Source of the DNA: an uncultured Actinomycetes bacterium
Lineage (GTDB): Bacteria; Actinomycetota; CADDZG01; JAHWKV01
DNA: 64,000 nucleotides
NCBI GenBank assembly: GCA_964501265.1
Contig: CAZCSK010000001.1
Span: 86,314-150,313 of the forward strand
Direction: 5' to 3'
In this document: piece after piece, positions 1 through 64,000 of the stretch
Layout of the letters: every line of letters begins with the position of its first letter
How positions within the stretch are numbered: position 1 is the stretch's first letter
Translations under genes and position numbers: made by a program
The notes under the pieces: model-generated
What the model was told of the DNA's origin: nothing
Databases searched by the model: none
Seen by the model: the letters and a program-made list of their open reading frames with translations, nothing else

Positions 1-660
1 CACTGCGGCTTCAGCAAGGCGTGCCCAGGTTGTCGGTTCGCCGCCGCCGGCGAGGTGGATGACTCCCCTCTGTCCCTTGCCGATCAACTCGAGGATGCCA
101 TGTGCTAAGTCGACCGCGTACGTCGGGCGGCCCCACTGATCGTCGACAACATCGATTGACTCCCGGTCACGGGCCACCGCCAGGATCGAGCGGATGAAGT
201 TGCCCCCTTCGCCGAACATCCACGAAGTTCTAACGACTAGATGTTCAGCCGTCGCGGCCCTGCGTTCGCCCTCAAGTTTTGTACGGCCGTATACGTTCAA
301 CGGCCCCGTTTGGTCATCTTCGTTGTAAGGGCCTGACTTATCTCCGGAAAAGACATAGTCGGTCGAAATCTGAACCAACAAAGCCCCGTGACGCGCGCAA
401 GCCTCTGCCAGATTGCCGACGGCCTCAGAGTTCACCGCCGCCGCGGCGCCGGGATTGGCCTCGGCATCCTTGACGTTATAAACCGCAGCATTGATCACAA
501 CTTTTGGACTGTGTACGGCGACACTCTTCATCACGGCCACCGGATCGGTCACATCCAAACCAGCGTGATCCAGTACAAGGGCATCGGGGCGAAGGGCAGC
601 CAGCGCTTTGCCCAACTGTCCGCCGCCGCCGGTTACCAGGATTCGGGTATCGATGCCCAC
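1..660 (-). CDS. rmlD: dTDP-4-dehydrorhamnose reductase (RmlD), partial; C-terminus lies beyond window start
   Basis: Manual translation of the reverse strand from ~660 gives VGIDTRILVTGGGGQLGKALAALRPDALVLDHAGLDVTDPVAVMKSV..., the Rossmann N-terminus typical of RmlD. It overlaps the rmlC stop by ~28 nt. Not in the ORF track because its stop lies outside the window. Confidence 0.75.
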   Translation of the reverse strand, partial: MGIDTRILVTGGGGQLGKALAALRPDALVLDHAGLDVTDPVAVMKSVAVHSPKVVINAAVYNVKDAEANPGAAAAVNSEAVGNLAEACARHGALLVQISTDYVFSGDKSGPYNEDDQTGPLNVYGRTKLEGERRAATAEHLVVRTSWMFGEGGNFIRSILAVARDRESIDVVDDQWGRPTYAVDLAHGILELIGKGQRGVIHLAGGGEPTTWARLAEAAV

Positions 661-1211
661 TCGAGTTTGGAGTTTTCCTTGTCTCGGTCGGAAAGAATCG
701 GGCCGGAGATCTTCCAGGGACAGTCGAATGCGGGATCGTCCCATGCCACCCCGAACTCGTCGCTTGCGTCGTAGTAATCGGTCACCCAGTAGATGAGATC
801 CACATCCGTAACGGCAAGGAAACCATGAGCCACGCCCGGAGGGATATACAGGACTTGCGGTTCGCCGCCGACAAGGTCGATCGATACAACCGCTGGTTGG
901 TCCGTGCGGGTGCGAAGGTCGGCCAGCATCGCTTGGGCGTGGCCTCCAATGACGTACCAGAGGTCGGATTGATGGCGGTGCCAGTGAAGGCCGCGCAGCA
1001 CACCTGACGTGGATTTGGAATGATTGCTTTGCACGAACTTGACCCCGAGATTGCTCTCCCGCAAAATCTCCATGAAGGATCCTCGCTCGTCGGTGTGAAC
1101 GTCAGGGACGCCGATCAGGGCGCCGGGAATACCCGTAACTTCTTCGAACTTCATGCCGACTTCGAGTCGGTGTAAATAGACTCCGCTTCGGCTACGTGCG
1201 ATGCCCACCAA
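633..1211 (-). CDS. rmlC: dTDP-4-dehydrorhamnose 3,5-epimerase (RmlC, cupin fold)
   Basis: 192-aa ORF with a cupin-fold core (…RGLHWH…). Lies between rmlB and rmlD on the same strand. Confidence 0.85.
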   Translation of the reverse strand: MVGIARSRSGVYLHRLEVGMKFEEVTGIPGALIGVPDVHTDERGSFMEILRESNLGVKFVQSNHSKSTSGVLRGLHWHRHQSDLWYVIGGHAQAMLADLRTRTDQPAVVSIDLVGGEPQVLYIPPGVAHGFLAVTDVDLIYWVTDYYDASDEFGVAWDDPAFDCPWKISGPILSDRDKENSKLEWASIPESW

Positions 1212-2167
1212 TCGCGATTATTGCCATACCAGTCGACGGTTTTGCCGAGCTGTTCCCAGACGTCGCCTGGGCTCCAGCCAAGGGCGGTGATCTTTGAGGA
1301 GTCGACTGCGTAACGGCGATCGTGGTCGGGCCGATCGTAGGCAGTCATGGTGATGCGGTCGTCGCCCAAGTCGAGGTAACGCAAAAGCCAGCGGACCAGT
1401 TCGATGTTGGTGATTTCCGGATCGTGCATGGGGCCAACGTTGTACGCCTCGCCCGGCGTGCCCTGCTCTGCCAGGAGTCCGATCGCCCGGGCAAAGTCCT
1501 CGGCGAAAAGCCATTGCCTTATATAGAGGCCATCACCCCAAACCAGCAACGGGTCGTCGGTGAGCGCTCGCGCGATCCATCGCGGAAACGCCTTCTCGGG
1601 AAACTGCCAAGGGCCAAATGCGTTTGTGGGGCGGGCCACGACTACGGCCAGCCTGTCGGAGTGCGCAAGGGCAAGGTCGTCGCCCAATGCCTTCGATTGC
1701 GCATAAGGGCTGCTCGCCGCCCCCACGCCCGGCGGCTTATCGACCTCACGGAAGGCGCCTTCAAGGAGCGAACCGTAAACCTCGTCGGTGGAGATGTGTA
1801 CGAACTTCTCGACGCCGCTTGCAATGGATTCGGCGAGCATCGTGCGCGTGCCTTCAACGTTGGTGCGGTGGAATCTCTCAGGATTCGACTCGCTACGTGT
1901 CACGTGCGTCTCTGCGCCGTAGTGCACCACAACATCTGGTTTGTATTCGCGCATGGCCGCCTCGACATCCTCGGCCGAGGCAACATCGCCGCGCACAAAA
2001 GAGTAACGAGGATCGTCTTCAAGATCAGCGAGGCGAAGCCGGTCCCCCGCGTAGGTGAGCAGGTCGAAATTGACAACAGTCTTGGCCCCCGAAGCCAAAG
2101 CATGCCGGACAAAATGGCTACCCAAGAACCCGGCGCCGCCGGTGACGAGAATTCGGCTGCCGTTCAT
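1151..2167 (-). CDS. rmlB: dTDP-glucose 4,6-dehydratase (RmlB)
   Basis: ORF contains MNGSRILVTGGAGFLGSHFV… (GxxGxxG NAD site), a YxxxK region and extended-SDR dehydratase features. Start placed at ATG 2167 (MNGSRILVTG) rather than the ORF-track 2245. Confidence 0.85.
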   Translation of the reverse strand: MNGSRILVTGGAGFLGSHFVRHALASGAKTVVNFDLLTYAGDRLRLADLEDDPRYSFVRGDVASAEDVEAAMREYKPDVVVHYGAETHVTRSESNPERFHRTNVEGTRTMLAESIASGVEKFVHISTDEVYGSLLEGAFREVDKPPGVGAASSPYAQSKALGDDLALAHSDRLAVVVARPTNAFGPWQFPEKAFPRWIARALTDDPLLVWGDGLYIRQWLFAEDFARAIGLLAEQGTPGEAYNVGPMHDPEITNIELVRWLLRYLDLGDDRITMTAYDRPDHDRRYAVDSSKITALGWSPGDVWEQLGKTVDWYGNNRDWWASHVAEAESIYTDSKSA

Positions 2168-2316
2168 GACGAGATCAGAGCGCGCCAGCGTGAAGGCGCC
2201 TCGCGGAAGAACGTGCGTCAATAAACATTGCAACGAGAATACCATCGCTGCTTCGAACCAAGGGTGCGCTCCCCGGTGAATGGACCACAGCTTTCAGCCT
2301 TCTCATCAACGTTAGA

Positions 2317-5300
2317 TCACGCCCACCTTAGCGTCGCCCACGGGGCGTACCCCCGCGAACCGGAGGGTGCACTCGCAACAGATTTCGGACACTTCCTCGT
2401 CCCGTTGGATGTCGATTTAGAACGGGGACGGCATGGGGCGTCGGTGATGGTGCCAATGCCCTCGGAATCGCTGATCGAGGCGTTCACAGCGGCGGCCAGG
2501 TGGACCTTAAAGGTCTCGTCATATTCAGAGGTCGTGTCGCTGTTGACGATCACAGTCACAGTCTGGGTCGTGGTGGTCGGCCCAAAGGTTAAGGTCCCCG
2601 ACGTCGCCTGATAGTCCGATCCGGCAGCGGCTGTCACGTCTTGGGTCGCGAAGGTGACCGTTGCGGTGACTTCGGTCGCTCCGGTCTTGGTGACGGTAAA
2701 GACCGCGGTGGTGGTGCCGGAGCTACCTTCGTTCACGGTAACGTCGTTGATGGCAAATGAGGGTTGGTCGTCGTCGTTGGTGATCGTTCCAACGCCTTGA
2801 GAGTCGGAAATCGTTGCATCGGTAGCTCCACTCAGGTTGACGAAGAAAGTCTCGCTAGGCTCGAAGGTGGCATCTGCGTTGACTGGGATGCTGACCGATT
2901 GAGTGGTTGTCCCAGGCGCGAAAGCGAGAGTGCCACTGGTGGATGCATAGTCCGCAGGCGACGTAGCGTCGGCGTCGGCCGTGGCGAAGTTCACGGTAAC
3001 CATTTGTCCGCTCGCAGTCGACAGCGCGACTGTGAAGGTCGCCGCCCCGGCACCCTCCTCGACCGTCACATCGTTGATCGAGATGGTCGGGCCAGGATCG
3101 TTGTCGGTGATCGTACCCACACCCTGGCCGGGCCCGCCGGCCGAGATCGTTGCGTTAGTTGGATTGGAGAGATTGACGATAAAGGTCTCATTTTCCTCGT
3201 CAAGACTGTCCTCGAGGATCGTAACGTCCACCGTAGTCGTTGTTTGCCCAGAGGCAAAGGTCGCCGTCCCGGTTGCCGCGGTGTAATCGAACCCTGCCGT
3301 CGCGGTCGCGTTCGCGGTGGCAAAATCCACCGTCGCCTCATCAGTCAGCGGCTGCGACAGCGAAAGGGTGAAGGTCGCCGTCCCGCTATCCTCGCCGACA
3401 GCGACATCCGTGATCGAGATCGAGGGCGGCGGCCCGACGATCACGGTCACCGTCGCGGTGTCCGTGCGACCCTCTGGAAGCTCTGAATCGGTGATCGTGT
3501 AGGTGAAGCTGTCGGTGCCGATGAAGTTCGAGTAGGGACTGTAAGTACAGACTCCAGCCTGGGTGCATGAGGCCGCGCCGTTGGCAGGCGGGGTAGAGGC
3601 GGTCACGGTGAAGGGATCCCCATCGGGGTCATAGTCGTTGTTCACTACGTTGATCGTGACCGGCTTGCCCTGGCGAGTGCCAGCCGAATCGTCCACGGCG
3701 TTGGGAGACCGGTTTGGAGCGGTTCTTGCGAACGGGAGTTCGCGCTGCGATTGAACGTCGTCCAGAAAACCTTCACCCTCAACCGTCGAGGGACATAGCC
3801 GGAGGGGCTTGAACTTCCACTGCTCGTACATTTCGAGCTGGTCGATGTAGTGGGCGGGATATGCGCTGTTCGCCTTCGGGTCCGAGGTGTCCGATTCATA
3901 TCTCAGCAAATCGGCCGCCGAGACGGGCGCGCCCTGGCCCGGGGGCAAGATCGAGAGGGCGTTGCAGGTTCCGATTTCAGATATGAAATTGTAAGAGGAA
4001 TGGTCGAAACCGTTCACATCCCGCACCGCGAGGGCCCCAAGAGCTCGGACCTCTATCGTGTTCACGGGTAGTTTGGGCAAGCTCGACAGATCCCCGGTCC
4101 CGGTCGGATCGAGGACATTCAATCCCTCGTCCAGGGCAGTCACTAACAACTCGTCCCAAGTTTCGACGGTCTCGGTAGTAGAGATGTTGTCGAAGTATTT
4201 GCGCGAGGGGGTGAGACCGGTGAAGGGCTCACGCGCGCGCGCGTGACGCAACCACCGCTCCAAGGGGGCTAGTTGCTCCTGCGACGTACCGATCGACGGC
4301 CGACCCGCCAACTCGTCGAATACGAGTGGATAGATGCGGTCCCAGACCGGTCCGGGTTTCAGCGTGCCCCCGTACACATCACTCGGCATGTCATCGGCAG
4401 CCCAGATGGCCAGCCCGGGCGCGTCGTAGAAACCGTCCCCGTTCCCGATCCCGTCCACGTCGACGCGAGCGAACCCGGACTCCGCCCAGTCGTGGAGTAG
4501 GCCCAGTGCTTCCTCCCGACGATCCTGAGCCGGAGTGGTCGGCGTGGAGCGCATCTCAACTGCCTCACTCATTGCGTCGACTAAGAATCCCACCAAAGGA
4601 TCGGTGTCGCAGCAAGCAAGACGGTTCACTACCTTCATTTCGGCGAAGCTCACAGTATCGAGTTCGTCGGCGTCGGCGAGAGACCGGACAATGTCTTCGG
4701 TGACGCCTCGGCGCTCCAACCGCCCAATACGCCATTCGTCTGAGGACGACCACCAACTAACCGGCTTTGAGTCCCATCCTTGATTCGCGACGAGAAACCC
4801 TTGGCTCGGGTTGCGAACGTGGGGATTGGGGATCAAACCCTCCTGCCACTCAAAATCGCTGGAGTGCCCTGGGGTGGGGAGTCGAAGGTCGAGTCCAGCG
4901 GCGTGGAGCTGATTGCGCCCCGAAAACCAGTAAGCGATGTTGCCTTCCGTGTCGGCGTACGGGATGTGAACGCTCCAGGAGGCCTCCTGGATCGCGTCGT
5001 TGGCCTCATCGATGGTTTGAGCCTCAGTTAGGTGGAAGAGACTGGCGAGGTTGTCGAGAACATGCCCTTCTTGCGCCCGCTTGCGAACGTACGCGACGTC
5101 ATTGTCTGGGTCGGTGCTGAAAACCGTTCCATGTAGTGATCGCTGGAATTCGCGCTCCTCAGTCGTGAACTCGGGCACCGTCGGACTGGTGGGATTGGTG
5201 TTGCGGACGAGGAATTGTTCCGTCCGACGCACGAAGGGCCGGGCATCATCATCGTATATGTAGAAGTTGTCAACGTCCGAGAGCTGCTCTATTACCACGT

Positions 5301-6393
5301 CGACTTGATCCCCGGCTGATCCGGCCACTATCGTCCACGCGTGGTGGCTGCACGTTCCATTTACGAGGAATGGCCCCGCCCCCGGAACTGCCGCGCCCGC
5401 GCAATCGATGCCCGGAGCATGCATCCCAACTTCCCACACGAGCGGCGGAGCGGCGATCCCAGACTGCGGTGCGCCAAGGAGCATGGCATTGCCGCTGGCC
5501 GATTGCGAGGGGCCTATTGCGACTCCATACGATCCAAGCTTGGGCAGCGCAGCATCGTCCATGACGCGCCCCAGCAATGCGTCCTGCGACTGGGTCATGG
5601 CCATCGGCAAGGGAAGATCCAAGAATGCGAGTTGAGAGGGGGGCGGAGTGCCGGGCGGCGACGTCAGAATGCTCGGCGCCGGCGGTGCATCGGAGTCAGG
5701 GATGACGGGCGTCGCGTCGGGGTCGTTGATCCAAAGCGTGTCGTCCCAAATACCATCGGCCTCGGCCGAAATGGCGCCGGCCTCGGCCGCGGGAAACCTG
5801 TCCTTCAGCTGGCCCAAGAACACTGCGTTCTCCAGCTCGCCGCCTCCGCCCCAGCCTCCATTATCGACACTTGTGAACAGCAGGGCGACGGCCGCAGAGT
5901 CGATCATGGTCCAAGGCTCGGGTTCGTAGCCGAGGGCCGCAAACTCCACGGGGCTTCGAGTGGGATCGGCGATAACCGCGGCCCACCCGGCGGTGATGCC
6001 GTTGGCGTAAGCATCCCAAAGTCCCCGCAGATCGGGATCCCAGTCGTCGATCTCGGCCTGGATGCGGCTCCTCTCGAAAAACTCCTGGCGCATGAGAATG
6101 TCCTCCTGGAGGAAGTCCCCCGTACCATCGTTATCCGCATCTTCGCCGGCCCCCAGAATCTCGGTCAGCCGCCCCTGGCCCGCCCGACGGTATACGTCTA
6201 ACTGAAAGGGCCGATCCTCAGCCAGCGAAAAACCCATGGCGTAGGCCAGGGCGTTCTGGGAAGGCGCGTCGATGTGCGGAACCCCGAAGGAGTCGCGGTA
6301 AACGGTGGCGAGTTCCGCCGGGGCTGCCAAGGTTGGCGATGGAAGCACAACAGTGATGAGCGTCAGCGCACAGAGAATCGCTGCCCCTCGCAC
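2317..6393 (-). CDS. Secreted penicillin-amidase-family (Ntn-hydrolase S45) protein with cadherin-like/VCBS-like segment and 4 C-terminal Calx-beta domains
   Basis: N-terminus has a signal peptide followed by VYRDSFGVPHIDAPSQNALAYAMGF…, the hallmark penicillin/AHL acylase motif. The C-terminal ~480 aa carry 4 repeats of …TFTVxLSxxSGQxVTVxFATAxxTATxxxDYxxxSGTLxFAPGTTTQxVxIxVxxDxxxExxETFFVNLSxATxATI…GxGTITxDD (Calx-beta-like), preceded by NNDYDPDGDPFTVTA…. Confidence 0.8.
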   Translation of the reverse strand: MRGAAILCALTLITVVLPSPTLAAPAELATVYRDSFGVPHIDAPSQNALAYAMGFSLAEDRPFQLDVYRRAGQGRLTEILGAGEDADNDGTGDFLQEDILMRQEFFERSRIQAEIDDWDPDLRGLWDAYANGITAGWAAVIADPTRSPVEFAALGYEPEPWTMIDSAAVALLFTSVDNGGWGGGGELENAVFLGQLKDRFPAAEAGAISAEADGIWDDTLWINDPDATPVIPDSDAPPAPSILTSPPGTPPPSQLAFLDLPLPMAMTQSQDALLGRVMDDAALPKLGSYGVAIGPSQSASGNAMLLGAPQSGIAAPPLVWEVGMHAPGIDCAGAAVPGAGPFLVNGTCSHHAWTIVAGSAGDQVDVVIEQLSDVDNFYIYDDDARPFVRRTEQFLVRNTNPTSPTVPEFTTEEREFQRSLHGTVFSTDPDNDVAYVRKRAQEGHVLDNLASLFHLTEAQTIDEANDAIQEASWSVHIPYADTEGNIAYWFSGRNQLHAAGLDLRLPTPGHSSDFEWQEGLIPNPHVRNPSQGFLVANQGWDSKPVSWWSSSDEWRIGRLERRGVTEDIVRSLADADELDTVSFAEMKVVNRLACCDTDPLVGFLVDAMSEAVEMRSTPTTPAQDRREEALGLLHDWAESGFARVDVDGIGNGDGFYDAPGLAIWAADDMPSDVYGGTLKPGPVWDRIYPLVFDELAGRPSIGTSQEQLAPLERWLRHARAREPFTGLTPSRKYFDNISTTETVETWDELLVTALDEGLNVLDPTGTGDLSSLPKLPVNTIEVRALGALAVRDVNGFDHSSYNFISEIGTCNALSILPPGQGAPVSAADLLRYESDTSDPKANSAYPAHYIDQLEMYEQWKFKPLRLCPSTVEGEGFLDDVQSQRELPFARTAPNRSPNAVDDSAGTRQGKPVTINVVNNDYDPDGDPFTVTASTPPANGAASCTQAGVCTYSPYSNFIGTDSFTYTITDSELPEGRTDTATVTVIVGPPPSISITDVAVGEDSGTATFTLSLSQPLTDEATVDFATANATATAGFDYTAATGTATFASGQTTTTVDVTILEDSLDEENETFIVNLSNPTNATISAGGPGQGVGTITDNDPGPTISINDVTVEEGAGAATFTVALSTASGQMVTVNFATADADATSPADYASTSGTLAFAPGTTTQSVSIPVNADATFEPSETFFVNLSGATDATISDSQGVGTITNDDDQPSFAINDVTVNEGSSGTTTAVFTVTKTGATEVTATVTFATQDVTAAAGSDYQATSGTLTFGPTTTTQTVTVIVNSDTTSEYDETFKVHLAAAVNASISDSEGIGTITDAPCRPRSKSTSNGTRKCPKSVASAPSGSRGYAPWATLRWA

Positions 6394-6411
6394 GCGGTTC
6401 CACGTAATGAG

Positions 6412-6439
6412 GCAGGCCCTGCCGGTAGGCAGGGCCTGC
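6412..6439. terminator. Perfect 12-bp stem / 4-nt loop hairpin between two co-directional giant genes (putative intrinsic terminator, no U-tract)
   Basis: gcaggccctgcc-ggta-ggcagggcctgc read directly from the sequence. Lies between the stop of the 6474..10693 gene and the start of the 2317..6393 gene. Confidence 0.45.
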
Positions 6440-6473
6440 TCTCTAACTACTAGGTACGTGATTTTGGCTTAAC

Positions 6474-9400
6474 TCACAGGAGGAAGTCCCAGAGGTTACC
6501 CGTTCGGTCCAGCACCACGCCGGCGAACGAACTGGGCAGATCAAACGCTTTGTAGCTATCCACTCCCACGGTGTAAGGATGGCTGGCAGCGACAGCGGTC
6601 ACGGCTCCGAACGGGTGGATGCCGCCGTAGCCGTCGAGCACGTAACCCGAGTTCGGCTCGTTCGTTAGCAGCGCATCGTTGGCGATGTCGTTGCCAGCGA
6701 AGTAAGGCAGCCCTGTCAGTGCAGCCGCGCCGTTGACCGGGTGCATGCCGCCGTAGCCGTCCAGGATGTACCCAGGTGAGTCTCCCGTCGCGGGATCCTG
6801 CAGCACCAGCTCACGTGCGATGTCGATGCTGAAGTAAGGCCCGGGCACAGCACCGTTCCCGCCGAACGGGTGGATTCCACCACGACCGTCGAGCATGTAT
6901 CCGCCGTCATAGTCTTGCTCCTGGTTGTAACCGGTCAGGACCACGTCCCTTGCGATGTCGTTGCCGGGGAAGTACGGAAGTCCCTGGATTGCGTTCGGCG
7001 TGGTTCCGCTGAGGGTGCGGAACGGGTGCATACCGCCCCAACCATCGAGGACGAATCCGCCTGACACGTCGCCATTCTGGTCTTCAAGTAGGACAACTTC
7101 GCGTGCGATGTCGAAGTTGGGGAAGTAGGGCAGTCCCGTGACCGCTTCAGCCGCACCTACGGGGTGCAGCCCTCCGTATCCATCGAGGATGTACCCGCTG
7201 CAACTGTCGAACATCTCCACGTCTCGTGCGATGTCGCCCGAGAATGTGGGCTCGTTATACGGACCACATGAAGCGTTGGTTATCGTGCCCACGCCCTGGG
7301 GGTCGGAAATCGTTGCGTTGGTTGCCCCACTTAGGTTGACGAAGAAGGTCTCGTCGGGCTCAAACGTCGTATCTGCGTTAACCGTGATGTCGACTGTTTG
7401 GGTGGTCGTCCCAGGAGCGAAGATAAGCGTGGTCGTGACGACAGCCGTGTAGTCCAGCGGTGCTGTGGCTGTGCCGTTAGCCGTCGCATAATCAACAGTG
7501 ACGGTCTGACCACTGGGTGAGCCAAGAGTCACAGTGAAGGTGGCGGTGGTGGTACCCGCCGTGGGCTCCGCTACCGTCACGTCGTTGATGGACAAGCCGG
7601 GGGAGGCGGGAGGGTCATTGTCATTGATCGTGCCGACTCCCTGACCATCCAGGATTGCTGCGTTCACCGCGTTGGAAAGGTTGACGAAGAAGTTCTCGCT
7701 TGGCTCGTCCAATGCGTCATCCACGACCGAGACGTTGACCGTCTGCGTGGTTGCCCCGGGCGCGAATGTGACCGTGCCGGTAGCAGATGTGTAGTCCGCC
7801 GGTGCCGAGGCAGTGCCGTTGGCCGTCGCATAGTCGACGGTGACGGTCTGAGCGCTGGGCGCGGAAAGAGTCACCGTGAAGGTAGATGGCCCAGCTCCCT
7901 CGGTGACCGCCGGCGCGTCATTGATAGACAGAGTGGCGGTAGCTGGGTCGTTGTCGTTGATCGTGCCCACACCCTGACCATCAAGGATCGATGCGTTCGT
8001 CGCGTTGGAGAGGTTGACGAAGAAGTTCTCGCTGGGCTCGTCCACTGCGTCATCCACGACCGAGACGTTCACCGTCTGGGTGGTTGCCCCAGGCGCGAAC
8101 GTGAGAGTGGTGGTGGCAACGGCTGTGTAGTCCGCCGGTGCGGTGGCGGTGCCGTTGGCCGTCGCATAATCGACGGTCACTGTCTGACCGCTGGGGGCGG
8201 ACAGAGTCACCGTGAAGGTAGCTGGTCCGGCTCCCTCGGTGACCGCCGGCGCGTCATCGATGGACAAAGTGGCAGTAGCTGGGTCGTTGTCAGTGATCGT
8301 ACCCACGCCCTGACCATCAAGGATCGTTGCGTTCACCGCGTTGGAGAGGTTGACGAAGAAGTTCTCGGTTGGCTCATCCAATGCGTCATCCACGACCGAA
8401 ATGTTGACCGTCTGGGTGGTGGTACCGGGCGCGAATGTAGCCGTTGCAAGGGTAACGGCTGTGTAGTCCCCCGGCGCCGCGGCAGTGCCGTTGGCCGTCG
8501 AGTAGTTGACCGTTACCTCCTCGCTAATTGCTCCCGACAGCGTGATCGTGAAGGTAGCCGGGCCCCCGCTCTCGCTGACCGACGGAGCGTCGTTGATCGA
8601 GATCGTAGGCGCCATCACGTAGCCATTAAGCAGGTCGTGGCCGAGGAAGCAGCCGTTGGAGCAGGAATCCGCCGCGGTGATGTTCCCATCGCTGTTCAGG
8701 TCCACGAGACCGTTGTTGGCGGCGGCGGGAGGGTTCGCGAATCCACAGGGATTCGTGTTTCCTGCCGTGTTACCGAGGATGTCGGCCCCATCCGTCATGT
8801 CGCCGGCCCCGGCGTCGACCGTCTCACCGATGAGCCCGAAGTGACAGTCGTTGGCGTTGATCATCTCGTTGCCGTCAGAGTCCACCCGACCGCTGATGGC
8901 GGACCAAGCGAAGTCAGAGTCGCCGACATCCGGATTATCGGGATCACCGGCGTTAAAGACGGTGGGCAGCGGTCCATCGGCCACCTGAAACTCGCCGTCT
9001 ACGACATCGATCGTTACCCCATCGACGGTGCCGTCGTATCCGATGAGGGTGCAGTCGTCGCTGGCGTTGATTACGCCGTCGCCAGCGGCACCATCATTGT
9101 CAACGGTCCAGGCGTTGCAATCCAGGTATCCGTCGATGATGTGGGTGTCGCCGTAAAACGCGTTTGAGTCGTCGCGTCCAGTGACGGTGCCGCTACCGTT
9201 TAGGTCGGCCCGTCCGCCGATAATCGTCGGCGACAGCCCGCCCGTGTATACACCTGCGGGAGGCGGCGGCGGCGGCGCAGGAGCCACTGGCCCAGGAGAC
9301 TGCACGTAGCCGTTTGTAAGGTTGTGTCCGAAGAAACAGCCGTTGGTGCACGAGTCCGCGGCCGTGATGTCTCCGTCGCTGTTAAGGTCCACGAGCCCGT

Positions 9401-10693
9401 TGTTGGCTGGGTCCGGGGAGTTCGCGAACCCACATGGGTTCGTGTTCCCAGGGTCATTTCCGAGGATGTCGGCTCCGTCCGTGGCGTCTCCGAGCCCGGC
9501 GTCGACCGTCACACCGATGAGCCCGAAGTGACACTCATTGGTGATTATCTCGTCGCCATTGGAGTCCACCCGGCCGCCAATCGCGGACCAAGCGAAGTCA
9601 GAGTCGCCGACATCGGAGCTATTCGGATCGTCAGCGTTGAAAACGAAGGGCAGCGGTCCGTCGGCCCACTGGAACTCGCCGTCTACGACGTCGATCTCTG
9701 CCCCATCTGGGGTGCCGTCGTATGCGATGAGAGTGCAGTCGTCATTGGCGTCGATCACGCCGTTGCCGGCGTCCCCGTCGTTGTCGGACGTCCAGGCGTT
9801 GCAGTCGAGCTTGCCGTCGATGATGTGGGTATCGCCGTAGAACGCGTTCGAGTCGTCGCGCCCAGTGACGGTGCCGTTACCGTTTAGGTCGGCCTCTCCG
9901 CTGAAGACCGTCGGGGAGAAACCTCCCGTGTAAGAACCCGCAGGAGGTACGGGGGCCGCGGGTCCAGGAGACTGCACAAAGCCGTTAGTTAGGTTGTGGC
10001 CGAAGAAGCAGCCGTTGGTGCACGAGTCGGCGGCGGTGATGTTCCCGTCGCTGTTCAGGTCGACAAGACCATTGTTGGCTTCGGCGGGAGCGTTCGCAAA
10101 ACCACATGGGTTCGTATTCCCCGCGGTATTCCCGAGAATGTCGGCCCCATCGTGGGGGTCTCCCAGTCCGGCGTCGACCGTGTCGCCAATGAGCCCGAAG
10201 TGACAGTCGTTAGCATTGATCGTCTCGTTGCCATCGGAATCCACCCTGCCGCTAATCGTGGACCATGCGAACGCAGAATCGCCAACGTCAGGGTTGTTCG
10301 CGTCCCCGGCTTGGGGAAAGACGGTAGGAAGCGGGCCGGCCCATTGGAACCCACCGGCTACCACGGTAATTGTGACGCCACCTGGCGTGCCGTTGTATCC
10401 GACGAGCGTGCAGTTGTCGGCGGTTGTGATCGTTCCATCTCCGCCGCTGCCATCGTTGACAGACCCCCAATCGTCGCAGTCGAGCCCGCCGTCGATGATG
10501 TGGGTGTCGCCGTAAAACGCATTCGAGTCGTCGCGACCGTTACCCACGCCGTCACCGTTGAGGTCGGCATTTCCGTTCAGGACCGTCGGGGAGAAACCTC
10601 CCGTGAAGTCGGCTGCTGAAGCGGGGCTCGCCAGGAAGAACTGCCCTTGCAGGATCAACAGGGTGAGGACGCTGGTAAGTGCAACAGACTTCA
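6474..10693 (-). CDS. Giant secreted repeat protein: 3x ~228-aa Ca-binding-loop repeats, 4x Calx-beta, C-terminal 5x 'LDGxGGxHP…DIAR' repeats
   Basis: Signal peptide MKSVALTSVLTLLILQG…ASAADF (ATG at 10693, preceded by aagga). Three near-identical units begin …YTGGFSPTV… and contain DLNGDG / VDLNSDGNITAAD loops. Calx-beta units follow (…VTVDYATANGTATAPADYTA…). The C-terminus has repeats GYILDGYGGLHPVG…PYFPNFDIAREVVL. The ORF-track start at 10739 is probably an upstream extension. Confidence 0.8.
7290..8535. repeat. Tandem Calx-beta-encoding repeats (~330-nt period) within the giant gene; homologous array at ~2400-3700 in the amidase-family gene
   Basis: Repeated protein units …GPATFTVTLSAPSGQTVTVDYATANGTATAPADYTAV…NFFVNLSNATNASILDGQGVGTINDNDP…. 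Confidence 0.7.
8510..10560. repeat. Three tandem near-identical ~680-nt DNA repeats inside the giant gene (encoding the 228-aa Ca-binding unit)
   Basis: Antisense ORFs at 8637, 9324 and 9996 have near-identical translations (MAEEAAVGAGIRRGDVPIAVQVHE… / MSEETAVGARVRGRDVSVAVKVHE… / MAEEAAVGARVGGGDVPVAVQVDK…). This gives a period of ~672-687 nt. Confidence 0.8.
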
Positions 10694-11000
10694 TCCTTGG
10701 GGTGTGCGTTACTTCTGAGGAGCGGTTCCTTCTAAACATCTAGTGTTCCCCTTTCGTAGGAGACCAAAGTTATTGGACAAACGGTTTCTGCCCAGACATT
10801 ACCGAGCTCAAACAATTTTCCTTTGTGATTTGTCTTCGTGATTGCCTGACCCTAGTGGAAATTGTCGCTTTTTGTCAAGTTTGAGAAGTGCCCCCCGGCC
10901 AGCCTCGCTGCCTGCCCTATCCTCCCGAGGAAGTCCTCCGGCTGGTAGCCTCTTGATTTCCTCCCAATTTAGGCCAAATCGTAGGAGTAAGGGCAAGAAA

Positions 11001-11729
11001 ATGAAGCTTTCTGTGGTCATCCCGGTCTTTAACGAGGAACGGACGCTGGACGAGATCCTCGCCCGCGTTGACGCCGATCCAGTCGACAAGGAGATCATCC
11101 TCGTCGACGACGCCTCAACCGACGGGAGCAGAGATCGCCTAAAGGAAATCGAACGAACCAAGGGCAACGTCATTGTTCTCTACCACGACCGCAATATGGG
11201 GAAAGGGGCGGCGCTGCGGACCGGGTTCGAAGCGGCGAGCGGTGATGTAATTGTTATCCAGGACGCCGACCTCGAGTACGATCCGCGGGACTATGCAACG
11301 CTTCTGCAGCCGATAATAGAGGGGAAGGCGGACGTGGTTTTCGGTTCGCGGTTCCTCGGCGGCCCCCACCGAGTCTTCTTCTTCTGGCACTACCTCGGCA
11401 ACAGGTTTGTGACATTGCTATGCAATGTATTCAGCAATCTAAACTTGTCGGACATGATGACTTGCTACAAGGTATTCCGGCGTGAAGTGATAAATGACAT
11501 CACGCTGCGGTCCAATCGGTTCGGTTTCGAGCCGGAGTTCACCATCAAGGTCGCCAAAAGAGGCTACCGAATCTATGAAGTTCCCATCAGTTACGCAGGG
11601 CGCAGTTACGAGGAAGGAAAGAAGATCACCTGGAAGGACGCTTTCAGGGTAACTTGGACGATCTTTCGAACGGCTTTGTTCGACCGCGCACCTGGGGTAA
11701 AGAGGCGGTCGTACCTGGGAGGCTCTTAA
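11001..11729 (+). CDS. GT2 glycosyltransferase, Dpm1/ArnC/GtrB-like polyprenyl-phosphate sugar synthase
   Basis: [20 protein letters not shown]…[10 protein letters not shown]…[11 protein letters not shown]… The DAD/DxD motifs and C-terminal region are typical of polyisoprenyl-phosphate glycosyltransferases. SD aggag lies 8 nt upstream of ATG 11001. Confidence 0.8.
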
Positions 11730-11738
11730 GGTTCACGG

Positions 11739-12527
11739 ATGCAATATTTAGAGAGCTCGCGCCTGTCCCAGATATGGGCCGCAAGACAACTCCTTAAGAA
11801 CCTCACCGTACGCGAACTAAAGATTCGCTATAAGCGGTCGGCGCTTGGATTCCTGTGGAGCCTGCTGAACCCTCTTCTAATGATGGCCGTCTTCACGCTG
11901 GTCTTTGGGGTCGCCTTCGACATCGGCATTAAGGACTTCCCCATTTTCTTCCTTGTTGGCTACTTGCCTTGGTCGTTCTTTCAGGCTTGCGTTCAGGTTT
12001 CGACCGGCATCATCGTGGGTAACGCAAACCTTGTTAATAAGGTCTACTTTCCCAGAGAAACACTGCCCCTCGCCGTTGTTTTGAGCCAGCTTGTGCACTT
12101 CGTGCTCGCGATGGGGGTTCTGTTCGTCGCTCTAGCGGTCAAGGGGTACGCCTTCCTTCCTTACCTTCCCAGCCTGTTACTTGCGATTGTCTTGCTCGTT
12201 GGACTTTCGACGGGGATATCGATGCTGATGGCCGCAGCGAACACAAAGCTGCGGGACATCCAAGAGTTTCTCAACGTTTTGTTTCTCGTCTGGTTCTACA
12301 TGACTCCGGTGATCTACCCCCTTGACCGGATTCCCGCAAGATTTAGATGGATTATTGAGTTAAATCCCATGACGCAGATCGTCGAGATAGTGCGCGACAG
12401 CCTGTACAGGCTCACCTATCCATCTTGGCAGCGGATCGCAGCAGCCACGGCGGCGGCAATCGTATCTATGATCGTTGGCTTCGTGGTGTTCGGACGGCTC
12501 GCCGACGACTTCGCCAAAGAGGTTTGA
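11739..12527 (+). CDS. wzm: ABC-2 type polysaccharide exporter permease (Wzm/TagG/KpsM family)
   Basis: 262 aa with 6 TM segments and an ABC-2 signature region (…LWSLLNPLLMMAVFTLVFG…), followed by an ATPase gene. Confidence 0.8.
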   Translation: MQYLESSRLSQIWAARQLLKNLTVRELKIRYKRSALGFLWSLLNPLLMMAVFTLVFGVAFDIGIKDFPIFFLVGYLPWSFFQACVQVSTGIIVGNANLVNKVYFPRETLPLAVVLSQLVHFVLAMGVLFVALAVKGYAFLPYLPSLLLAIVLLVGLSTGISMLMAAANTKLRDIQEFLNVLFLVWFYMTPVIYPLDRIPARFRWIIELNPMTQIVEIVRDSLYRLTYPSWQRIAAATAAAIVSMIVGFVVFGRLADDFAKEV

Positions 12528-12570
12528 GCTGACCCTTCCAATAGGCGCTGTTTCGGTCCGAGACGTCTCG

Positions 12571-13731
12571 ATGAACTTTCGGATCTACCACGATCGCGCT
12601 ATAGGAATTAGGGACCGACTAGTTGGAAGACGGCGAAAACGGCCGGAGGAATTCCTAGCCCTTCGCAACGTCAATATCGAAGTGCAGCCTGGCGAAACGG
12701 TGGCCCTCATCGGCCCCAACGGATCGGGCAAGTCGACACTGCTCAAGTGCATCGCCCGTATCATGAAGCCCACCAGCGGAGAGATCCTTTTGAGCGGACA
12801 GACCGCAGCCCTGCTAGAGCTAGGCGCTGGATTTCATGGCGATCTAACGGGCCGGGAAAACGTGTATCTGAATGCGTCGATCCTGGGTTTTGCTCGCAAA
12901 CGCGTAGATGAGATTTTCGACGAGATAGTGGCATTCGCTGAGCTCGAAGATTTCATCGATACGCCGGTTCGCAATTACTCGTCAGGCATGTATGTGCGAC
13001 TGGGTTTCGCTGTGGCGGTCAATCTGTCCCCCGAAATATTTTTGGTCGATGAGGTTCTTGCGGTTGGGGATGCTCGCTTTCAGCAGAGGTGCTTCGATCG
13101 CATTCGCCAGCTTCAACGTTCGGGTACTACTATCGTTCTGGTCACTCATGATCTCGACGCAGCCGCCAACATCTGCCGGACTGCCGTGCTGCTGAACAAG
13201 GGCGAAGTGGTCAAAACAGGAGTAAGCCATCTAGTCGTGGACGCCTATAGGGATCTGGTCGCCGAAAGCGGAGTGCATGAACCTACCGGCTGGACTGGAG
13301 GACCCGTACACGGAAGTGGGGAGATGACCGTAACCAACGTCCGGCTCGAATCTAACGGAGATGACCCCTTGTTGAATTCCGGTGATGAGTTCGCCATTTG
13401 TTTCGATGTTGAGACCCACGTGGCTGTCGAGGACCCCGTCTTCGGGATGATCATTCGAGGGGTTGACGGAACTTACTTGTTCGACACCAACACCCTCTGG
13501 CGGCACCAAGCTACCGGCCGATTCGACAAGGGCCAACGCTCGACTGTGAGATTCGAGCTGAAGGCCAACATCCTTTCTGGGCTTTACCTAGTCACTGTGG
13601 CTGCATCAAACTCAGATGGCCGGAGCCCTTACGACTGGCATACCGACGCCCTCGCCTTCGAAGTCCGGGGGCCGGCCCACTCGGCTGGAGTGGCGGATTT
13701 GGGTGCGCATATCAGTGTAAGGAGCACTTGA
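12571..13731 (+). CDS. wzt: ABC polysaccharide exporter ATP-binding protein (Wzt/TagH family) with C-terminal carbohydrate-binding-like extension
   Basis: Walker A GPNGSGKST, LSGG-type signature YSSGMYVRL, Walker B FLVDE. The extra ~150-aa C-terminal beta-rich domain resembles the Wzt C-terminal glycan-terminus-binding domain. Start placed at ATG 12571. Confidence 0.8.
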   Translation: MNFRIYHDRAIGIRDRLVGRRRKRPEEFLALRNVNIEVQPGETVALIGPNGSGKSTLLKCIARIMKPTSGEILLSGQTAALLELGAGFHGDLTGRENVYLNASILGFARKRVDEIFDEIVAFAELEDFIDTPVRNYSSGMYVRLGFAVAVNLSPEIFLVDEVLAVGDARFQQRCFDRIRQLQRSGTTIVLVTHDLDAAANICRTAVLLNKGEVVKTGVSHLVVDAYRDLVAESGVHEPTGWTGGPVHGSGEMTVTNVRLESNGDDPLLNSGDEFAICFDVETHVAVEDPVFGMIIRGVDGTYLFDTNTLWRHQATGRFDKGQRSTVRFELKANILSGLYLVTVAASNSDGRSPYDWHTDALAFEVRGPAHSAGVADLGAHISVRST

Positions 13732-13732
13732 A

Positions 13733-14590
13733 ATGAGCGATAAGGAAAATTTCGAGAGCGACTACTACGCGTCGAGGTCCTTCGATGAGCAGCACTTGCG
13801 CAAAGTGCGTTCTCACTACTTGAAGTTCTTCAACGGCCGTCGATTCCTCGTTGAACTCGGATGTGGCCGCGGAGAGTTCTTGAAAGACTCCACCGAAATA
13901 GTCGATCGCGCGCTTGGAATCGACATTGAGCCCGCAATGGCCGAGGCTGCAAGAGAGCGCGGACTGGAGGTACACGAAGGCGACGCTCTCTCTTACCTGC
14001 GAGAAACCGCCGACCGACCTGACGCCGTGTTCGCAGCACACCTCGTGGAACACTTCAGCGTCGACGACACCTTTGAGCTGCTACGCGCGGCGGCCAACAT
14101 CATGGAACCCGGCGGAGTCGTCGTGCTCGTGACCCCAAACCCATACTGTCTGGCGGTCATGCTGAGTGACTTCTGGAGCGACCCCACCCATGTCCGCCCC
14201 TACACAACGGCTCTGCTCGAGTTCCTTGTCAAACAAGCCGGCTTCGTCGTCATTGAATCGGGTGCGAATCCACTCGACGTACCCGGGCCTCCGCCGGAGT
14301 TGATCGTACCCGAGACGATGGAGGGATGGGGCCCCCTAGAAACCCATCCTCTTCCGGATCTACCGGAGTACAAAGGCTCCATAAGCCGCAGAGTTGATGA
14401 GAGGCTCGAATTCCTTCTACAACGAACCAACGATATCAACCAAACTTTCGCCGCCGTCACAGAAGCCATCCAACGCCGAGTCGATGAGCTGCGACACCAA
14501 ACTCATCTGGCGACCATCGGGGTCAACAACGCACTGAAATACCTCTACGGCCCTAACGAGATATACATCGCCGCAGAGCGCCCCGCTTGA
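13733..14590 (+). CDS. Class I SAM-dependent methyltransferase
   Basis: Motif I LVELGCGRGEF, with downstream acidic and hydrophobic motifs. Translationally coupled to wzt (stop and start 1 nt apart). Confidence 0.7.
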   Translation: MSDKENFESDYYASRSFDEQHLRKVRSHYLKFFNGRRFLVELGCGRGEFLKDSTEIVDRALGIDIEPAMAEAARERGLEVHEGDALSYLRETADRPDAVFAAHLVEHFSVDDTFELLRAAANIMEPGGVVVLVTPNPYCLAVMLSDFWSDPTHVRPYTTALLEFLVKQAGFVVIESGANPLDVPGPPPELIVPETMEGWGPLETHPLPDLPEYKGSISRRVDERLEFLLQRTNDINQTFAAVTEAIQRRVDELRHQTHLATIGVNNALKYLYGPNEIYIAAERPA

Positions 14591-15930
14591 GTCCCCGGGT
14601 CCGCGTGGTCGTTCTTAACTACAACGGCGGCGACTTTATCCTTCGATGTCTTGAGCATCTGACGCTCATCGAGTGGCCGACGGACAGACTCGAAATCGTC
14701 GTGGTCGACAACGCCTCCAGCGACGGCAGCCCATCCCGGATCAAAGCGCGCTTCCCCGACATCGCCGTCCGCGATGCCGGAGGGAACCTCGGGTTCGCGG
14801 GCGGCAACAATGTTGGGCTACAGGATCTGGCTGACATCGATTACGTCGCTCTCCTCAACAACGACGCCTTTGTGGAAGCAAACTGGCTCGCGCCGCTTGT
14901 GAGGGAGTTGGAAAAGGATCCGGGCCTGGGTGCCGTCAACTCGAAGATCGTGTTTTCGTATTCATACGCCGACCTAGCGATCACTTCCGAAACCTTCACC
15001 CCTTCAGAAGGGGACGGACGGTCGCTCGGACTCCGGATAAGCGGGGTCCGCGTGGATGGAGAGGACCGCTTTCGCAAGGCACATTTCGTCGAGGGATTCT
15101 ACGGACCCGAGCATGGCGGGAAAGAAGAAGTCGACTTTCAGTGGACGGGTGCCAAAGCCTTGCTCCGCATCCCAGTCACTCCGGGCCGGACTGAGTCTGA
15201 GTGCGAGCTGCGAGTCGCCGCCGAACGTACCAAGGCAGTTGGATTCTCCACTGAGGACGGATCACGGGAGTACGAAGTTACGCCGACTCCGACCTGGGTC
15301 AAAGTTCCTCTCCCCAAACGCGCGCACGATGTGATCAATAACGTCGGTTCCGAGCTTGTCGTGAGGGGTTACGGGGGCGACCGCGGTTTTCTTGCGCGCG
15401 ACGTTGGACAGTTCGAGGAACCGGCTGAAGTCTTCGCGTGGTGCGGTTGCAGCGCTTTATTCAGGAAGGCTTATCTGGAAGATGTGGGGTTGTTCGATGA
15501 ACATCTCTTCCTTTATTACGAGGACTTTGACCTGTCTTGGCGCGGACGCCGAAGAGGCTGGCGTTATCTCTACGTTCCCGATTCAGTCGTCCGGCACTTT
15601 CACACGGCAACAAGCCAGGAGAACTCGCCGCTCTTCCAGCACTTCGTTCATCGCAACAGGATGCTCGTACTCATCAAGAACGCGCCAGCTTCGCTAGCTC
15701 TTCAGGCGATCACTGCCTACGTTTGGACCACGATCATTCATGCAATCAACGAGATTCTCCTACCGACAATCAAGGGTCGCAGGCCCTCACCAGGAACCAC
15801 ACAGCGAAGGTTGCGGGCCTTCGCATCTTTCATTCGCCTCGTGCCGTGGGCGCTTCGGGAACGGATGCGTATCTCCCGAACCGCAAGAGTCAGCGCGGCG
15901 AAGTTGATGGAATGGGTCGTCGAGAGATGA
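14587..15930 (+). CDS. GT2 family glycosyltransferase (rhamnosyltransferase-like)
   Basis: VRVVVLNYNGGDFILRCLEHL…IVVVDNASSDGS…GGNNVG… The C-terminal region is typical of WbbL/GT2_3-like enzymes. Confidence 0.75.
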   Translation: MSPRVRVVVLNYNGGDFILRCLEHLTLIEWPTDRLEIVVVDNASSDGSPSRIKARFPDIAVRDAGGNLGFAGGNNVGLQDLADIDYVALLNNDAFVEANWLAPLVRELEKDPGLGAVNSKIVFSYSYADLAITSETFTPSEGDGRSLGLRISGVRVDGEDRFRKAHFVEGFYGPEHGGKEEVDFQWTGAKALLRIPVTPGRTESECELRVAAERTKAVGFSTEDGSREYEVTPTPTWVKVPLPKRAHDVINNVGSELVVRGYGGDRGFLARDVGQFEEPAEVFAWCGCSALFRKAYLEDVGLFDEHLFLYYEDFDLSWRGRRRGWRYLYVPDSVVRHFHTATSQENSPLFQHFVHRNRMLVLIKNAPASLALQAITAYVWTTIIHAINEILLPTIKGRRPSPGTTQRRLRAFASFIRLVPWALRERMRISRTARVSAAKLMEWVVER

Positions 15931-17474
15931 AGGTCGCGGTTTACGACCGCTACTGGGGCACCGCCGGAGGAGGAGAAAAGGTGGCGGGAGGGGCAGCTCA
16001 GGTTCTATCGGACGAACATGAAGTCTTCCTACTTGGAAATGAACCGATCGATTTACAAACTCTGCAAGAAAGACTCAACCTCGACCTTCGTCGTGTTCAG
16101 ACCCACATCTTTGACGACACCGGAAGCGGAGCTTTGACGGCCGCAACCGAAAAGTACGACCTGCTGATCAATTGCTCTCACTTAAGCGCCGATCCGTGCG
16201 GCGCGGCCCGCGGCATCTACTATGTCCACTTCCCGACACCCTTCGACCACCACATCGGCGCGCCGCAACGAGCCGCGGTAAAGCTCCTGCGCCCCTTCGT
16301 GAGACCGAGGGGGGTCACCTTGGATTGGGGAAATGGATTCCACCTGCCTGAACAGTTCCGCCTGCGGAGATATAGATGGACGTCCGAAAAGGCCTATCTA
16401 AAGATCAGCGCACCCGAGGGGCGGCGAGCGGAAATTCATCTGACGCTTGGGGCACACAAGCCCGCCGGGTTGGAACCCGCCTATGTGAATATCGATGTGG
16501 ACGGCCGGATGGTGCGAGAACTCGAGGTGGGGCGCAAACCCATTCGTGTCGACCTCGAAACATATGGCCAGGGCGCAAACAAGCCGTCGGTAATCGGGAT
16601 AACCAGCACTGTCTTCGTTCCAAGCGAGGTAGTTGGGGGATCAGACATGAGAAGGCTCGGCGTGCAGCTGCTCTCCGTTAGGGTCGGAGATGGGCTGGGC
16701 TCACGAATAGCGGCTGCCTACCCTCTACTCGCAACCCCACCGGTGTCCCTCGACTTCCTTTCCAGCTACGACCGGGTAGTTGCAAACTCCGAGTTCACTC
16801 GCCGATGGGTCGCTATCCGGTGGGGCAGAGACAGCGATCTGCTGTATCCCCCCGTTACTGCCATCGAACCCGGACAGAAGTCGCCGGTCATCCTCTCCGT
16901 GGGACGTTTCTTCGACCGCAAACACGGCCACTCGAAGAAACAGTTGGAGCTTGTCCGCGCGTTCGCCACAATGCACCGCTCCGGCCTTCGGGGGTGGGAA
17001 CTTCATTTGGCGGGTGGGGTCAGCGACGACCAGCGGGAGTACCTCCACAAGATTGAGCGCGAAGCACACGGGCTGCCGGTTCACATCCACATCGATGCCT
17101 CCGGCACGCAGCTGCGAGAGCTCTACTCGAGGGCCAGCATCTTCTGGCATGCGACCGGATTGGGAGAAACCGCAGAGCGCACTCCTCATCTTATGGAGCA
17201 CTTCGGGATATCAACCGTGGAGGCGATGTCTGCCGGAGCGGTGCCCGTTGTGATCGCGAAGGGTGGGCAGCCGGAGATCGTGCAAGAGGGCGTGAGTGGA
17301 TTCTTGTTCGCAGATCTTGAGGAACTCGTTGCGAAGACACACCGGATCATCGAAGACCCAGACATGACGCAGCGCGTGTCGTCAGGCGCCAGAGCACGAT
17401 CTGCCGAGTTCAACATCGAACATTTCGGCGCGCGCTTGAAGGGAATCATCGACCAGATCATCATGTCGGCGTGA
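15927..17474 (+). CDS. GT4 (GT-B) glycosyltransferase with ~180-aa inserted domain; paralog 1 of a tandem pair
   Basis: Start MKVAVYDRYW… (ATGA overlap with the upstream stop). The C-terminal GT4 half reads VGRFFDRKHGHSKKQLELV…EHFGISTVEAMSAGAVPVV… The ORF-track N-terminal extension (15537) overlaps the previous gene and was rejected. Confidence 0.7.
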   Translation: MKVAVYDRYWGTAGGGEKVAGGAAQVLSDEHEVFLLGNEPIDLQTLQERLNLDLRRVQTHIFDDTGSGALTAATEKYDLLINCSHLSADPCGAARGIYYVHFPTPFDHHIGAPQRAAVKLLRPFVRPRGVTLDWGNGFHLPEQFRLRRYRWTSEKAYLKISAPEGRRAEIHLTLGAHKPAGLEPAYVNIDVDGRMVRELEVGRKPIRVDLETYGQGANKPSVIGITSTVFVPSEVVGGSDMRRLGVQLLSVRVGDGLGSRIAAAYPLLATPPVSLDFLSSYDRVVANSEFTRRWVAIRWGRDSDLLYPPVTAIEPGQKSPVILSVGRFFDRKHGHSKKQLELVRAFATMHRSGLRGWELHLAGGVSDDQREYLHKIEREAHGLPVHIHIDASGTQLRELYSRASIFWHATGLGETAERTPHLMEHFGISTVEAMSAGAVPVVIAKGGQPEIVQEGVSGFLFADLEELVAKTHRIIEDPDMTQRVSSGARARSAEFNIEHFGARLKGIIDQIIMSA

Positions 17475-19093
17475 AGATCGCCGTCTACAACCGCTACTGG
17501 CAGACCCTCGGAGGAGGCGAACGGTACACCGGTTCCGTGGCCCAGGCGCTCGCGGCAAAACATGACGTGACCTTGCTCACCAACGATCCCCTGGACCTCG
17601 AACTCATCAGCGAACGCCTTGACCTCGACCTTTCGGGGGTTCGCGTCCAACAGATCACCGATGCAGGACGACTGGCACTAAAGCGCGCCACCGAAAGCTT
17701 CGACCTTTTTGTCAACTGCTCCCATCTGAGTGAAGATGCCAACGGAGCGCGTCGTGGGATCAAGATGGTCCAGTTTCCGACTGCTCATCTAACTTTCCTC
17801 CAGCACCTAAACATCAGGCTTTTGGGGCGCTTCGTAAGATCACGTCAGGCACGTCTGGAATGGGGGGTTGGTTTCTATCCACCCGAAGGAAACTTGCTCA
17901 GAGCCTATCGCTGGACCAGCAGCGAGAGAGTCGTATTAAGGGTCTTCGCGCCGCTGGACGAAGAAACTGAGCTGTCGCTACTTATAGGTTCGCGGCCTAA
18001 GGATGCAGGTTCGGATTCGATCAAAGTCGAAGTCGACGGGGTCAATCTGGCAATGGTCCCTTGGAGTTTCACGGGTGGGACGCGCGTCCGCGTTTCGGTG
18101 CGCGGCCTTGGGCTGGATTCGCCCGTCGAGGTGATCCTTCGTAGCGACACTTTTGTTCCAGCGGAGATTGGCCTGGGAAATGACATACGCAGACTTGGGT
18201 TTCCCTTGCTGTCGGTCAGAGTTGGTAAGCGAATCACCGGAAATCCGCGTTTCAAAGACCTAGCGTCGTTCGCGGCCCCCAGACCTGTCGAGGCCATCGA
18301 CGGCGCGCTTGGTACTGTCGGACTCAGGCTCGGATGGCAATACCCCTACCTTCGCGAGCCCAAACCAAATCTCGGCGACCATCTGGATACCTACGACCGG
18401 GTCGTCTCCATTTCGGAGTTCACCCGGAAGTGGGTCAAGATTCGATGGGATCGCGATAGTGACATCCTCTATCCGGCGGTTCCCCAGATTCCGGGGAGAG
18501 CCAAGGAGAACATCATCCTGTCAGTGGGAAGGTTCTTCGATCGCAAGCACGGACACTCGAAGAAACAACTCGACATGGTGCGCGCATTCAGATCGATGAT
18601 CGAAAGGGGCCTCGGCGGATGGGAACTGCATCTTTGCGGGGGCGTTAGCCCTGAGCAAGTTGAATACCTGGATCGTGTACGCGAAGAGGCGGAGGGGCTT
18701 CCAATTCGTATCCACGTGGACGTTTCCGGAGAGGTTCTGAAGGACCTTTATTCGCGCGCAGCGATCTATTGGCATGCCACCGGATTAGGTGAGAAGGAAT
18801 CGAAAGACCCACACCTGTTCGAACACTTTGGAATAACTACCGTCGAAGCGATGTCCGCGGGGGCGGTGCCGGTCGTGATTGGGAAGGCAGGTCAAATTGA
18901 GATCGTGACAGACGGGGTGGACGGCTTTCACTTCCAGAATCTCGGAGAGTTAGTCGGCAAGACAATGCGATTGATCCAAGATGAGGCGCTCCGCAGATCG
19001 TTATCACAGGCCGCGATCCATCGAGCGAAGGATTTTGCCATCGAGCGCTTTTCCGAGCGACTCGAAGAGATCGTGCAACAAGTAGTCGGGTAA
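17471..19093 (+). CDS. GT4 (GT-B) glycosyltransferase with inserted domain; paralog 2
   Basis: MKIAVYNRYW…VGRFFDRKHGHSKKQLDMV…EHFGITTVEAMSAGAVPVV… ~50% identical to the upstream gene. GTG start overlaps the upstream stop. Confidence 0.7.
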   Translation: MKIAVYNRYWQTLGGGERYTGSVAQALAAKHDVTLLTNDPLDLELISERLDLDLSGVRVQQITDAGRLALKRATESFDLFVNCSHLSEDANGARRGIKMVQFPTAHLTFLQHLNIRLLGRFVRSRQARLEWGVGFYPPEGNLLRAYRWTSSERVVLRVFAPLDEETELSLLIGSRPKDAGSDSIKVEVDGVNLAMVPWSFTGGTRVRVSVRGLGLDSPVEVILRSDTFVPAEIGLGNDIRRLGFPLLSVRVGKRITGNPRFKDLASFAAPRPVEAIDGALGTVGLRLGWQYPYLREPKPNLGDHLDTYDRVVSISEFTRKWVKIRWDRDSDILYPAVPQIPGRAKENIILSVGRFFDRKHGHSKKQLDMVRAFRSMIERGLGGWELHLCGGVSPEQVEYLDRVREEAEGLPIRIHVDVSGEVLKDLYSRAAIYWHATGLGEKESKDPHLFEHFGITTVEAMSAGAVPVVIGKAGQIEIVTDGVDGFHFQNLGELVGKTMRLIQDEALRRSLSQAAIHRAKDFAIERFSERLEEIVQQVVG

Positions 19094-19133
19094 AATCCGA
19101 TAGCTTGACCGCGTAACGGAAGAAGATAGTGGA

Positions 19134-21878
19134 ATGCTGCGTAGAGTCCTAGTTTCAATTGCCTTGCTTGGCTCTCTCCTCGTCAGGGCACCAATTCCTG
19201 CATTGGGCGGACCTAGTTCGTTTGTCTTTCAGGGGGGAGGCTTCGGGCACGGAATTGGAATGAGCCAGTACGGCGCGCTCGGGATGGCCCGCGCCGGTTT
19301 CCCGTACGACCAGATCCTTAAGCACTACTACACCGGGGTGACGGTGGGCTCACGAGCATTGCCCCCCACTATCAGAGTGGGCCTCCGGCAAACCGACGGC
19401 GGCTTTCGCCTTTCGGGAAACGGGCTCTTCACCTTCTCCACATCGATCGACGGAGCAGCAATGTCCACCGGCAACACAGACGAGTGGTGGGACATCCGCC
19501 GCGAGGGATCGTCGGTCTTTCTTCTCGCCCCGCCGGCCCGCGTCCAACAGGGAGAACCTGCCGAGCGGGGACCTTTCGCCCAGATATGGCAGCGACCGGC
19601 ATCGGGCGTTCTACTGAAGTTCGTCGAATTTGTAAGTCCATCCTGGAAGGTAACCGGCGAGTACGCACACGGGCGCATACAAGTGAAGGCAAGCGCTGCG
19701 GCGACCACCACGCACGTGGTTCTCGATGCGATCTCGCTCGAAGAGTACGTCTATGGAGTTGCGGAGGTTCCTTCATCTTGGCCAGCGGAAGCAAAGAAGG
19801 CGCAGGCGGTCGCGGCTCGCACCTACGCGGGCAAGAAGGCGGAGGAACAACAAAACCGAAGCAGTTGTTCGTGCGCGGTCGTCGACGACACCCGTGACCA
19901 AGTGTACGCAGGATGGATCAAGGAAACCCCCGCGTGGACGAGCGCGGTTGATGCCACTGCTTCAGTAGTGGTCACGTACGCCGGGGTGATGGTTTCTACG
20001 TTTTACTCCTCTTCGTCCGGCGGATACACCGAGGACAACGAAAAGGTTTGGGGAGGCAGCGCCATCCCGTACCTGCGCGCTGTCTCGGACCTGTACGACA
20101 ATCAGCCGGAAAACTCCCGCTGGCGATGGACGATTTCGGTTTCAGCAGAAGAGTTGAGCAATCGGATCAACAGTTACTTGACCTCTATTGGCCGGCCCCA
20201 GGTGGGAATCGTTCAAGACCTTCTTTATCCGGCGCCGCGCGGGCACGCTGGCCGCATCATCGTGATCAGTGGTAGCGGTGGGGGCGTGACAGTCATCGGA
20301 TCAAGCGCAACCGCGCGGCTTTCAGGCGACCAGTTCAGGTCTGCAGCGAAGTTGCCCAGCTCACTCATCTTCCCATCGATAAACGAACCCACTCGCGACG
20401 TTTCGGGTGGGTACGTGGCAGACGCACGCGGGGGCCTTCATCCTTTCGGCGGAGCGGGGCCGGCAGTGGGTGGCGCCTACTTGAGCCAACCTATAGTGCG
20501 AGACGCGATCTACAGGACTGACGGACGGGGAGGCTATGTTCTCGACGGACGCGGAGGTCTTGCAAGGATCAATGGTGCGCCCGAAATTGGCTCGGCTCCC
20601 GCGTTTGGCATCGACATAGCGCGATCCATGGCCATCACCCCCGACGGATCCGGTGGTTACGTTGTCGACGGATACGGCGGCATCCATAGTTTGGGAAGCG
20701 CGCCGCCCCTTACTGGGAGCCCGTACTGGCAGGGATGGGACATTGCCCGCGCAATTGCTCTTTCTCCCGACGGACTTGGCGGCTATATGTTGGATGGTTT
20801 TGGCGGGCTTCATCCTCTCGGCAACGCCGCGCCAGCGGTTGATCTGCCGTACTTCGGATTTGACATCGCCCGGGATCTGATCATGAGGAGGGACGGAAGC
20901 GGCGGTTATGTGCTCGACGGTTTTGGAGGGATCCACCCGTTCAACGGCGCTCCCGCAATTTCGTCTTCCGGGTATCACGCCGGCGTCGACTCGGCAGCGG
21001 CTCTAGTTCTTCGCAACAAAGGCGTCGGTGGTTATGTGCTCGAACGCTCCGGCGCCCTCGTGGCGGTTGGGGGAGCGCCGGGAGTGTCAACGACTGGCTA
21101 CTTCGACTCGGGCGCTGCCCGGGGAGTCCTCCTTCCTCCCGACCCCGAGGGGTACATCCTTTCGAGCGAGGGCCCAGTGAGCGCGTTCGGTCTGGCGCCG
21201 GCCCTTGTCGGCGCGCCTAATTTTGGCATGGACATCGCGCGCGACCTCGCCCTTCGTCCAAACAGAACCGGATTCGTGCTCGACGGATATGGAGGATTGC
21301 ATCCTGTAGGGGTCGGGGCCCCCGCAGCGATCGGTGGCTCGTATTTCTCCGGACAGGATCGAGTTCGTCGGATCGCGCTGACAACCGACGGAAGTTACGG
21401 ATACGCGATGGATGCCGACGGAAGCCTGTACCCATTCGACGGCGCACCCGCGGTAACGGAGACTTCAACCTGGTGGCCGGATGGCTTCGATGTGGCGCGC
21501 GACTTCGTGCTTCGTCCATCGGGAGGCGGCTACCTCATAGACCGGGGAGGACTGGTTCACGAATTCGGTGGAGCGCCAGCAGTTTCAAGCTCGTGGTACG
21601 TAGGAGGAGAAGATCGCGCTCGAGCCCTTGCCCTCTTGGCCGACGGACAGTCGGGGTATGTCCTTGAAGTAAACGGCGTCCTGCATCAATTCGGTAGCGC
21701 GCCACCACTCGAATCTGGAGTGGTCATCGCCGACGCTCGCGACCTGATTCTGCGTCCGGACGGCCGTTCGGGCTGGATCGTCGGTGTTTCGTTAATCCAT
21801 CCTTTCGGTGGAGCGCCTCCAGTCTCGGGTGGATTGCCTTCCGACAAAGCAGCTCGGGCCGGCGTGGGAACCTCCTAG
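19134..21878 (+). CDS. SpoIID/LytB-domain cell-wall protein with C-terminal array (~12x) of 'LDGxGGxHP…DIAR' repeats
   Basis: Signal peptide; the SpoIID/LytB hallmark GGGFGHGIGMSQYGALGMA…YDQILKHYYTG. Residues ~413-914 are ~42-aa repeats, e.g. GGYVLDGFGGIHPFNGAPAI…, GFVLDGYGGLHPVGVGAPAAIGGSYFSGQDRVRRIAL. Confidence 0.8.
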   Translation: MLRRVLVSIALLGSLLVRAPIPALGGPSSFVFQGGGFGHGIGMSQYGALGMARAGFPYDQILKHYYTGVTVGSRALPPTIRVGLRQTDGGFRLSGNGLFTFSTSIDGAAMSTGNTDEWWDIRREGSSVFLLAPPARVQQGEPAERGPFAQIWQRPASGVLLKFVEFVSPSWKVTGEYAHGRIQVKASAAATTTHVVLDAISLEEYVYGVAEVPSSWPAEAKKAQAVAARTYAGKKAEEQQNRSSCSCAVVDDTRDQVYAGWIKETPAWTSAVDATASVVVTYAGVMVSTFYSSSSGGYTEDNEKVWGGSAIPYLRAVSDLYDNQPENSRWRWTISVSAEELSNRINSYLTSIGRPQVGIVQDLLYPAPRGHAGRIIVISGSGGGVTVIGSSATARLSGDQFRSAAKLPSSLIFPSINEPTRDVSGGYVADARGGLHPFGGAGPAVGGAYLSQPIVRDAIYRTDGRGGYVLDGRGGLARINGAPEIGSAPAFGIDIARSMAITPDGSGGYVVDGYGGIHSLGSAPPLTGSPYWQGWDIARAIALSPDGLGGYMLDGFGGLHPLGNAAPAVDLPYFGFDIARDLIMRRDGSGGYVLDGFGGIHPFNGAPAISSSGYHAGVDSAAALVLRNKGVGGYVLERSGALVAVGGAPGVSTTGYFDSGAARGVLLPPDPEGYILSSEGPVSAFGLAPALVGAPNFGMDIARDLALRPNRTGFVLDGYGGLHPVGVGAPAAIGGSYFSGQDRVRRIALTTDGSYGYAMDADGSLYPFDGAPAVTETSTWWPDGFDVARDFVLRPSGGGYLIDRGGLVHEFGGAPAVSSSWYVGGEDRARALALLADGQSGYVLEVNGVLHQFGSAPPLESGVVIADARDLILRPDGRSGWIVGVSLIHPFGGAPPVSGGLPSDKAARAGVGTS

Positions 21879-24186
21879 CGGGACCAACTTGAGAAACGCA
21901 ATTCGCAACTTCTTGTCCACACGGGGCTGGGAAACTGGGGGGGCGCTTGCATTCGCCTTGTTCGTTGCCTGGCCCCTTTTCCATCCTGGTCGGCTGGTAA
22001 CGGGTTTTGACACACTCACTTATTCGGTCCCCAATCACGCCGTTTCCATCGCGGCTCTGCGGGCGGGCCGTCTCCCGGCGTGGAACCCCTACATCTTTGG
22101 CGGGGCCCCTCACCTGGCTAACCCGCAGGTCGGGATCTTTTATCCACTCAAGTGGGCCTCGATCTTCGTCTCGCCTCATCGAGGACTTGTTCTACTGACC
22201 GGTCTGCATCTTCTCATTCTGGCACTCGGGATGGTCGTGCTCGTCGGAGGCGCTCTCAAGTTGCGACGGCCAGCCGCGTTGATTGCCGCAGTGATCGCTA
22301 CTGGCTCGGGAGTGGCTATGGCTCAGTCACTGCATTTCGAGCAGATCCTCACAATCGCTTGGGCCCCTTGGTTGCTGGCGGCGGTGGACGCCGCAGCTGC
22401 AGGAACGATCCGAATCCGCCGGGGAGTTGCGGCCGTAGCCTTAACTTGCGGACTCATGATTCTGGCCGGACACCAGCAACCCGCTTACGTGGTGCTCGTG
22501 CTGGCAGTTGCTTGGGCTTTGGCGCGGTGCATCGAGGTCAAATCAGTTACTCGTTTCCTCGGAGTGCTGGGCGGATTGCTGCTCGGGTTGGGCCTGGCTG
22601 CCGTTCAGCTTGTACCGACACTCGACCTTGTTAGTCGCTCGGTACGCGAGGGCGGACTCGCAATCAAAGGGCTCAGCGCCCCAGGCTACCTGCTCAATCT
22701 ACGCGACCTGCCGGCCGTACTCCTGGGCAACTCAGTTGCGCGTTCGATCATTAATGCTACCGGCGGCGTCGAAGCTAGCGCCTACATTGGCGCTGCAGGG
22801 TTTGTTCTCGTTCTCGTCGGTCTGATCGTGAGCATCAAGGTCGGGCGGCGAGTCTTGATCCTCACCCTCGCGGCGTCGGTGTTGGTCGCCACCATTTTGG
22901 CAGCAGGACCGGTCACGCCCTTCTTTCGCGCCGCCCACGCGGTCATTCCCGGCTTCTCGCTGTTTCGCGTTCCCGCACGCTGGGTGCTTGCGACAGACCT
23001 CGCACTCGCCGTCCTGGCCGGTTTCGGCGTTGACGCAATCGTGCAGAGGCATGTGCGGAGACGTGACGTCGTCGTCGTGCTGGCGGTCGGGGTGGTGATC
23101 GCGGTGCTCATCGGTGTGCGGGCTCTGCATCGCCCCTCGGGACCCGCAGTTATTGTTTGGCTGATCGCCGGAGGCACAATACTTGCGGGGGCTGCGATGG
23201 CGGGTCGCTTAGGCCGTCGACGGTTTGGGTTGGCGGTTCTCATACTTCTTCCCGTCCTCGAGCTTGGTGGCGCTGCGTCCCAGTCAACGCTTCCGAAACT
23301 CGCTCTCGACCTGCCGTTGCGCATTTATCCTCAGGCTGGAGATTCCGTGAAATTTCTTCAGGGGCATCCCGGGCGGACGCTTCCACTTGGGGGGGATCCC
23401 CAGGGCGCCCCCTTTTATAGCGCCGCTACATTGCGCCCCAACCTCAACGCGACGTACGGCGTCCGATCTCTCGATGGATACGATGGCGGCCCCCAAGTTT
23501 CGCGCCGTTGGGTACGCGCAATGGAGAGCCTGACCAAGCAGCCCTTTAACCCCGACCTCACTCTCAAGGCTCAGATGCCAGTCCCACTCGATGCCGAGAT
23601 GCTGGCCCGTTTCGGTGTGCGCTGGGCCCTTCTCGACACTGACATCAACCCCCCAAGTGTCGTCGTCCCAGGTTGGGGAGAGTCCGTTGCCCGTGAAGGA
23701 AACATTGGGGTGTGGGAAAACCCGCGGTACCAGGGGGAAGGATTTCTTTACGCGGCGACGAAGCCCCTAGGGAATCGCCCCGGTGAATCCCTCCGTGCTC
23801 TTGGGCTTGAAAGCAACTCGATCGCGCTTGTCGAGTCAGACGGCCCAGTCCTTGCCTGCTCCCTCGAGTGTGCAAGGTCTCCCGTCCCGGTAGGTCGTCC
23901 CCGGCCCGAGCGGATGACTGTCAATACCCAATCCGTTTCCCCCTCACTTCTGGTTGTGGCAGAACAGTGGGATCCGGGCTGGCGCGCCGAAGTGGACGGC
24001 AAGAAAGCGGTGGCGATACCGGTAGACGGATTCATGCTCGGGGTTTCGCTGCCCCCAGGCCATCACCGAATCAGACTCACATATCACGTCCCCGGCCTCG
24101 CGATTGGAACATCCCTGACGCTGCTTAGCTTGGCAATCACAACATTGCTGACGGTGAAGAGGCGCGCCGTTAACGCGTCGTTATGA
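21808..24186 (+). CDS. Large polytopic membrane protein, YfhO/GT-C-like (putative extracytoplasmic glycosyltransferase)
   Basis: ~13 predicted TM helices and an N-terminal region resembling YfhO-family proteins (…PAWNPYIFGGAPHLANPQVGIFYPL…), plus a large C-terminal extracytoplasmic domain. The true start may be TTG 21889, because the ORF-track start overlaps SpoIID by 70 nt. Confidence 0.55.
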   Translation: MERLQSRVDCLPTKQLGPAWEPPSGTNLRNAIRNFLSTRGWETGGALAFALFVAWPLFHPGRLVTGFDTLTYSVPNHAVSIAALRAGRLPAWNPYIFGGAPHLANPQVGIFYPLKWASIFVSPHRGLVLLTGLHLLILALGMVVLVGGALKLRRPAALIAAVIATGSGVAMAQSLHFEQILTIAWAPWLLAAVDAAAAGTIRIRRGVAAVALTCGLMILAGHQQPAYVVLVLAVAWALARCIEVKSVTRFLGVLGGLLLGLGLAAVQLVPTLDLVSRSVREGGLAIKGLSAPGYLLNLRDLPAVLLGNSVARSIINATGGVEASAYIGAAGFVLVLVGLIVSIKVGRRVLILTLAASVLVATILAAGPVTPFFRAAHAVIPGFSLFRVPARWVLATDLALAVLAGFGVDAIVQRHVRRRDVVVVLAVGVVIAVLIGVRALHRPSGPAVIVWLIAGGTILAGAAMAGRLGRRRFGLAVLILLPVLELGGAASQSTLPKLALDLPLRIYPQAGDSVKFLQGHPGRTLPLGGDPQGAPFYSAATLRPNLNATYGVRSLDGYDGGPQVSRRWVRAMESLTKQPFNPDLTLKAQMPVPLDAEMLARFGVRWALLDTDINPPSVVVPGWGESVAREGNIGVWENPRYQGEGFLYAATKPLGNRPGESLRALGLESNSIALVESDGPVLACSLECARSPVPVGRPRPERMTVNTQSVSPSLLVVAEQWDPGWRAEVDGKKAVAIPVDGFMLGVSLPPGHHRIRLTYHVPGLAIGTSLTLLSLAITTLLTVKRRAVNASL

Positions 24187-26059
24187 CCGCCCGGGCAACA
24201 TCCAGGCCCACCCATGTGCTTGATTGCGGCAGTCCAGGGGCATTACCGAACGTCCAGATCCTCCCGATGGAATCAAGCACCCAACCTCCTCCTCCGTCTG
24301 AGGTAAGAGCCAGTCCGCGCGCAGTGTCTTGGCCGGGTGCGTAGTAATTCGGAGACATCGATGGGGCTCCACCAAAGGAGTGAAGTCCACCCCAGCCGTC
24401 GAGCACGTACCCACTAATGCCATCTGGGCGCAAAGCGATCGCTCTTGCAATATCAAATCCGAAATAGGGAACGCCCAGTACCTTGGAAGCGACCCCCAGC
24501 GGGTGGACCCCGCCAAAGCCATCTAGGACGTAGCCGGCCGTGCCTGATGCATTCACAGCAATTCCCCGGGCGATATCCCACCCCCAATAAGGGCCACCAC
24601 GAGGAAGGGCGGCGCCACCGAATGGGTGAACACCTCCGTAGGCGTCAAGAACGTAGCCTGTCCCATTCGCCGGACCTTTAGCGGCCCCTCGCACTATGTC
24701 CCACCCGGCCCAATAGGAGTTCCCGGAGATCGGCAACGCGTCGCCATAAGGATGTAACCCGCCATATCCGTCAACGACATACCCGCCGCTGCTCGACCCG
24801 ATTGCGGCGCGCGCAATCGGCCACTTTGCCCAGTAGGAAGAGTGAGTCACCGCCGCTTGGCGCCCGGCGGGGTGCAGCCCTCCGTAACCGTCAAGCGTCA
24901 AGAGGCCCGGCCCGCTCGCTGCGGGGGTCCAACCGGGCAACGGGTGTGGCGGCGTGGAAAACACTTCCGACTGCACGTCGATACGCAGCTGGGGGATTAA
25001 GGGATAAGCGCGATCCCCTGGGCAGGCGGTTGCCGACACGTCTCGATGCCCACTGATCACGTCGAGCGTCACGTTCGTACCCGCTGGATAGCGCGTTGAC
25101 CCGCCGCTCACCGCCTGAATCTGAGCGCGTGAGTCGACTGTGTGATGGGTGAGTTTCCAGGCAAGTAGAGAACGCAACGCGGAACGAGAGGCGACCGGAA
25201 CCGGCACTGGCCCGTGCTCGCCAATCAAAGCGACACCTGTACTGCCGGTGTTGAACCCCCCGGAGTGCGCACCGATTACAGGTTTGGTCGTGCCTCCGAA
25301 CCGGCCCTCGTACACTCGGCCGAACCGATCGATAAGAAAGTTGTAACCGATGTCGCACCACCCGTTGCCAAGAACGTGGTAACGGTAGATGGCGCGCACA
25401 ATCGCCGGGGCCTCTTCTGCTGTGTAAGTGTTGGCGTTGACCGTGTGATGAACGAACGAATTCCTTAGTGAGCCAGCGTATTCGGGGGTTCCACAACCAG
25501 AGTTGGACGTGCGCAGGCTTTCATCGGCCCCCCATTCGGCGCGCGAGATTATCCCTGGCTGAGCAGGGGTCGCCGTCGCCGGAGAAATAGTGAACGGGCG
25601 AGGCTGCGAAACCTCCGAATGAATTAGATGCATCTTCAGCTGCGCGAGCGATCCCTCGGTGACTCGCACGTCCAGCGCGTCGACTCCACGCCCGATCCAG
25701 GTTGGGCCCGCCGATGTGGTGGCGCGATTCTCCATCGAACTCGGGTCCGGGCCTTCGTCGGGGTTGCCGTAAAGCTCGGTCCAGGGGGACCACCCGTCTC
25801 CTCTTCTAAGACGAATCTCCACTGCGCCCTCCACGTGGCCTTGCCACTCGAACCCAACGACTTCCGCCGGCTTGCTTAGCGACAGGAAACGGCGGTATCC
25901 GGGAGATGCTTCTTGAAGTGAACCGGACGCCAGGTCAACGATCCGGCTTTCCACGCGGGGCGGCCTCTGCTGCGGCGCGACCAAACCAGCCGATACCAAC
26001 GACAAAGCCACTACCAGCGGAGGCAGCCTTAAGGACCATCGATTCATGTGTGAAGACAC
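24170..26059 (-). CDS. N-acetylmuramoyl-L-alanine amidase (Amidase_2/PGRP domain) with C-terminal 'LDGxGGxHP…DIAR' repeats (~6x)
   Basis: Signal peptide; Amidase_2 motifs …FVHHTVNANTYTAEEAPAIVRAIYRYHVLGNGWCDIGYNFLIDRFGRVYEGR… The C-terminal ~255 aa are repeats, e.g. GYVLDGFGGVHPLGVASKVLGVPYFGFDIARAIAL. Confidence 0.8.
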   Translation of the reverse strand: MSSHMNRWSLRLPPLVVALSLVSAGLVAPQQRPPRVESRIVDLASGSLQEASPGYRRFLSLSKPAEVVGFEWQGHVEGAVEIRLRRGDGWSPWTELYGNPDEGPDPSSMENRATTSAGPTWIGRGVDALDVRVTEGSLAQLKMHLIHSEVSQPRPFTISPATATPAQPGIISRAEWGADESLRTSNSGCGTPEYAGSLRNSFVHHTVNANTYTAEEAPAIVRAIYRYHVLGNGWCDIGYNFLIDRFGRVYEGRFGGTTKPVIGAHSGGFNTGSTGVALIGEHGPVPVPVASRSALRSLLAWKLTHHTVDSRAQIQAVSGGSTRYPAGTNVTLDVISGHRDVSATACPGDRAYPLIPQLRIDVQSEVFSTPPHPLPGWTPAASGPGLLTLDGYGGLHPAGRQAAVTHSSYWAKWPIARAAIGSSSGGYVVDGYGGLHPYGDALPISGNSYWAGWDIVRGAAKGPANGTGYVLDAYGGVHPFGGAALPRGGPYWGWDIARGIAVNASGTAGYVLDGFGGVHPLGVASKVLGVPYFGFDIARAIALRPDGISGYVLDGWGGLHSFGGAPSMSPNYYAPGQDTARGLALTSDGGGGWVLDSIGRIWTFGNAPGLPQSSTWVGLDVARAVITTR

Positions 26060-26105
26060 TCTCTCTTAGTCTCGGCAATCCGGCGGGTCGGTTTAAGGGG
26101 TGACC

Positions 26106-26684
26106 TTACGGCAGCGGTCGCAGGCCCTTTAGATCGTCTATCTGTTCGTAGCTGCGGCCACACGAACAGGAAAGCTCCGCAGGCAACGTTAGCCCGCACT
26201 CGCATACCCATCCTACCCTGCGAGCGGGATTGCCGACCGTGACAGCGTGCGCAGGAACGGATCTCGTAACCGTTGCCCCTGCCCCTACGAACGCGTGCTC
26301 TCCAATGATCACTCCGCAGACGATGGTCGCATTGGCTCCTATCGTTGCACCGCGCCTCACGAGAGTCGGCGAAAACTCGTCGGGGGACTTCTTGAAGGCC
26401 GCACGCGGGTTGAGGTCGTTCGTGAACACCGCGTGAGGGCCGACGAACACGTCATCCTCTATCGTCACCTTGTCGCAGATCATGATGTAGTTCTTGATCG
26501 TGACACGGTCTCCCACGACGGCTCCGCTTTCGATGAAAGCATGCCCGCAGATGTTGCAGTCCGCTCCGACGTGCGCTCCTTGCATAATCTGGGCAAAAGC
26601 CCAAACTCGCGTCCTTGGACCGACATTTACCGATTCGCACAGGGCTTTGTCGTGCACGAATACGGATGGGTCGGGCAAAGTCAA
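26106..26684 (-). CDS. Left-handed beta-helix (hexapeptide) sugar N-acetyltransferase, WbpD/PglD-like
   Basis: Hexapeptide repeats (…IGANATIVCGVIIGEHAFVGAGATV…) with a C-terminal Cys cluster (CECG…CSCG). Translationally coupled to the upstream DegT gene. Confidence 0.75.
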   Translation of the reverse strand: MTLPDPSVFVHDKALCESVNVGPRTRVWAFAQIMQGAHVGADCNICGHAFIESGAVVGDRVTIKNYIMICDKVTIEDDVFVGPHAVFTNDLNPRAAFKKSPDEFSPTLVRRGATIGANATIVCGVIIGEHAFVGAGATVTRSVPAHAVTVGNPARRVGWVCECGLTLPAELSCSCGRSYEQIDDLKGLRPLP

Positions 26685-27787
26685 CGGACCGCCTTTCTTA
26701 GGGCGTCGGCCACCCGCTGCTGCTGTTCGGGCAAGATCTCGGGAAAGAGGGGAAGTGACAGGATCTGGCTCGCGGCCTCTTCGGCGACGGGAAAGTCGCC
26801 TTCTTCGTGGCCGAGACTCTTGAATGCCCCTTGAAGATGAATAGGCACGGGGTAGTGGATTCCCGCTCCGATATCTTGCTCATGAAGCTTCTCAAGAACA
26901 CGGTCACGGTCCGGCACTCGCACTACATAGAGATGCCAGATGTGCTCGTTACCACCGACAACTGATGGCAGGGTCACCTCATCTAAATCTTCGAGAAGCT
27001 CTTCATACTTAGCAGCTGCCACGCGCCGTGCCGCATTCCCGTCTGCGAGCCGCCGCAGCTTCGCACTAAGAACCACTGCCTGAAGGGTGTCGAGACGCGA
27101 GTTATAACCCTCCTGGGGATGCAGGTATTTGACTTCACTTCCGTAGTTTCTAAGAGCCCGTACCTTCGCGGCAACGTCGTCGGAGTTGGTGATGACCGCT
27201 CCAGCGTCGCCGTAAGCCCCTAAGTTTTTGCCTGGGTAAAAGCTAGTTCCGGCTGAGATACCAAATGCGCCCGCGCCAACACCGTTTCGGACAGCGCCCT
27301 GAGCTTGCGCCGCGTCCTCGATGATCAGAACCTGGTCGGAGGCGATCGTTGCGAGATCCTCCATCGGCGCCATCTGCCCGTATAGGTGGACAGGCATGAT
27401 CGCTCTCGTTTGCGGCGTCATCTTCCTCGCCACGTCATCCGAGTCGAGAAGATAGTCATGGGTCACGTCGACGAGGACGGGCCGCGCTCCGGCCCGCATC
27501 ACGGCAAGGGCGCTCGCCACGAAAGAGTTTGTCGGGACAATCACTTCGTCGCCCATGCCAATCCCCGAAGCGCGCAACGCGAGTTCGAGTGCATCCGTTC
27601 CGTTGGCAACACCGATGCAATGCTTGACTCCCGAGAAACTCGCAAACTCAGCCTCGAACTTACCGACTTCCTCGCCGAGGATGAAGGCGGTCCGATCTAA
27701 AACCTTCTCCCAACCGACCGCGACTTCCTTTTCGATCGCTCGATGCTGGGCCCGCAGATCAACGAGAGGAATCGGCGCGTCACTCAA
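26681..27787 (-). CDS. DegT/DnrJ/EryC1/StrS-family PLP-dependent sugar aminotransferase (WbpE-like)
   Basis: 368 aa. The PLP-lysine region …SFYPGKNLGAYGDAGAV… and overall pattern are typical of nucleotide-sugar 3-/4-aminotransferases. Confidence 0.85.
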   Translation of the reverse strand: MSDAPIPLVDLRAQHRAIEKEVAVGWEKVLDRTAFILGEEVGKFEAEFASFSGVKHCIGVANGTDALELALRASGIGMGDEVIVPTNSFVASALAVMRAGARPVLVDVTHDYLLDSDDVARKMTPQTRAIMPVHLYGQMAPMEDLATIASDQVLIIEDAAQAQGAVRNGVGAGAFGISAGTSFYPGKNLGAYGDAGAVITNSDDVAAKVRALRNYGSEVKYLHPQEGYNSRLDTLQAVVLSAKLRRLADGNAARRVAAAKYEELLEDLDEVTLPSVVGGNEHIWHLYVVRVPDRDRVLEKLHEQDIGAGIHYPVPIHLQGAFKSLGHEEGDFPVAEEAASQILSLPLFPEILPEQQQRVADALRKAVR

Positions 27788-28810
27788 TCAAATCACCTGC
27801 TCTTCGCGGCCGCCGCCGCGCGCCGACCTTTCTATCGCTTCTAGCACCCGAACGACAGCAAGCCCTTCACGGCCGCCTGTCAAGGGCTGCTTCCCGAACT
27901 CCACGCACTCGAGGAAGTGATCGCACTCAGCCTGCAGAGGTTCTCCCAACGCGACCTTCGGGATCGTGATGTCGCCCTCTCGAACGCTCGCGCGAAATGA
28001 CGCAAAAGTGTCGACGTAGCTCGGGACTATACGATCTTCCGCCACACCCTTGTCGTATATGCGAAGCGGTTCGCTCAAGTTCATATCGTCGAGGGTCAGC
28101 ATGCGTCTTTCTCCGACGACGGTAATGTCGCGGGCCTTGCGCGGGTTCAACCAGGACGCATGAAGGTTGACGAGAACTTCGTCGGGATACCGGAGCGTGA
28201 TGAACAGGGCGTCTTCTATTCCTTTGTTGATCCAGTTGCCCCCGATAGCCGACGCACTAAGCGGACCCGAGTTGAGCCAGTAGTTCGCGATCGAGACGTC
28301 GTGCGACGCGAGGTCCCAGGCAGCGCTAACGTCGACCCTGATTGGCCCCAAATTGGTCCGGACCATTGATACGTAATAGACATTGCCTAGATCCCCTTCG
28401 TCGAGGAACCTCTTGACGGCTTGAACACCCGCGTTATAAACGAACACGTGCCCGACCATCAGGATCAGCTTGTTCCGTTCGGCCACCGCACAAAGATCTT
28501 CGGCGTGTGCCGTGCTGTTGGTGATCGGTTTTTCCACAAGAACGTTCTTTCCAGATTCAAGCGCACTCTTCGCCAACTCATAGTGCGTGCTGGTGGGCGT
28601 CGCCACGACAACCGCTGTTACGCTCTCGTCGTCAAGGGCAGAAGAAGCATCTGTTCCCACCTGGATTTCGGGGAACCGAGCCGCCACCTGATCGAGACGA
28701 GTTCGATCGGTATCGATCACCCAAGCGACGCTGCTCTTCGGAGGATTGTGGAAGTTGCGGATCAGGTTCGGCCCCCAATGGCCCGCGCCGATCATGGCTA
28801 GTTTGATCAC
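27788..28810 (-). CDS. Gfo/Idh/MocA-family NAD-dependent sugar oxidoreductase (WbpB-like)
   Basis: MIKLAMIGAGHWGPNLIRNF… N-terminal Rossmann fold, …EKPITNS… motif and a C-terminal alpha/beta domain. Confidence 0.8.
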   Translation of the reverse strand: MIKLAMIGAGHWGPNLIRNFHNPPKSSVAWVIDTDRTRLDQVAARFPEIQVGTDASSALDDESVTAVVVATPTSTHYELAKSALESGKNVLVEKPITNSTAHAEDLCAVAERNKLILMVGHVFVYNAGVQAVKRFLDEGDLGNVYYVSMVRTNLGPIRVDVSAAWDLASHDVSIANYWLNSGPLSASAIGGNWINKGIEDALFITLRYPDEVLVNLHASWLNPRKARDITVVGERRMLTLDDMNLSEPLRIYDKGVAEDRIVPSYVDTFASFRASVREGDITIPKVALGEPLQAECDHFLECVEFGKQPLTGGREGLAVVRVLEAIERSARGGGREEQVI

Positions 28811-28833
28811 TTCGGAATCCTACTCATTGCAGG

Positions 28834-29556
28834 TCAACGCTTTATTCTTAAGCCCACGTACACGAGCGGGCGCAGTATCGACCACCACCCCACAATCGGC
28901 TTCATCTTGGTCTGGCCGAGATGCTTGGGCGGGTAGATCTTGGTGACCGGCGCCTCTGCGGTCCGGTAGCCCAACTTGATTACCTTCAAGTACAGGTAGG
29001 GCTCCAACTCATACTCGTCCAGCCAACTTTGCGCCAGGTCGATGCGAGCATCTTTAAAGACCGACATCCGGATCGCGCGGAATCCGTTTGTGGAATCGGT
29101 CACGCGGCGACGTGCAACAAGGGAGAAAAGTAGAGGGTGAAGACGCGTGGCCAACTTGCGGTAGGCAGGCATAGGACCCAAGTTCAGTTCTTCCTTTAGA
29201 AAACGTGACCCTTGCACGAAGTCTGCACGGTCGGATGCGATGGGTTCAAGAAGATCGGGGATCTCCTGCGGTTCGTCCTTGTTGTTCCCTGCCATGACCA
29301 CCGCAACGTCGTACCCCCTTTCGAGACCGTATTGATATCCGCGCCGCAACGCTGCGCCGACTCCGACGGTTTTGCCCAGTTCCAGAACGGTCGCACCTCC
29401 GGCTCTGGCAACTTCCGCTGAGCGGTCGGTTGATCCGTCGTCCACCACCAGCAGTTCGTCGACGACGTCGCGTGGAGTACGACGGACGACTTCTCCGATC
29501 TTTTCCTGCTCGTCGAGAACTGGAACGATTGCCAACACCCTCAGCCCTTTATACAC
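28834..29556 (-). CDS. GT2 glycosyltransferase, polyprenyl-phosphate sugar synthase-like (Dpm1-like)
   Basis: …RVLAIVPVLDEQEKIGEVV…LVVDDGSTDRS… Small GT2 (240 aa), GTG start at 29556. Divergent from a GT-C-like membrane gene. Confidence 0.75.
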   Translation of the reverse strand: MYKGLRVLAIVPVLDEQEKIGEVVRRTPRDVVDELLVVDDGSTDRSAEVARAGGATVLELGKTVGVGAALRRGYQYGLERGYDVAVVMAGNNKDEPQEIPDLLEPIASDRADFVQGSRFLKEELNLGPMPAYRKLATRLHPLLFSLVARRRVTDSTNGFRAIRMSVFKDARIDLAQSWLDEYELEPYLYLKVIKLGYRTAEAPVTKIYPPKHLGQTKMKPIVGWWSILRPLVYVGLRIKR

Positions 29557-29589
29557 AGCTGTTTCCAGGATCTCTTCCCGCAGTCCGGG

Positions 29590-29616
29590 CTCAACGGACG
29601 GTAGATTAGCGCCGTG
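29590..29616 (+). promoter_or_regulatory. Putative leaderless-type promoter: -10 TAGATT, 6-nt spacer, GTG start codon
   Basis: cggTAGATTagcgccGTG read directly. The same arrangement and flanking sequence recur at 35803-35829. Confidence 0.4.
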
Positions 29617-31239
29617 GAGACAAGCTCCAAGAAGGGGTTCGGGATGTCAGACATCGGCATCAGAATACCGGATGCAGACAGGCACCGGCGCAAGATCGTC
29701 GCCGGGTTCTTCGCGCTACTGCTACTTCTCGGGGTTGCGATCTTCAACGACTTCGGAGTCTCCTGGGACGAGCCGGATTACTATCGCTACGGCCACCTCG
29801 TTCTGGATTTCTTCACCGGTGGGGGTCGGCAGTTCGAGACTTTTCTGAACCTCAGGCTCTACGGACCGGTCGTCCCAGTGGTCCAGGCAATCGTCGCAAA
29901 TGTGTTTGATCTCTCGCCCGGACAAGCCTTTCCCGGGGCTCACCTGGTTAACTACATCATCTTCTTGGCCGGGGCAGTTGCCTTCTACCACCTGTGCCTT
30001 CTGCAATTCGAAAGCTGGAGATGGGCACTTTTGGCTACTGCGATGCTCTTCTTGTCGCCTCGCATCTTCTCGCACGCATTCGTCAATCCAAAAGACGGAC
30101 CCTTTCTTGCCCTGTTTACGATCAACATCTACTTGCTGGTTCTCTTCCTCGAGAAACGCAAACTATTCCTCATTCCTCTGCTTGGCCTAACCACTGCGCT
30201 TCTAATCGATATTCGAGTAGCAGGGTTCCTAATTCCGGCCCTCGTGACGGTTGCGCTCGCGGCCGACGCGCTCACTGCGTCCGGTCGCCGTTTCCTGAAA
30301 TCGCTCTTGCCTCATCTCGGCCTCTACTTACTCGTGGTGGTCCCGACGGCGTTGGCGTTGTGGCCGTTTCTCTGGCCCAACCCGATTGGCCGGTTGGGCG
30401 AGTCGATGAGTTTGATGAGCAACTTCGTAGGGGGCCCCGTCGTCGCCGTTTACATGGGAATGGCACACGAGACGACCAGCCTGCCCTGGCATTACCTGCC
30501 GGTCTGGATTGGGATCACCACGCCCCCTGCTTACCTGGTGCTGGCTTCGGTCGGCCTTGTCTCGGGCTTGTGGCGAAATCCCATCGCGGCCTTTCGGACA
30601 CATTCGAAGGACCGTCATTTCTTCCTGTACGCGGCCTGGCTCCTTGCGGTTCCCTTGGCCATCATTGTCAGCGGAGCAAATCTTTACGACGAGTGGCGTC
30701 AGGTTAATTTCATCTATCCCGCGATGCTGATATTTGCCATCGCCGGTGCGAGATCGATCTACCTGCGTCTTGGCCGACAGAGGAACGTTGGACATCTTTT
30801 GCGCGTCGGGTTTGCGGCGGGCCTGGTAATCGTTATGGCATCCGTGGGGGTTCGCATGATTTCGCTGCACCCCTACGAGGCTCTCTACTTCAACTCACTC
30901 GCAAGGGGAGGAGATCGCGTGGAGAACAATTTCGAACTCGACTACTGGGGCATCTCATACAAGGAAGGACTCTCCTACCTGCTATCGCATTATCCTGGAC
31001 AACTCAAGGTTTATGGCTGCACAGCTCCTGCGGCCCACAACTCAATCTTGTTCGAAGATCGCGCGCGGCTCGAGTTCGTTTCGAAAGAAGATGCCGAATT
31101 CGGGCTGTGCGCCCCTCGGGAGTATTTCCTCGGATATGGGGGGGGCCGGGATGTGTATCTTTCGGAGTATCCGACGCTTTACAGCGTCGAGCGCGACGGA
31201 GCGACGTTCCTCTACGTGAAGGATCTAAGGGGCGCCTGA
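29614..31239 (+). CDS. Polytopic membrane protein, GT-C fold, GT39/ArnT/PMT-like (putative polyprenyl-P-sugar dependent glycosyltransferase)
   Basis: METSSKKGFGMSDIG…; ~11 TM helices and an acidic first extracytoplasmic loop (…VSWDEPDYY…) reminiscent of GT-C DE/DD motifs. Confidence 0.55.
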   Translation: METSSKKGFGMSDIGIRIPDADRHRRKIVAGFFALLLLLGVAIFNDFGVSWDEPDYYRYGHLVLDFFTGGGRQFETFLNLRLYGPVVPVVQAIVANVFDLSPGQAFPGAHLVNYIIFLAGAVAFYHLCLLQFESWRWALLATAMLFLSPRIFSHAFVNPKDGPFLALFTINIYLLVLFLEKRKLFLIPLLGLTTALLIDIRVAGFLIPALVTVALAADALTASGRRFLKSLLPHLGLYLLVVVPTALALWPFLWPNPIGRLGESMSLMSNFVGGPVVAVYMGMAHETTSLPWHYLPVWIGITTPPAYLVLASVGLVSGLWRNPIAAFRTHSKDRHFFLYAAWLLAVPLAIIVSGANLYDEWRQVNFIYPAMLIFAIAGARSIYLRLGRQRNVGHLLRVGFAAGLVIVMASVGVRMISLHPYEALYFNSLARGGDRVENNFELDYWGISYKEGLSYLLSHYPGQLKVYGCTAPAAHNSILFEDRARLEFVSKEDAEFGLCAPREYFLGYGGGRDVYLSEYPTLYSVERDGATFLYVKDLRGA

Positions 31240-31267
31240 GCGAGCACTAGAGCAAGCGCGGATTCGC

Positions 31268-33316
31268 TCATGTTGAGCGCCCTGTCTCCCGTTTGAATCG
31301 ATGCGCGAACCGCTTAAGGAACCGCTCGTACGGGAGTAGAAGGATGAGGCCCCCGAGGGCCGACAGAACGCGGGCTACCCTAACTTGCCACGGGAGCTCG
31401 TACGTCACCTGGAGAAGATGGCTTCCTGTGGGAACCCGCACGAGCATCTGGTCGAATTCGTCGGGCCGAGTTGCCAGTGGGCGGCCATCAAGAGAGGCCG
31501 TCCAGTACGGCGATTCGATCACCCGAACAAGAATAGTGGCCCGCACCTTTGCATCGATCCGCGCCGCGAACGACTTGGCACCTGAAGAGAGCAAAGTTAC
31601 TTCGGCTGAGTCGATTGCAACGATCCTTCCGGGTTTCGCCGGCAGAAACCGGAAAACGGCCAGGTCGTCGAATCGCGCCTGCTGACTGAACAAGTTAGGG
31701 AGCCGAGACATCACCTGGAACGGTAGACGGTTGCCCTCTGCAACAATCTCGGCCGCGCCCACAGTCTCGAGGTAGCCGGCAAGACGATTCGCCGCTGCAT
31801 CCAACGTCATCACGTCCGCCCAAGAGATCCCAAAGATAGACCTGTGATCGAAGTCGTTGGCAAAGTCTCGTACCGTATCGGCCCCTGGGCCGTACATCAG
31901 ATAGGCCTGCATCGGGCTCGGATGAGTCGACGTTCCTCCGATGAACTCTCGCTCAGCGAAGACACCGGTGAGCCCGAAGATGTGCGTAGCGCCGCTTCCG
32001 TACGTCGAACTCGTGAACACCACACGTCCGGAATGACCCGCAAGATATGCCCATAGATGCCCGACGGCTCCCTCTTTTGGACCTTCCAGTCGCAGAGCAA
32101 ATCTCTCCTCAGGGCCTAGCACCGAATGCTCCGCCACTATCCATCCCAATCCCAGTAACCCAACGAGGATGGGAGACAGAGCGCGCGTCCAGCGCAGACG
32201 AGGCAATGCCTCGATCCACAACACCGACATCACCGCGAACCAGAAGAAGATGTCGTCGAGGACTCGGTAAGGGTCGAAGTACGAGATGCGGAGGGGGCCC
32301 GCGATCAACATCATGAATGCCACCAGGAGAAGGAGCGGACCCGCCGCTTTGAACAAGACGAACCGTGGATCTTTCAAGCGGCCTCGCGCCAGTAGAAATC
32401 CCCCCGCAACCGCTGCGCAAATAAGCCACCAATCCCAGCCCCGGCTGTGTGGTGGATTCAAGAGAGATTGGAGCAGGTTCTTGCCCCACAGAAACGGGAT
32501 GGTCTCCCGGCGCATCAGTAGGAGTCCGGCCCACCAGACTCCGGCGAGAAACACGCCAGCTGCAAGTCCCGTCCATGCGCGAATTACGCCGCCCTTGCGA
32601 TCGCGGTTCAGCCCCCAAGCAGCCGCCGCAGCTACGACGAGGGTCGCTGGAAAGTGATACGGGTGACTCAGGATTAACGCCACTGCCGACGTCGCCAGTG
32701 TCAAGGTCCACAGACCGCGCCTTGCGGTCGCGCCCGAGGCTATCTTGGCGAACGCAACTACAACCACGGGCGCGATCGCCAGAGAAAGCCTCGAGCCGAG
32801 CGTGCCGTACCCGGCCCCGACAACCGTCCCTGACACGCCGAAGGCCATGTAGCCCGCAACAACTCCGGCAAGGGCCGCCACGTGCGGACGGACGTTAAGG
32901 AAAATGAGCGACAGCGTCACGGTAAGAGCCGGAGCGAGATAGACGATAACGACGAGGAGCCAATAGGCTCGCTCGTCATTTAGACCCAAGACCAGTCCGA
33001 GAGCCCCTCCTAGCAACGACGGCCCCGGCGGATAGAACTGAAGGTCGGGGTAGCCGCCGAAGATCTCCTGCACCCAACCAAATGGGTCCCTGCCGTCCAC
33101 GATCATCTGTCGTGCGTTGATCATCCGCGCAAGCCGGTCGGGATGGTCCGAAAGAGCAAAGGCCCCTTCAGACAGCAGCCCCTTCGCGGCTAGAAGCATT
33201 ACAGCCAGCGGCACGAAAACCCAGACGGACGCCCACAGGCGTCGGCGCAGGTGATGGTTCAAGATCTCTTCAGGCCCTGAGCGCTCCTTTGGCCCTCGTC
33301 TTTCACTGCAACGCAC
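31268..33316 (-). CDS. Large polytopic membrane protein with C-terminal extracytoplasmic domain (GT-C-like / polymerase-like), function unknown
   Basis: 682-aa ORF with >10 hydrophobic helices in the N-terminal 400 aa and a soluble C-terminal ~250 aa. Start uncertain; the ORF-track start overlaps the upstream gene by 58 nt. Confidence 0.5.
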   Translation of the reverse strand: MRCSERRGPKERSGPEEILNHHLRRRLWASVWVFVPLAVMLLAAKGLLSEGAFALSDHPDRLARMINARQMIVDGRDPFGWVQEIFGGYPDLQFYPPGPSLLGGALGLVLGLNDERAYWLLVVIVYLAPALTVTLSLIFLNVRPHVAALAGVVAGYMAFGVSGTVVGAGYGTLGSRLSLAIAPVVVVAFAKIASGATARRGLWTLTLATSAVALILSHPYHFPATLVVAAAAAWGLNRDRKGGVIRAWTGLAAGVFLAGVWWAGLLLMRRETIPFLWGKNLLQSLLNPPHSRGWDWWLICAAVAGGFLLARGRLKDPRFVLFKAAGPLLLLVAFMMLIAGPLRISYFDPYRVLDDIFFWFAVMSVLWIEALPRLRWTRALSPILVGLLGLGWIVAEHSVLGPEERFALRLEGPKEGAVGHLWAYLAGHSGRVVFTSSTYGSGATHIFGLTGVFAEREFIGGTSTHPSPMQAYLMYGPGADTVRDFANDFDHRSIFGISWADVMTLDAAANRLAGYLETVGAAEIVAEGNRLPFQVMSRLPNLFSQQARFDDLAVFRFLPAKPGRIVAIDSAEVTLLSSGAKSFAARIDAKVRATILVRVIESPYWTASLDGRPLATRPDEFDQMLVRVPTGSHLLQVTYELPWQVRVARVLSALGGLILLLPYERFLKRFAHRFKRETGRST

Positions 33317-34785
33317 AGGATCGAAGTCCCCACCGGAAGCGACACGAGCGCTATGAGGACGCGCTCCAAACGCGTGAGAACAAGCGCGGCGCGGTCGAGA
33401 AACGGCGATGACTTATCGAGACCGAGCTTGCTGCGTGCATCACCGGGCCGCCGCCTGCTCGCCCATACGAATGGCGTGAGCCAGCTGAATATGTGGCTGA
33501 TAAACAGAACGCGGAACCCGCTCTCGGCAAGTTCTCGACGCAAGCTATTTTTGCTGTAACGGCGGTGATGACCGAGAAGTTCATCGGCCGAGCTCCAAAG
33601 CCATTGATGAGCAGGAACGGTGACTATCAAGCGACCGCCGGGCTCGAGGATGCGACGAGCTTCTCGCAAAACCTCGTCCGGATTTTCGACGTGCTCTATA
33701 ACGTCGAGAAGGCATGCATTTGAGATGAACCCATCGGGAATGGCGACGCGGTGGATGTCGCCGACAAATCCCGACAGCGCGTGCCTGTCGCGCGCACGCT
33801 TGGCAAGTTCGTGCGATCCCTCAACGATAAAAAGGTGCTCTGGGGGCCAACCAAGCATGGCGGTCACTCCACCCGCACCTGCGCCAAGGTCCACGAGCCA
33901 AGAAGATCCTTTGCCCCAACGTCTCAGAGCCCAGGAGACGAAGGCCGCCTTGCTTCGGAACCACCAGTGGCGAGCGTCGGCGTCCATCAGCGCCTCGGCA
34001 TTTGCTGCGTCAAAGATTCCATCCGCTTGGGGGATCGGTGGATTCTGCTTTCGCAACGCCCTCACCCTTAGCGCGATTCTTGGAATAGCCAAGACCATGT
34101 TCATACCGTCTCTAAAGACGCGCACACGGGATCTTTCGTCGTGACGCCAGGAGATGGCGATCTCTTCTACACCGATGTCGAGAGCGCGCGCGAGGGCGAC
34201 AATTTCTACATCCCATGCGAAGCCGACTTCGGTTGAGGCAGGGAGGATCTTTTTCCACGTCTGCGTTGAGGCAGCCTTGGCTCCACACTGAGTGTCGACG
34301 ATCCCGGGCGTCAACACGAGCTGCACGAGACGGTTGTAGGCGCGCCCAAGAAGTTCCCGCATTCGATTCTCATGGCGAAGCAATTCGGAGCCAGCGAGAT
34401 CCCTCGATCCGATGACCAACTCATGACCCCTTTGTGCTGCCTTCAGAATGACTTCGAGGTCGTGGAGCGGCGTGGCCAGGTCGACATCACAAAATCCGGC
34501 GAGATCGGTCCGCGCGCTCAACAACCCGGCAGTGATCGCGGCGCCTTTGCCGTAGTGCCCTGCGCGGATTAGACGGCCCGGTACATGAAGGTTGTTGAGC
34601 AGAAACTTCTCGACGCGCTGCGAGGTTTCATCGGCGCTGCCGTCGTCCACAAAAATTAGCTCACTACCCTCGGGCATCGAGACGATGAATGCGGCGAGTT
34701 CCTCTGCAGACTCTTCGAACCGCTCTTCTTCGTTAAATAGGGGAACCACTAGCGAAACGGTCTTCACAACACGCGAGCCAGTCAT
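33259..34785 (-). CDS. Bifunctional GT2 glycosyltransferase (N-terminal, Dpm1-like) / class I SAM methyltransferase (C-terminal) fusion
   Basis: N-terminus VSLVVPLFNEEERFEES…IFVDDGSADET…; C-terminus …LVDLGAGAGGVTAML… followed by …ILEPGGRLIVTVP…. Confidence 0.7.
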   Translation of the reverse strand: MTGSRVVKTVSLVVPLFNEEERFEESAEELAAFIVSMPEGSELIFVDDGSADETSQRVEKFLLNNLHVPGRLIRAGHYGKGAAITAGLLSARTDLAGFCDVDLATPLHDLEVILKAAQRGHELVIGSRDLAGSELLRHENRMRELLGRAYNRLVQLVLTPGIVDTQCGAKAASTQTWKKILPASTEVGFAWDVEIVALARALDIGVEEIAISWRHDERSRVRVFRDGMNMVLAIPRIALRVRALRKQNPPIPQADGIFDAANAEALMDADARHWWFRSKAAFVSWALRRWGKGSSWLVDLGAGAGGVTAMLGWPPEHLFIVEGSHELAKRARDRHALSGFVGDIHRVAIPDGFISNACLLDVIEHVENPDEVLREARRILEPGGRLIVTVPAHQWLWSSADELLGHHRRYSKNSLRRELAESGFRVLFISHIFSWLTPFVWASRRRPGDARSKLGLDKSSPFLDRAALVLTRLERVLIALVSLPVGTSILCVAVKDEGQRSAQGLKRS

Positions 34786-35723
34786 CGTGACCGTTTCCCC
34801 ATCTCACTTGGATATTTCCCGTTGTTGAACTGAGCAAATCTCTCGCGTAAGGGCTCCCTCAACAGGCGGTCCATCTTTGCCGTTAACGATTCGCGCACCA
34901 TCCGGCGGCGGCACACAAAGAACGAATGCATGACGGGGACCACTCCTTCGAGAGTGAGTCGATCGTCCAGTGCTAGCAGATAAGCAAGAGCCTTGTTCGC
35001 CTCTTCGTCCTGCCTGGCGAACTCTTCTATGTTGTTCCAAAGTATCTGATAGCCGATGCCGCCGCCCAGATCTTTGCGTTCGACAAAGTCGAAGTAGTGC
35101 CCGATGGCGCGAAACAGTTCAGCAGAATGAACTGCCTCAGTTGGCTCCCAGGCCAGCAGGTGGCGAAGAGCGGGGCGAAGCGGGTGAGATGTTCTGAAAC
35201 GCTCGGGCAGCCCGGCATTCGCCTCTTCCATAGCAGCCGCGTGGCGATCGGAGTACTGATTCCGGCTGGGCCCAACATACTCCCAGTTAACAAAGAGCCC
35301 CTCGGGGGTCAAGCAGGTTGAGAGGACGCGAGTGATCCTGTAGAGGTACTGAGCATGGTGCAACGCCGCCACGTTCACTATTAGGTCGTAACTCTTGCGT
35401 GGGGAGAATGACCGAAAGTCCGACTTGAAGTAAGAGATGGGGCGATCCTTCCTAAGCTCTTTCGCCTCCTCTAGATAGGAGGGAGACACATCGAAGGCAT
35501 CGATGTGTGCTGCGATCCCTCGATCGATTAGATCGCGATCCACCCATCCATTCCCGCAGCCGATTACTAGTGCCTGATCGAGTGGCGGTGTTGCGTAACG
35601 CACCTTGAAGTAGTCCATCCACCAGACGTTGGAGTCGCCCGTGGCCTTACGACATAGATGGGCCAACACGCCCGGCAACTCATTCCAATACTTGTCGACA
35701 TAGTGGCTGAGGGCGTCAGCCAT
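34782..35723 (-). CDS. Class I SAM-dependent methyltransferase
   Basis: …ALVIGCGNGWVDRDL…AFDVSPSYLEEA…; ATGA overlap with the upstream gene. Confidence 0.65.
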   Translation of the reverse strand: MADALSHYVDKYWNELPGVLAHLCRKATGDSNVWWMDYFKVRYATPPLDQALVIGCGNGWVDRDLIDRGIAAHIDAFDVSPSYLEEAKELRKDRPISYFKSDFRSFSPRKSYDLIVNVAALHHAQYLYRITRVLSTCLTPEGLFVNWEYVGPSRNQYSDRHAAAMEEANAGLPERFRTSHPLRPALRHLLAWEPTEAVHSAELFRAIGHYFDFVERKDLGGGIGYQILWNNIEEFARQDEEANKALAYLLALDDRLTLEGVVPVMHSFFVCRRRMVRESLTAKMDRLLREPLRERFAQFNNGKYPSEMGKRSR

Positions 35724-35800
35724 CGAGGATTGCCAGAACTGGAACGAATGCCACCACCTTCATCCCTTTGTACACGGCTGCTGTCTCTTCCCGTAGGCCG
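35716..35800 (-). pseudogene. Remnant 5' end of a Dpm1-like GT2 gene (≈20 codons) retained within a duplicated promoter cassette
   Basis: The reverse strand encodes …REETAAVYKGMKVVAFVPVLAILDG*, parallel to the N-terminus (LREEILETA)VYKGLRVLAIVPVLDEQ of the intact GT2 at 28834..29556. The surrounding ~115 nt are ~80-85% identical to 29521-29635. The rest of ORF-track entry 35716..36045 has no GT2 continuity. Confidence 0.4.
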
Positions 35801-35802
35801 GG

Positions 35803-35829
35803 CCCGGTGAGCGGTAGATTGAGACCGTG
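35803..35829 (+). promoter_or_regulatory. Second copy of the TAGATT-N6-GTG leaderless-type promoter
   Basis: gcggTAGATTgagaccGTG. The flanking ~60 nt are conserved with 29560-29616. Confidence 0.4.
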
Positions 35830-37590
35830 GAGACAGCCTCGAAGGACGAGATATCCGCCGCCTCTGTGGCAGACACCGGATCTCGCGAACGCGATAGCGC
35901 GGCGCGCGTCACGCTTGTACTCGTTCTCTTCCTCGCCGTAGCCGTTTACGCAACGTGGCCGCTTTCCCGGTACATGGGTAGCAGGGTACCCCAAAATCTT
36001 TTTGACTCTCTTGAAAACGCGTGGATCTTCGGGTGGAACGCGCACGCCTTTACAACCAACCCCCTCAAGATATTCAACGCGAATATCTTCTATCCAGAAC
36101 CGCTGACCCTAGCCTACGCGGAGAACCTGCTGGGCGTTTCCGTCTTCGTCGCGCCGATCTTCTGGCTGACTAAAAACGCGCTTCTGACCGCCAACATCGC
36201 CTACCTGCTCATGTACGCGGTGGCCGGGCTTGGCGTATACCTCCTTGTGAGGGAACTAGGCGGATCGCGCGTGGGTTCTTTTCTTGCAGGTTTCGCCTTT
36301 TCGGTGGCACCTTACCGGCTCATTCAAATAGCCCATCCACACGTGGTTGCAATTCACCTTGTCCCTTTCATCCTCCTGCTGTTGATCCGGCTTCGGCGTT
36401 CGCGTTCGAGATGGGTTCTAGTGGGGATAGCTCTTCTCGTCGCACTCCAGATGTGGTCTTCCATTACTGGCGGTTTGATCATGCTTATTGCAATCACCGG
36501 CTTCGGGATTTGGGAAGTCATCCGACTCCGGACGAGATCGCTACCGGTGGTTGGACGAGCTGCTGCCTCTGTCATCGTGGGCTTGGTTCTGGCGATCCCT
36601 GTGGCTCTTCCCTACATCGAGGTCCGCAAGCTTCACCCGGAGTTCCAGCACTCACCTGGCGAGATATTTACCTTCTCCGCGCTCCCTTCTTCCTACCTGT
36701 CTCCGGCCGAGGGACGGGGTCCGCTTGTCCGGTCATCGAACGATTGGCTAGACAAGCGATTCCGAGCCCGCGATGGGTTCTGGGAAAAAACGCTTTTCCC
36801 CGGTTACTGGCTGGGGGGTGCATTCCTGCTAACTCTTGCGCTCCTTGGCGTCGCGCTGGTGAGAAGGCGAAAGGCACCCTGGATAGAGCCGGCGGCGCTA
36901 TTCCTGTTCATCGCAACGATTGGGTTCGTGGCTAGCCTCGGCCCTCGCTACGGAGGGCCGAGCGGGATTAGGCTCCCATTTAGCCTGGTGTCAGATCTCA
37001 TTCCCGGGGGTTTCGTGCGCGTGCCGGCCAGATTCGGAACCGTCACTCTCCTCGGAATGTCGATTGCCGCGGGAGTAGTTCTCGGGGGGATCAGATCGCG
37101 TCCCGCCCGCGCGCTCATAGCAGTCTCAGGACTCTTCCTACTTCTCGAGGCCGCGCCATCCCCCTTTCCAATGATCGAGCCCCCTCCTCTTAGTAGGGCG
37201 CTCCAGCAGGTCCCCCGCTCCGGCGCAGTATTGGCGCTTCCCACAACCCAGGTGAACGAGAAGGGTAACGTGGTCGAGGGGAGCATCTTCCAGGATACGC
37301 GCAACCTCTACCTCTCCACCGGCAATTTCGCCCCGATGGTCAACGGATACGGGGCATTCCATCCTCAAACTTACTGGGAGGTCATGTCCGCCGTGCAGGA
37401 CTTCCCGAGCGCCGTCGGCATGCAGAGGTTGCAGGTGGTCGGTGTCAAGACAGTGGTGATTCAGACGGAGAGGATCAAAGGAACTCCCTGGAGTGAAGTG
37501 GTAGAGCGGCTGGAAGCATGGAAGGGAGTGCGCAGAATCGCTTCGGGCGAGCAGATCGTCGTCTTCGACATTTCGATGGCGAGTGACTAA
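35827..37590 (+). CDS. Polytopic membrane protein (putative GT-C-like glycosyltransferase/polymerase); N-terminal 7 aa and 5' region paralogous to gene 29614
   Basis: METASKDE…; ~12 TM helices and extracytoplasmic loops. Conserved upstream cassette. Confidence 0.55.
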   Translation: METASKDEISAASVADTGSRERDSAARVTLVLVLFLAVAVYATWPLSRYMGSRVPQNLFDSLENAWIFGWNAHAFTTNPLKIFNANIFYPEPLTLAYAENLLGVSVFVAPIFWLTKNALLTANIAYLLMYAVAGLGVYLLVRELGGSRVGSFLAGFAFSVAPYRLIQIAHPHVVAIHLVPFILLLLIRLRRSRSRWVLVGIALLVALQMWSSITGGLIMLIAITGFGIWEVIRLRTRSLPVVGRAAASVIVGLVLAIPVALPYIEVRKLHPEFQHSPGEIFTFSALPSSYLSPAEGRGPLVRSSNDWLDKRFRARDGFWEKTLFPGYWLGGAFLLTLALLGVALVRRRKAPWIEPAALFLFIATIGFVASLGPRYGGPSGIRLPFSLVSDLIPGGFVRVPARFGTVTLLGMSIAAGVVLGGIRSRPARALIAVSGLFLLLEAAPSPFPMIEPPPLSRALQQVPRSGAVLALPTTQVNEKGNVVEGSIFQDTRNLYLSTGNFAPMVNGYGAFHPQTYWEVMSAVQDFPSAVGMQRLQVVGVKTVVIQTERIKGTPWSEVVERLEAWKGVRRIASGEQIVVFDISMASD

Positions 37591-37807
37591 CATTAGATGC
37601 GGGAAGAATGGAGTGATGCGGCTGAGCGGAGAGGTGTGGAAGGTCCGACGGTTCGCTTCCGGCGACCAGATCCTATGTCGGTTCAGAATCGGTGATGCAG
37701 GGCCGCTCGAATGTGAAGATATTTGCGGACGGTACACTACCGATAACATGGTTTGCAGCTCGGCCGTTGAGGACTACCGCTAATGCAAGGGTGCAGTTAG
37801 GATCATC

Positions 37808-38815
37808 ATGCGGCTCGTTTCTCGCCGCCTGATTGTGTCAATCGCAATTCTTGCCACGAGTACTGCATTGCTGTCGGTCGGCGCTCTAGTGGTGCGGCGG
37901 GGAGTCGTCAGAGAAGTAGCGCCCCCGGGAGAGCCCGCAACCGATATGCCTCCCGCAGTCGCCCAATCCCCCACACCCGAGTTTTCTCCTACCCCGGAGA
38001 GGCCCTCACACCTACTCTCCCCCCCGCAGGAAATCCCCACGTCCGCCACGTCCCCTCAGGACTACATTTGGAGCTTTCCGAAGTTGACCCTGAGCATAAA
38101 TGTAGATCCTGTAGAAGGGCCCACCTATGTCGGCCCCCAAGCACGAGGTGGATCGGGGTGTGCAAGGCTGATGGCCCAGACAAAGGGATCTGACATCACC
38201 GTTGAAGGTATGCGCTACCCACGCGATGCCATTTGCACGGCGGATACTCCGTTGCGCTGGGAGCCGATTGCAGTCAATGGCGCTGCGATGCAAATCACCA
38301 TTCGCTACCAGGGAGAAACTGGCGTATACGAGTTGAACCGGATTGAAGGTCGAGTGCGCTTGCTGCTTGCGCAGGGAATGGATGTCAGTCCGCCTGTGTG
38401 CCCGGCCTGGTGGGAGGTTCCCTCGGATATCTTAGCCGTCTCCGTCTGGAACAACGACGACCGCGCGGCCGCGACTGTAGAACGCGTCTCTGATCGCATC
38501 AGCTACCGGCTTCATGAGGAAGGCGGGTCCAAGCATGATCCACCACCCGGAAGAGCGATCGTCAAACGAGCAGGTGCCGACGACAACGGCGGTTGCGACG
38601 GCGAAGCTTCTGTCCTACCTGCGGCGTGGCGGGACCGGGAGGGGTTGTCCCGCAGCTTTCGCGTCTACCGCACTTCATCCGACGACAGCACACTCCAGCG
38701 AATCGCCGCGGAGGAGTCCAGTCGGGAGAAGGATTACTGCATAAACGTGAACATGAGCAGGCGATCCGAGTACATGGCGTCTCCAAAAATCCGGACCGAA
38801 GGCTGCCAGTATTGA
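37808..38815 (+). CDS. Hypothetical membrane-anchored/secreted protein (N-terminal TM, Pro-rich linker, Cys-containing domain)
   Basis: 335 aa; hydrophobic segment LIVSIAILATSTALLSVGALVV, then a P/S/T-rich linker. No family recognised. Confidence 0.45.
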   Translation: MRLVSRRLIVSIAILATSTALLSVGALVVRRGVVREVAPPGEPATDMPPAVAQSPTPEFSPTPERPSHLLSPPQEIPTSATSPQDYIWSFPKLTLSINVDPVEGPTYVGPQARGGSGCARLMAQTKGSDITVEGMRYPRDAICTADTPLRWEPIAVNGAAMQITIRYQGETGVYELNRIEGRVRLLLAQGMDVSPPVCPAWWEVPSDILAVSVWNNDDRAAATVERVSDRISYRLHEEGGSKHDPPPGRAIVKRAGADDNGGCDGEASVLPAAWRDREGLSRSFRVYRTSSDDSTLQRIAAEESSREKDYCINVNMSRRSEYMASPKIRTEGCQY

Positions 38816-38930
38816 TACGAGCGTTCCAGCATTGTACCCCCCGGGGCCCCAGTGACTAACCTCAAATGGGGGTCTAGCGCACTCGCCGCGATGACGATAA
38901 CTATCCCGTAACCAATCGCATCGGACCGAT

Positions 38931-40757
38931 ATGTTCAATAAGGCGAAATCTGTATTACTCGTCCTCGCGTCGATAGCCCTTGCGGCATCGATGCAATCGC
39001 CCTCGTACGCCGCCAACGGCACGCTCGTCGGCAGGGTCACCAACGTAGACACCGGCGGCGCCGTTTCGGGTGCGAGCATTTGGGCCGGCGTCGGACTTCC
39101 GACCGGTACAAGCAACTCAAGCGGCAACTACTCAATCAGTCTCCCAGCCAACAGCGGGTACAACGTGTTAGCCGACAAATCAGGTTACGCAGGAGCCCAC
39201 CAGTACGGGGTATCGATAATCGCAGGCTCGACTACCATCCTCGACTTCAGAATCACGACTCGGCAAGGCATCATCACCGGAAGGGTGATCGACGGCTCGG
39301 GATCACCAGTGCCAAGTCACGTTATTGCCGATTCCACAGAAGGCAACGGCTTCGGTAACGCGAACACGGACTCCAATGGTTACTTCACGATCAACCGTCT
39401 TGCCCCCATGACCTATTACATCCACGCCTTTCCAAACAACACCGCGTACGCACAGGTTGCTCAGGCAGGTGTGATCGTTTCAAACGGACAGACGACGAAC
39501 ACCACGGTGATCATCAACGGTGGAAGTACCGGGAAGATCGCCGGTCGCGTGACCTTCCCTGACGGAAGTGGACCTTCCAACGCAAGCATCTACATCGACA
39601 GCGGCCAGACATCGTCGGCTTGGGCGGGCAACACCGACGCATCGGGGAACTACACGAGCAGCTTCCTGCCGGCGGCCAAGTACAACGTCCATGTGTCGGA
39701 TGTCCCAGGATGGGCCAACCAGGTGAGATACGACGTACCTGTCAATGGCGGTCAGACCGCAGTGCTCAACATTCCTCTGGCCAACAACACCGGAAGCATT
39801 AGGGGCTGGATCACCGACATCAACGGCACCCCCATAGTGGGAGCGCAGGTCGATGCCTTCTCGTCGTCTAACACAGGCCCCTGGGGTTGGCAGACGGTGT
39901 TCTCCGCAGCGGACGGGTGGTACGACCTCAACCGTCTTCTTCCGAGCGACCGCTACCAGATCTGGGTGCACACCGCAGGGCGGCCGTCGCTGCACGCCGA
40001 TTTCATCACCCTGGCGGCCGGTCAGATCCGCCAGCCTTATAACTTCACGTTCACGTTCCCTGGAAAGGCAATCGCCGCCAACCCCAGCGGCGGCTATTAC
40101 CTGCTGAGCGGAACGGGCGAAGTGTACGCATATGGTGGCGCGAACTATTATGGATCACCCACATTCTCGTGGAATATCGCCCGCTCGATCGCGGTCATGC
40201 CTGATGGTCTCGGATACATCGTGCTCGACGGATACGGTGGTGTGCACAGGTTCGGCAGCGCCGCGTCCGGACCGATCTCGTCGCTTGTGAGTCCCTATTT
40301 CGGATGGGACATCGCGCGAGGTTTGGCGATCACCCCGTCAGGCGCTGGATTCGCGGTGCTCGACGGATACGGCGGCTATCACGCCCGAGGCAACGCTCCC
40401 ACCCCCCCGGTCAAACCCCCTTACTGGGGCGGTTGGGACATCGCAAGAGCCATCGCATTCAGCCCGAGTGGCGGGGGCTACTACATCCTCGATGGATATG
40501 GAGGAGTCCACGCCCGAGGGGACGCCGTCAGCCGCCAAGCGCCCTACTTCGGATGGGATATCGCGCGAGGTTTGGCGATCACGCCAACCAATGGGGGTTT
40601 TGCGATCCTCGACGGCTTCGGAGGGGTTCACATCGCTGGTGACGCAACCGTCGCAGGGCCCGGCGGTTATCTTGGGGCGGATCGGTGGCGTGGCCTGATC
40701 ATCCAAGGTGGCAAGTACCGTTTAGTTAGAAACGACGGATACGCAGCCCAGTTCTAA
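38931..40757 (+). CDS. Secreted protein with ~4 carboxypeptidase-regulatory-like (CarbopepD_reg / Big-like) domains and C-terminal 'LDGxGGxHP…DIAR' repeats (~5x)
   Basis: Signal peptide MFNKAKSVLLVLASIALAAS…; repeated G(R/W)(V/I)TdxxGxPVxGAxVxA…TDxxGxYxI units. C-terminal repeats, e.g. GYIVLDGYGGVHRFGSAASGPISSLVSPYFGWDIARGLAITP. Confidence 0.7.
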   Translation: MFNKAKSVLLVLASIALAASMQSPSYAANGTLVGRVTNVDTGGAVSGASIWAGVGLPTGTSNSSGNYSISLPANSGYNVLADKSGYAGAHQYGVSIIAGSTTILDFRITTRQGIITGRVIDGSGSPVPSHVIADSTEGNGFGNANTDSNGYFTINRLAPMTYYIHAFPNNTAYAQVAQAGVIVSNGQTTNTTVIINGGSTGKIAGRVTFPDGSGPSNASIYIDSGQTSSAWAGNTDASGNYTSSFLPAAKYNVHVSDVPGWANQVRYDVPVNGGQTAVLNIPLANNTGSIRGWITDINGTPIVGAQVDAFSSSNTGPWGWQTVFSAADGWYDLNRLLPSDRYQIWVHTAGRPSLHADFITLAAGQIRQPYNFTFTFPGKAIAANPSGGYYLLSGTGEVYAYGGANYYGSPTFSWNIARSIAVMPDGLGYIVLDGYGGVHRFGSAASGPISSLVSPYFGWDIARGLAITPSGAGFAVLDGYGGYHARGNAPTPPVKPPYWGGWDIARAIAFSPSGGGYYILDGYGGVHARGDAVSRQAPYFGWDIARGLAITPTNGGFAILDGFGGVHIAGDATVAGPGGYLGADRWRGLIIQGGKYRLVRNDGYAAQF

Positions 40758-40769
40758 GGCACACAAGCT

Positions 40770-42170
40770 CTATGCAACTGGGCAGGGGCCCGGAACAAAA
40801 TTCTGGTTAGGGGGGGGAGACTTCGGCGGGGTTGGCCCCGCCGGGTTGGCGGGAATTGATACTGGTTTGGCCCCGTCTGCCCCCACCACCAGAGCGATTG
40901 GCGTTTCGACAATCACGGCGGGGGGCATCGCTTTCACTGGCGCGCCATAGCGGGCAGCCACCAGTCGAGCCTTTTCATCATGGCCCGGCCCGAAATAAAC
41001 AGTTGTCGCGGCGTGAGGGCTCGCATCACCCGTTGCAACGACCTGATAACCCGCCGCCTTCAGAGCGTCCGCCACCTTGCGCGCCTCGCCATCGACGCGC
41101 GTTCCGTTCAGAACACTGATCTCAACATCTTCAGGTTCCAGCGTACTCACGCCGGTTCTGCCGTAATCGGGCAAAGCCTTTCGCTCTTTGATCGCGGCAA
41201 ATAGCGCGTCGGACTGTCTTTTGTTCGCGACAACGAAAGAGACTCCACCTATTCGCGCACCGCTGGATGGAACCGCTCGAAGATCGAGTTTGCTTGAGTC
41301 GAAGCCTCGAAGTCGGAGCGCCAGTGTCTTCATGTCGGATATCGCAAGATCAGCGTCCGTCTTTACGTTCTTCGAGAAAAGGTTAACGAGTTTCACGACC
41401 TTGATCGGGTTTAGCACTGTTCCCTTCCTCGTCAATTTTTCCATCATGAGTTTCACGAACAACTGCTGGCGGGCTATGCGGCCAAAGTCGCTGTCGATCT
41501 TGCGCACCCTCACAAACGCAAGCGCCTGATCGCCTTTGAGGCGCACGCAACCCTTGGGAACGTTGAGTCCGGAGTCTTTTTCGTTGATGGGTCTTTCAAA
41601 GAAAACATCGATGCCTCCCAGGGCATCGACGATGCTTCGAAATCCGGTGAAATCGACTTCGACGTAGTGATTCATTTCGAGCCCCGTGAAGCTTTCCACT
41701 GTTTTGACGACGGATCCTGCCCCGCCCTGGTATGCCCCGTTAATTTTTCCGGTCTTGCCGCCGGGCAGCGCTACTCTTAAGTCCCTTGGGAAGTGCACGA
41801 GCACTACCTCATCTCGCTTTTCGTCGACATGGACAAGGATGATCGTGTCGGCCCTGCGGCCGGTCTTGCGATCGGTCCCCTCCGGATCAAACTTCTTGAG
41901 TTCTTCTGGTGAAAGCCCTTCTCTGGAGTCGGAACCAACGATTAACACATTGAGCGGAGCCTTCGGCGCCTGACTGCTGAGTTCGGCTATGTCCTGCCTC
42001 TCGCCGCCAAGACGGATTACAACGTAGGCGAGGACGGCCCCGGCTATCAGACTCAGGATCAACACGAACATGAATGTATAGAAGGCAAGCCTGGCGCCTC
42101 GGGACCACCGATGTCGGCCGCGCCGGCCTCTCTCCTTGATTATTTGGTCCCAACCCGGGCTCATGGACAT
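40770..42170 (-). CDS. LytR-CpsA-Psr (LCP) family glycopolymer-to-cell-wall phosphotransferase
   Basis: N-terminal TM anchor, LCP core …LNVLIVGSDSREG…RADTIILVHVD…VLVHFPRDL…MNHYVEVDFTGF…, a C-terminal LytR_C-like domain and a Pro-rich tail. Confidence 0.8.
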   Translation of the reverse strand: MSMSPGWDQIIKERGRRGRHRWSRGARLAFYTFMFVLILSLIAGAVLAYVVIRLGGERQDIAELSSQAPKAPLNVLIVGSDSREGLSPEELKKFDPEGTDRKTGRRADTIILVHVDEKRDEVVLVHFPRDLRVALPGGKTGKINGAYQGGAGSVVKTVESFTGLEMNHYVEVDFTGFRSIVDALGGIDVFFERPINEKDSGLNVPKGCVRLKGDQALAFVRVRKIDSDFGRIARQQLFVKLMMEKLTRKGTVLNPIKVVKLVNLFSKNVKTDADLAISDMKTLALRLRGFDSSKLDLRAVPSSGARIGGVSFVVANKRQSDALFAAIKERKALPDYGRTGVSTLEPEDVEISVLNGTRVDGEARKVADALKAAGYQVVATGDASPHAATTVYFGPGHDEKARLVAARYGAPVKAMPPAVIVETPIALVVGADGAKPVSIPANPAGPTPPKSPPPNQNFVPGPCPVA

Positions 42171-42186
42171 AAGAGAAGTATCACCT

Positions 42187-43296
42187 TCAATCTCCCGCGA
42201 CGTCGCTGTAGACCTGACGAGTTAGGCGAGCCGTTTCCGCCCATGTATATAAGGAAGCCTGGGTGACTCCCAATTTGATTGCCCGGTCTCGAGCGTCATC
42301 GTCAGTAAGGACTCGCCGAATCGCATCGGCGATTGAGTCGGTATCGAGCGGATCGCACCAAATGGGGGCCTCTCCAAGCACTTCGACCAATGAACCAACG
42401 CTTGACGCGACCACTGGGATCCCGGCCGCCATAGCCTCCAGCGGTGGAAGCCCAAAACCCTCATATAAAGGGGCAAACACGAAGGCCCGGCAGCCTGCCA
42501 TAAGAGCGCCTAACTCAGCGTCTGGAAGATACCCCGAGAAAACAACTCGCGGATGAACCTTCAGCCTCCGAGTAAGAGCGCGCAAGTCGATGCTCCCCCA
42601 TCCTGGGGGACCCGCAATGACGAGGCTCACTTCCTCTTTAACCAGGCTGAGCGCCGTGACTAGCCTGTCAAGATTTTTCCTCGGTTCCTGCGTTCCCGCG
42701 AATAAGACATACGGACCATTTATGCCCAACCGATCGAGAACGGATTTGTCTGGTTGTGTGTTATTAAAGGCCCCCCTTACGCCTTCGGGCGTTACGACAA
42801 CGCGGTCAGATGGGACTCCTAGTTCGGCGACGACCTGGTCGCCGACTGTCCTGGACGGAGCAATGACCATTGCGCACCTTCTCAAAAAGCGCGGGACGAG
42901 CCACCTATAGCGCTGTACGTGTGGCGTGCACATCTCCGGATACAACCAGAAGGTCATGTCGTGAATCGTGATAACGCTGCGACTGCCTTTCACGGGGGGC
43001 ACCCAGAAATTGGTGCCATGAAATACGTCGATGGGTCCGATAAGCCTCTCCGCGTTCGGGGCACCCAACACTTCCCAAGCGGTGACGGCATAGCGCGCGG
43101 GGACCCTAAAGTGCCGCAGGGCAATCCTTGGATCGATAGGAACTTTCGACCTGTCCTCACCCATAGTAAGAGCGAGCAAGCGAAACTCCACCTGGGAGTC
43201 GATGGCCATCAACCCTTCCAACAGGTTCAGAGTGTAGTGACCCACCCCTGTCAGGGGGTTCAGCAACGGAGATACGTCGTAACCCACTCTCATCAC
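42187..43296 (-). CDS. GT4 (GT-B) glycosyltransferase
   Basis: MMRVGYDVSPLLNPLTGVGHYTLNLL… and a C-terminal E-x7-E-like region (…FAPLYEGFGLPPLEAMAAGIPVV…). Confidence 0.75.
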   Translation of the reverse strand: MMRVGYDVSPLLNPLTGVGHYTLNLLEGLMAIDSQVEFRLLALTMGEDRSKVPIDPRIALRHFRVPARYAVTAWEVLGAPNAERLIGPIDVFHGTNFWVPPVKGSRSVITIHDMTFWLYPEMCTPHVQRYRWLVPRFLRRCAMVIAPSRTVGDQVVAELGVPSDRVVVTPEGVRGAFNNTQPDKSVLDRLGINGPYVLFAGTQEPRKNLDRLVTALSLVKEEVSLVIAGPPGWGSIDLRALTRRLKVHPRVVFSGYLPDAELGALMAGCRAFVFAPLYEGFGLPPLEAMAAGIPVVASSVGSLVEVLGEAPIWCDPLDTDSIADAIRRVLTDDDARDRAIKLGVTQASLYTWAETARLTRQVYSDVAGD

Positions 43297-43315
43297 CGAT
43301 ATCCTGCCTTAGATA

Positions 43316-44428
43316 ATGCGTATCGGCGTCAATTTGATGTTTCTTGTTCCCGGTGAAGTCGGCGGAAGCGAACCGCTTCTGACGCGGCTTGTTGAATCTA
43401 TCTCCGACCTGGATCACGAATTAGTCGTCTTTGCCACCTCCGGTTTCGCGTCTGCTTACCCCCAAATCGCCGAGAGGACGCGAATCGTGCAGGTCCCCTG
43501 GAGTTCTGGCGCGCAGGGTTTGCGCATAGCCGCCGAAAACTCCTGGCTTGCGTGGAAGGCTCGGAGCCTAAAGCTCGATGTGATTCACCACGGCGTGGGC
43601 ACGACCCCGTTTTTCAAGACCATTCCCACCGTTGTGACCATTCACGACATCCAATACCTGCATCATCCGGAGAATTTTGTGAAGCTCAAACGCAAATGGC
43701 TTGAAATTAATGTTCCCCATTCGGCCCGGCGGTGTGAAGTAATTTGCGTTCCCAGCAACTGGGTAAAGCTGGACATCGTCCGCGCATTCGGAATCTCTGT
43801 TGACAAGGTGGCGGTCGTTCCCTTTGGAAGCGAGGGCCTCTTTGGAGTCGACGGTGGAGCGGGGGTTTCGAGCGTTACTGCGAAGTATCGCCTCGAACGA
43901 CCCTTCTTCTTGTTCCCCGGCAGGGCGTACCCCCACAAGAGTCATCGATTTCTTCTAGAGGCTTACAAACCTCTTGCCCCGTTCGCAGACCTCGTCTTCA
44001 CGGGTCCGCCGTGGTTTCGCGATAGGGAGATCGCCACGGCTGCCAGGGGGCTCGGGCTTTCCGGCAAAGTTCGGCATCTGGGCATCGTCTCCAGGGAGGA
44101 CCTCGGAGGGCTCTATCGCGCCGCCACTGCGCTTGTTTATCCAACGCGCTTTGAAGGCTTCGGACTACCTCTACTCGAAGCGATGTCCGTAGGCTGCTGC
44201 GTGATTGCATCCAACGTGACTTCGATTCCCGAAGTTGTTGCCGAAAGCGGCATTCTTCTTGAGCCAGACGATCTTGAAGGTTGGACCGAGACCATGGACA
44301 AGGTGCTGGGCGATGAGGCCCTACGGGCCGAACTTTCCTTGAGGGGTCTAAGGCGGGCGGCAGATTTCACCTGGGAGAACGCGGCGCGTCTTCAGGTGGC
44401 GGCCTACCAGCAGGCCAAGCGACCATGA
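43316..44428 (+). CDS. GT4 (GT-B) glycosyltransferase
   Basis: …FEGFGLPLLEAMSVGCCVIASNV… GT4 C-terminal motif. Divergent from the previous GT4. Confidence 0.75.
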   Translation: MRIGVNLMFLVPGEVGGSEPLLTRLVESISDLDHELVVFATSGFASAYPQIAERTRIVQVPWSSGAQGLRIAAENSWLAWKARSLKLDVIHHGVGTTPFFKTIPTVVTIHDIQYLHHPENFVKLKRKWLEINVPHSARRCEVICVPSNWVKLDIVRAFGISVDKVAVVPFGSEGLFGVDGGAGVSSVTAKYRLERPFFLFPGRAYPHKSHRFLLEAYKPLAPFADLVFTGPPWFRDREIATAARGLGLSGKVRHLGIVSREDLGGLYRAATALVYPTRFEGFGLPLLEAMSVGCCVIASNVTSIPEVVAESGILLEPDDLEGWTETMDKVLGDEALRAELSLRGLRRAADFTWENAARLQVAAYQQAKRP

Positions 44429-45207
44429 CGGCGCCCGTCGCCGTAGTCTTTGTCGCCACCAACGAAAACAACTTTCTGTTCGAAGCGCTTGAGTCACTCT
44501 TTGCTTCCACGACCTTGCATCCCGAAGTGGTGGTCGTTGACAACTGTTCAGACGAATCTCCCGCGCCAAAAATCGGCTCCCAGTGGCCGAGCGTAAAAGT
44601 ACTCTCGCGGGAGACCCGCTCCGGGCTCCCCTCAAACTTGAATTTTGGTTTCCGCGCGACGACGGCACCCTATGTGATGTTGTGCAATTGCGACCTCATC
44701 TTCAAGGCTCAATCGATCGAGATTCTCGCCCGTTTCCTGGGAGATAACCCGGGGGCCGGAGTGGCAGCCCCCAAATTGCTAGATCCGCAGGGGAAAAGGC
44801 GTGCCTCGGCCAGGCGCTGGTACACGTTTAGTTCGTTGATCGCCCTGCAGGGACCCTGGAGAAAGTTGTTCAAGAACAGCGTGCTCGTTCGACGGAGCCT
44901 GTACGAAGATTGGGACTACACTTCCGCCCGCCTGGTCGATTGGACGCCATTCTCAGCCACGATGGTGAGGAGGACCGCCTTCGAACAGGTCGGCCTAATG
45001 GACGAACGCTTTTGGGTCTACTTCGACGACGTCGACATCTGCCTTCGCATGCACAATGCAAGCTGGGAAGTGTGGTGCGTGCCGGACGCGGAAATAATTC
45101 ACCTGGAGCAACGATCGAGCAGCCGGCCCTTTTCACGCGCCTGGCGATGGCACCTTGCGTCGATGATCAAGTTCTGGCTGAAACATCGGAGCCTCACGCC
45201 TCGTTAG
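44425..45207 (+). CDS. GT2 family glycosyltransferase
   Basis: …VVVVDNCSDES… and …DDVDICLR… (DxD) motifs. ATGA overlap with the upstream GT4. Confidence 0.75.
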   Translation: MTAPVAVVFVATNENNFLFEALESLFASTTLHPEVVVVDNCSDESPAPKIGSQWPSVKVLSRETRSGLPSNLNFGFRATTAPYVMLCNCDLIFKAQSIEILARFLGDNPGAGVAAPKLLDPQGKRRASARRWYTFSSLIALQGPWRKLFKNSVLVRRSLYEDWDYTSARLVDWTPFSATMVRRTAFEQVGLMDERFWVYFDDVDICLRMHNASWEVWCVPDAEIIHLEQRSSSRPFSRAWRWHLASMIKFWLKHRSLTPR

Positions 45208-45632
45208 AAGCAGAAGGCCCCGATCGCGCAGGGGGCAAAGTCTACGACCTCCAAGAAGGCCAGCATCGCCGCAACGATTACCGTAGCTAACGTCAAAAGC
45301 CATAGCCGTCTGACGGGGGGCGACTCTCTCGCATCCGCCACGGCTGGCCTGTGATCTACTTCGGCCAAAGCGAGGGTTGCGGCATCGAAGTCGGGTTCAC
45401 GGACCAGCACTTTGACTGACGCTAACGCGTCGCCGAATGGCTTTAGAAAAGCGCCGGGGGCCAGATTGGTCTCGTCGAGCACGACCTCTATCCCAACGCT
45501 CGCAAGGAGCCCCTCAATCAAATGGGCAGTGAAATGATCTTTGGCGACCGTCAGTTCTTTCCATTTATCTCCCCCGCCACCACGGTGAGGTCTCGGCGCG
45601 AGTGGCGGACGATCGATGATCGATGTTTTCAT
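45204..45632 (-). CDS. Hypothetical small protein, DUF2007-like (PII-like putative signalling fold) with C-terminal TM helix
   Basis: MKTSIIDRPP… start overlaps the upstream stop (ATGA). …LTVAKDHFTAHLIEGLLASVGIEVVL… resembles DUF2007. Assignment is tentative. Confidence 0.35.
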   Translation of the reverse strand: MKTSIIDRPPLAPRPHRGGGGDKWKELTVAKDHFTAHLIEGLLASVGIEVVLDETNLAPGAFLKPFGDALASVKVLVREPDFDAATLALAEVDHRPAVADARESPPVRRLWLLTLATVIVAAMLAFLEVVDFAPCAIGAFCF

Positions 45633-46360
45633 TTCCAGTTTTCCAGCATTTTCGCAAAACGTTTCCATCCTGCGGGGACGACAATCTGAGCGCCGTCGAT
45701 TCCCGACTCGCGCAAAGAATCCATCTCGTCTATGGCCGCATTAAAGCCTGCTTCGCCATCATTTGAGAACCGATCCAGATATCCCGACGGCGGCTGCAAC
45801 TCTGGAATCTTTTCGAACACCCGGCGAGCCATCGCTTCATCGCGAAGCGCGATGACGCCACAATACAGCGGCTTATTCAAGTCAATCGCCTCCTTCCACG
45901 GTCCGACCCCAGCACGTCCGAAGGCCAACTGCGTCATGAAGAAATCCGCCTTGCCTCTCCAGCCGAGCGGCTTGCCAATCGCCGCAGCGACTCCCCTTTT
46001 GAATCCTTTGGCGGCTTCATCAGACAACATCCGGCGCACATTGAGGTCCGACCGCCCCTCCTTCACGGGATCGCCGTAAAGAAACATCACTTCATCGATT
46101 CCGTAGGCCTTCAAGGTGATCAAGTCGCTCGCCAACCGCAACTGGTTGCGATCGCGCGCATTCATTCCCACGATCGGCTTAAATCCGCGTTCCAGTATCT
46201 CCAGAGAAATCGCCAGAGATGACATAGCCGGCAGGCCCAGGTGATTGTCCGGCACGAAGATCGAATCGACGATCGGTCCGAAGATCTCGATCTGGCGCGT
46301 AACCTTCTTCAGATCCGGCTCACGGGGCGCGGCCATCTCGTAGATGAGCCTGAAGCTCAT
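45629..46360 (-). CDS. Methylenetetrahydrofolate reductase-like (MetF-family TIM-barrel) protein
   Basis: …FVPDNHLGLPAMSSLAISLEILERGFKPIVGMNARDRNQLRLASDLITLKAYGIDEVMFLYGDP… fits the MTHFR fold pattern. It is short (243 aa), so the family call is moderate. Confidence 0.5.
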   Translation of the reverse strand: MSFRLIYEMAAPREPDLKKVTRQIEIFGPIVDSIFVPDNHLGLPAMSSLAISLEILERGFKPIVGMNARDRNQLRLASDLITLKAYGIDEVMFLYGDPVKEGRSDLNVRRMLSDEAAKGFKRGVAAAIGKPLGWRGKADFFMTQLAFGRAGVGPWKEAIDLNKPLYCGVIALRDEAMARRVFEKIPELQPPSGYLDRFSNDGEAGFNAAIDEMDSLRESGIDGAQIVVPAGWKRFAKMLENWK

Positions 46361-47523
46361 TTCAGTAACCTGCGCCCGATCACCACTCGCTGAATCTGGT
46401 TGGTGCCCTCGTATATCTGAGTGATTTTTGCATCGCGCATCATTCGCTCCACGGGAAATTCCTTGACGTAACCGTATCCGCCGAGCAATTGCACGGCGTC
46501 AGTCGTTACCTTCATCGCGGTGTCGGAGGCAAATGCCTTCGCTATGGCGGCGAAGTAACCGACGTTAGGGTCCTTTTGATCGACCATCACCGCCGACTTG
46601 TAAGTCAAAAGACGCGAGGCCTCGATGGCCATCGCCATGTCCGCCATCATGAACTGGACACCCTCAAAGCGCGAGATCGCCTGGCCAAACTGTTCACGTT
46701 CCTTCGTGTACCCGACGGCGTAGTCGAGCGCCCCCTGCGCGATGCCAAGAGCCTGGGCCGCGATCGTTGGGCGAGAGTAGTCCAACGTCTTCATAGCGAT
46801 CTGAAACCCCTCGTTGACTTCGCCCACGACATCTTCATCGGGAACCCAAACGTTGTCACAAATCACCTCGCAAGTTGGAGATCCGCGAATGCCCATCTTC
46901 TTCTCCGACTTTCCAATTGAGAAACCCTCACTGTCGGATGGTATGAGAAAGGCAGTGATGTTCTTGCCTTTCTCTCCCTCGGGGTTGGTCACTGCGAAAT
47001 ACAGGTAGCGATTCGAGATACCCGCGTTCGTAATAAAGCGCTTCGTGCCCGTGATGCGCCAGCCGTCGCCGTCTTTGACGGCCCGAGACTTCATCGCCGC
47101 TGCGTCGGAGCCCGAGCCGGGCTCCGTCAGACAATACGAATACTGACTCTCACCTGTCGAGATTCCGTGCGACGCTGCCTTTTTCTGCTCATCTGTACCG
47201 GCAATCAAAACTGGAATTGCTCCGAGCCGGCTCACGAGATGGATAAGACTCACGCCTGCCGAAACTCGCGAGATCTCTTCGGCGAGGATGCAGACGTCGA
47301 GGGGCCCTCCGCCGGAACCTCCCCACTGTTCCTCGTAGCCCACCCCCATAAACCCCTGTTCAACCAGCAACTTGTGAATGTCCCAGGGGAACTCATCAGC
47401 CTCATCGATCTCGGCGGCGCGAGGTGCGATCTTGTTTTCCGCAAACTCGCGCACTGATTTGCGGAAGAGTTCCTGCTCCTCGGTGAGAGCAAACGATGGG
47501 GAGGCGCTAGATAACTCGTTCAA
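46357..47523 (-). CDS. Acyl-CoA dehydrogenase (short/branched-chain type)
   Basis: …LTEEQELFRKSVREFAENKIAP…, …YCLTEPGSGSDAAAMK…, …QLLGGYGYVKEFPVERMMRDAKITQIYEGTNQIQR… Start proposed at TTG 47523 (TTGA overlap with the thiolase stop); the ORF-track ATG 47571 is the alternative. Confidence 0.85.
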   Translation of the reverse strand: MNELSSASPSFALTEEQELFRKSVREFAENKIAPRAAEIDEADEFPWDIHKLLVEQGFMGVGYEEQWGGSGGGPLDVCILAEEISRVSAGVSLIHLVSRLGAIPVLIAGTDEQKKAASHGISTGESQYSYCLTEPGSGSDAAAMKSRAVKDGDGWRITGTKRFITNAGISNRYLYFAVTNPEGEKGKNITAFLIPSDSEGFSIGKSEKKMGIRGSPTCEVICDNVWVPDEDVVGEVNEGFQIAMKTLDYSRPTIAAQALGIAQGALDYAVGYTKEREQFGQAISRFEGVQFMMADMAMAIEASRLLTYKSAVMVDQKDPNVGYFAAIAKAFASDTAMKVTTDAVQLLGGYGYVKEFPVERMMRDAKITQIYEGTNQIQRVVIGRRLLK

Positions 47524-48704
47524 GCTTCGACCCGGATGATCAGCGCATCGCCTTGACCACCGCCGCCGCAAAGAGCGGCGGCGCCGAACCCTCCGCCGCG
47601 GCGGCGCAGTTCGGCGCTAAGAGTAAGCACCAAGCGCGCCCCGGACATCCCGATGGGATGGCCGAGGGCTATCGCCCCTCCGTTTACGTTCACCCTTTCC
47701 GCGCCAACGCCCAACTCCTTCGACGACTGGATGGCGACGCTGGCAAACGCCTCGTTCATTTCATAAAGATCGAAACCGCCGGGGTCGCGCCCAAGTTTGC
47801 CTGCGGCCTTGCGGATCGCATTCGCGGGTTGCGATTCCAAAGTTGGACCGGGACCTGCCACCATGCCGTGAGCCGCGATAGTCGCGAGGACGGTGAGGCC
47901 CTCACTTGTCGCGCGCTCGCGACTAGTCACAATGACGGCGGCCGCCCCGTCGGAGATTTGCGAGGCATTGCCGGCGGTGATCGTCCCATCGGCTACAAAA
48001 GCTGGTTTCAACTTGCCCAAAGACTCCGCTGTCGTTCCCGGCCTGATCCCTTCGTCTTCTAGGGCGAGCAGAGGCTCACCCTTTCGCTGTGGAATTTCAA
48101 CGCCCACGATTTCTTCAGCCAGCAAGCCAGCCTTGGTCGCTTCAGCAGCGCGCTCATGCGAGGAGGCCGCCCACTCGTCTTGCTCGGCGCGACTGATTCC
48201 CAGGCGGGCTGCGCAGGCATCGCTTCCCTTGCCCATGTGCTGATGATCAAAGGCGCACCAGAGACCGTCGTGGATCATCAGGTCGACCGCTTCCGCATTT
48301 CCCATCCGAAATCCTTGGCGTCCGCGCGGCAAGGCATAGGGGGCCCCGCTCATCGATTCCATACCGCCTGCGACGACCATTTCGACTTCGCCAGCGCGGA
48401 TCAGTTGATCCGCCAGTGCAATCGCGTTCAGACCCGAAAGACAAACTTTGTTGATCGTTATGCAGGGCACTTCCATGCCGATTCCCGCGTTAGTTGCCGC
48501 CTGCCGGGCCGTGATCTGGCCCTGACCCGCCTGCAAAACCTGACCCATGATTACGTAGTCGATCTGCTCCGGAGCAACTTGTCCGCGCTCCAGGGCGCCC
48601 TTGATGGCTACGCCGCCCAGATCCTGCGCGCTCAGATCGCTGAACGATCCAAGGAACTTGCCGATGGGCGTGCGGCTGCCGGCTACGATGACGGATTCGG
48701 TCAT
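47520..48704 (-). CDS. Acetyl-CoA C-acetyltransferase (thiolase II)
   Basis: MTESVIVAGSRTPIGKF… (ATG 48704 with caggaggg SD), active-site Cys region …NKVCLSGLNAI… and C-terminal …NVNGGAIALGHPIGMSGARL…GLAALCGGGGQG… The ORF-track N-terminal extension is rejected. Confidence 0.85.
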   Translation of the reverse strand: MTESVIVAGSRTPIGKFLGSFSDLSAQDLGGVAIKGALERGQVAPEQIDYVIMGQVLQAGQGQITARQAATNAGIGMEVPCITINKVCLSGLNAIALADQLIRAGEVEMVVAGGMESMSGAPYALPRGRQGFRMGNAEAVDLMIHDGLWCAFDHQHMGKGSDACAARLGISRAEQDEWAASSHERAAEATKAGLLAEEIVGVEIPQRKGEPLLALEDEGIRPGTTAESLGKLKPAFVADGTITAGNASQISDGAAAVIVTSRERATSEGLTVLATIAAHGMVAGPGPTLESQPANAIRKAAGKLGRDPGGFDLYEMNEAFASVAIQSSKELGVGAERVNVNGGAIALGHPIGMSGARLVLTLSAELRRRGGGFGAAALCGGGGQGDALIIRVEA

Positions 48705-48784
48705 TTTAAGACCCTCCTGATTGATTTCTTCTTCACATCTTATCGCCGCCCGGTGGAGGGGTCTCAACCAGTTAGGATGCGGCC

Positions 48785-49192
48785 ATGTTGACGAAGATCG
48801 AACACGTTGCGATCGTAGTTTCCGATCTGGAAGCAGCCATCGAGTTGTACACGAAGACGTGGGGACTGCCTCTTGTCCACCGAGAGATCGTGGAAGACCA
48901 AGGTGTGGAAGAGGCCATGTTGGCCCTGGGCGATTCCCATATTCAATTGCTTTGCCCGCTGTCGCCCGACACGACCGTCGGGAGATTTCTCGCGAAGAAA
49001 GGTGAGGGATTGCATCACATCGCATACGAAGTGAAGAACCTGGAGGCTGCGCTCGAATCGCTGCGAACGCAGGGCGCGAGCTTGATCGATGAAGAACCGC
49101 GGCGCGGCTCTCGCAATACTCGAATCGCCTTTGTACATCCCAAGTCAAACCGGGGCCTGCTGGTGGAACTAGTGGAGTTGGACCCCTCCTAA
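48785..49192 (+). CDS. Methylmalonyl-CoA epimerase-like VOC/glyoxalase-family protein
   Basis: 135 aa with an MLTKIEHVAIVVSDLEAAIELY… paired βαβββ pattern and …GEGLHHIAYEV… metal ligands. Confidence 0.7.
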   Translation: MLTKIEHVAIVVSDLEAAIELYTKTWGLPLVHREIVEDQGVEEAMLALGDSHIQLLCPLSPDTTVGRFLAKKGEGLHHIAYEVKNLEAALESLRTQGASLIDEEPRRGSRNTRIAFVHPKSNRGLLVELVELDPS

Positions 49193-49203
49193 GGGGGGGC
49201 GTG
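49183..49203. terminator. Short G/C hairpin (CCCCUCC-UAA-GGGGGGG) overlapping the epimerase stop codon between convergent genes
   Basis: Read directly; 7-bp stem including one G·U pair and a 3-nt loop. Weak. Confidence 0.25.
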
Positions 49204-49205
49204 TC

Positions 49206-50768
49206 TCAGGGATCCGTGACTTCCAAGGTCCGGCCTTGCTGAATTGACTTGCAGTCGGGGAGCGGCAGTTGGCTCAGAGAGCGACGGGCTCGTTGCCGGG
49301 AGAAATGAAACGACTGCCATGCCTCCCCGTCTCGGCTACCTTGCCAAGAGGCGCAAGAGAGCATCCGATTAAGAGCCGCTCGAGGTCCAGGCGCAAGCTC
49401 GCCGGCCCTCGCGACCACCACAGGAACAGCGTCGCTTGAAAGCTGGGACAAGTAATGGAGATCTAGTTCCCGGCCCTCAACCCATCGACTTAGGTTCCGA
49501 TTCGCAACAAAGGAATCTACACCCAGTACGTTAAGGGATAAGAGAAAGGCAACGGACGCGACCAAAGATAAAAAGGCGAACGACCGGAGTCGCCCCAACC
49601 ACTGCAGCGCCAATGTTCCGACGAGCAAGGCAGCAAGACAGAAAATGAAGACATGCGTGTAGGTCCGAAGCCGCGTGAAGCCATAGGCGTCTTCGTAAAG
49701 GAGTAAACGCTGGAGGGCAGAAACAAGTATCACCGAGGTGAGGAGAATCCAGACGCTGCCCAAGACGGAGAAGGCTTTGGCCATACGTCTAGAGTTTGGA
49801 GTCGAAAGCAGGCTTAAACCGAGAAAAAGAAAGAGGGTAAGGATCGCCACTGCCACCAGTTGGCCGAATCCCCGCCTTGCGTAATCTGAATAGGTCATGC
49901 CAAGAGTCTTCACTGCGGCTTCTCCGGCGAAGAAGTAACGAAGTTGAACCGCGACAAACGCGGCGAAGAGCAGATCAATGCTTGCGAGAACAACGAGCGC
50001 TTCAGTGGATCCCTTAGTACGCGCTTCGCGCTCGGGAAAGTTATCGAGCGCGCCATGATGGTTGATTGAATGCATATAGAGTCCGCCCAACAAATAACTG
50101 AGAATGCCCACGACAAACACTCGTGCCATGATCTCGGCCACAGACTCCGCCTCAATCCAATCGAGTGGATTGCGTAACATCTTCGAAAAGATCGGGTCCG
50201 CACTGGCGAATAGCAAGGAAAAAATAGCCAGCAAAGGTAGCGCCAGTAGGATGCCTCGCACCAGCGGACTTCCTCTAAACCGCCGTCCCCCCCGTTGATG
50301 CGAAGCCCCACGCCGCCCAGCGAGTTCCATTCCGGGCCGCACGAGCACGGCGATAATCAATTGGACTGCGGCGACAACATAGTCAACAAAACGGTACCGA
50401 ACCCAGCGGCCGGTTGTCATCGAATCGGCGAGAACACCCACTAGCAAAGTGGTTGCGAAATAGTTGAGAGCCAAGGTCAAGGGCTCCGCGCGAAAGATCG
50501 ATCCCAACGAAAAGGCCAAGATGAGGGCGATCAGCCACGCACTCTCTCCCGCCACGCGGGTCGACGTTAAACGCGCGATCAAGGCGCCTCCAGTCAATAC
50601 GAGGGCGACAAAAATCGGAAAGGAAATTCCCGGCCGCGTTCCCCAAAAGAGAAAGTCAAAGGCCCAGCCGATGAACAGTGCCAGCGGCCACAGGGCCGGG
50701 GAAACAATTGGCGCTGAGTCGACACCAAGCAACTCTTCGAAGAAGCCTCTGCGAGTGATCTCCTGCAC
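49206..50768 (-). CDS. Polytopic membrane protein, DUF4173-like
   Basis: 520 aa with >10 TM helices; the family call is from recollection of DUF4173 architecture. The C-terminal ~60 aa may be non-coding read-through. Confidence 0.45.
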   Translation of the reverse strand: MQEITRRGFFEELLGVDSAPIVSPALWPLALFIGWAFDFLFWGTRPGISFPIFVALVLTGGALIARLTSTRVAGESAWLIALILAFSLGSIFRAEPLTLALNYFATTLLVGVLADSMTTGRWVRYRFVDYVVAAVQLIIAVLVRPGMELAGRRGASHQRGGRRFRGSPLVRGILLALPLLAIFSLLFASADPIFSKMLRNPLDWIEAESVAEIMARVFVVGILSYLLGGLYMHSINHHGALDNFPEREARTKGSTEALVVLASIDLLFAAFVAVQLRYFFAGEAAVKTLGMTYSDYARRGFGQLVAVAILTLFLFLGLSLLSTPNSRRMAKAFSVLGSVWILLTSVILVSALQRLLLYEDAYGFTRLRTYTHVFIFCLAALLVGTLALQWLGRLRSFAFLSLVASVAFLLSLNVLGVDSFVANRNLSRWVEGRELDLHYLSQLSSDAVPVVVARAGELAPGPRAALNRMLSCASWQGSRDGEAWQSFHFSRQRARRSLSQLPLPDCKSIQQGRTLEVTDP

Positions 50769-50839
50769 TAGGCGAAGTTACCATCGTCGCAGAAGGGCTG
50801 GAGCTTGCTGAGTGCGAACGCGGGTTAAAAGCCTGGTAC

Positions 50840-50865
50840 ACTTATTTTCTGAAAGTAAGAAAATA
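50840..50865. promoter_or_regulatory. Near-perfect inverted repeat (cTTATTTTCT-gaaagt-AGAAAATAg) upstream of antitoxin gene; putative TA operator in an AT-rich promoter
   Basis: Read directly; lies 22 nt upstream of ATG 50888, with SD aggag at 50876. Confidence 0.5.
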
Positions 50866-50887
50866 GGAAACCTGACAGGAGCCTTTT

Positions 50888-51193
50888 ATGTCCATTTCGA
50901 TTGTCCGGTCCAAGGGCCAGATCACCATTCCTCGAGAGGTTCGGGAGGCAGCGCACCTGGAAGAAGGAGACCCGGTGGAGGTCGAAATGACTCCCGAGGG
51001 AATCCTGCTGAGGCCGCAGAAAGTGATCGACGCCACCCAGGCATGGTTCTGGACGCCGGAGTGGCAGGCGGGAGAGCGCGAGGCCGACGCAGACTTGGCG
51101 GCAGGACGTGGCGAAACCTTTAACTCCGGCGAGGAGTTCATCGAAGCTCTGCGTTCCCGTCCGAAGCCCGCGCTCCCACGCCGACGGCGCTAA
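50888..51193 (+). CDS. AbrB/MazE/SpoVT-family antitoxin (type II TA system)
   Basis: MSISIVRSKGQITIPREVREAAHLEEGDPVEVEMTPEGILL… is a swapped-hairpin AbrB-domain signature. Confidence 0.65.
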   Translation: MSISIVRSKGQITIPREVREAAHLEEGDPVEVEMTPEGILLRPQKVIDATQAWFWTPEWQAGEREADADLAAGRGETFNSGEEFIEALRSRPKPALPRRRR

Positions 51194-51199
51194 TAACGC

Positions 51200-51493
51200 T
51201 TGCCCACCTTCCGGTGGCTGCCTCGCTTCCGAGTGGACTTCACCCGACTGACTCCCGCGCGCAAAGCGATGTTTCTGACCGCTGTTGCGCAGTTCGTCGA
51301 GGACCTGCGATCGGGGGGGCGCTTCCGCAATAGCCTTCGCGTTAAAGGCGTCAAGGGCGCGCCCGGCGTCTTCGACCTGACCTGGGCCGGTGACGGCCGG
51401 GCAACTTTTCAATACGGAGATCCGGTGAAAGAAGGAGAGCCGCACGTGATCTGGCGTCGTGTCGGAACGCACTCGATCTTCGAGAAGCCCTGA
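51200..51493 (+). CDS. Putative type II toxin (RelE/ParE-superfamily-like), partner of upstream AbrB-type antitoxin
   Basis: 97 aa, 7 nt downstream of the antitoxin. …LRVKGVKGAPGVFDLTWAGDGRATFQYGD…HVIWRRVGTHSIF resembles the RelE/ParE C-terminal pattern. Confidence 0.45.
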   Translation: MPTFRWLPRFRVDFTRLTPARKAMFLTAVAQFVEDLRSGGRFRNSLRVKGVKGAPGVFDLTWAGDGRATFQYGDPVKEGEPHVIWRRVGTHSIFEKP

Positions 51494-51497
51494 TCGA

Positions 51498-52490
51498 TTA
51501 GCGTTTAGGGTCAAGCGTGGAAAGCGTGACCATCCACTTCGCCTTGTAGGTAAATCCGCGATCGTCGGTCACGTTCTGGTCGTAGAACTCCTGCACGGTT
51601 TGGCGTTGCTCAGGCGACACCCACAGCCGCACCAGCACGTCGCCCGTGCTCTTAGGCCCTAACAGTTTCATCTTAAGTTCGACGACCCACGTCCGAACCT
51701 TGCGTCCCGAGATGACAATCTCTTGCTTATCGATGATGCGTGCGGTGTAGTCGGCATCCGCCTCGCGATTGCCGTCCTCCCAGTGCCCGCTCCAGGCGGC
51801 CCCCACTGCTGCCGGAAATTGCATGTATCGCGCCGGGGGAATCTGTTTGATATGGATTCCTCCAGAACCGGGACCGATAGTGATATCCACGTCATAGCGA
51901 TCCCCCATCACTCCCGAAGAATCGACGAACAAGTCGAATTCTTCTTTGTGCTCCCCGGAGTATTGGTGATAACTCGTCCACTTGTTCGGGGCCGTAACGA
52001 TCACGCTGCGCTGGCCCTTTCGAGGAAACTCGCGGCCCAAGCCTCCCAACTCTTCCGTCGCTGTGGGTTCGGTTTCGGCCCCCGAGCACTGACCGGAATC
52101 CCGTCCGCACTGGTACCACTCGTATACGCCCTGCTCCGGTGCCCTGAGGGGGCCCTGGCAGACCCACTCGCAAGAGGGAGTTGGACTGACAACGCCTCCA
52201 GAAGATAATGAGGGGGGCAACGCTTTGGGCAGAGTCAACGCTGCGGCCGTCGGTTGCGGTGAAGAAATCTCTGCCGGAGAGGTGGAATCGGGAAGATTCC
52301 CCGCCGCGGCCTGTCGTCGACGAAAGTCATCGAGGGCGCTACTCTGCAGAACCTCTTCGGATGTCGTCAGGGTGCCGTAAACGGCGGTCAATTGCGCCAC
52401 CAAGAGTGCAACTATGAGAGCGCTGTAGATGCGTCGGTGATTTGACGCCCAGATCCCAGGCAGTCGAAGGATCCTGCGCGGTTCTTTCAA
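51498..52490 (-). CDS. Hypothetical membrane-anchored secreted protein
   Basis: N-terminal TM (ALIVALLVAQLTAVYG), a Pro/Ser-rich region and a Cys-rich segment. No family recognised. Confidence 0.4.
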   Translation of the reverse strand: MKEPRRILRLPGIWASNHRRIYSALIVALLVAQLTAVYGTLTTSEEVLQSSALDDFRRRQAAAGNLPDSTSPAEISSPQPTAAALTLPKALPPSLSSGGVVSPTPSCEWVCQGPLRAPEQGVYEWYQCGRDSGQCSGAETEPTATEELGGLGREFPRKGQRSVIVTAPNKWTSYHQYSGEHKEEFDLFVDSSGVMGDRYDVDITIGPGSGGIHIKQIPPARYMQFPAAVGAAWSGHWEDGNREADADYTARIIDKQEIVISGRKVRTWVVELKMKLLGPKSTGDVLVRLWVSPEQRQTVQEFYDQNVTDDRGFTYKAKWMVTLSTLDPKR

Positions 52491-52506
52491 TGTCGAAAGG
52501 ACGGAG

Positions 52507-53841
52507 TCAGGCTAGATCGCGCCATGCTGTGAGCTTTTCCCCGAGCCGGCTGCGTTTCTCATCGTCGGTGACGCCGAGACCTTCTGATGGCGCCATACAA
52601 AGGACACCGAGCTTGCCAGTGTGCGCGTTGTTGTGGACTTCGTACGCGGCCTGCCCCACCTCTTTCAGCGGATAGGTCTTCGACAAGATCGGCTGGATCA
52701 TTCCAAGATCGAGCATTCGATTGGCTTCCGAGGCCTCGCGGTAATTCGCGAAGTGCGAACCGATGATCGTCTTCAGATGCATCCACAAGTAACGGTTGTC
52801 AAACTCGTGCATGAATCCCGATGTCGAGGCACAGGTGATGATCTTCCCCCCGCGTTTAGCAACATAGACACTGGCTCCGAATGTTTGCCTGCCGGGATGC
52901 TCGAAAACGATGTCTGGATCTGCACCCCCGGTTAGTTCCCGGATCTTCTTTCCGAAGCGCGCCCACTCTTTCGGGTCCTGGCGGTCGTCCTTCCAAAACT
53001 CGTAACCCTCCGCGCTTCTGTCGATCACTAACGCGACTCCCAAATCTCTGAGGTGCTGCGCCTTTCTTGCCGACGACACCACTGCTACCGGGATCGCGCC
53101 ACCGTTCAAGCAATACTGAACGGCGTAACCTCCGAGGCCCCCGGTCGCGCCCCACACCAACACGATGTCCCCCTGCTTCATGCGTGCTCCGTTAGAACCG
53201 ATGAGCATTCGGTACGCCGTCGAGTTGACCAGACCGTTGCAGGCCGCCTCTTCCCAAGTCAGATGCGACGGCTTGGGCATCAACTGGTTTGCCTTGACCA
53301 TCGCGATCTCCGCCAGGCCACCGAAGTTGGACTCGAAACCCCATATTCGCTGGCGAGGATCGAGCATCGAATCGTCGTGGCCCTCCGGCGATTCGAGGTC
53401 AACGTAGTTGCAATGGATCGTGACAAGATCACCTGGCTTCCAGCGAGTCACTCCCGGCCCAACTCTTAAGACGATGCCCGAGCCGTCCGACCCGACAATG
53501 TGATAGTCGAGGTCGTGCCGGGCCCCAAGTTCGGACTCCTTGCCAAACTTCTCAAGGAATTTGAAAGTCGGAATCGGTTCAAACAGGGAAGTCCACACGG
53601 TGTTGTAGTTGATCGCACTTGCCATCACCGCCACAAGGGCTTCGTTGGGGCCGAGCGGGGGGATGGGCACTTCCTCAACATGAGTCGACTTGCGCGGATC
53701 CCTCTCGGAATGGGCCATGCCCTCGAACATCTGCGCCTCGTCCTTGCGGACGAACGCAGCCACCATAGATTCAGGAAGGGCAAGCCCCCCCGCGGCTTCG
53801 AAGTCACCCGCAGCGAAGGCCGTTCGAATCTCCTCTATCAT
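52507..53841 (-). CDS. ccr: Crotonyl-CoA carboxylase/reductase (MDR-superfamily enoyl-CoA reductase/carboxylase)
   Basis: 444 aa with an N-terminal extension typical of Ccr before the MDR catalytic domain, and …LVWGATGGLGGYAVQ… NADPH motif. Confidence 0.8.
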   Translation of the reverse strand: MIEEIRTAFAAGDFEAAGGLALPESMVAAFVRKDEAQMFEGMAHSERDPRKSTHVEEVPIPPLGPNEALVAVMASAINYNTVWTSLFEPIPTFKFLEKFGKESELGARHDLDYHIVGSDGSGIVLRVGPGVTRWKPGDLVTIHCNYVDLESPEGHDDSMLDPRQRIWGFESNFGGLAEIAMVKANQLMPKPSHLTWEEAACNGLVNSTAYRMLIGSNGARMKQGDIVLVWGATGGLGGYAVQYCLNGGAIPVAVVSSARKAQHLRDLGVALVIDRSAEGYEFWKDDRQDPKEWARFGKKIRELTGGADPDIVFEHPGRQTFGASVYVAKRGGKIITCASTSGFMHEFDNRYLWMHLKTIIGSHFANYREASEANRMLDLGMIQPILSKTYPLKEVGQAAYEVHNNAHTGKLGVLCMAPSEGLGVTDDEKRSRLGEKLTAWRDLA

Positions 53842-53925
53842 CTCCGCCGCATTCTCTCACCTCGCTTGACCCGTCGGTCAACACGGTTATAGTGACGTCG
53901 ACCATACCGACAGAAAGGTTCAAGA

Positions 53926-54708
53926 ATGATCAGGTCCAAGCTCTTAACCGCGGCCATAGCTCTCACCCTTGCGCTCACCGCTTGCCAAACAACCACTGAA
54001 ACCACCAGCGACGACAAGACGGAGGCCAAGGGTCCTTCTCTTTCGATCACATCGCCCAAGAACACGTCAACCGTGGATGGCAATGTCGTCACGCTTGCGC
54101 TCGAAGTAAAGGGAATCGACATCGTTAAGGCGGCCGAAGGCGACACTTCTGGCAAGAACGGGCACTTCCACGTCTTCGTTGACAAGGACCCCGTCGCTCC
54201 CGGGGCCGTGGTTCCGAAAGAAGCAGGAATCATCCACACCACCGACAACCCAATCACCGTAACCGGGCTCGGGATCGGCGAGCACACACTCAAAGTCATT
54301 TTTGGCGACAGCACCCACACCAGAATCGGCGACGCCGTGGCAGCGGTGACGCTCAGCGTGAAGGGCCCCTCTGTCGACATCGACAGCCCGACCACGGAGT
54401 TCACTTCCGGGCAAGACGTTTTCCTGGCCTTCGTAGTTCAGGGCGTCAATCTCGTGAAGGCGGACGCCGACACTGCCGGCTCAAAGACCACGGGGCATCT
54501 GCATGTCTTCCTGGATCCTGCCGCTGCGCCGACGGCCGATGGCACAGCTATTGCTAAGACGGACACGATCATCCACGCGACGGAAACCAGTTACATCTTC
54601 AAGGGGCTTGCTGTGGGCGAGCACACCATCTGGCTCGTACTCGGCGACAAGGGCCACGTCCCATTCGGCCCCTTGGTAGCAGACAAGATAGTCATTACCG
54701 TCAAGTAG
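53926..54708 (+). CDS. Lipoprotein with two tandem DUF4399-like domains (conserved GHxHVF(V/L)D motifs)
   Basis: Lipobox LTLALTAC; two ~100-aa repeats each ending …GEHT(L/I)…. Confidence 0.55.
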   Translation: MIRSKLLTAAIALTLALTACQTTTETTSDDKTEAKGPSLSITSPKNTSTVDGNVVTLALEVKGIDIVKAAEGDTSGKNGHFHVFVDKDPVAPGAVVPKEAGIIHTTDNPITVTGLGIGEHTLKVIFGDSTHTRIGDAVAAVTLSVKGPSVDIDSPTTEFTSGQDVFLAFVVQGVNLVKADADTAGSKTTGHLHVFLDPAAAPTADGTAIAKTDTIIHATETSYIFKGLAVGEHTIWLVLGDKGHVPFGPLVADKIVITVK

Positions 54709-54718
54709 AAAGGTTCGG

Positions 54719-55210
54719 ATGGAGCCGTCCGTCGACTCGAGCGTTCTTAGGACTCGAGCCTACGCCGACTCGCGCCACCTAGCTACTCGCCGCGACATCT
54801 ACAAGTACCGAACCACATCGGCCAGTCTTGGCAGCTGGGTGCTGTCGCACCTGCCCCATGACCAAGGAAGGGTGCTCGATGTCAGCTGCGGCCCTGGCAT
54901 TTGGTTGGCAATGCTGGCCGAGCGCCATGCCTCTCGGGCGCTCGTGGGAATCGACCTTTCACACGGAATGCTCAAGGAGGTGGACGTTCCCGGCGCCCTG
55001 CGCTGCGTAGCCGATGCTGAGAATCTACCGCTGAGTGACACATCTTTCGACACCACGCTTTGCATTCATATGCTGTATCACGTCCCCGATGTTGACAAGG
55101 CGATTGGGGAACTTCGTCGCGTAACAGGGCCTTCCGGCGTCGTCCTTGTCGCCACGAACGGGGCCAACCATATGAGTCGCTTCAGAAGGACCTTCGTATG
55201 CCGGCAGTGA
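54719..55210 (+). CDS. Class I SAM-dependent methyltransferase (short)
   Basis: …VLDVSCGPGIWL…GIDLSHGML…PSGVVLV…. Confidence 0.55.
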   Translation: MEPSVDSSVLRTRAYADSRHLATRRDIYKYRTTSASLGSWVLSHLPHDQGRVLDVSCGPGIWLAMLAERHASRALVGIDLSHGMLKEVDVPGALRCVADAENLPLSDTSFDTTLCIHMLYHVPDVDKAIGELRRVTGPSGVVLVATNGANHMSRFRRTFVCRQ

Positions 55211-55893
55211 CTCAGGCCGTGATCCTCGCTGGGGGTCAAGCGACTCGCATGCGCCCCTATACCGACGATCGGCCCAAAGCGATGGTCGATGTTGGCGGCG
55301 CCCCGATCATCGAGCACCAGATCAAATGGCTGGCATCAAACGGGGTTACTCAGATCGTCATCAGCTGCGGATACAAGGCAGACGTGATCAAGTCCTATCT
55401 CGGCGATGGTTCGCACGTCGGCGTGCAGGCGACATACGCAGTTGAGGACGAACCGCTCGGACGCGGTGGTGGACTCAAATTCGCTTCTCGTTTGTTGGCG
55501 AAACCCGAAGGTATATGGCTCGCGATCAACGGCGACGTTCTTGCTCGGTTTTCCACAGACGACTTAGTAGCGCAGCACGAAACACTCGACGTAACCGCGA
55601 CGATTGCACTTGCCCAATACCGAACGACCTGGGGCATCGCCGAACTGGACGGAGACCTCATTCGCGGCTTCACGCAGAGCCCGTCGCTGCCCTATTGGAT
55701 CAACGCGGGCATCTATTGCTTCGACCCGTCATTTGCGGAGCTTCTCCCCGAAGTTGGAGACCACGAGAATTCCACATTCCCCGAACTTGCGGCCGCGGGA
55801 AAACTGGGGGCCTACCGCATTGACGGATACTGGCGCGGAATCGACACCGCCAAAGACATCAAGGAAGCGACCCAGGAGCTTGAGAATCTCTAG
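55198..55893 (+). CDS. Sugar-1-phosphate nucleotidyltransferase (NTP_transferase family)
   Basis: AVILAGGQATRMRPYTDDRPKAMVDVGGAPIIEHQI… G-loop and overall GT-A-like pyrophosphorylase pattern. Confidence 0.75.
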   Translation: MPAVTQAVILAGGQATRMRPYTDDRPKAMVDVGGAPIIEHQIKWLASNGVTQIVISCGYKADVIKSYLGDGSHVGVQATYAVEDEPLGRGGGLKFASRLLAKPEGIWLAINGDVLARFSTDDLVAQHETLDVTATIALAQYRTTWGIAELDGDLIRGFTQSPSLPYWINAGIYCFDPSFAELLPEVGDHENSTFPELAAAGKLGAYRIDGYWRGIDTAKDIKEATQELENL

Positions 55894-55931
55894 GAACATG
55901 CGCATCGCGTCCGCCCTATAAACTGATCGCC

Positions 55932-57551
55932 GTGGCAAAGAAACTAAAGGACGAATCGAAGGCGGCGCTCCGCGGGGAGGGGACGCTCGACTCCCACAAG
56001 ATCTCTCCCGAGACCCGGCTCGATCAGGTGCGCGACGCGAAGGCCGAGTCCCTATTGGGTGGAGGCGAGGCGCGAATCGCTCGGCAGCATGCCGGAGGCA
56101 AACTCACCGCCCGCGAACGCCTTGAGAAGTTGCTCGACGCTGGCTCTTTCGTTGAAACCGACGCGCTCGCCCGCCACCGAGCCAAGGGTTTCGGGATCGA
56201 AGAGCGCCGCCCATACGGCGATGGCGTGGTTACTGGATGGGGAACCGTCGACGGACGCAAGGTCTTCGTTTTCTCACAGGACTTCACCGTCGAGGGTGGG
56301 TCGCTTGGCGAGGTCATGTCGGAAAAGATCTGCAAAGTGATGGATCTCGCGCTGGCAACCGGCGCCCCTGTCATCGGATTGGGCGATTCGGGCGGAGCCC
56401 GAATCCAGGAGGGGGCCCCCTCGCTGGCTGGATACGGATACATCTTCGACCGCAATGTCCGATCGTCGGGGGTCATCCCTCAGATCTCGGTGATACTCGG
56501 CCCCTGCGCGGGGGGCGCGGTCTACTCCCCCGCAATCACCGACTTTATTTTTATGAGCGAAGGTACATCGCACATGGCCATCACCGGCCCCGAAGTTATC
56601 AAAGCCGTAACGGGCGAGGAGGTCACGCTGGAGGAACTGGGTGGGGCCATGACTCACGCATCGCGATCGGGAGTGGCACACTTTGTCGGCGCAGACGAAG
56701 AACAGACCTTGGCGATGGTGCGGTATCTATTGAGTTTTATCCCGTCCAACAATCTGGACGACCCGCCCTACTTCCCGCCCACCGATGATCCAAACCGCAC
56801 CGAGCAGCGGCTACTGGAGCTGATGCCCGACACATCCAACAAGCCCTACGACATGCACGAGGTCATCCGTCTTGTCTTTGACGACGGTGAATTCTTCGAG
56901 GTGTTCCCTCACTGGGCTGGCAACATCCTCACCGGATTTTCAAGACTCAACGGACATTCCGTGGGCATCGTAGCCAACCAACCTGCGGTCCTGGCCGGAA
57001 CACTCGACATCAACGCGTCGCTGAAAGCTGCGCGCTTCGTGAGGTTTTGCGATGCATTCAACATCCCCTTGATTGTCCTCGTGGATGTACCTGGATTTCT
57101 TCCAGGAGTCACTCAGGAGCATTCGGGGATCATCCGCCACGGTGCAAAGTTGCTTTATGCATTCACCGAGGCCACGGTTCCTCGGCTTACTGTGATCACC
57201 CGCAAAGCTTTCGGCGGCGCCTACTTAGTCATGAACTCAAAACACATTCGCGCCGACGTGAGCTTCGCATGGCCGACCGCCGAGATCGCAGTGATGGGGG
57301 CCGAAGGGGCAGTCAACATCGTGTTCCGCAAGGAGCTGGCGGAATCAGAGAATCCGGATGAGTTGCGCGCCGAGTTGCTCGCCGACTACACGGCCAAACT
57401 CTTCAACCCATTCGTCGCCGCTGAGCGCGGCTACGTCGACGACATCATCGAACCGCAGGAAACTCGTCCACGCTTGATCCAAGCTCTCGAAGCTCTTCGG
57501 AACAAGCGCGAAACGTTGCCGCCTCGCAAGCACGGAAATATCCCGCTGTGA
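55932..57551 (+). CDS. Acyl-CoA (propionyl-/methylcrotonyl-type) carboxylase carboxyltransferase beta subunit
   Basis: …GGGEARIARQHAGGKLTARERLEKLLDAGSFVE… and duplicated crotonase-like CT domains. Confidence 0.85.
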   Translation: MAKKLKDESKAALRGEGTLDSHKISPETRLDQVRDAKAESLLGGGEARIARQHAGGKLTARERLEKLLDAGSFVETDALARHRAKGFGIEERRPYGDGVVTGWGTVDGRKVFVFSQDFTVEGGSLGEVMSEKICKVMDLALATGAPVIGLGDSGGARIQEGAPSLAGYGYIFDRNVRSSGVIPQISVILGPCAGGAVYSPAITDFIFMSEGTSHMAITGPEVIKAVTGEEVTLEELGGAMTHASRSGVAHFVGADEEQTLAMVRYLLSFIPSNNLDDPPYFPPTDDPNRTEQRLLELMPDTSNKPYDMHEVIRLVFDDGEFFEVFPHWAGNILTGFSRLNGHSVGIVANQPAVLAGTLDINASLKAARFVRFCDAFNIPLIVLVDVPGFLPGVTQEHSGIIRHGAKLLYAFTEATVPRLTVITRKAFGGAYLVMNSKHIRADVSFAWPTAEIAVMGAEGAVNIVFRKELAESENPDELRAELLADYTAKLFNPFVAAERGYVDDIIEPQETRPRLIQALEALRNKRETLPPRKHGNIPL

Positions 57552-57817
57552 GCGAGATCGGCGACTACTCGATTCAGGGCACACCTACCCCGACTGAGGA
57601 AGCACTGGTGCTTGCGGCGCTCGAGCGGATGCTGCGAGAGGAAGCGGAGCGCGCTCGCCCTTCCAGATGGAAACTCGCGGGCCGCGCCGCATCGCTTCGT
57701 GTAGGCGTGACTGAGCTAAGGCATAGGTTCGGGTCCGAGACTTGGGGTGCGAGCAGAACCCTTTCGTGGAGCGGCGAGTCCACTCTCGACTTCCACGGCC
57801 GCGGCGACTCCCGCTAG
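57548..57817 (+). CDS. Possible acyl-CoA carboxylase epsilon subunit (small protein immediately downstream of beta subunit)
   Basis: 89 aa, ATGA-coupled to the beta subunit; the position mirrors actinobacterial accD-accE pairs. The sequence is low-complexity and the call is weak. Confidence 0.35.
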   Translation: MSEIGDYSIQGTPTPTEEALVLAALERMLREEAERARPSRWKLAGRAASLRVGVTELRHRFGSETWGASRTLSWSGESTLDFHGRGDSR

Positions 57818-57844
57818 ACGCCCGCCAACCCCTCCTTGGTTCGC

Positions 57845-59614
57845 TTAGTAGGTGTGGAAACCTCGGCCTGATTTGCGGCCCAAGTAGCCCGCGGTCACCA
57901 TGTGCTCCAGGAGGGGGGCTGGCGCGTAGGCTGGTTCTCGAAACTCGGTGTGCATCGACTTCATGATCTCTAGCGTGACATCCAAACCCACCAGATCCAC
58001 GAGGGCAAGCGGGCCCATTGGGTGACGGCAGCCGAGCTTCATCGCCGTGTCGATGTCCTCTGCCGTCGCGTAACCCTGCTCCATCATCTTGACCGCATCG
58101 TTTAGATAAGGAAACAGAAGGCGGTTGACGATGAAACCGGCCCGGTCTTCGCAGAAGACCGGATGTTTGCCGACTCGTTCGACAAAGGCTCTCGCGTCTG
58201 CCAACGTCTGGGGAGACGTCGCAACGGTGCGGACTAGTTCGACCAACCCCATGAGCGTTGCAGGGTTGAAAAAGTGAATGCCGAGGACGCTCTGTGGCCG
58301 CGAAGTGGCCGAAGCAAGTTCAACGACCGAGAGTGATGAAGTTCCTGTACCTAGGACTGCAGAATCCTTCGCGACGCGATCAATCTCGCGGAAGATGGCG
58401 GTCTTGAGTTCAAGGTCTTCAGCCACCGACTCTATGATCACGTCGCATTCCGAAAGAGCGTCGAAGTCCGTTTCCCAAGTTACGCGTGCGAGGAGTGAGT
58501 CGCGCTCGGCTTCGGTCATCTTTTTCTTCTCCACCGCCTTTGCCGCCGACCGACCCAGGGCACCTTCGGCACGCTTCAGCGCGTCGTCGCTTCGGCCCCG
58601 GCAGACGACGTCGAGACCAGCCTTCGCTGCAACTTCCACGAGCCCGGCTCCCATCTGCCCGGTCCCGACAATGCCGACCTTTTTTACTTCCGAAGACGGC
58701 TCGGGCAGCGCGAGCACTCTTCCGGAGCGGCCGTCGGAAACGGTCTTGGGCGAGTCTGGCTCCTCGTAGGTATAGAAACCCTTGCCAGCCTTACGTCCCA
58801 GATATCGCGCCGACACCAAATGACGGAACGCCGGCGAGGGCGCGTAACGAATCTCGGGAAACTGGCGGTAGAGCGATTCCAGAATCTCCGCGCAAGAATC
58901 CAACCCGACAAGATCCAACAACGCGAGTGGCCCCATGGGATGTCCTGCGCCCAGTCGCATCGCGGCGTCGATGTCCTCACGGGAAGCGAATCCTGCCTCC
59001 AACAACTTGACCGCCTCGTTGAGATAAGGGAATAACAAAAGGTTCGCGATGAATCCCGCGCGGTCGCGGCATACCACCGGAGTCTTGCCAAGGCTCTTAA
59101 CAAACTCGGCCGCGGCCTCAACGGCTTCGGGTGAGGAAGTGACGGTCTGGACGAGTTCAACTAATTCCATCACCGGAGCCGGATTGAAGAAGTGAACTCC
59201 CAGTACGCGGTTGGGACGGCCGGTTGTCACTCCCAACTCGATGACCGGCAGGGACGATGTGTTTGTCGCGATTATCGCCTCGGGCCCCAGGACGGAATCG
59301 AGCTTTTGGAACACTTCTCTTTTGGCTTCCAGGAACTCCGGCACTGCTTCTATCACCAATTCGCATCCGGCAAGATCGTCCAAACTCGTGGTCCCGCTGA
59401 TGTTGGCTAGAGTCTTGGACCGCTCGTCGGAGGTGATCTTGCTACGGTTCAGGGCCCTGGAAAGGGAATGGTCGATACGATCCCGGCCGGCCTCAACGCG
59501 TGACGGATCGACCTCGCGGAAGATCACCTTGTAGCCCGCCCTTGCGACTACCTCGCATATCCCTGAGCCCATCGTGCCGCAACCAACGACACCAACAGTA
59601 CGGATCTCGGTCAC
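57845..59614 (-). CDS. Tandem-duplicated 3-hydroxyacyl-CoA dehydrogenase (two complete HCDH modules in one polypeptide)
   Basis: Two copies of the NAD-binding motif (VGVVGCGTMGSGI… and VGIVGTGQMGAGL…), each followed by …HFFNPAP…/…HFFNPAT… and the C-terminal HCDH domain. Start proposed at GTG 59614 (VTEIRTVGVVG). Confidence 0.8.
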   Translation of the reverse strand: MTEIRTVGVVGCGTMGSGICEVVARAGYKVIFREVDPSRVEAGRDRIDHSLSRALNRSKITSDERSKTLANISGTTSLDDLAGCELVIEAVPEFLEAKREVFQKLDSVLGPEAIIATNTSSLPVIELGVTTGRPNRVLGVHFFNPAPVMELVELVQTVTSSPEAVEAAAEFVKSLGKTPVVCRDRAGFIANLLLFPYLNEAVKLLEAGFASREDIDAAMRLGAGHPMGPLALLDLVGLDSCAEILESLYRQFPEIRYAPSPAFRHLVSARYLGRKAGKGFYTYEEPDSPKTVSDGRSGRVLALPEPSSEVKKVGIVGTGQMGAGLVEVAAKAGLDVVCRGRSDDALKRAEGALGRSAAKAVEKKKMTEAERDSLLARVTWETDFDALSECDVIIESVAEDLELKTAIFREIDRVAKDSAVLGTGTSSLSVVELASATSRPQSVLGIHFFNPATLMGLVELVRTVATSPQTLADARAFVERVGKHPVFCEDRAGFIVNRLLFPYLNDAVKMMEQGYATAEDIDTAMKLGCRHPMGPLALVDLVGLDVTLEIMKSMHTEFREPAYAPAPLLEHMVTAGYLGRKSGRGFHTY

Positions 59615-59644
59615 GGGCACAATATAGCCGGTAACATCTGACCC

Positions 59645-60742
59645 ATGATCGATCCACGGGACCTGCCGGAACTTCCGGCCCTCATGATCGCCGGCCCGGG
59701 CGAACTGCGCGATGACGATCTGAAAGTTCTCGGCCATCAGGTTCTTGCGCACTATGGTGAAACCTGGACCGCACTTCACGACGAGACCATCGATGCAATC
59801 TCGCACCTGCTGGGTGCAGGCGGTGGCACTTATCTCGTTCCGGGAAGCGGAACCACCGGGGTCGAAATGGGTATCCGAAATGTCTTTGGTCCGGGGCAAA
59901 AAGTTGTCATACCTAACTCAGGCTTCTTTGGCTTTCGTTTAGTTGAGATTGCCAGAGCTGTTGGGCTCGAGGTTCGCGAGGTGCCGGTCGAAGTCGGCGA
60001 GCCCGTCGATGTAAACCTCATCGCCGAGGCGGCAGTTGGCGCCGACGGCGTGATATCGGTCCACGTCGACACATCCACCGGTGTTCGTCACCCTATCGGC
60101 GAGATCGCAAAAGCTGCGCACACAGCCGGAGGACTCTTCATGGTCGACGCGATTGCATCTGCTGGAGGTGAGGTCATCGATGTTGAAGCTATGGGCATCG
60201 ACCTGCTCGTGACCGGCTCGCAAAAGGGCCTTGAAGCGCCGCCCGGGCTGGCCGTTGTATGCCTCAGCAACGCCGGCAAAGAGGCGATCGCGAATCGGAC
60301 CTTTTCTACCTTGAGTTGGTATCTAGACATTGCAGTGTGGGACAGGTTCAGAACGGACTGGGGGGCCTGGCATCCTCATCCCGTAACCATGCCCACCAAC
60401 GTCGTCCTCGCGCTCGCGTCGAGCGTGAAACGCATCACCGAGTTCGGCGGAGGCGATTGGATCGAGGCCCGCGCTGCCTTGGCAAAGCGTTGCCGCGAGG
60501 GGCTAGCGGAATTGGGCCTTTCTCCGGTGCCAGTGCCGGGCGCTGAAGCCAATCTGATCGTCGTAGCCTGGGCGGATGATCCCGACAAGATTATTCAAGC
60601 CCTAAAACGGGAAGGAATCATGATCGGCGGAGGCCTCGGTCCGACCGCCGGCAAGTCGATCAGGATCGGGCTGATGGGGAAGAACGCGACCGAAGAGATG
60701 GCCGACAAGGCGCTGGGGATCATCGCCGACTCATTCAAATGA
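59645..60742 (+). CDS. Class V aminotransferase (serine-glyoxylate/alanine-glyoxylate/SPT-like)
   Basis: …LMIAGPGELRDDDL…GSGTTGVEMGIRN…VDAIASAGG…GSQKGLEAPPGLA… PLP-Lys motif. Confidence 0.8.
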   Translation: MIDPRDLPELPALMIAGPGELRDDDLKVLGHQVLAHYGETWTALHDETIDAISHLLGAGGGTYLVPGSGTTGVEMGIRNVFGPGQKVVIPNSGFFGFRLVEIARAVGLEVREVPVEVGEPVDVNLIAEAAVGADGVISVHVDTSTGVRHPIGEIAKAAHTAGGLFMVDAIASAGGEVIDVEAMGIDLLVTGSQKGLEAPPGLAVVCLSNAGKEAIANRTFSTLSWYLDIAVWDRFRTDWGAWHPHPVTMPTNVVLALASSVKRITEFGGGDWIEARAALAKRCREGLAELGLSPVPVPGAEANLIVVAWADDPDKIIQALKREGIMIGGGLGPTAGKSIRIGLMGKNATEEMADKALGIIADSFK

Positions 60743-62724
60743 CCGAGCGGGACCGGCCGTGGTTGATGCGGACTTACGGGGGACATACTTCGGCTAAAGC
60801 AAGCAACGCTCTTTACCACACCAACTTGGCCAACGGCCAGACCGGACTCTCGGTCGCCTTCGATCTCCCAACACAAACCGGTTACGACGCGGACCACATC
60901 ATGGCCCGAGGCGAAGTCGGCAAAGTCGGCGTTCCGATCAAGCACATCGGCGACATGCGCACGCTTTTCGAGGGAATACCTCTGGACACATCCAATACTT
61001 CAATGACCATTAATGCGACGGCGATGTGGCTGCTTGCGCTTTACGTTGCGGTGGCCGACGAGCAAGGTGCGGACCGCGCCACTCTTGCGGGAACTACTCA
61101 GAACGACATCTTGAAGGAATACCTGGCGCGCGGCACCTACATCTTCCCTCCGGGGCCCTCGATGCGACTCACTGTCGACATGGTCACGTGGACTCTTCGA
61201 AACACGCCTAAGTGGAATCCGATCAACATTTGCTCGTATCACTTGCAGGAGGCCGCCGCGACTCCCGTGCAGGAACTGGCCTACACAATGGCCAACGCCA
61301 TCGCAGTGCTCGATGCGGTGAAAGACACCGGGCGGGTATCCGACGAAGAGTTAGGGCGCCTCGTGGGGCGCATTTCTTTCTTCTGTAACGCCGGCATACG
61401 GATAGTCGAAGAGATCTGCAAGATGCGAGCCTTCACCAGGATGTGGGATCAAATCACGTTGGATCGTTACGCGGTGACCGATCCGAAGTTCCGCAGGTTC
61501 CGTTATGGAGTGCAAGTCAATTCGCTAGGACTAACGGCGTTGCAACCCGAGAACAACGTCTACCGCATTCTCCTTGAGATGTTGGCAGTTGTGGCATCGA
61601 AGGACGCCAGGGCACGTTCGGTCCAATTGCCGGCATGGAACGAGGCCTTGGGGCTTCCGAGGCCCTGGGACCAGCAGTGGTCGCTGCGAGCGCAACAGAT
61701 TCTGGCAGTCGAGACAGATCTGTTGGAGTACGAAGATATCTTCGAGGGATCCGCGGTGATCGAGAAGAAAACCGCGGACTTGACGCAGGAGGCGACCGAA
61801 GAACTCAACCGCGTGCTCGAGATGGGAGGCTCGATCGAGGCCATCGGTTACATGAAAGAACAGATGGTCGCGTCGCACGCGGCCCGACAGAGGGCAATAG
61901 AGTCAGGTGAATTGACGGTTGTTGGAATGAATGATTACCTTTCAACCGAGCCGTCGCCGCTCGAAGGGCGGACAAGCGGATCAATCCTGACCGTTGAGGC
62001 TGAAGCCGAGACGGACGAGGTTGAGGCCCTTAACCAGTGGCGGGAAACGCGAGACGGACCCCTCGTCGAGCGAGCACTCGCGGATCTCAAGAAAGCAGCT
62101 TCAACCGATGAGCAATTGATGGAGTTTTCGATCGCCGCCGCCGTCGCTGGCGTCACGACCGGCGAATGGGCGGGGGCCCTTCGCGAAGTCTTCGGTGAGT
62201 ACCGGCCCCCCACCGGCGTGACCGATCGGTCGGCCGCCGGCGCGGCAACATCGGAGGCGATCACAATAGTTCGAAAGAAAGTAAGGGAAACCGCCGCATC
62301 TATAGGTGCGAAGAGATTGCGTCTGCTGGTCGCCAAACCCGGACTGGATGGTCACTCAAACGCGGCCGAGCAAGTCGCCGTGAGGGCGCGCGATGTTGGG
62401 TTCGAGGTGATCTACCAGGGAATAAGGCTGACTCCCGAGCAGATCGCGCAGGCGGCGGTGGACGAAGGTGTGCATGCGATCGGAATCTCGATACTGTCGG
62501 GTGCCCACAACTTCTTGGTAAAAGACTTGCTCGAACGTCTGCGCGACTTGGGGCTGGACCCGTCTAAGGTTCCGTTGATAGTTGGCGGTGTGATTCCGCC
62601 CGAAGACGAAAAACGGTTGCTCGACTCGGGCGTTGTGCGGGTCTACACGCCGCGAAACTACGACCTGACTCAGGCCATGGGCGAAATCGCGGATCTCATT
62701 GCGACAAGCGCGGGGCAGGCTTAG
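60739..62724 (+). CDS. ecm: Methylmalonyl-CoA-mutase-family acyl-CoA mutase with fused C-terminal B12-binding domain; given ccr context probably ethylmalonyl-CoA mutase
   Basis: …WLMRTYGGHTSAKASNALYHTNLANGQTGLSVAFDLPTQTGYD… catalytic domain, plus a C-terminal …LLVAKPGLDGHSNAAEQVAVRARDVGFEV…GVHAIGISILSGAH… B12-binding Rossmann domain with the DxHxxG motif. Confidence 0.8.
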   Translation: MTERDRPWLMRTYGGHTSAKASNALYHTNLANGQTGLSVAFDLPTQTGYDADHIMARGEVGKVGVPIKHIGDMRTLFEGIPLDTSNTSMTINATAMWLLALYVAVADEQGADRATLAGTTQNDILKEYLARGTYIFPPGPSMRLTVDMVTWTLRNTPKWNPINICSYHLQEAAATPVQELAYTMANAIAVLDAVKDTGRVSDEELGRLVGRISFFCNAGIRIVEEICKMRAFTRMWDQITLDRYAVTDPKFRRFRYGVQVNSLGLTALQPENNVYRILLEMLAVVASKDARARSVQLPAWNEALGLPRPWDQQWSLRAQQILAVETDLLEYEDIFEGSAVIEKKTADLTQEATEELNRVLEMGGSIEAIGYMKEQMVASHAARQRAIESGELTVVGMNDYLSTEPSPLEGRTSGSILTVEAEAETDEVEALNQWRETRDGPLVERALADLKKAASTDEQLMEFSIAAAVAGVTTGEWAGALREVFGEYRPPTGVTDRSAAGAATSEAITIVRKKVRETAASIGAKRLRLLVAKPGLDGHSNAAEQVAVRARDVGFEVIYQGIRLTPEQIAQAAVDEGVHAIGISILSGAHNFLVKDLLERLRDLGLDPSKVPLIVGGVIPPEDEKRLLDSGVVRVYTPRNYDLTQAMGEIADLIATSAGQA

Positions 62725-63773
62725 GGCGCGAAACGCGGGTAATAGCTTTCAGGACCGATAGCCTTTACATCGTCTGCATAGTTCCCGTCGTAGAAATCTT
62801 CAAGGCCCTCGGCGGCGTCGACGAGGCTCCACGCCTGCCGTTTGTAGGTCCAGTTGTTCGGCTGTGCGCGATGAGCTTCGCGGAAGTGAAACATCGCATC
62901 AGTCGGATGGCCCGCGCGATGAAGATGCTGTCCCATTTCAAAGTGGGCCGCCGCCGCACCTACCTCAAGGGGACGAGGATGAGACCGGCGGATCACCTCA
63001 TCGGGTTCAAGGGCAAAAACGGAGTCAGGTCCCTTGCCGACCCAATCTCTAAGAGCGTTCACGTAGGTGTCCCCGTCGATAATCAGCCGCCTCGCGAGAT
63101 TGATTCGTTCTTTTCGCTCAGCCGAAGCATCCTCGGGGATGGGGAAGTTGCTGTTGTCAACGCTGTGCGTCCACGCCGGTTCGGCCGGCCTGACGAGCAC
63201 TCCCTGCTCATCGATCCAGACACCGTTAGGAACGTTGACTATTCCGAGTAGCTCGTCCACGACGTGGGCCTCGTCGATCAATGACGGATGCTCCGGGTTG
63301 GCAGCCTCGATGTATTCCCGGCAGGCTTCAGACCCTCCGGTGTCCAATGCGACAGTGACTATCTCAAGCCCTTTTGGGTTCAACTCGAGGCGAAGTTTCT
63401 GCCACCCGGGCAGGTCATTGCGGCACCCTCACCAAGACGCCCACGCTACGAGCAGAACTTTTTGCCCAAGCAAGGAACGAAGGTCGAACGATCCGCCTTC
63501 GAGATCGGGCAAGACCAGCGGCGGCGCGGCGGCAGAGGTGAGGGCCCTGCCCCCGGACTGAGGGCCGAGGCTCCAGAGCCCGTGTTTCTCATCATGAACA
63601 ACAGGCATGGCAAGTTGGGATGCAAGCAGAGAGATGTCGACGGCCCCATCGACGCGAGTCTCGGAAGCAAGCGGGATGCACACTTCCCCTTTGCATGCGC
63701 CCCGGTCATTCAGTTCCCAACCCGTCAGTCGTTCGAACTCCGCCACTGCGACCCATGCCGATTCAAAGATCAC
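62721..63773 (-). CDS. Thioredoxin-fold TlpA/ResA-like thiol:disulfide oxidoreductase interrupted by a single in-frame TGA at the redox-active Cys position (selenoprotein candidate, or pseudogene)
   Basis: ORF 63429..63773 ends …LPDLEGGSFDLRSLLGQKVLLVAWASW-TGA. It continues in the same frame as GCRNDLPGWQKLRLE + ORF 62721..63383 (…EIVTVALDTGG…IDEQGVLV…). The 45 nt between them are in frame with no other stop. Compare the redoxin consensus …VLVNFWASWCxPCRxE(x)P…. Confidence 0.5.
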
Positions 63774-64000
63774 TTAAGGAGTTACAACAACTCTCGTGCC
63801 GACGGGCGCCCAATTCCAAAGTATCTCGGCGTTAGCACGCAATTGACGCACGCAGCCGGCACTCCGAAATGTTCCGAGTTGGGACTCGGTTTGAATCGGG
63901 CCACCGCGGCCAACTGGAATCGAGTGAAAACCAATTGCCAGACGGCGGCCTCGGGCGAAGCGGACCATAAATTCCATCCTCACGCGGCCCCCGCGTGCGC
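63774..64000 (-). CDS. L,D-transpeptidase (YkuD domain), partial; N-terminus beyond window end
   Basis: C-terminal …IGFHSIPVGRGGPIQTESQLGTFRSAGCVRQLRANAEILWNWAPVGTRVVVTP matches the YkuD catalytic H…S-x-GC(I/V)R…G-T-x-V motif. Its stop abuts the start of the redoxin-like gene. Confidence 0.6.
   Translation of the reverse strand, partial: ARGGRVRMEFMVRFARGRRLAIGFHSIPVGRGGPIQTESQLGTFRSAGCVRQLRANAEILWNWAPVGTRVVVTP

Follow-up and report, generated by a model that had tools for sequence, protein, structure and literature searches.

The interval spanning positions 1 to 45207 of the analyzed 64-kb stretch of DNA (the window) is a genuine, fairly ordinary cluster for the building, export and wall attachment of a surface polysaccharide, and belongs to the known ABC-transporter-dependent type of wall-glycopolymer loci, the architecture of which has published precedents (PMC9574508, PMC8035078). 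The best explanation, favored with moderate confidence, is that a single-membrane actinobacterium resembling Acidimicrobiia uses this glycopolymer locus to make a secondary wall polysaccharide, attached to peptidoglycan, through the ABC-transporter-dependent pathway. The most unusual feature of the cluster, and a novel lead, is an undescribed propeller repeat domain common to 4 of its secreted proteins. An earlier, sequence-only reading described the region as self-contained and encoding every stage of the pathway. This does not hold: no initiating phosphoglycosyltransferase (WecA/WbaP-type), rmlA, WbpA/WbpI or polyprenyl-phosphate-sugar flippase (GtrA/Wzx) was found anywhere in the 64-kb window, and the left edge of the cluster is cut, coordinate 1 being the edge of the window rather than the cluster boundary. 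Given the absence of the initiating transferase, rmlA and the flippase, the pathway is not closed within the window. Nor is the locus set apart from canonical arabinogalactan loci, as had been claimed; it has the same architecture as those for arabinogalactan and streptococcal rhamnose polysaccharides and is not so different in design.

Gene families were assigned with Pfam and NCBIfam profiles, complemented by six-frame reading. Tight, often overlapping co-directional runs, together with the core order found in 3 independent relatives, indicate that the genes are clustered beyond chance. Nine of them form a co-directional operon (10842 to 24186), in which genes overlap or are separated by at most 43 nt. 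Two checks named in the sequence-only reading bear on the locus as a whole: the composition is native, and synteny comparison showed that 3 related Acidimicrobiia loci share the core of Wzm, Wzt, in some cases a methyltransferase, GT2, GT4 and YfhO, along with rml genes and hydrolases that are secreted. The order is GT2a-Wzm-Wzt-GT2-GT4-YfhO in L096 (Wzt 70% identical); Wzm-Wzt-GT2-GT4-YfhO in L097 (62%), preceded by a propeller-tagged CAP gene just upstream of wzm and followed by a propeller-tagged amidase and CarboxypepD_reg protein and then by rmlC and an rmlA-like nucleotidyltransferase; and Wzm-Wzt-methyltransferase-GT2-GT4 in L098 (56%), which also carries rmlDBCA, SpoIID, amidase, CAP, a GT2-methyltransferase fusion and YfhO. 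Since in a close relative rmlCB almost adjoin the LCP gene, the locus behaves as a conserved frame (rml, LCP, GT4/GT2) enclosing a strain-variable, cassette-like interior of 38.5 kb.

The export system identified earlier was confirmed. Wzm (11739–12527, plus strand) is an ABC-2 permease (PF01061) with the galactan export permease Wzm/RfbD as its best NCBIfam match. The Wzt ATPase (12475–13731, plus strand; likely start at 12571, yielding 386 aa) carries a C-terminal carbohydrate-binding domain (Wzt_C, PF14524, E = 8e-27) and matches its best solved relative, the full-length Wzt of Aquifex aeolicus (8DKU/7K2T), with E = 1.5e-76 over residues 21–368, cap-binding domain included. This end-to-end alignment supports an ABC-transporter-dependent logic. 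It had further been proposed that Wzt reads a likely methylated cap. The pocket for the 3-O-methyl group in Aquifex Wzt is lined by L300, T346, A348 and W362 (PMC9445017); these residues and N313 correspond to I294, T342, A344, W356 and N307 here, so that the pocket residues are kept. This conservation, however, extends to the Acidimicrobiia Wzt family as a whole. It includes L096 and L097, where wzt has no methyltransferase after it and, in L096, a carbamoyltransferase close by, and it therefore does not discriminate in favor of a methyl cap. The cap-binding domain stands; the methyl group on the chain is plausible but unproven. The candidate capping enzyme, the class I SAM methyltransferase MT1 (13733–14590, plus strand), starts one base past wzt and has a 49% identical homologue in the same position in L098; L096 and L097 lack it. 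Among solved structures, MT1 is closest to an uncharacterized archaeal methyltransferase, not to WbdD or WsaE. Rather than the 4 methyltransferases reported for the interval, 3 such domains lie within it, namely MT1, that of a GT2 fusion (33259) and MT3 (34782–35723, minus strand; PF08241, PF13649), the fourth being located at 54719–55210.

Synthesis of dTDP-rhamnose is represented by rmlBCD, as previously noted, with rmlD partial. The N-terminal part of rmlD, for dTDP-4-dehydrorhamnose reductase (1 to about 640, minus strand; reverse-frame translation ILVTGGGGQLGKAL...STDYVFSGDK), leaves the window and is accompanied on the same strand by rmlC, the 3,5-epimerase gene (633–1211; PF00908, E = 9e-37; 109 bits against TIGR01221, under the cut-off), and rmlB, the dTDP-glucose 4,6-dehydratase gene (1151–2245; TIGR01181, E = 2.5e-93, 313 bits against a curated cut-off of 365). 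Five GT2 genes (10842, 14587, 28834, 33259 and 44425) were counted instead of at least 6, and the count of 4 GT4 genes was upheld. The conserved partner of Wzt is a GT2 of about 441–447 aa (14587–15930, plus strand; PF00535), which is 50–64% identical to its homologues in L096, L097 and L098 and, with a weak match to the rhamnosyltransferase family TIGR01556, is a candidate rhamnosyltransferase or polymerase. It is followed by the paralogues GT4_a (15927–17474), conserved in L096–L098, and GT4_b (17471–19093), both PF00534 on the plus strand and 50% identical (blastp). GT4_c (42187–43296, minus strand) shares the orientation of the LCP gene, and in the metagenome set 15 of 79 loci have GT4_c-like genes beside those for propeller proteins. 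GT4_d (43316–44428, plus strand) is the first gene of a right flank that is conserved, with 95% identity, in the relative L016, and the cluster ends with a 260-aa GT2 (44425–45207, plus strand; PF00535), weakly rhamnosyltransferase-like (TIGR01556, 52.5 bits, sub-threshold). No glycosyltransferase of the cluster reaches a curated equivalog cut-off, and donor and acceptor sugars are accordingly guesses.

The proposal of extracytoplasmic side glycosylation from polyprenyl-phosphate-sugars is supported by 3 synthase-like GT2s, each encoded beside a GT-C protein, and by the synteny of one such pair. The best family matches of these GT2s are AglJ, ArnC, PpgS or PgfS, all under curated cut-offs. GT2a (10842–11729, plus strand; Logan gene call from 11001), the first gene of the 9-gene operon, matches all 4 families, and its homologues in L003, L004 and L096 are 51–77% identical and adjoin YfhO-like genes; the GT2a-YfhO pair is kept in other Actinomycetota (L003, L004, L007 and L096). 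GT2b (28834–29556, minus strand; matches to AglJ, PpgS and DPhHxTase) opens the diacetamido-sugar operon, and the PgfS/ArnC-like GT2-methyltransferase fusion (33259–34785, minus strand), with 2 C-terminal TM helices, resembles a 484-aa fusion beside YfhO in L098. The 4 GT-C-like membrane proteins reported earlier were recovered, 1 by a structure model and 3 by weaker, partial or sub-threshold matches. The former, of 682 aa (31268–33316, minus strand), belongs to a rare family (112 representatives among 1.84 billion proteins) with family-level PTPS_related and YfhO matches; its AF2 model has a pLDDT of 92.3, and the top 14 Foldseek PDB matches are all GT-C (AftD, AglB, STT3, PglB, AftA and AftB). 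The others are a YfhO-like protein with 12 predicted TM helices (21808–24186, plus strand), for which the PF09586 match is limited to the C-terminal approximately 60 residues and PgfM1/2 matches are weak; a PMT_2-like protein with about 9 TM helices (29614–31239, plus strand), divergent from GT2b, scoring 24.2 bits against PF13231, just below the cut-off of 26.1; and a 587-aa probable GT-C protein with about 10 TM helices (35827–37590, plus strand), the evidence for which is an hhalign match to the 682-aa family in its N-terminal module (E = 8e-5) and a PTPS_related match (E = 0.007).

A 2,3-diacetamido sugar as the product of the adjacent minus-strand genes, and the 3 enzyme types assigned to them, remain supported. 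These genes encode a hexapeptide 3-amino-sugar N-acetyltransferase of the WlbB/QdtC class (26106–26684; PDB matches 4MZU, 4.8e-48, and WlbB 3MQG, 4e-43), a DegT/DnrJ/EryC1 aminotransferase (26681–27787; PF01041, E = 4e-106) and a GFO/IDH/MocA oxidoreductase (27788–28810). The WbpB/E/D-like assignment, with a uronic acid as substrate, is disfavored: the best NCBIfam match of the oxidoreductase is UDP-GlcNAc 3-dehydrogenase (NF040723, 167 bits, sub-threshold), and WbpB/WlbA is not among its PDB matches at 1e-10 or better. The trio rather resembles GnnA/GnnB/WlbB, with UDP-GlcNAc as the substrate.

Attachment to the wall is supported by the LCP glycopolymer-peptidoglycan ligase encoded within the cluster (40770–42170, minus strand; PF03816, E = 1e-43; TIGR00350, 142.8 bits, above the cut-off of 62.3), which bears the actinobacterial LytR_C domain (PF13399) and bears out the earlier assignment. 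Counting against a wall polymer, proteins too can be glycosylated by enzymes of the LCP family, such as LcpA of Actinomyces, and the GT-C folds among the Foldseek matches include oligosaccharyltransferases. LCP next to Wzm/Wzt was not found in the 79 metagenome loci, and in L016 LCP lies alongside rml genes with no Wzm/Wzt visible, for which reason the 2 modules may be separable. Under the wall-polysaccharide reading, a transferase encoded outside the window would start the glycan on polyprenyl phosphate, and the GT2 (14587) and the GT4s (15927, 17471) would extend it in the cytoplasm from donors including dTDP-rhamnose. The non-reducing end of the glycan would be modified, probably O-methylated by MT1, and the finished chain recognized by the carbohydrate-binding domain of Wzt and exported by Wzm/Wzt. 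Outside the membrane, the 3 synthase/GT-C pairs would attach side groups, one probably 2,3-diacetamido-2,3-dideoxyglucose, before LCP transfers the polymer to peptidoglycan.

Recurrence of the same hydrolase types at homologous loci supports a link between the secreted proteins and the cluster. A 1358-aa penicillin-amidase-family protein (2317–6393, minus strand; signal peptide, Big_9 and 3 Calx-beta domains) is co-located, and a 335-aa secreted or anchored protein with an N-terminal TM helix (37808–38815, plus strand) has no Pfam or NCBIfam match. The propeller module, six-bladed in the AF2 model of the amidase (pLDDT 94.5), occurs in the 1421-aa protein (6474–10739, minus strand; 4 Calx-beta domains, module at aa ~1160–1421), the repeats of which resemble those of the other 3: the SpoIID/LytB protein (19134–21878, plus strand; TIGR02669, 189 bits, cut-off 83.3; about 11 repeats at aa ~420–905), the gene of which is flanked by GT4_b and YfhO at distances of at most 40 nt; the N-acetylmuramoyl-L-alanine amidase (24170–26059, minus strand; Amidase_2, PF01510; module at aa 374–629), 56% identical to its orthologue in L097; and the protein with 4 CarboxypepD_reg domains (38931–40757, plus strand; module at aa ~375–601), 61% identical to its L097 orthologue. 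Elsewhere the module is fused to CHAP, Amidase_2, M23 and CAP domains (932 proteins). A full Wzt with the cap-binding domain is present in 7 of the 79 metagenome loci (689 kb) carrying the module, compared with 1 match for a many-copy acyl-CoA dehydrogenase family; 2 of 5 long-contig contexts have no glycan genes nearby. The most likely role of the module is to keep the secreted proteins at the wall, with binding to this polymer as a plausible means, and it may dock wall-cutting enzymes onto the polymer. Of the remodeling set proposed earlier, SpoIID/LytB and the amidase stand; the CarboxypepD_reg protein is not an enzyme, its domain being non-catalytic, and the C-terminal L,D-transpeptidase fragment (~63.8–64.0 kb, minus strand; motif HS...SAGCVR) lies 18.6 kb past the cluster, behind fatty-acid metabolism genes.

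Every long open reading frame (ORF) was translated and scanned against Pfam and NCBIfam. The cluster begins at the left edge of the window with partial rmlD, rmlC, and rmlB on the minus strand, upstream of which, in the same orientation, lie genes for 2 giant secreted proteins, one with penicillin-amidase and Calx-beta domains and the other with Calx-beta domains. The former (2317-6393, minus strand, orientated like rmlBCD) combines a penicillin-amidase (Ntn hydrolase) domain with Big_9/cadherin-like and 3 Calx-beta domains and carries no propeller. Nine plus-strand genes at 10.8-24.2 kb, overlapping or separated by at most 43 nt, encode GT2a, Wzm, Wzt with its Wzt_C domain, a methyltransferase, a GT2, 2 GT4s, a SpoIID protein, and a YfhO-like protein. 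They are followed by a minus-strand operon for GT2b, an oxidoreductase, an aminotransferase, an acetyltransferase, and an amidase, with a PMT_2-like membrane protein encoded divergently from it; by a minus-strand run in which a 109-aa ORF and a methyltransferase gene precede the genes for a GT2-methyltransferase fusion and a 682-aa membrane protein; and by a plus-strand run for a 587-aa membrane protein, a 335-aa protein, and a CarboxypepD_reg protein. At the end of the cluster, the LCP and GT4_c genes lie on the minus strand and the GT4_d and GT2_260 genes on the plus strand. No family was detected for the 335-aa product (37808-38815, plus strand), which has an N-terminal transmembrane helix and a proline-rich linker, or for the 109-aa ORF (35716-36045, minus strand); because the 587-aa gene is predicted to start within the latter, one of these 2 calls is probably wrong.

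A Logan contig from run SRR6868923 matches the window. At 90% identity, the majority of the cluster proteins are singletons. The nearest species-representative genomes with relatives of the YfhO-like protein are Acidimicrobiia metagenome-assembled genomes (MAGs; 35-47% identity), and MAGs assigned to Acidimicrobiia, Acidimicrobiales, Acidimicrobiaceae, and Actinomycetota are the sources of the named homologues of Wzt and of the propeller repeat; the host is therefore an uncultured Acidimicrobiia-like actinobacterium of a single-membrane lineage. The sequence-only reading, which described the cluster as an island, proposed comparing its GC content and codon usage with those of the genome; run against the flanks, the comparison gave a native composition, with GC3 of 0.61-0.74 both inside and outside the interval and codon usage as in the flanks. 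Neither a tRNA gene nor an integrase was found at the interval borders, and a horizontally acquired genomic island was accordingly ruled out.

The exporter genes wzm (PF01061) and wzt (PF00005) are adjacent (11739-13731). Wzt bears a C-terminal carbohydrate-binding domain (PF14524, 94.4 bits against a cut-off of 30.4), and its best solved relative is the full-length Wzt of Aquifex aeolicus (8DKU/7K2T, E=1.5e-76), with the alignment spanning residues 21-368 and including that domain. As in the O-antigen export systems of Escherichia coli O8/O9a and Aquifex, a nucleotide-binding domain (NBD) is thus joined to a C-terminal jelly-roll carbohydrate-binding domain, a methyltransferase gene adjoins, and rhamnose precursor genes are present in the locus. 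By contrast, the host here is without outer membrane or lipopolysaccharide, and the acceptor is probably peptidoglycan, via LCP, rather than lipid A-core, via WaaL. In Aquifex, the O antigen is a rhamnan/mannan with a methyl cap, and the Wzt domain binds 3-O-methyl-mannose or -rhamnose through a methyl pocket of Leu300, Thr346, Ala348, and Trp362, with Asn313 and His350 touching the sugar (Spellmon et al., PMC9445017). The pocket is kept in the window Wzt as Ile, Thr, Ala, and Trp, together with the Asn corresponding to Asn313, whereas His350 and His355 are replaced by Ser and Asp, respectively, and the trap loop is 2 residues shorter.

Of 19 other Acidimicrobiia Wzt proteins aligned, 18 keep the pocket residues, including 2 from loci without an adjacent methyltransferase (L096 and L097, retrieved, like L098, through the closest Wzt homologues), and the residues do not covary with the presence of a methyltransferase. 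Since the same residues are kept where no methyltransferase adjoins wzt, the methyl pocket is best viewed as a family trait and no proof of a methyl cap, and as a test for such a cap it is non-discriminating. The main support for the cap hypothesis is the position of the methyltransferase gene (MT1), which starts 1 base past wzt both here and in L098, but is absent from L096 and L097. MT1 is a plain 285-aa enzyme rather than a WbdD-like kinase-methyltransferase ruler; no similarity to WbdD or WsaE was found, and its candidacy as a terminator of that type was dropped. Thus, of the earlier proposal that Wzt reads a capped, likely methylated chain end, the cap-binding domain stands and a methyltransferase is encoded next to it, but the pocket does not establish methylation. 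In L096, whose Wzt is 70% identical, a carbamoyltransferase (Carbam_trans_N/C; 9076-10806) is encoded just past YfhO and no methyltransferase follows wzt; the carbamoyltransferase may provide an alternative terminal modification.

With regard to the sugar precursors, rmlB, rmlC, and partial rmlD are present and the rml operon runs on past the left edge; rmlA was not found within the window, and in L098 it comes after rmlC. The rmlC product (633-1211, minus strand) also matches PF14667 (Polysacc_synt_C, E=9.6e-15) over epimerase-domain residues, an odd overlap that seems to be a peculiarity of this Pfam model. A second precursor had been attributed to a WbpB/E/D-like trio for a 2,3-diacetamido sugar. 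A dehydrogenase/aminotransferase/acetyltransferase trio is indeed encoded in a single operon (GFO/IDH/MocA, DegT, and a WlbB-like acetyltransferase), and the acetyltransferase matches WxcM-like 4MZU (4.8e-48) and WlbB 3MQG (4e-43), both 3-amino-sugar N-acetyltransferases. The dehydrogenase, however, looks less like WbpB: the family that it matches best is that of the archaeal UDP-GlcNAc 3-dehydrogenase, and its identification as WbpB was set aside since WbpB/WlbA is missing from its PDB matches at 1e-10 or better. Furthermore, neither the UDP-GlcNAc 6-dehydrogenase (WbpA) nor the 2-epimerase (WbpI) family was detected in the window. Given a dehydrogenase closer to UDP-GlcNAc 3-dehydrogenases and no 6-dehydrogenase or 2-epimerase, the operon product is likely to be UDP-2,3-diacetamido-2,3-dideoxyglucose (UDP-GlcNAc3NAc) rather than a mannuronic acid. 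At the head of the operon is the gene for a PpgS/AglJ-like GT2, opposite a GT-C gene, and we infer that the diacetamido sugar is supplied in lipid-linked form as a side group.

The 682-aa membrane protein (31268-33316, minus strand) has no match in Pfam or PDB sequence searches and only 1 homologue by k-mer search; its family is very rare, with 112 representatives (E<=1e-3) in a HMMER search of 1.84 billion proteins. An AlphaFold model built with the family alignment (pLDDT 92.3) has GT-C proteins as its top Foldseek matches throughout (AftD, AglB, STT3, PglB, AftA, and AftB), and family members weakly match PTPS_related and YfhO. D57, Y95-P96-P97-G98, and R176 are among the residues conserved in the family. 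The 587-aa protein, for which PDB and Pfam sequence searches likewise gave nothing, aligns with the N-terminal catalytic module of this family (hhalign E=8e-5). The GT2s at 10842, 28834, and 33259 have as their best matches, all sub-threshold, the polyprenyl-phosphate-sugar synthases AglJ, ArnC, PpgS, and PgfS, and each is paired with a GT-C gene in the same operon or divergently (10842 with 21829, 28834 with 29614, and 33259 with 31268). The GT2a/YfhO pair recurs in genomes of Acidimicrobiia and Solirubrobacteraceae. Together, the synthase-like GT2s, their pairing with GT-C genes, and this recurrence support the earlier suggestion of side glycosylation outside the cell from polyprenyl-P-sugars; such multi-component extracytoplasmic systems have been reviewed (PMC8035078, PMC9574508). 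A GtrA- or Wzx-type flippase was not detected in the window, where the intergenic space is too small for an overlooked gene. The third GT2 (33259-34785, minus strand) is fused to a SAM methyltransferase, has 2 C-terminal transmembrane helices, adjoins its GT-C gene, and recurs as a fusion in L098 (720-2174); it might make a methylated lipid-linked sugar donor.

The LCP catalytic domain scores well above threshold (TIGR00350, 142.8 bits against a cut-off of 62.3), is accompanied by a LytR_C domain, and is encoded inside the cluster. No WecA/WbaP-type initiating transferase (PF00953 or PF02397) was matched among the 49 window ORFs; by analogy with streptococci and mycobacteria, it may be encoded elsewhere. 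The description of the cluster as self-contained and covering every stage was therefore too generous: the window is without an initiating phosphoglycosyltransferase, rmlA, WbpA/WbpI, and a GtrA/Wzx flippase, and the left boundary is simply the window edge. It also holds 5 GT2s in the interval where at least 6 had been counted, and the CarboxypepD_reg domain, listed among the remodelling enzymes, is non-catalytic. With moderate confidence, we read the cluster as encoding a wall polysaccharide that depends on an ABC transporter for export, is probably capped at its end, bears side chains added from lipid-linked sugars, and is attached by LCP. In this scheme, the rhamnose-containing polymer would leave the cell via the cap-reading ABC transporter, would be decorated outside from lipid-linked sugars, and would be fixed to peptidoglycan by the LCP enzyme, the last step being predicted from family membership.

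This scheme resembles that of the streptococcal, lactococcal, and enterococcal rgp/gac/cwps/epa loci, which share the rml genes, cytoplasmic assembly on polyprenol, export by an ABC transporter, addition of side chains outside by a GT2 polyprenyl-P-sugar synthase and a GT-C protein, LCP ligation, and an initiating TagO/WecA-type enzyme whose gene lies elsewhere than in the locus (PMC9574508; PMC8035078). However, the window belongs to another phylum; its Wzt has a bona fide Wzt_C cap-binding domain and is followed by a methyltransferase; no RgpA/B/F-type rhamnosyltransferase reaches the curated threshold and no GtrA/Wzx flippase is present; and the LCP gene lies in-cluster, with an actinobacterial LytR_C, alongside 4 embedded genes for secreted propeller-tagged proteins. 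Mycobacterial arabinogalactan synthesis is likewise actinobacterial, with extracytoplasmic GT-C elaboration from polyprenyl-P-sugars (fold neighbours AftD, AftA, and AftB), a PpgS-like synthase, and an LCP with LytR_C; the galactan exporter subunits are the best family match of Wzm and the third-best of Wzt, both sub-threshold. The rml genes and GT2 adjoining LCP in the close relative L016 recall wbbL1-rmlD-lcp1, the gene order in Mycobacterium tuberculosis. By contrast, GlfT1/GlfT2, the DPA pathway, Emb proteins, and mycolate genes are missing here, and mycobacterial Wzt lacks a cap-binding domain, its solved chains of ~260 aa matching only the NBD of the window Wzt. The contrast drawn previously with arabinogalactan loci is therefore overstated, since the overall design fits arabinogalactan logic and the streptococcal/lactococcal rhamnose polysaccharide scheme (PMC9574508).

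Synteny with related genomes, another comparison that had been proposed, showed that the core recurs. L096 (Wzt 70% identical) has GT2a-Wzm-Wzt-GT2-GT4-YfhO followed by the carbamoyltransferase. L097 (Wzt 62%) has a CAP-propeller protein and Wzm-Wzt-GT2-GT4-YfhO, then an amidase-propeller protein (56% identical in both halves), a CarboxypepD_reg-propeller protein (61%), rmlC, and an rmlA-like gene. In L098 (Wzt 56%), YfhO, the GT2-methyltransferase fusion, CAP, SpoIID, amidase, and methyltransferase genes precede an exporter block of Wzm-Wzt-MT1 (49%)-GT2-GT4, a further methyltransferase, and rmlD, B, C, and A. The grouping of the exporter and GT2/GT4 core with YfhO, rml genes, and secreted hydrolases is thus a recurring Acidimicrobiia locus type rather than a chance juxtaposition. 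The contig of L016 shows a different side of the region. Its flank genes are 92-98% identical to those of the window, and the fall to 62-71% coincides precisely with the 19-nt divergent GT4_c/GT4_d junction (window 40875-43316 versus L016 2344-4779); its rmlB and rmlC lie ~0.7 kb from the LCP gene, with the 38.5-kb interior missing. Because rmlCB stand beside LCP in L016, the 38.5 kb between rmlB and LCP behaves as an interior that varies between strains, enclosed by a frame that is conserved.

The same arrangement bears on whether the cluster is one pathway. It is rather unlikely, in our estimate, that it is instead a mosaic of at least 2 separable systems at a shared variable chromosomal site, namely a linkage/attachment frame (rml, LCP, GT4_c/d, and GT2_260), a Wzm/Wzt polymer operon, and independent GT2/GT-C modules whose acceptors may be different ones (lipoglycans, other polymers, or proteins, for example). 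Such a mosaic would account for the rmlCB-LCP frame of L016 without the interior, for the GT2a/YfhO pair being the only part common to GTDB genomes carrying a YfhO-like protein, for the alternating orientation of the transcription units, which number at least 8, and for the finding that none of the 79 metagenome loci carrying the propeller module has an LCP gene near Wzt; moreover, GT2/GT-C modules are portable decoration systems (PMC8035078). Against it, the secreted proteins found here again accompany rml, Wzm/Wzt, GT2/GT4, and YfhO in L097 and L098; the L016 contig stops at rmlC, so that a Wzm/Wzt block may sit on the other side; and the modules are tightly packed, with no unrelated genes separating them.

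Four secreted proteins of the cluster share a C-terminal ~43-aa repeat (GYVLDGYGGlHPFG...YW.GWDIAR), which was seen by all-against-all comparison and is matched by no Pfam model. The copies, at 6477-7262 (minus), 20391-21848 (plus), 24173-24940 (minus), and 40053-40733 (plus), belong to the 1,421-aa Calx-beta protein, the SpoIID protein (~11 copies), the amidase (6 copies), and the CarboxypepD_reg protein. No sortase signals were found on the secreted cluster proteins. The amidase module is predicted to be a six-bladed propeller (pLDDT 94.5), and a fold search brought up no specific functional relative but only six-bladed propellers of a generic kind, namely YWTD domains, fucose lectins, and the mycobacterial PknD sensor. 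The repeat occurs in at least 932 metagenomic proteins, all named sources being Acidimicrobiia or Actinomycetota, and its usual fusion partners are CHAP, Amidase_2, M23, CAP, TIG, and GH18, a pattern characteristic of wall-targeting modules. In 2 of 5 long-contig contexts (L010 and L015), propeller proteins are encoded beside Wzm/Wzt, methyltransferase, and GT4 genes; several other propeller genes lie far from any glycan genes. Among the 79 metagenome loci (689 kb in total), 7 encode a full Wzt with the binding domain and 1 more a Wzm fragment, compared with 1 match for a many-copy acyl-CoA dehydrogenase family; fewer than 1 Wzt is expected if genomes of ~3 Mb carry at most 3 such transporters, a figure that is an estimate rather than a measured control. 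In L098 (GCA_041166745.1, 2445-8319), the orthologous SpoIID, Amidase_2, and CAP proteins carry in place of the propeller a different ~43-aa repeat, GVFRNGTWYLRNSNSNGPPD...GDWNGDG, which is FG-GAP-like; thus, the catalytic domains appear to have been kept and the C-terminal targeting module swapped.

Taken together, the fusion partners, the Wzm/Wzt neighbourhood, and the module swap suggest that the propeller docks exoproteins onto the wall, its target possibly being the polymer of the locus itself. We only tentatively propose the fuller version, in which this undescribed propeller would be an Acidimicrobiia wall-targeting module that docks autolysins (SpoIID, amidase, CHAP, and M23) and other exoproteins on a Wzm/Wzt-exported glycopolymer and covaries with polymer type. 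If true, the locus would be a matched cassette of polymer and ligand-binding proteins, comparable to choline-binding proteins with teichoic acid, a known parallel for polymer-docked exoproteins, and to CWB2 with PSII. The PSII locus of Clostridioides difficile adjoins the cwp genes, and PSII is exported by an MviN-type flippase, whereas export here is by Wzm/Wzt. That system also combines a wall-glycopolymer locus, LCP ligases, and secreted wall proteins, including amidases, whose common repeat module (CWB2) binds PSII (PMC4973711, PMC5065235). The module here is instead a six-bladed propeller of ~43-aa repeats without a Pfam family, and its binding is putative.

The embedded secreted proteins could also be glycan acceptors. 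In that case, a GT-C protein or LCP would move either the Wzm/Wzt-exported chain or polyprenyl-P-sugars onto the co-encoded Calx-beta/propeller proteins, as S-layer or secreted glycoproteins, rather than onto peptidoglycan; we regard this as improbable. The layout does resemble the slg clusters of Geobacillus stearothermophilus and Paenibacillus alvei, in which a Gram-positive Wzm/Wzt has a predicted cap reader, methylation is the chain terminator, the wzm, wzt, and transferase genes overlap, wzm-wzt is followed by a methyltransferase and rhamnosyltransferases, and rml and the target gene are near (PMC2943079). The oligosaccharyltransferases AglB, STT3, and PglB are among the fold neighbours of the 682-aa protein, a PMT_2-like protein is encoded in the cluster, and large secreted repeat proteins are embedded in it. 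Nevertheless, Foldseek ranking inside GT-C assigns no acceptor; the WsaB-type Wzy_C/O-antigen-ligase oligosaccharyltransferase (PF04932) is absent from every Pfam scan, as are a WsaP-type initiator and an S-layer protein from the cluster, and an LCP ligase stands in its place; and embedded peptidoglycan hydrolases, with a module found elsewhere on CHAP, M23, and amidase domains, point to wall targeting rather than an S-layer lattice. A released exopolysaccharide or O-antigen-like lipid-anchored glycan is very improbable, since, even though cap-binding Wzm/Wzt is best known from O-antigen export (PMC9445017) and source annotations name homologues "lipopolysaccharide transport system ATP-binding protein," WaaL, Lpt, Wza/Wzc, and KpsD/E-type components are all missing from the window, the host belongs to Actinomycetota, and the cluster itself encodes an LCP with LytR_C.

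For an LCP-attached wall polysaccharide, the biosynthetic design obeys rules already set out in streptococci and mycobacteria: all of its elements have been described before, what is new is the lineage and the way in which they are combined, and the propeller could be the sole genuinely new element. Acidimicrobiia are common in soils, sediments, and waters, but a limited literature search for descriptions of their cell envelope returned ecological surveys alone. The locus offers a concrete, testable blueprint for the envelope of a class essentially unstudied in this respect, and cap-dependent Wzm/Wzt export, best known from O antigens, appears to be widespread in these single-membrane bacteria. 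If the propeller binds the polymer, it would constitute a new wall-anchoring domain and a handle to label or lyse these uncultured bacteria.

Beyond 45.2 kb, the window carries fatty-acid and central metabolism genes. The L,D-transpeptidase said to lie near the cluster is a C-terminal fragment with an HS...SAGCVR motif at the far window end (63.8-64.0 kb; ~63780-64000, minus strand), cut by the right window edge and positionally unrelated to the cluster. Similarly, 3 of the 4 methyltransferases ascribed to the island are domains inside it, and the fourth, at 54.7 kb, is a small methyltransferase whose gene overlaps that of a 231-aa sugar-phosphate nucleotidyltransferase (54719-55893, plus strand; best matches mannose-1-P guanylyltransferase and MurU). 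This pair is kept in L016 and belongs to the housekeeping flank, outside the cluster.

Follow-up and report, generated by a model that had tools for sequence, protein, structure and literature searches.

An S45-family acylase with a cadherin-like and Calx-beta tail and a remodelled oxyanion loop in an Actinomycetota metagenome-assembled genome

Is a penicillin acylase-type protein that carries an adhesin-like tail a genuine gene product, and does it still act as an enzyme? The question is raised by a gene within the window, i.e. the whole stretch of 64,000 nucleotides that was analysed. The gene comprises one unbroken open reading frame with a GTG start codon (2317..6393 on the reverse strand, 1358 aa), which encodes, from the N- to the C-terminus, a Sec-type signal peptide, an S45 core, one Big_9/cadherin-like domain, three Calx-beta domains and a basic tail (Table 1). 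In the Pfam search, Penicil_amidase (PF01804) matched aa 29-870 with E = 6.5e-85 and 287 bits (cutoff 21.3), Big_9, Cadherin_4 and Cadherin_5 matched aa 891-984 (E = 4e-20, 2e-12 and 1.3e-11), and Calx-beta matched with E = 5.9e-52. The non-catalytic C-terminal portion amounts to about 475 aa. The fusion of an acylase to a cadherin-like and Calx-beta tail, as described in the original prediction, is real and rare, while the enzyme family itself is known; taken as a whole, that prediction was partly confirmed.

Table 1. Positions in the window of the acylase gene's features and of the hairpin upstream of it
Feature	Position	Strand	Basis
GTG start codon and predicted Sec signal peptide, aa 1-23 (VRGAAILCALTLITVVLPSPTLA/AP)	6325..6393	-	translation
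Alpha-subunit part, ~aa 24-240, with conserved TVYRDSFGVPHIDA motif	5674..6324	-	phmmer and AF2; C-terminal boundary approximate
Alpha/beta linker (spacer) peptide, ~aa 241-287, ending in Gly287	5533..5673	-	between alpha-chain alignments and beta-Ser1
Ser288 codon, predicted beta-subunit N-terminal nucleophile; autoproteolytic site G287/S288	5530..5532	-	alignment to PGA beta chains
Beta-subunit catalytic core, aa 288-880	3754..5532	-	PF01804 match to aa 870; AF2; Foldseek
Remodelled oxyanion loop A536-N-Q-G-W-D-S-K543, in place of canonical x-W-N-N-K	4765..4788	-	alignments
Big_9/bacterial cadherin-like ("tandem-95") domain, one copy, aa 888-988	3430..3732	-	Pfam
Calx-beta unit 1, aa 992-1098	3100..3420	-	Pfam and unit alignment
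Calx-beta unit 2, aa 1104-1207	2773..3084	-	Pfam and unit alignment
Calx-beta unit 3, aa 1213-1318	2440..2757	-	Pfam and unit alignment
C-terminal tail, 40 aa, basic, Ser/Cys-containing (APCRPRSKSTSNGTRKCPKSVASAPSGSRGYAPWATLRWA), and stop codon	2317..2439	-	translation
GC-rich hairpin within the 80 nt that separate the acylase start from the upstream Calx-beta gene	6409..6443	-	RNA fold

S45 acylases had been described as normally stand-alone, periplasmic enzymes. The first part of this statement agrees with our data, since 44 of 49 homologues contained PF01804 only. The second part does not hold here: the host is a monoderm Actinomycetota MAG, and Gram-positive family members such as AhlM, the extracellular acylase of an actinomycete, act outside the cell (PMC5474475). 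When a housekeeping gene was compared, all of its nearest named relatives belonged to Actinomycetota MAGs (75-83% identity); an LCP/LytR_C protein, SpoIID and a MurNAc-L-Ala amidase are also encoded in the window. The translated N-terminus has a basic n-region followed by a hydrophobic core of 15 aa and a TLA/A cleavage motif, with neither a twin-arginine motif nor a lipobox, and the N-terminus of the relative P0002 is of equivalent length. Judged from these elements, the precursor would be exported by the Sec pathway and its signal peptide removed after about Ala23.

The TVYRDSFGVPHIDA motif was located at aa 30-43, and aa 27-237 could be aligned to alpha chains of penicillin G acylases (PGA; 8brq_A, 3k3w_A, 1ai4_A) with phmmer E-values of 1e-15 to 6e-19. 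In the AF2 model this region is all-helical with a pLDDT above 90, and the following linker comprises helices at 252-259 and 264-280 with lower pLDDT. The linker was assigned to the stretch that separates the last residue of the alpha-chain alignments from beta-Ser1, and the resulting order of signal, alpha chain, linker and beta chain agrees with the layout described for S45 precursors (PMC5474475). For the core, AF2 gave a pLDDT of 87.5 and a pTM of 0.90, and the Foldseek comparison yielded TM scores of 0.85-0.88 (rmsd 3.4-3.7 Å) against Bacillus PGA beta chains and of 0.71-0.73 against whole-chain D-succinylase. Furthermore, P309-Q310 (beta Gln23), V356-A357-G358 (A357 corresponding to beta Ala69) and D362/D365 (calcium-site Asp73/Asp76) are conserved. 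Altogether, Pfam, AF2, Foldseek and the TVYRDSFGVPHIDA motif bear out the S45/Ntn acylase core that had been proposed.

The processing site had originally been placed at SASGNAM. In the phmmer alignments to solved PGA beta chains, residue 4 of 6nvw_B corresponds to V291 and residue 6 of 7reo to position 293 of the query, which sets beta-Ser1 at S288 within KLG/SYGVAIG. SASGNAM comprises positions 13-19 of the beta chain, about 14 residues off, and is ruled out as the cleavage site by this alignment and by the serine column, which shows no variation among 48 homologues and hardly any in alignment A2. While the Gly-Ser junction is normal, the serine is followed by Tyr instead of Asn. At this junction the precursor would cut itself between Gly287 and Ser288 and lose the linker of about 45 aa. 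The product would pair an alpha chain (~aa 24-240) with a long beta chain (aa 288-1358), whose new N-terminus, Ser288, would be the nucleophile hydrolysing an amide (N-acyl) bond.

Concerning the oxyanion hole, whose residues have been defined for this family (bioRxiv 10.1101/2022.01.13.476167), the protein deviates from the canonical pattern. W-N-N was found in 79 of 80 genome loci, whereas about 22 clade members share Q-G-x-[DE]-[ST]-K with an invariant Q-G, most of them being stand-alone enzymes of 810-880 aa. In every sequence aligner the acidic D541 sits under the canonical oxyanion Asn. Gln538 is located at Gly+6, the spacing of Asn241 in E. coli PGA and of Asn244 in glutaryl acylase; most likely, the invariant Gln538 or the backbone NH of Gly539 replaces Asn241. 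The original prediction had taken a loss of the nucleophile and oxyanion residues as the mark of an inactive scaffold; the nucleophile is retained, but the canonical oxyanion Asn is absent throughout the clade. Since the loop itself is conserved across this clade, the comparison points to an active site that is remodelled rather than dead, in a variant that is functional and maintained by selection.

A catalytically dead scaffold, i.e. a non-enzymatic surface or matrix protein (binding module or adhesin) that might have kept or lost self-cleavage, would explain the replaced W-N-N with Asp or Glu under Asn241, the exchange of alpha R145/F146 for Gly/Gly and of beta F24 for Ser, and the tail domains typical of adhesins. 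We regard it as unlikely: about 20 stand-alone enzymes that lack any adhesin part carry this same loop, its Q-G is invariant, and the conservation of the serine, the Gly-Ser junction, Gln23, the Ala69 equivalent and the Ca2+-site aspartates is unexpected for a decaying site. The acylase is a member of a small divergent subfamily from soil and sediment Actinomycetota with Ser-Tyr at the new N-terminus. We favour a secreted, self-processing S45 (PF01804) Ntn-hydrolase with a stalk, belonging to a divergent subfamily with a rebuilt oxyanion element and an altered pocket, as the probable explanation.

Among known enzymes, the extracellular PGAs of the Gram-positive Bacillus/Priestia megaterium (6NVW), Bacillus sp. 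FJAT-27231 (6NVX) and B. thermotolerans (6NVY) come closest, both in sequence (best match at E = 6e-42) and in fold (best match at TM 0.88, rmsd 3.4 Å). They share the precursor layout, the Ser after Gly, Gln23, the Ala69 equivalent and the Ca2+-site aspartates. Nevertheless, the beta chains are only 22-25% identical in the Foldseek structural alignments; the PGAs comprise S-N instead of S-Y at the new N-terminus and W-N-N instead of Q-G-W-D-S in the oxyanion motif, and they are without the 475-aa tail of one Big_9 and three Calx-beta domains. Also, the acyl pocket is altered in the acylase at alpha R145/F146 and beta F24, and since these PGA-defining residues are not conserved, we propose no substrate. 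The AHL acylases PvdQ, AiiD, QuiP and AhlM (S45) resemble the acylase in superfamily, fold and catalytic principle. They differ by His23, Asn269 and the lack of tail domains, and for PvdQ the similarity is much weaker (E = 1.5e-5, TM 0.59-0.61). The rebuilt oxyanion element and the altered pocket thus set the acylase apart from both penicillin G acylases and PvdQ-type acylases in the strict sense.

This comparison also bears on the function originally suggested, an envelope-displayed, quorum-quenching AHL acylase or a beta-lactam acylase. Membership in S45 fits such a role, and so do the reports that extracellular actinomycete S45 enzymes, e.g. AhlM, cleave AHLs and penicillin G (PMC5474475) and that PGA-type enzymes are able to cleave AHLs (bioRxiv 10.1101/2022.01.13.476167). 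This role is nonetheless improbable, as the NCBIfam PvdQ equivalog scored 38 bits against a cutoff of 950 and PvdQ chains were matched only at E = 1.5e-5, the PGA pocket residues are not conserved, no recognised type of anchor was found in the acylase, and no AHL- or beta-lactam-related gene occurs in the locus.

The tail contains three Calx-beta units and not four as claimed before; the four-unit array belongs to the neighbouring protein encoded at 6474..10739. Calx-beta is a Ca2+-binding family. Both kinds of tail domain are ordinary members of the repeat families of giant Big_9/Calx-beta adhesins: the Big_9 domain shares 40-50% identity with single units in proteins 2000-7000 aa long, with a match to the NCBIfam tandem-95 repeat (E = 5.4e-14) below that model's cutoff, and for the Calx-beta units arrays from many phyla gave 55-65% identity. 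Compared to these adhesins, the acylase comprises one Big_9 and three Calx-beta domains attached to an enzyme and not a long fibre. In the secreted hydrolase that we favour, the beta chain would run on into a rigid beta-sandwich stalk of these four domains. The stalk probably plays no role in catalysis; its probable task is to keep the enzyme in the extracellular matrix, at the cell surface or on a polymeric or particulate substrate, or to direct it there. Tethering to the envelope, as stated originally, was not supported: the translation contains no LPXTG, C-terminal hydrophobic segment or lipobox, the 40-aa C-terminal tail no recognised sorting signal, and the putative wall-binding repeat of four other proteins in the window is absent. 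Retention at the surface is accordingly a conjecture.

Additions behind the beta chain are tolerated in the S45 family: the core is combined with a T9SS Por_Secre_tail in P0017 and P0023, L053 (Nitriliruptorales) carries a tail of about 127 aa without Pfam match, and the PGA of L022 (Ca. Azophilus) a C-terminal extension of about 450 aa that by eye resembles an amidase-signature domain. In P0002 and P0003, the only two of these extended acylases sharing the core-Big_9 junction, Big_9 is found at the same position, followed by Flg_new_2, alone or together with a PD40 propeller, in place of three Calx-beta units. Among the matches inspected, no other extended S45 acylase contained Calx-beta.

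The gene is located in a cell-wall glycopolymer locus, between the Calx-beta protein gene and rmlBCDA, with GT2/GT4 glycosyltransferases, a Wzm/Wzt exporter, an LCP ligase, SpoIID and the amidase nearby. The neighbouring protein ends in GYxLDGxGGxHP repeats (putative wall-binding). It could be assumed that the acylase acts on the locus glycopolymer or on this neighbour, e.g. by deacylating an N-acylated sugar or lipid-linked intermediate, and that its Calx-beta tail docks it to the neighbour. Besides the gene order, the second unit (A2) would speak for this, being slightly closer to the neighbour's fourth unit B4 (72% in global alignment, 69% by BLASTP) than to the best database unit (64%). 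We consider this highly improbable: for the other two units, unrelated proteins are at least as close as the neighbour, the distal tails of P0002 and P0003 differ, and at P0003 cNMP-binding, glyoxalase and ABC genes follow and no glycopolymer genes were seen. Context conservation rests on this one relative, as the P0002 contig is too short; since the glycopolymer context is absent beside P0003, the locus gives no functional clue. A strong hairpin between the two genes also opposes a connection (-39.7 kcal/mol, z = -6.0, none of 200 shuffles as stable). It shows no U-tail, was not called by the consensus terminator scan, and may be a terminator, attenuator or stabilising element.

The units of both proteins had been called highly similar and attributed to domain exchange between neighbours. 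They are 49-72% identical at the protein and 57-69% at the DNA level, compared to 60-65% identity of the acylase units with unrelated database arrays, and among 121 Calx-beta proteins the neighbour ranks 4th, 1st and 48th for units 1-3. Because this similarity does not exceed the database background, domain exchange is unsupported.

No continuation of the protein past the stop codon was found in any alternative frame, and the downstream gene begins 71 nt beyond the acylase gene. The independently assembled Logan contig L001 is identical over window positions 1..8030, with 0 mismatches and all domain junctions included; it ends within the neighbour's Calx-beta units. That the fusion is an assembly chimera, a concern raised originally, or a frameshift artefact is extremely unlikely, although the contig stems from a metagenome-assembled genome and Calx-beta repeats are prone to assembly errors (L001 breaks inside units of 88-90% identity), as the second assembly is identical across the whole gene, the frame is continuous, the acylase's own units are too divergent to collapse (59-64% DNA identity to each other), and P0002 and P0003, which originate from two other samples, have the same core-Big_9 junction at 50-57% identity.

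The product of the minus-strand ORF (P0001, hereafter the acylase) is a member of the S45 family (Pfam PF01804, MEROPS S45, Ntn hydrolases) and represents a real, rare domain fusion within a divergent subfamily of it. The Pfam match to the alpha and beta core spans profile positions 2-672 of 675, and the matches to Big_9 and Calx-beta follow C-terminally. The fusion of an acylase core with cadherin-like and Calx-beta segments, the headline of the original prediction, was right, and several details given with it were wrong. The TVYRDSFGVPHIDA motif named there was likewise found, at aa 30-43. Four Calx-beta units had been counted in the acylase, but the motif I[ND]D...G[VI]GTI[TN], by which the units were delimited, occurs in just three start/end pairs and Pfam gives three stretches, which rules out a fourth unit. 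Accordingly, the four units belong to the adjoining Calx-beta protein, for which Pfam reports this number. Between the third unit of the acylase and the stop codon lies a basic tail of 40 aa. A frameshift masking a longer C-terminus, for example with wall-binding repeats, was considered and rejected, since no other frame continues and the next gene begins after 71 nt.

Features of the acylase, its neighbour and the surrounding locus (nt positions in the window, aa positions in the acylase; carriers of the last three repeats assigned in list order)
Feature	Position	Strand	Evidence or remark
Acylase ORF	2317..6393	-	single, uninterrupted; 1358 aa; GTG start
Penicil_amidase (PF01804)	aa 29-870		Pfam, E = 6.5e-85, 287 bits (cutoff 21.3)
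Big_9 / Cadherin_4 / Cadherin_5	aa 891-984		Pfam, Big_9 E = 4e-20
Calx-beta (PF03160), three stretches			Pfam, E = 5.9e-52, 175 bits total, above threshold
Calx-beta unit 1	aa 992-1098		start/end motifs
Calx-beta unit 2	aa 1104-1207		start/end motifs
Calx-beta unit 3	aa 1213-1318		start/end motifs
Hairpin	6409-6443	-	between neighbour stop codon and acylase start; -39.7 kcal/mol, z = -6.0
Calx-beta neighbour	6474-10739	-	1421 aa
Glycopolymer stretch	10842-45207		GT2, Wzm/Wzt, methyltransferases, GT1/GT4, YfhO, DegT aminotransferase, GFO/IDH oxidoreductase, LCP ligase with LytR_C
~40-aa repeat	6638-7187	-	Calx-beta neighbour
~40-aa repeat	20790-21279	+	SpoIID-domain protein
~40-aa repeat	24403-24895	-	MurNAc-L-Ala amidase
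~40-aa repeat	40224-40608	+	CarboxypepD_reg-repeat protein

A misassembly had been named as a possible source of the fusion. However, a Logan contig from an independent assembly (SRR6868923, 9437 nt) encodes exactly the same protein; it shows 0 mismatches to nt 1..8030 of the window, covers all domain junctions of the gene and breaks only within the near-identical repeats of the neighbour. The junction of acylase and Big_9 was also found in two relatives from different samples, P0002 (1274 aa, 50-54% identity) and P0003 (a fragment, 54-57% identity). Since the contig is identical and the junction is common to both relatives, a chimeric origin of the gene is very unlikely.

Regarding the rarity of the fusion, 44 of the 49 core homologues comprise PF01804 only, while two carry a T9SS tail and three a Big_9 domain. 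The best 150 matches listed from 1.84 billion representatives contained just two further acylases above ~480 bits, P0002 and P0003; as the query included Big_9, this listing was flooded with giant adhesins, and ~480 bits marks the floor of the 150 matches. When the tail was searched against 5.8 billion proteins, PF01804 was absent from all of the best 120 matches. A literature search found nothing on a combination of Calx-beta and acylase, nor on run SRR6868923.

The best phmmer matches of the acylase among all PDB sequences were Gram-positive penicillin G acylases (PGAs; 6nvw_B, E = 6e-42), followed by E. coli-type PGA (~1e-26), D-succinylase and glutaryl acylase, and weakly by PvdQ (1.5e-5). 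The AF2 model of aa 1-885, calculated with 49 sequences, showed a mean pLDDT of 87.5 and a pTM of 0.90. Compared by Foldseek, it reached a TM of 0.85-0.88 (rmsd 3.4-3.7 A) with Bacillus PGA beta chains and of 0.71-0.73 (E = 4.7e-34) with whole-chain D-succinylase precursors. The core model thus has a PGA-like Ntn fold. In the alignments with PDB entries, V291 is matched by the fourth beta-chain residue of 6nvw_B and I293 by the sixth residue of 7reo. These pairings put the first residue of the beta chain at Ser288, in a stretch reading ...LPKLG before and SYGVAIGPSQSASGNAMLLGAPQSG after the predicted cut, and this predicted nucleophile follows Gly287 at the end of the linker. The Ser288 column is invariant in 48 homologues. 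At the next position most homologues have Asn, a few have Phe and the close clade has Tyr. The original prediction had placed the processing site at SASGNAM; according to the alignment with solved PGAs this motif comprises residues 13-19 of the beta chain, and since the family alignment agrees, it is ruled out as the cleavage site. The predicted linker, from ~aa 237 (the end of the alpha-chain alignments) to Gly287, is of typical length with two AF2 helices. This fits the known order of S45 precursors, namely signal peptide, alpha chain, linker and beta chain (PMC5474475).

In E. coli PGA, the oxyanion hole is formed by the backbone N of Ala69-beta and the side chain of Asn241-beta; the equivalents in PvdQ are Val70 and Asn269, and the backbone of residue 23 assists in S45 enzymes (bioRxiv 10.1101/2022.01.13.476167). 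The acylase keeps P309-Q310 at the position of Gln23, and V356-A357-G358 at the position of Ala69 is invariant in the clade, with one residue inserted after it. Also kept are D362 and D365 at the positions of Asp73 and Asp76, the calcium-site ligands of E. coli PGA. The canonical W-N-N-K is missing, and the region reads G532-F-L-V-A-N-Q538-G-W-D541-S-K543 instead. No Asn occupies the position of the acylase that aligns with the oxyanion Asn of the known enzymes (Asn241 of E. coli PGA, Asn244 of glutaryl acylase and Asn269 of PvdQ). The most interesting point, which the original prediction did not see, is that the oxyanion Asn loop has been replaced throughout the subfamily.

W-N-N was found in 79 of 80 S45 loci from GTDB species representatives and in the homologues P0012-P0049, while Q-G-x-[D/E]-[S/T]-K is limited to one clade, consisting of P0001-P0011, the locus L002 and ten soil-metagenome loci. 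Two residues come into question at the position of the missing Asn. By phmmer, MAFFT and hhalign, Asp541 is placed under Asn241, for which a gap of three residues is opened before it. When counted from the conserved motif NPxxG with no gaps allowed, it is Gln538 that lies at Gly+6, as do Asn241 of E. coli PGA and Asn244 of glutaryl acylase. All of the ~22 clade sequences have Q-G, and at position 541 Asp and Glu are about equally frequent. Because the motif is confined to the clade and Q-G is invariant while position 541 varies, we infer that Gln538, or the backbone NH of Gly539, would be favoured as the replacement oxyanion donor. In the AF2 models, compared by secondary structure, the acylase shows a strand from G+1 to G+5, the loop QGWDS and a bridging Lys, and the canonical homologue P0012 a strand from G+1 to G+4, the loop WNN and a bridging Lys. 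Acylases from three Chloroflexota MAGs (L003, L005 and L006) combine a Ser-Tyr N-terminus of the beta chain with the canonical W-N-N, which indicates that the two peculiarities of the clade arose separately.

A strict penicillin G acylase comprises a phenylacetyl pocket and catalytic helper residues, which are not kept in the acylase. Based on the alignment with 7reo, Met142, Arg145 and Phe146 of the alpha chain are replaced by V176, G179 and G180, located within the Gly-rich loop NGGWGGGGE, and Phe24 of the beta chain by S311. The PvdQ equivalog model NF051460 (NCBIfam) gave 38 bits compared to a cutoff of 950. The lost pocket residues and the low PvdQ score exclude the acylase from the PGAs as well as from the PvdQ orthologues. 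A rather improbable reading of these sequences is that the clade might form a new S45 subfamily, in which an invariant Gln, or the NH of the Gly after it, would act as the second oxyanion donor in place of the otherwise universal Asn. D/E541 and the Gly-rich loop of the alpha chain would give the pocket a new shape, suited to a substrate class with which S45 enzymes have not been associated so far, and a Ca2+-dependent Calx-beta stalk with a lineage-swapped distal module would hold the enzyme at the surface or at its substrate. If this were true, such substrates could be N-acyl compounds, cationic or linked to sugars, that occur in the cell envelope or in soil organic matter, and the distal module would have been swapped between lineages, Calx-beta in one case and Flg_new_2/PD40 in the other. 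The distal module is the variable part: the core and Big_9 are followed by three Calx-beta units in P0001, by Flg_new_2 and a PD40 propeller in P0002 and by Flg_new_2 in P0003.

The Big_9 domain of the acylase is an ordinary 'tandem-95'/cadherin-like unit with 40-50% identity to units of 2000-7000-aa adhesins. For the Calx-beta units, a domain exchange with the neighbour had been proposed. The three units of the acylase share 48-54% identity among themselves at the protein level and 59-64% at the DNA level, compared to 49-72% and 57-69% with the four units of the neighbour. After the tail search, 121 proteins were ranked unit by unit. Unit 1 showed 57% identity to the neighbour (rank 4; best other protein 60%), unit 2 69% (rank 1; best other protein 64%) and unit 3 57% (rank 48; best other protein 65%). 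The likeness of both proteins is thus the general likeness of bacterial Calx-beta arrays, and beyond the slight excess for unit 2 the exchange finds no support. A recent exchange or gene conversion was rejected, as the DNA identity does not exceed 69% and other database proteins outrank the neighbour for some of the units. At its start, the neighbour itself carries, in three copies, a ~225-aa repeat rich in Asp, Gly and Asn (FTGGFSPTV..ADLNG.G.V.GRDDSNAFYGDTHIIDG.LDC...), for which only a sub-threshold dockerin-like match was obtained, followed by its four Calx-beta units, two of them at 88-90% identity, and five GYxLDGxGGxHP repeats.

The nearest named relatives of the carboxyltransferase in the window are all Actinomycetota MAGs (75-83% identity), and the window represents a cell-wall glycopolymer locus with rmlBCDA, GT2 and GT4 glycosyltransferases, methyltransferases, a Wzm/Wzt exporter, an aminotransferase, an LCP ligase with a LytR_C domain, SpoIID, YfhO and a MurNAc-L-Ala amidase. 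No Pfam match was obtained for the large ORFs 29614-31239, 31268-33316, 35827-37590 and 37808-38815. Relatives and locus content together indicate a monoderm host, to which the label 'periplasmic' does not apply; S45 enzymes of Gram-positives are extracellular (PMC5474475). The neighbour gene is followed after 80 nt by the acylase gene and this after 71 nt by rmlB. The hairpin between the first two is a perfect 12-bp GC-rich stem, extended to ~20 pairs, without a U-tail, and could be a factor-independent terminator of the actinobacterial type or an mRNA-stabilising element. A consensus scan for promoters and terminators performed no better than shuffles. Since the gene context differs at P0003, the one homologue on which conservation was judged (the P0002 contig being too short), the locus was given little weight for the function of the acylase.

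Tethering of the enzyme to the envelope is not supported either, as the acylase contains no LPXTG, no hydrophobic C-terminal segment or TM helix (the last 40 aa are basic and polar) and no lipobox in its signal peptide (AILC), and also lacks the GYxLDGxGGxHP repeat present in four other proteins of the window. One may speculate that the Calx-beta/Big_9 stalk or the basic tail retains it. The repeat measures ~40 aa, has GY[VIM]LDG[YWF]GG[ILMV]HP[FVL]G as its core and occurs in 3-5 copies at the C-terminus of four different exported proteins; in the neighbour and the amidase it had no Pfam or NCBIfam match. Probably, this repeat represents a cell-wall-binding module of the actinobacterial lineage that has not been described before.

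The industrial production of semisynthetic beta-lactams relies heavily on S45 acylases, which are also candidates for quorum quenching. To our knowledge, the combination of an N-terminal Ser with an oxyanion hole of Ala69 and Asn241 is regarded as universal for their catalysis, and a natural subfamily with a replaced Asn loop would therefore be a useful test of which parts are essential, as well as a source of new specificities. As a further example of a monoderm's secreted enzyme with modules for matrix binding or spacing, the acylase alone opens no new question. As Big_9, Calx-beta, the PD40 propeller and T9SS tails show, large extensions at the C-terminal end of the beta chain are tolerated, which is practical for immobilisation or display engineering. 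Other C-terminal additions on S45 acylases are sporadic (loci L053 and L022). In L022 (Candidatus Azophilus sp., OZ244892.1, 9893-13579), a canonical PGA-type acylase with an S-N-C nucleophile region and the W-N-N loop runs in one open frame into a C-terminal extension of ~450 aa. By eye, this extension resembles an amidase-signature domain with a GGSSGG motif; if so, it would be a different two-enzyme fusion that appears to be unreported.

Follow-up and report, generated by a model that had tools for sequence, protein, structure and literature searches.

On the minus strand of the window, by which we mean the whole 64,000-nt stretch of DNA analysed, lies a gene whose product is ordered, from the N- to the C-terminus, as a signal peptide, three units with Pro-rich linkers between them, an array of four Calx-beta domains and a C-terminal repeat module of 262 aa (Table 1). 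An earlier sequence-only reading had described an ORF spanning 6474-10693. There is indeed a single ORF there, but the end at 10693 is the second in-frame ATG (10694-10692, Met16), and the gene begins at 10739. The first ATG has the better Shine-Dalgarno sequence of the two: the Shine-Dalgarno-like GAAAGGGGA occupies 10755-10747, its last base 7 nt upstream of the ATG. The product, identical to entry P0242 of the protein library, was also called "giant"; at 1421 aa it is large, not giant. Scanning for promoters and terminators at the gene, we find nothing beyond the shuffle expectation.

The reading had the protein secreted, and a Sec-type signal peptide can be recognised at its N-terminus; we made this call by reading the translation by eye, and homologues have comparable N-termini. 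The scan for LPXTG-type motifs (L[PA]xT[GAS]) gave no match, and the protein ends in ...DRTGNLWDFLL. Neither a C-terminal membrane anchor nor a T1SS/RTX or GlyGly-CTERM sorting signal was found in the gene product. Taken as a whole, it is an ordinary modular surface protein assembled from two uncharacterised modules, and it is secreted and probably attached to the wall.

Table 1. Features of the gene and of the opposite strand (positions of the window; aa, residues of the gene product).
Feature	Position	Strand	Basis
Whole gene, 1421 aa + stop	6474..10739	(-)	ORF listing
Signal peptide, aa 1-43	10611..10739	(-)	translation: basic n-region, hydrophobic core VALTSVLTLLILQGQFFLA, ASA/AD cleavage-type motif
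Unit U1, aa 45-258	9966..10607	(-)	unit HMM 354.6 bits; alignment
Pro-rich linker after U1, aa 259-269	9933-9965	(-)	
Unit U2, aa 270-483	9291..9932	(-)	unit HMM 371.2 bits
Pro-rich linker after U2, aa 484-497	9249-9290	(-)	
Unit U3, aa 498-712	8604..9248	(-)	unit HMM 383.0 bits
Four Calx-beta domains	7275..8603	(-)	Pfam PF03160
Calx-beta C1	8268-8603	(-)	
Calx-beta C2	7932-8267	(-)	
Calx-beta C3	7599-7931	(-)	
Calx-beta C4	7275-7598	(-)	
C-terminal module, aa 1160-1421	6477..7262	(-)	DNA repeat families D6, D8, D11; motif scan
Antisense ORF over U3	8637-9167	antisense to gene	
Antisense ORF over U2	9324-9887	antisense to gene	
Antisense ORF over U1	9996-10619	antisense to gene	

The three tandem N-terminal units that had been described are present (U1-U3). 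Each is about 215 aa long, they start 672-687 nt apart, and U3 runs straight into the first Calx-beta domain without a linker. They had been called near-identical, which the alignments contradict: pairwise identity is 74-79% for protein and 74-81% for DNA, the closest pair being U2/U3 (79% aa, 81% nt). The longest exact run common to a pair of units measures 25-32 nt, and third codon positions are 55-67% identical. Pairwise dS amounts to 0.66-1.13 with dN/dS of 0.15-0.21. Looking for conversion tracts between the units, we detected none; all 60-nt windows are at most 92% identical. The most similar repeats of the gene are in fact Calx-beta copies 2 and 3 (87% aa, 86.5% nt, dS 0.43), not the N-terminal units.

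Searching with U2 returned 327 homologous clusters at 90% identity and another search 275; we put the unit family at about 300 such clusters, almost all from soil Actinomycetota/Gaiellaceae MAGs. A further profile search of a library of 1.84 billion used a query that included RTX tails, and its 213,127 matches, mostly giant RTX proteins, are no measure of the family's size. Of the 34 species-representative genomes with the unit, 33 are Actinomycetota/Gaiellaceae MAGs; the remaining one was binned as Candidatus Limnocylindria. Among the proteins examined, 141 have one unit, 13 have two, and only the window protein has three (multi-unit proteins among the matches of the profile search: P0242, P0254, P0274, P0292, P0320, P0333, P0347, P0349 and P0366). 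In homologues the unit is usually followed by RTX repeats, and most carry PF00353; its partners elsewhere are RTX, Big/TIG + RTX, Calx-beta + RTX or FG-GAP-like repeats, and it also sits inside proteins that are 1042 and 2118 aa long. Units from other species are up to 79% identical to those of the window, which are barely more alike among themselves (74-80%); the family median is 70%. The unit is hence a conserved, mobile extracellular domain. Across the 34 loci, the search for conserved neighbours of unit genes brought up shadow ORFs and, in 8-11 related genomes, local synteny, but no candidate partner gene.

The supposed near-identity had suggested that U1-U3 arose by recent unequal crossing-over and that, as in variable adhesins, the locus is a hot spot where copy number, phase or size changes. 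Such an origin would suit the in-frame tandem array with its regular period, the unit number of one, two or three across species, and the neighbour-joining tree, where U1-U3 form their own clade and the triplication is therefore lineage-specific. The synonymous and third-position divergence, the short exact runs, the absence of any window above 92% identity and the purifying selection on each copy all contradict it, and units of other proteins resemble the window's units as much as these resemble each other. We therefore attribute the likeness of the units to an old duplication and strong purifying selection, and a recent expansion or variable locus is very improbable. Looking for close relatives of the gene, we found no record of it by exact-gene look-up, and scanning metagenomes with the U3/Calx junction brought up relatives of the Calx-beta part or of the unit separately, but no close ortholog. 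We regard U1-U3 as old copies and not as the product of a recent expansion, and the locus is probably no copy-number hot spot.

We also considered that the array might be an assembly artefact, the assembler having collapsed or expanded the repeats or fused paralogous single-unit genes into a chimera. The contig is evidently metagenome-derived, homologues mostly have a single unit, and the gene product is alone in its 90% cluster. Units that differ at 19-26% of their nucleotides are, however, easily resolved by an assembler, and the frame continues unbroken across distinct Pro-rich linkers. Moreover, two-unit proteins built in the same way are found independently on contigs of long-read scale (0.2-0.9 Mb), and the source contig itself measures 228 kb. 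An artefact is thus barely credible.

Opposite the units lie three antisense ORFs, as the sequence-only reading had noticed, all in the same relative frame; their identity is only 49-61%, so that "near-identical" does not describe them. Because equivalent shadow ORFs recur at 31 of 34 homologous loci, we regard them as a by-product of codon composition.

Every unit has loops of the DLNGxG and the VDLNSDGxITAAD kind, and its six Cys occupy matching positions (in U1, unit positions 44, 66, 135, 168, 196 and 200), which agrees with the loops and conserved Cys reported earlier. Within aa 45-712, the pattern D.[DN].[DNS]..[ILVT]...[DE] occurs eight times, against 0.24 ± 0.5 expected from 2000 shuffles. 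Seven of these are canonical loops (two in U1, two in U2 and three in U3), and the eighth (U2, aa 330) lies off the loop positions. The count of Asp + Glu is 102, against 8 for Lys + Arg. From these motifs, binding of Ca2+ by the units is plausible. No RTX/HemolysinCabind repeat was detected in the gene product (no PF00353 match, 0 GGxGxD motifs).

The description of the loops as dockerin/EF-hand-like holds at the level of motifs, where the units show the canonical 12-residue EF-hand loop, but not at that of families. Dockerin_1 (PF00404; gathering cut-off 22.9) scores 20.8 bits with the whole protein and 14.4 bits with U2 alone, and the alignment spans a single loop of about 20 residues. Weak Dockerin_1/EF-hand matches recur in 14 of 14 family members; the best E-values among these are 1.2e-5 for Dockerin_1 and 0.018 for the EF-hand helix-loop-helix models (EF-hand_5), the latter far below cut-offs. 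No Pfam model reaches its cut-off with the unit, and PDB sequence and profile searches gave chance matches only. The AF2 model of U2, built on 43 fairly similar sequences, has a moderate pLDDT of 66.5 (residues 119-177 below 50) and shows beta-strands after loop 1 and helical turns of 3 residues only. Looking for an internal duplication by aligning the N- and C-terminal halves of the unit with hhalign, we find that only the loop motif of about 22 residues aligns.

These loops could mean that the units are dockerin-like docking modules with a Ca-dependent cohesin-type partner, and that the protein belongs to a surface assembly system and is not an adhesin for an external ligand. Among Pfam families, Dockerin_1 alone is matched consistently, the homologue P0003 has a PF00404 match in its precomputed annotation, and P0203, a homologue bearing the C-terminal module described below, carries a cohesin domain (PF00963). 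The median interspecies conservation is also unusually high for an extracellular domain and would fit a conserved protein partner. We nevertheless find docking unlikely. The window protein stays below the Pfam cut-off with a match to one loop, the model, of moderate quality, has beta-strands in place of the loop-helix pairs of dockerins, and a dockerin is a third as large as the unit, which six Cys stabilise. Pfam scans of 22 window ORFs gave no cohesin match either.

After the units the protein switches to Calx-beta domains, as had been proposed: PF03160 matches four stretches with 262.4 bits against a gathering cut-off of 27 (E = 5.3e-79). Running TRF over this region, we obtained a period of 336 with 3.3 copies and 81% matches. 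The adjacent gene has three Calx-beta domains too.

The C-terminal module consists of about six repeats of ~43 aa with the motif GYxLDGxGGxHPfG...PYf.g.DIAR. Its AF2 model (pLDDT 93.2, pTM 0.90) contains six sets of three strands, each strand 3 residues or longer, and the predicted fold is that of a beta-propeller. All Foldseek matches in the PDB with E < 1e-3 are beta-propellers (TMq up to 0.61); the nearest by TM-score are Ca-dependent lactonases, with Drp35 at 0.61, and DFPase at 0.46-0.49. Each blade has a conserved His, Asp and Arg. PDB sequence and profile searches with the propeller gave chance matches only, and the known wall-binding modules (SLH, LysM, CWB1/2, SH3b, GW, LGFP) gave no Pfam or NCBIfam match at E <= 0.1. 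Searching the literature on the unit or the propeller, we found nothing; in reviews of monoderm wall-binding domains the term "beta-propeller" occurs zero times (PMC5817068, PMC6403190).

The sharing of this module with other envelope proteins, suggested earlier, is borne out. Four ORFs of the window have it, the other carriers being SpoIID/LytB, Amidase_2 and CarboxypepD_reg proteins, and its 513 homologues include fusions to CHAP, M23, GH18, C39-like, CAP, TIG, fn3 and cohesin proteins. Among the proteins examined, only the window protein combines it with the unit. A wall-targeting role of the module is supported since it recurs on peptidoglycan hydrolases (SpoIID, amidase, CHAP, M23, GH18). 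The gene adjoins a Wzm/Wzt glycan-export and glycosyltransferase cluster; the module thus behaves like a wall-targeting module, being common to autolysins and located beside a glycan-export locus. The adjacent gene encodes a secreted penicillin-amidase-family hydrolase.

The propeller could instead act as an enzyme such as a lactonase-like hydrolase, or bind soluble ligands, with the protein being released and not anchored to the wall. The top TM-scores are indeed to six-bladed Ca-dependent hydrolases; the His, Asp and Arg conserved in each blade and the neighbouring hydrolase gene would also agree with such a role. However, the catalytic domains to which the module is attached are many and unrelated, peptidoglycan hydrolases for the most part, as is typical of a targeting domain. 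The conserved residues are repeated from blade to blade, which recalls multivalent lectin-type propellers, and do not form a single central active site, and sequence identity to lactonases is only 8-13%. We rate this alternative as improbable, though the least so of the four considered.

The account that we favour, and hold to be fairly likely, is that of a Sec-exported modular surface protein with a propeller anchor, a Calx-beta stalk and a head made of units that were triplicated long ago. Judging from where homologues occur, the uncultured soil actinobacterium that carries the gene is probably of the Gaiellaceae/Thermoleophilia type. The C-terminal 262 aa would form a compact, roughly six-bladed beta-propeller, and through this putative anchor the protein is most likely bound non-covalently to the wall, by way of peptidoglycan or a wall glycopolymer. 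The four Calx-beta domains may act as a Ca-stiffened spacer stalk. The distal N-terminal head would comprise three copies of an acidic six-Cys domain of ~215 aa, each with two to three canonical DxNxDGxIxxxD loops and one non-canonical loop. From this composition we infer that the head most likely binds Ca2+ and is the putative multivalent ligand-binding or adhesive part. Its three units presumably derive from tandem duplication within the lineage long ago, each having since been maintained by purifying selection.

More tentatively, and with appreciably less confidence, the unit and the propeller might be two undescribed modules of a lineage-specific surface-display system shared by uncultured Actinomycetota of soil and by neighbouring phyla. 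The propeller would then be a new non-covalent wall anchor recognising the glycopolymer of the Wzm/Wzt locus, and the unit a new Ca2+-dependent binder, possibly dockerin-like, with a conserved partner.

The gene product opens no long-standing question, and its host belongs to a poorly known soil actinobacterial lineage. The value of the locus is descriptive: it joins two domain families that count hundreds of metagenome members but have neither a Pfam model nor a relative of solved structure. The first is a six-Cys Ca-loop domain under strong conservation, and the other is a compact beta-propeller with the behaviour of a wall-targeting module. Defining both families would help the annotation of Gaiellales-type genomes and could bring to light a new principle of wall anchoring among uncultured monoderms.

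Among known systems, close counterparts are the single-unit "Ca2+-binding RTX toxin-like" proteins of Gaiellaceae/Actinomycetota MAGs, which are ~340-385 aa long (for example P0013, P0036 and P0062). They share the ~215-aa six-Cys Asp-rich unit, which follows right after a Sec-type signal peptide and is 61-73% identical to U2; phylum and habitat are also the same. They have one unit, rarely two, and continue into RTX nonapeptides (PF00353). The window protein differs from them by its three units, its lack of RTX repeats, its four Calx-beta domains and its propeller. Type I dockerins and EF-hand proteins (PF00404, PF00036) share the 12-residue DxNxDGxIxxxD loops; those of the window, in contrast, lie within a much larger beta-rich, disulfide-containing domain with no predicted loop-helix pairing.

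In size-variable Gram-positive adhesins of the Rib/alpha C, Esp and Bap type, repeats are typically almost identical in DNA. The window protein resembles them in having in-frame tandem repeats of several hundred nt in a surface protein, but its units, with a DNA identity of 74-81% and dS of at least 0.66, fall short of near-identity. With the bacterial Calx-beta surface proteins and adhesins (PF03160 arrays) it shares a centre of four genuine tandem Calx-beta domains, whereas its N-terminal head and C-terminal module lie outside any described family. Unlike the SLH, CWB2, LysM, SH3b, GW and choline-binding modules, to which it has no sequence match, the C-terminal module is predicted to fold as a compact beta-propeller. 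It nevertheless shares with them the logic of a repeat module that is placed on autolysins and surface proteins of one organism alike and encoded beside a wall-glycopolymer locus.

The feature lies wholly within a single ORF (the target; see the table). A second in-frame ATG (10694-10692, Met16) matches the end coordinate, 10693, of the sequence-only reading. Because GAAAGGGGA (10755-10747) lies upstream of the first ATG at 10739, we consider the first ATG more likely to be the start. Read by eye, the N-terminus fits a putative Sec signal peptide, with a basic stretch followed by a hydrophobic core and an ASA|AD motif. Three tandem units (U1, U2 and U3), joined by the Pro-rich linkers SPGPAAPVPPAGS and SPGPVAPAPPPPPPAGV, are followed by Calx-beta domains (TRF period 336, 3.3 copies, 81% matches) and a C-terminal repeat module. 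Checking the protein sequence, we found neither an LPXTG motif nor a C-terminal membrane anchor.

Features of the target gene and its surroundings (window positions)
Feature	Position	Strand	Description or basis
Target ORF	6474..10739	-	1421 aa
U1	9966-10607	-	aa 45-258; repeat alignment, unit profile
U2	9291-9932	-	aa 270-483; repeat alignment, unit profile
U3	8604-9248	-	aa 498-712; repeat alignment, unit profile
Four Calx-beta domains	7275-8603	-	Pfam PF03160, 262 bits, E = 5e-79
C-terminal (propeller) module	6477-7262	-	262 aa; ~43-aa repeats, motif GYxLDGxGGxHPfG...PYf..DIAR
Antisense ORFs, one per unit	8637-9167, 9324-9887, 9996-10619	+	long ORFs overlapping units
Neighbour gene	2317-6393	-	1358-aa secreted penicillin-amidase-family (Ntn hydrolase) protein
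Glycopolymer pathway	10842-19093	+	ABC-transporter-dependent; upstream of and divergent from target
SpoIID/LytB protein with propeller	19134-21878 (repeats 20600-21400)	+	motif scan, domain hits
Amidase_2 protein with propeller	24170-26059 (repeats 24250-24950)	-	motif scan, domain hits
Protein with four CarboxypepD_reg domains and propeller	38931-40757 (repeats 40150-40700)	+	motif scan, domain hits

The three tandem units are real, but they are not near-identical as the sequence-only reading had held. Their identity is 74-79% in protein, 74-81% in DNA and 55-67% at third codon positions. The longest exact run common to a pair is 25-32 nt, the best 60-nt window reaches 92% identity, and the Nei-Gojobori method gave dS of 0.66-1.13 and dN/dS of 0.15-0.21. 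Thus, nothing in the identity, exact runs, dS or 60-nt windows points to a tract of recent gene conversion among the units. The near-identity that had motivated the idea of recent unequal crossing-over at a copy-number hot spot is absent, and an origin of the units by such crossing-over, or as a contingency locus, is contradicted by their dS, their short identical runs and the purifying selection acting on them. The closest repeat pair in the gene is instead Calx-beta copies 2 and 3 (87% aa, 86.5% nt, dS 0.43). The array is unlikely to be an assembly artefact, since its copies differ at one nucleotide in every four or five; moreover, other contigs, hundreds of kilobases long, independently carry two-unit homologues. 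The target protein is a singleton in its cluster, a look-up in collections returned no record of the exact gene, and a metagenome scan found no ortholog.

The antisense ORFs over the units do exist; their supposed near-identity was not borne out, as they are only 49-61% identical to one another. All three lie in one frame relative to the sense codons, and of 34 homologous loci in other genomes, 31 contain equivalents. These antisense ORFs are shadow ORFs of G+C-rich coding sequence, a by-product of codon composition, and not genes.

No Pfam or NCBIfam model matched the unit above its cut-off, and PDB sequence and profile searches returned chance matches only. Its sole recurrent weak match was Dockerin_1, covering one ~20-residue loop, with 20.8 bits on the whole target protein (cut-off 22.9) and weak matches in 14/14 family members (best E-value 1.2e-5); EF-hand models scored lower. 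Each unit carries six conserved Cys (unit positions 44, 66, 135, 168, 196, 200), invariant aromatic and Gly/Asp positions, three canonical 12-residue loops of EF-hand/dockerin pattern and one non-canonical loop. The strict loop pattern gave 8 matches across the units, against 0.24 expected from shuffles: two loop sites each in U1 and U2, three in U3, and DANDDCTLIAYD (aa 330 in U2) outside the loop positions. Combined, the units hold 102 Asp+Glu and 8 Lys+Arg. No internal duplication of the unit was detected, hhalign of its two halves finding the loop motif only. The loop matches, acidity and other unit features make it reasonable to infer that the units bind calcium.

Searching with U2 recovered 327 clusters at 90% identity, and a profile of divergent members 275. 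Species-representative genomes held 34 unit-encoding loci, 33 of them in MAGs of soil Actinomycetota, several carrying the name Gaiellaceae, and one binned as Candidatus Limnocylindria. In a typical unit protein (340-385 aa), a signal peptide precedes a single unit and RTX repeats; other units occur with Big/TIG plus RTX, Calx-beta plus RTX or FG-GAP-like repeats, or embedded within proteins of 1042 and 2118 aa. Most relatives (among them proteins P0005, P0013, P0036 and P0062; loci L001-L023) join an N-terminal Sec-type signal peptide to C-terminal RTX nonapeptide repeats in Actinomycetota, a conserved ECPG(F/Y)xGDPRN junction linking unit and RTX block. RTX repeats are classical type I secretion cargo of Gram-negative bacteria. 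Divergent copies at three loci (L028 2395-8748, L030 4279-7404, L034 4345-7470), 44-50% identical to U2 (tblastn) and 50-60% to U3 (unit alignment), sit mid-protein in large extracellular proteins (2118 and 1042 aa) that are rich in Cys; a low-complexity (APFGK)n tract occurs in one. The segment of the unit that is poorly modelled (residues ~135-160) is shorter in these copies.

One full unit is present in 141 of the proteins and loci collected and two in 13; the window protein alone has three. Across all units, pairwise identity has a median of 70%. The foreign units closest to the window units share 75-79% identity with them, compared with 74-80% within the window's three, which group together in a neighbour-joining tree. 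With foreign units as close as internal ones, and the three in a group of their own, the triplication is lineage-specific but old, and the likeness of the three reflects mainly strong constraint on the domain.

A motif scan placed the propeller repeat in four window ORFs, which encode envelope proteins. Searches of Pfam and NCBIfam gave no match to the module, and PDB sequence searches gave no relative. Its AlphaFold2 model is confidently all-beta (pLDDT 93.2, pTM 0.90) with six strand groups; all 39 Foldseek matches in the PDB at E < 1e-3 were beta-propellers, the top TM-score being 0.61, to six-bladed Drp35. The ~43-aa repeats are confidently predicted to fold into a compact beta-propeller. 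We collected 513 homologues from Actinomycetota and Dormibacterota-type MAGs, with fusions to CHAP, Peptidase_M23, GH18, C39-like peptidase, CAP, TIG, fn3 and one cohesin domain. The glycan pathway encodes GT2, Wzm (ABC2_membrane), Wzt (ABC_tran + Wzt_C), methyltransferase(s), GT2 and two GT1 enzymes. Next come the SpoIID-propeller gene, one encoding a YfhO-like membrane protein (21808-24186), and the Amidase_2-propeller gene. A repeat module on autolysins and surface proteins beside a wall-glycan locus is a classical signature of non-covalent wall targeting. Because the propeller has this distribution and adjoins such a locus, it is best read as a non-covalent wall-targeting domain, a candidate new wall anchor; an enzymatic role fits poorly with its fusion pattern.

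The neighbouring Ntn hydrolase also carries a Big_9/cadherin-like domain and three Calx-beta domains and lacks the propeller. The second of these Calx-beta domains shares 70% identity with the target's fourth, suggesting module exchange between the adjacent genes. Four ORFs of 335-682 aa within the envelope-glycan region (29614-31239 (+), 31268-33316 (-), 35827-37590 (+) and 37808-38815 (+)) had no Pfam match at E <= 1e-5.

Most likely, the target protein would be exported by Sec and retained at the wall through its propeller, while four Ca-stiffened Calx-beta domains would push the head outward. The tip would present three acidic, disulfide-stabilised Ca-loop domains as a multivalent binding head. 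High conservation of the unit across species suggests a conserved target, a common polymer or protein partner. A minority alternative is that the units are dockerin-like docking modules, given their dockerin-type loop motif and the cohesin-bearing propeller protein elsewhere; however, the Dockerin_1 scores are sub-threshold and the unit model is beta-rich.

We consider the propeller, a candidate new wall anchor, the more interesting lead, along with a Pfam-less Ca-loop domain family; both are without a family description. Among the proteins examined, unit and propeller occur together in this one only, and the architecture, as read from sequence, is a new combination of modules. The class of object, modular surface proteins that are Ca-dependent, wall-associated and built with diverged tandem domains, is familiar.
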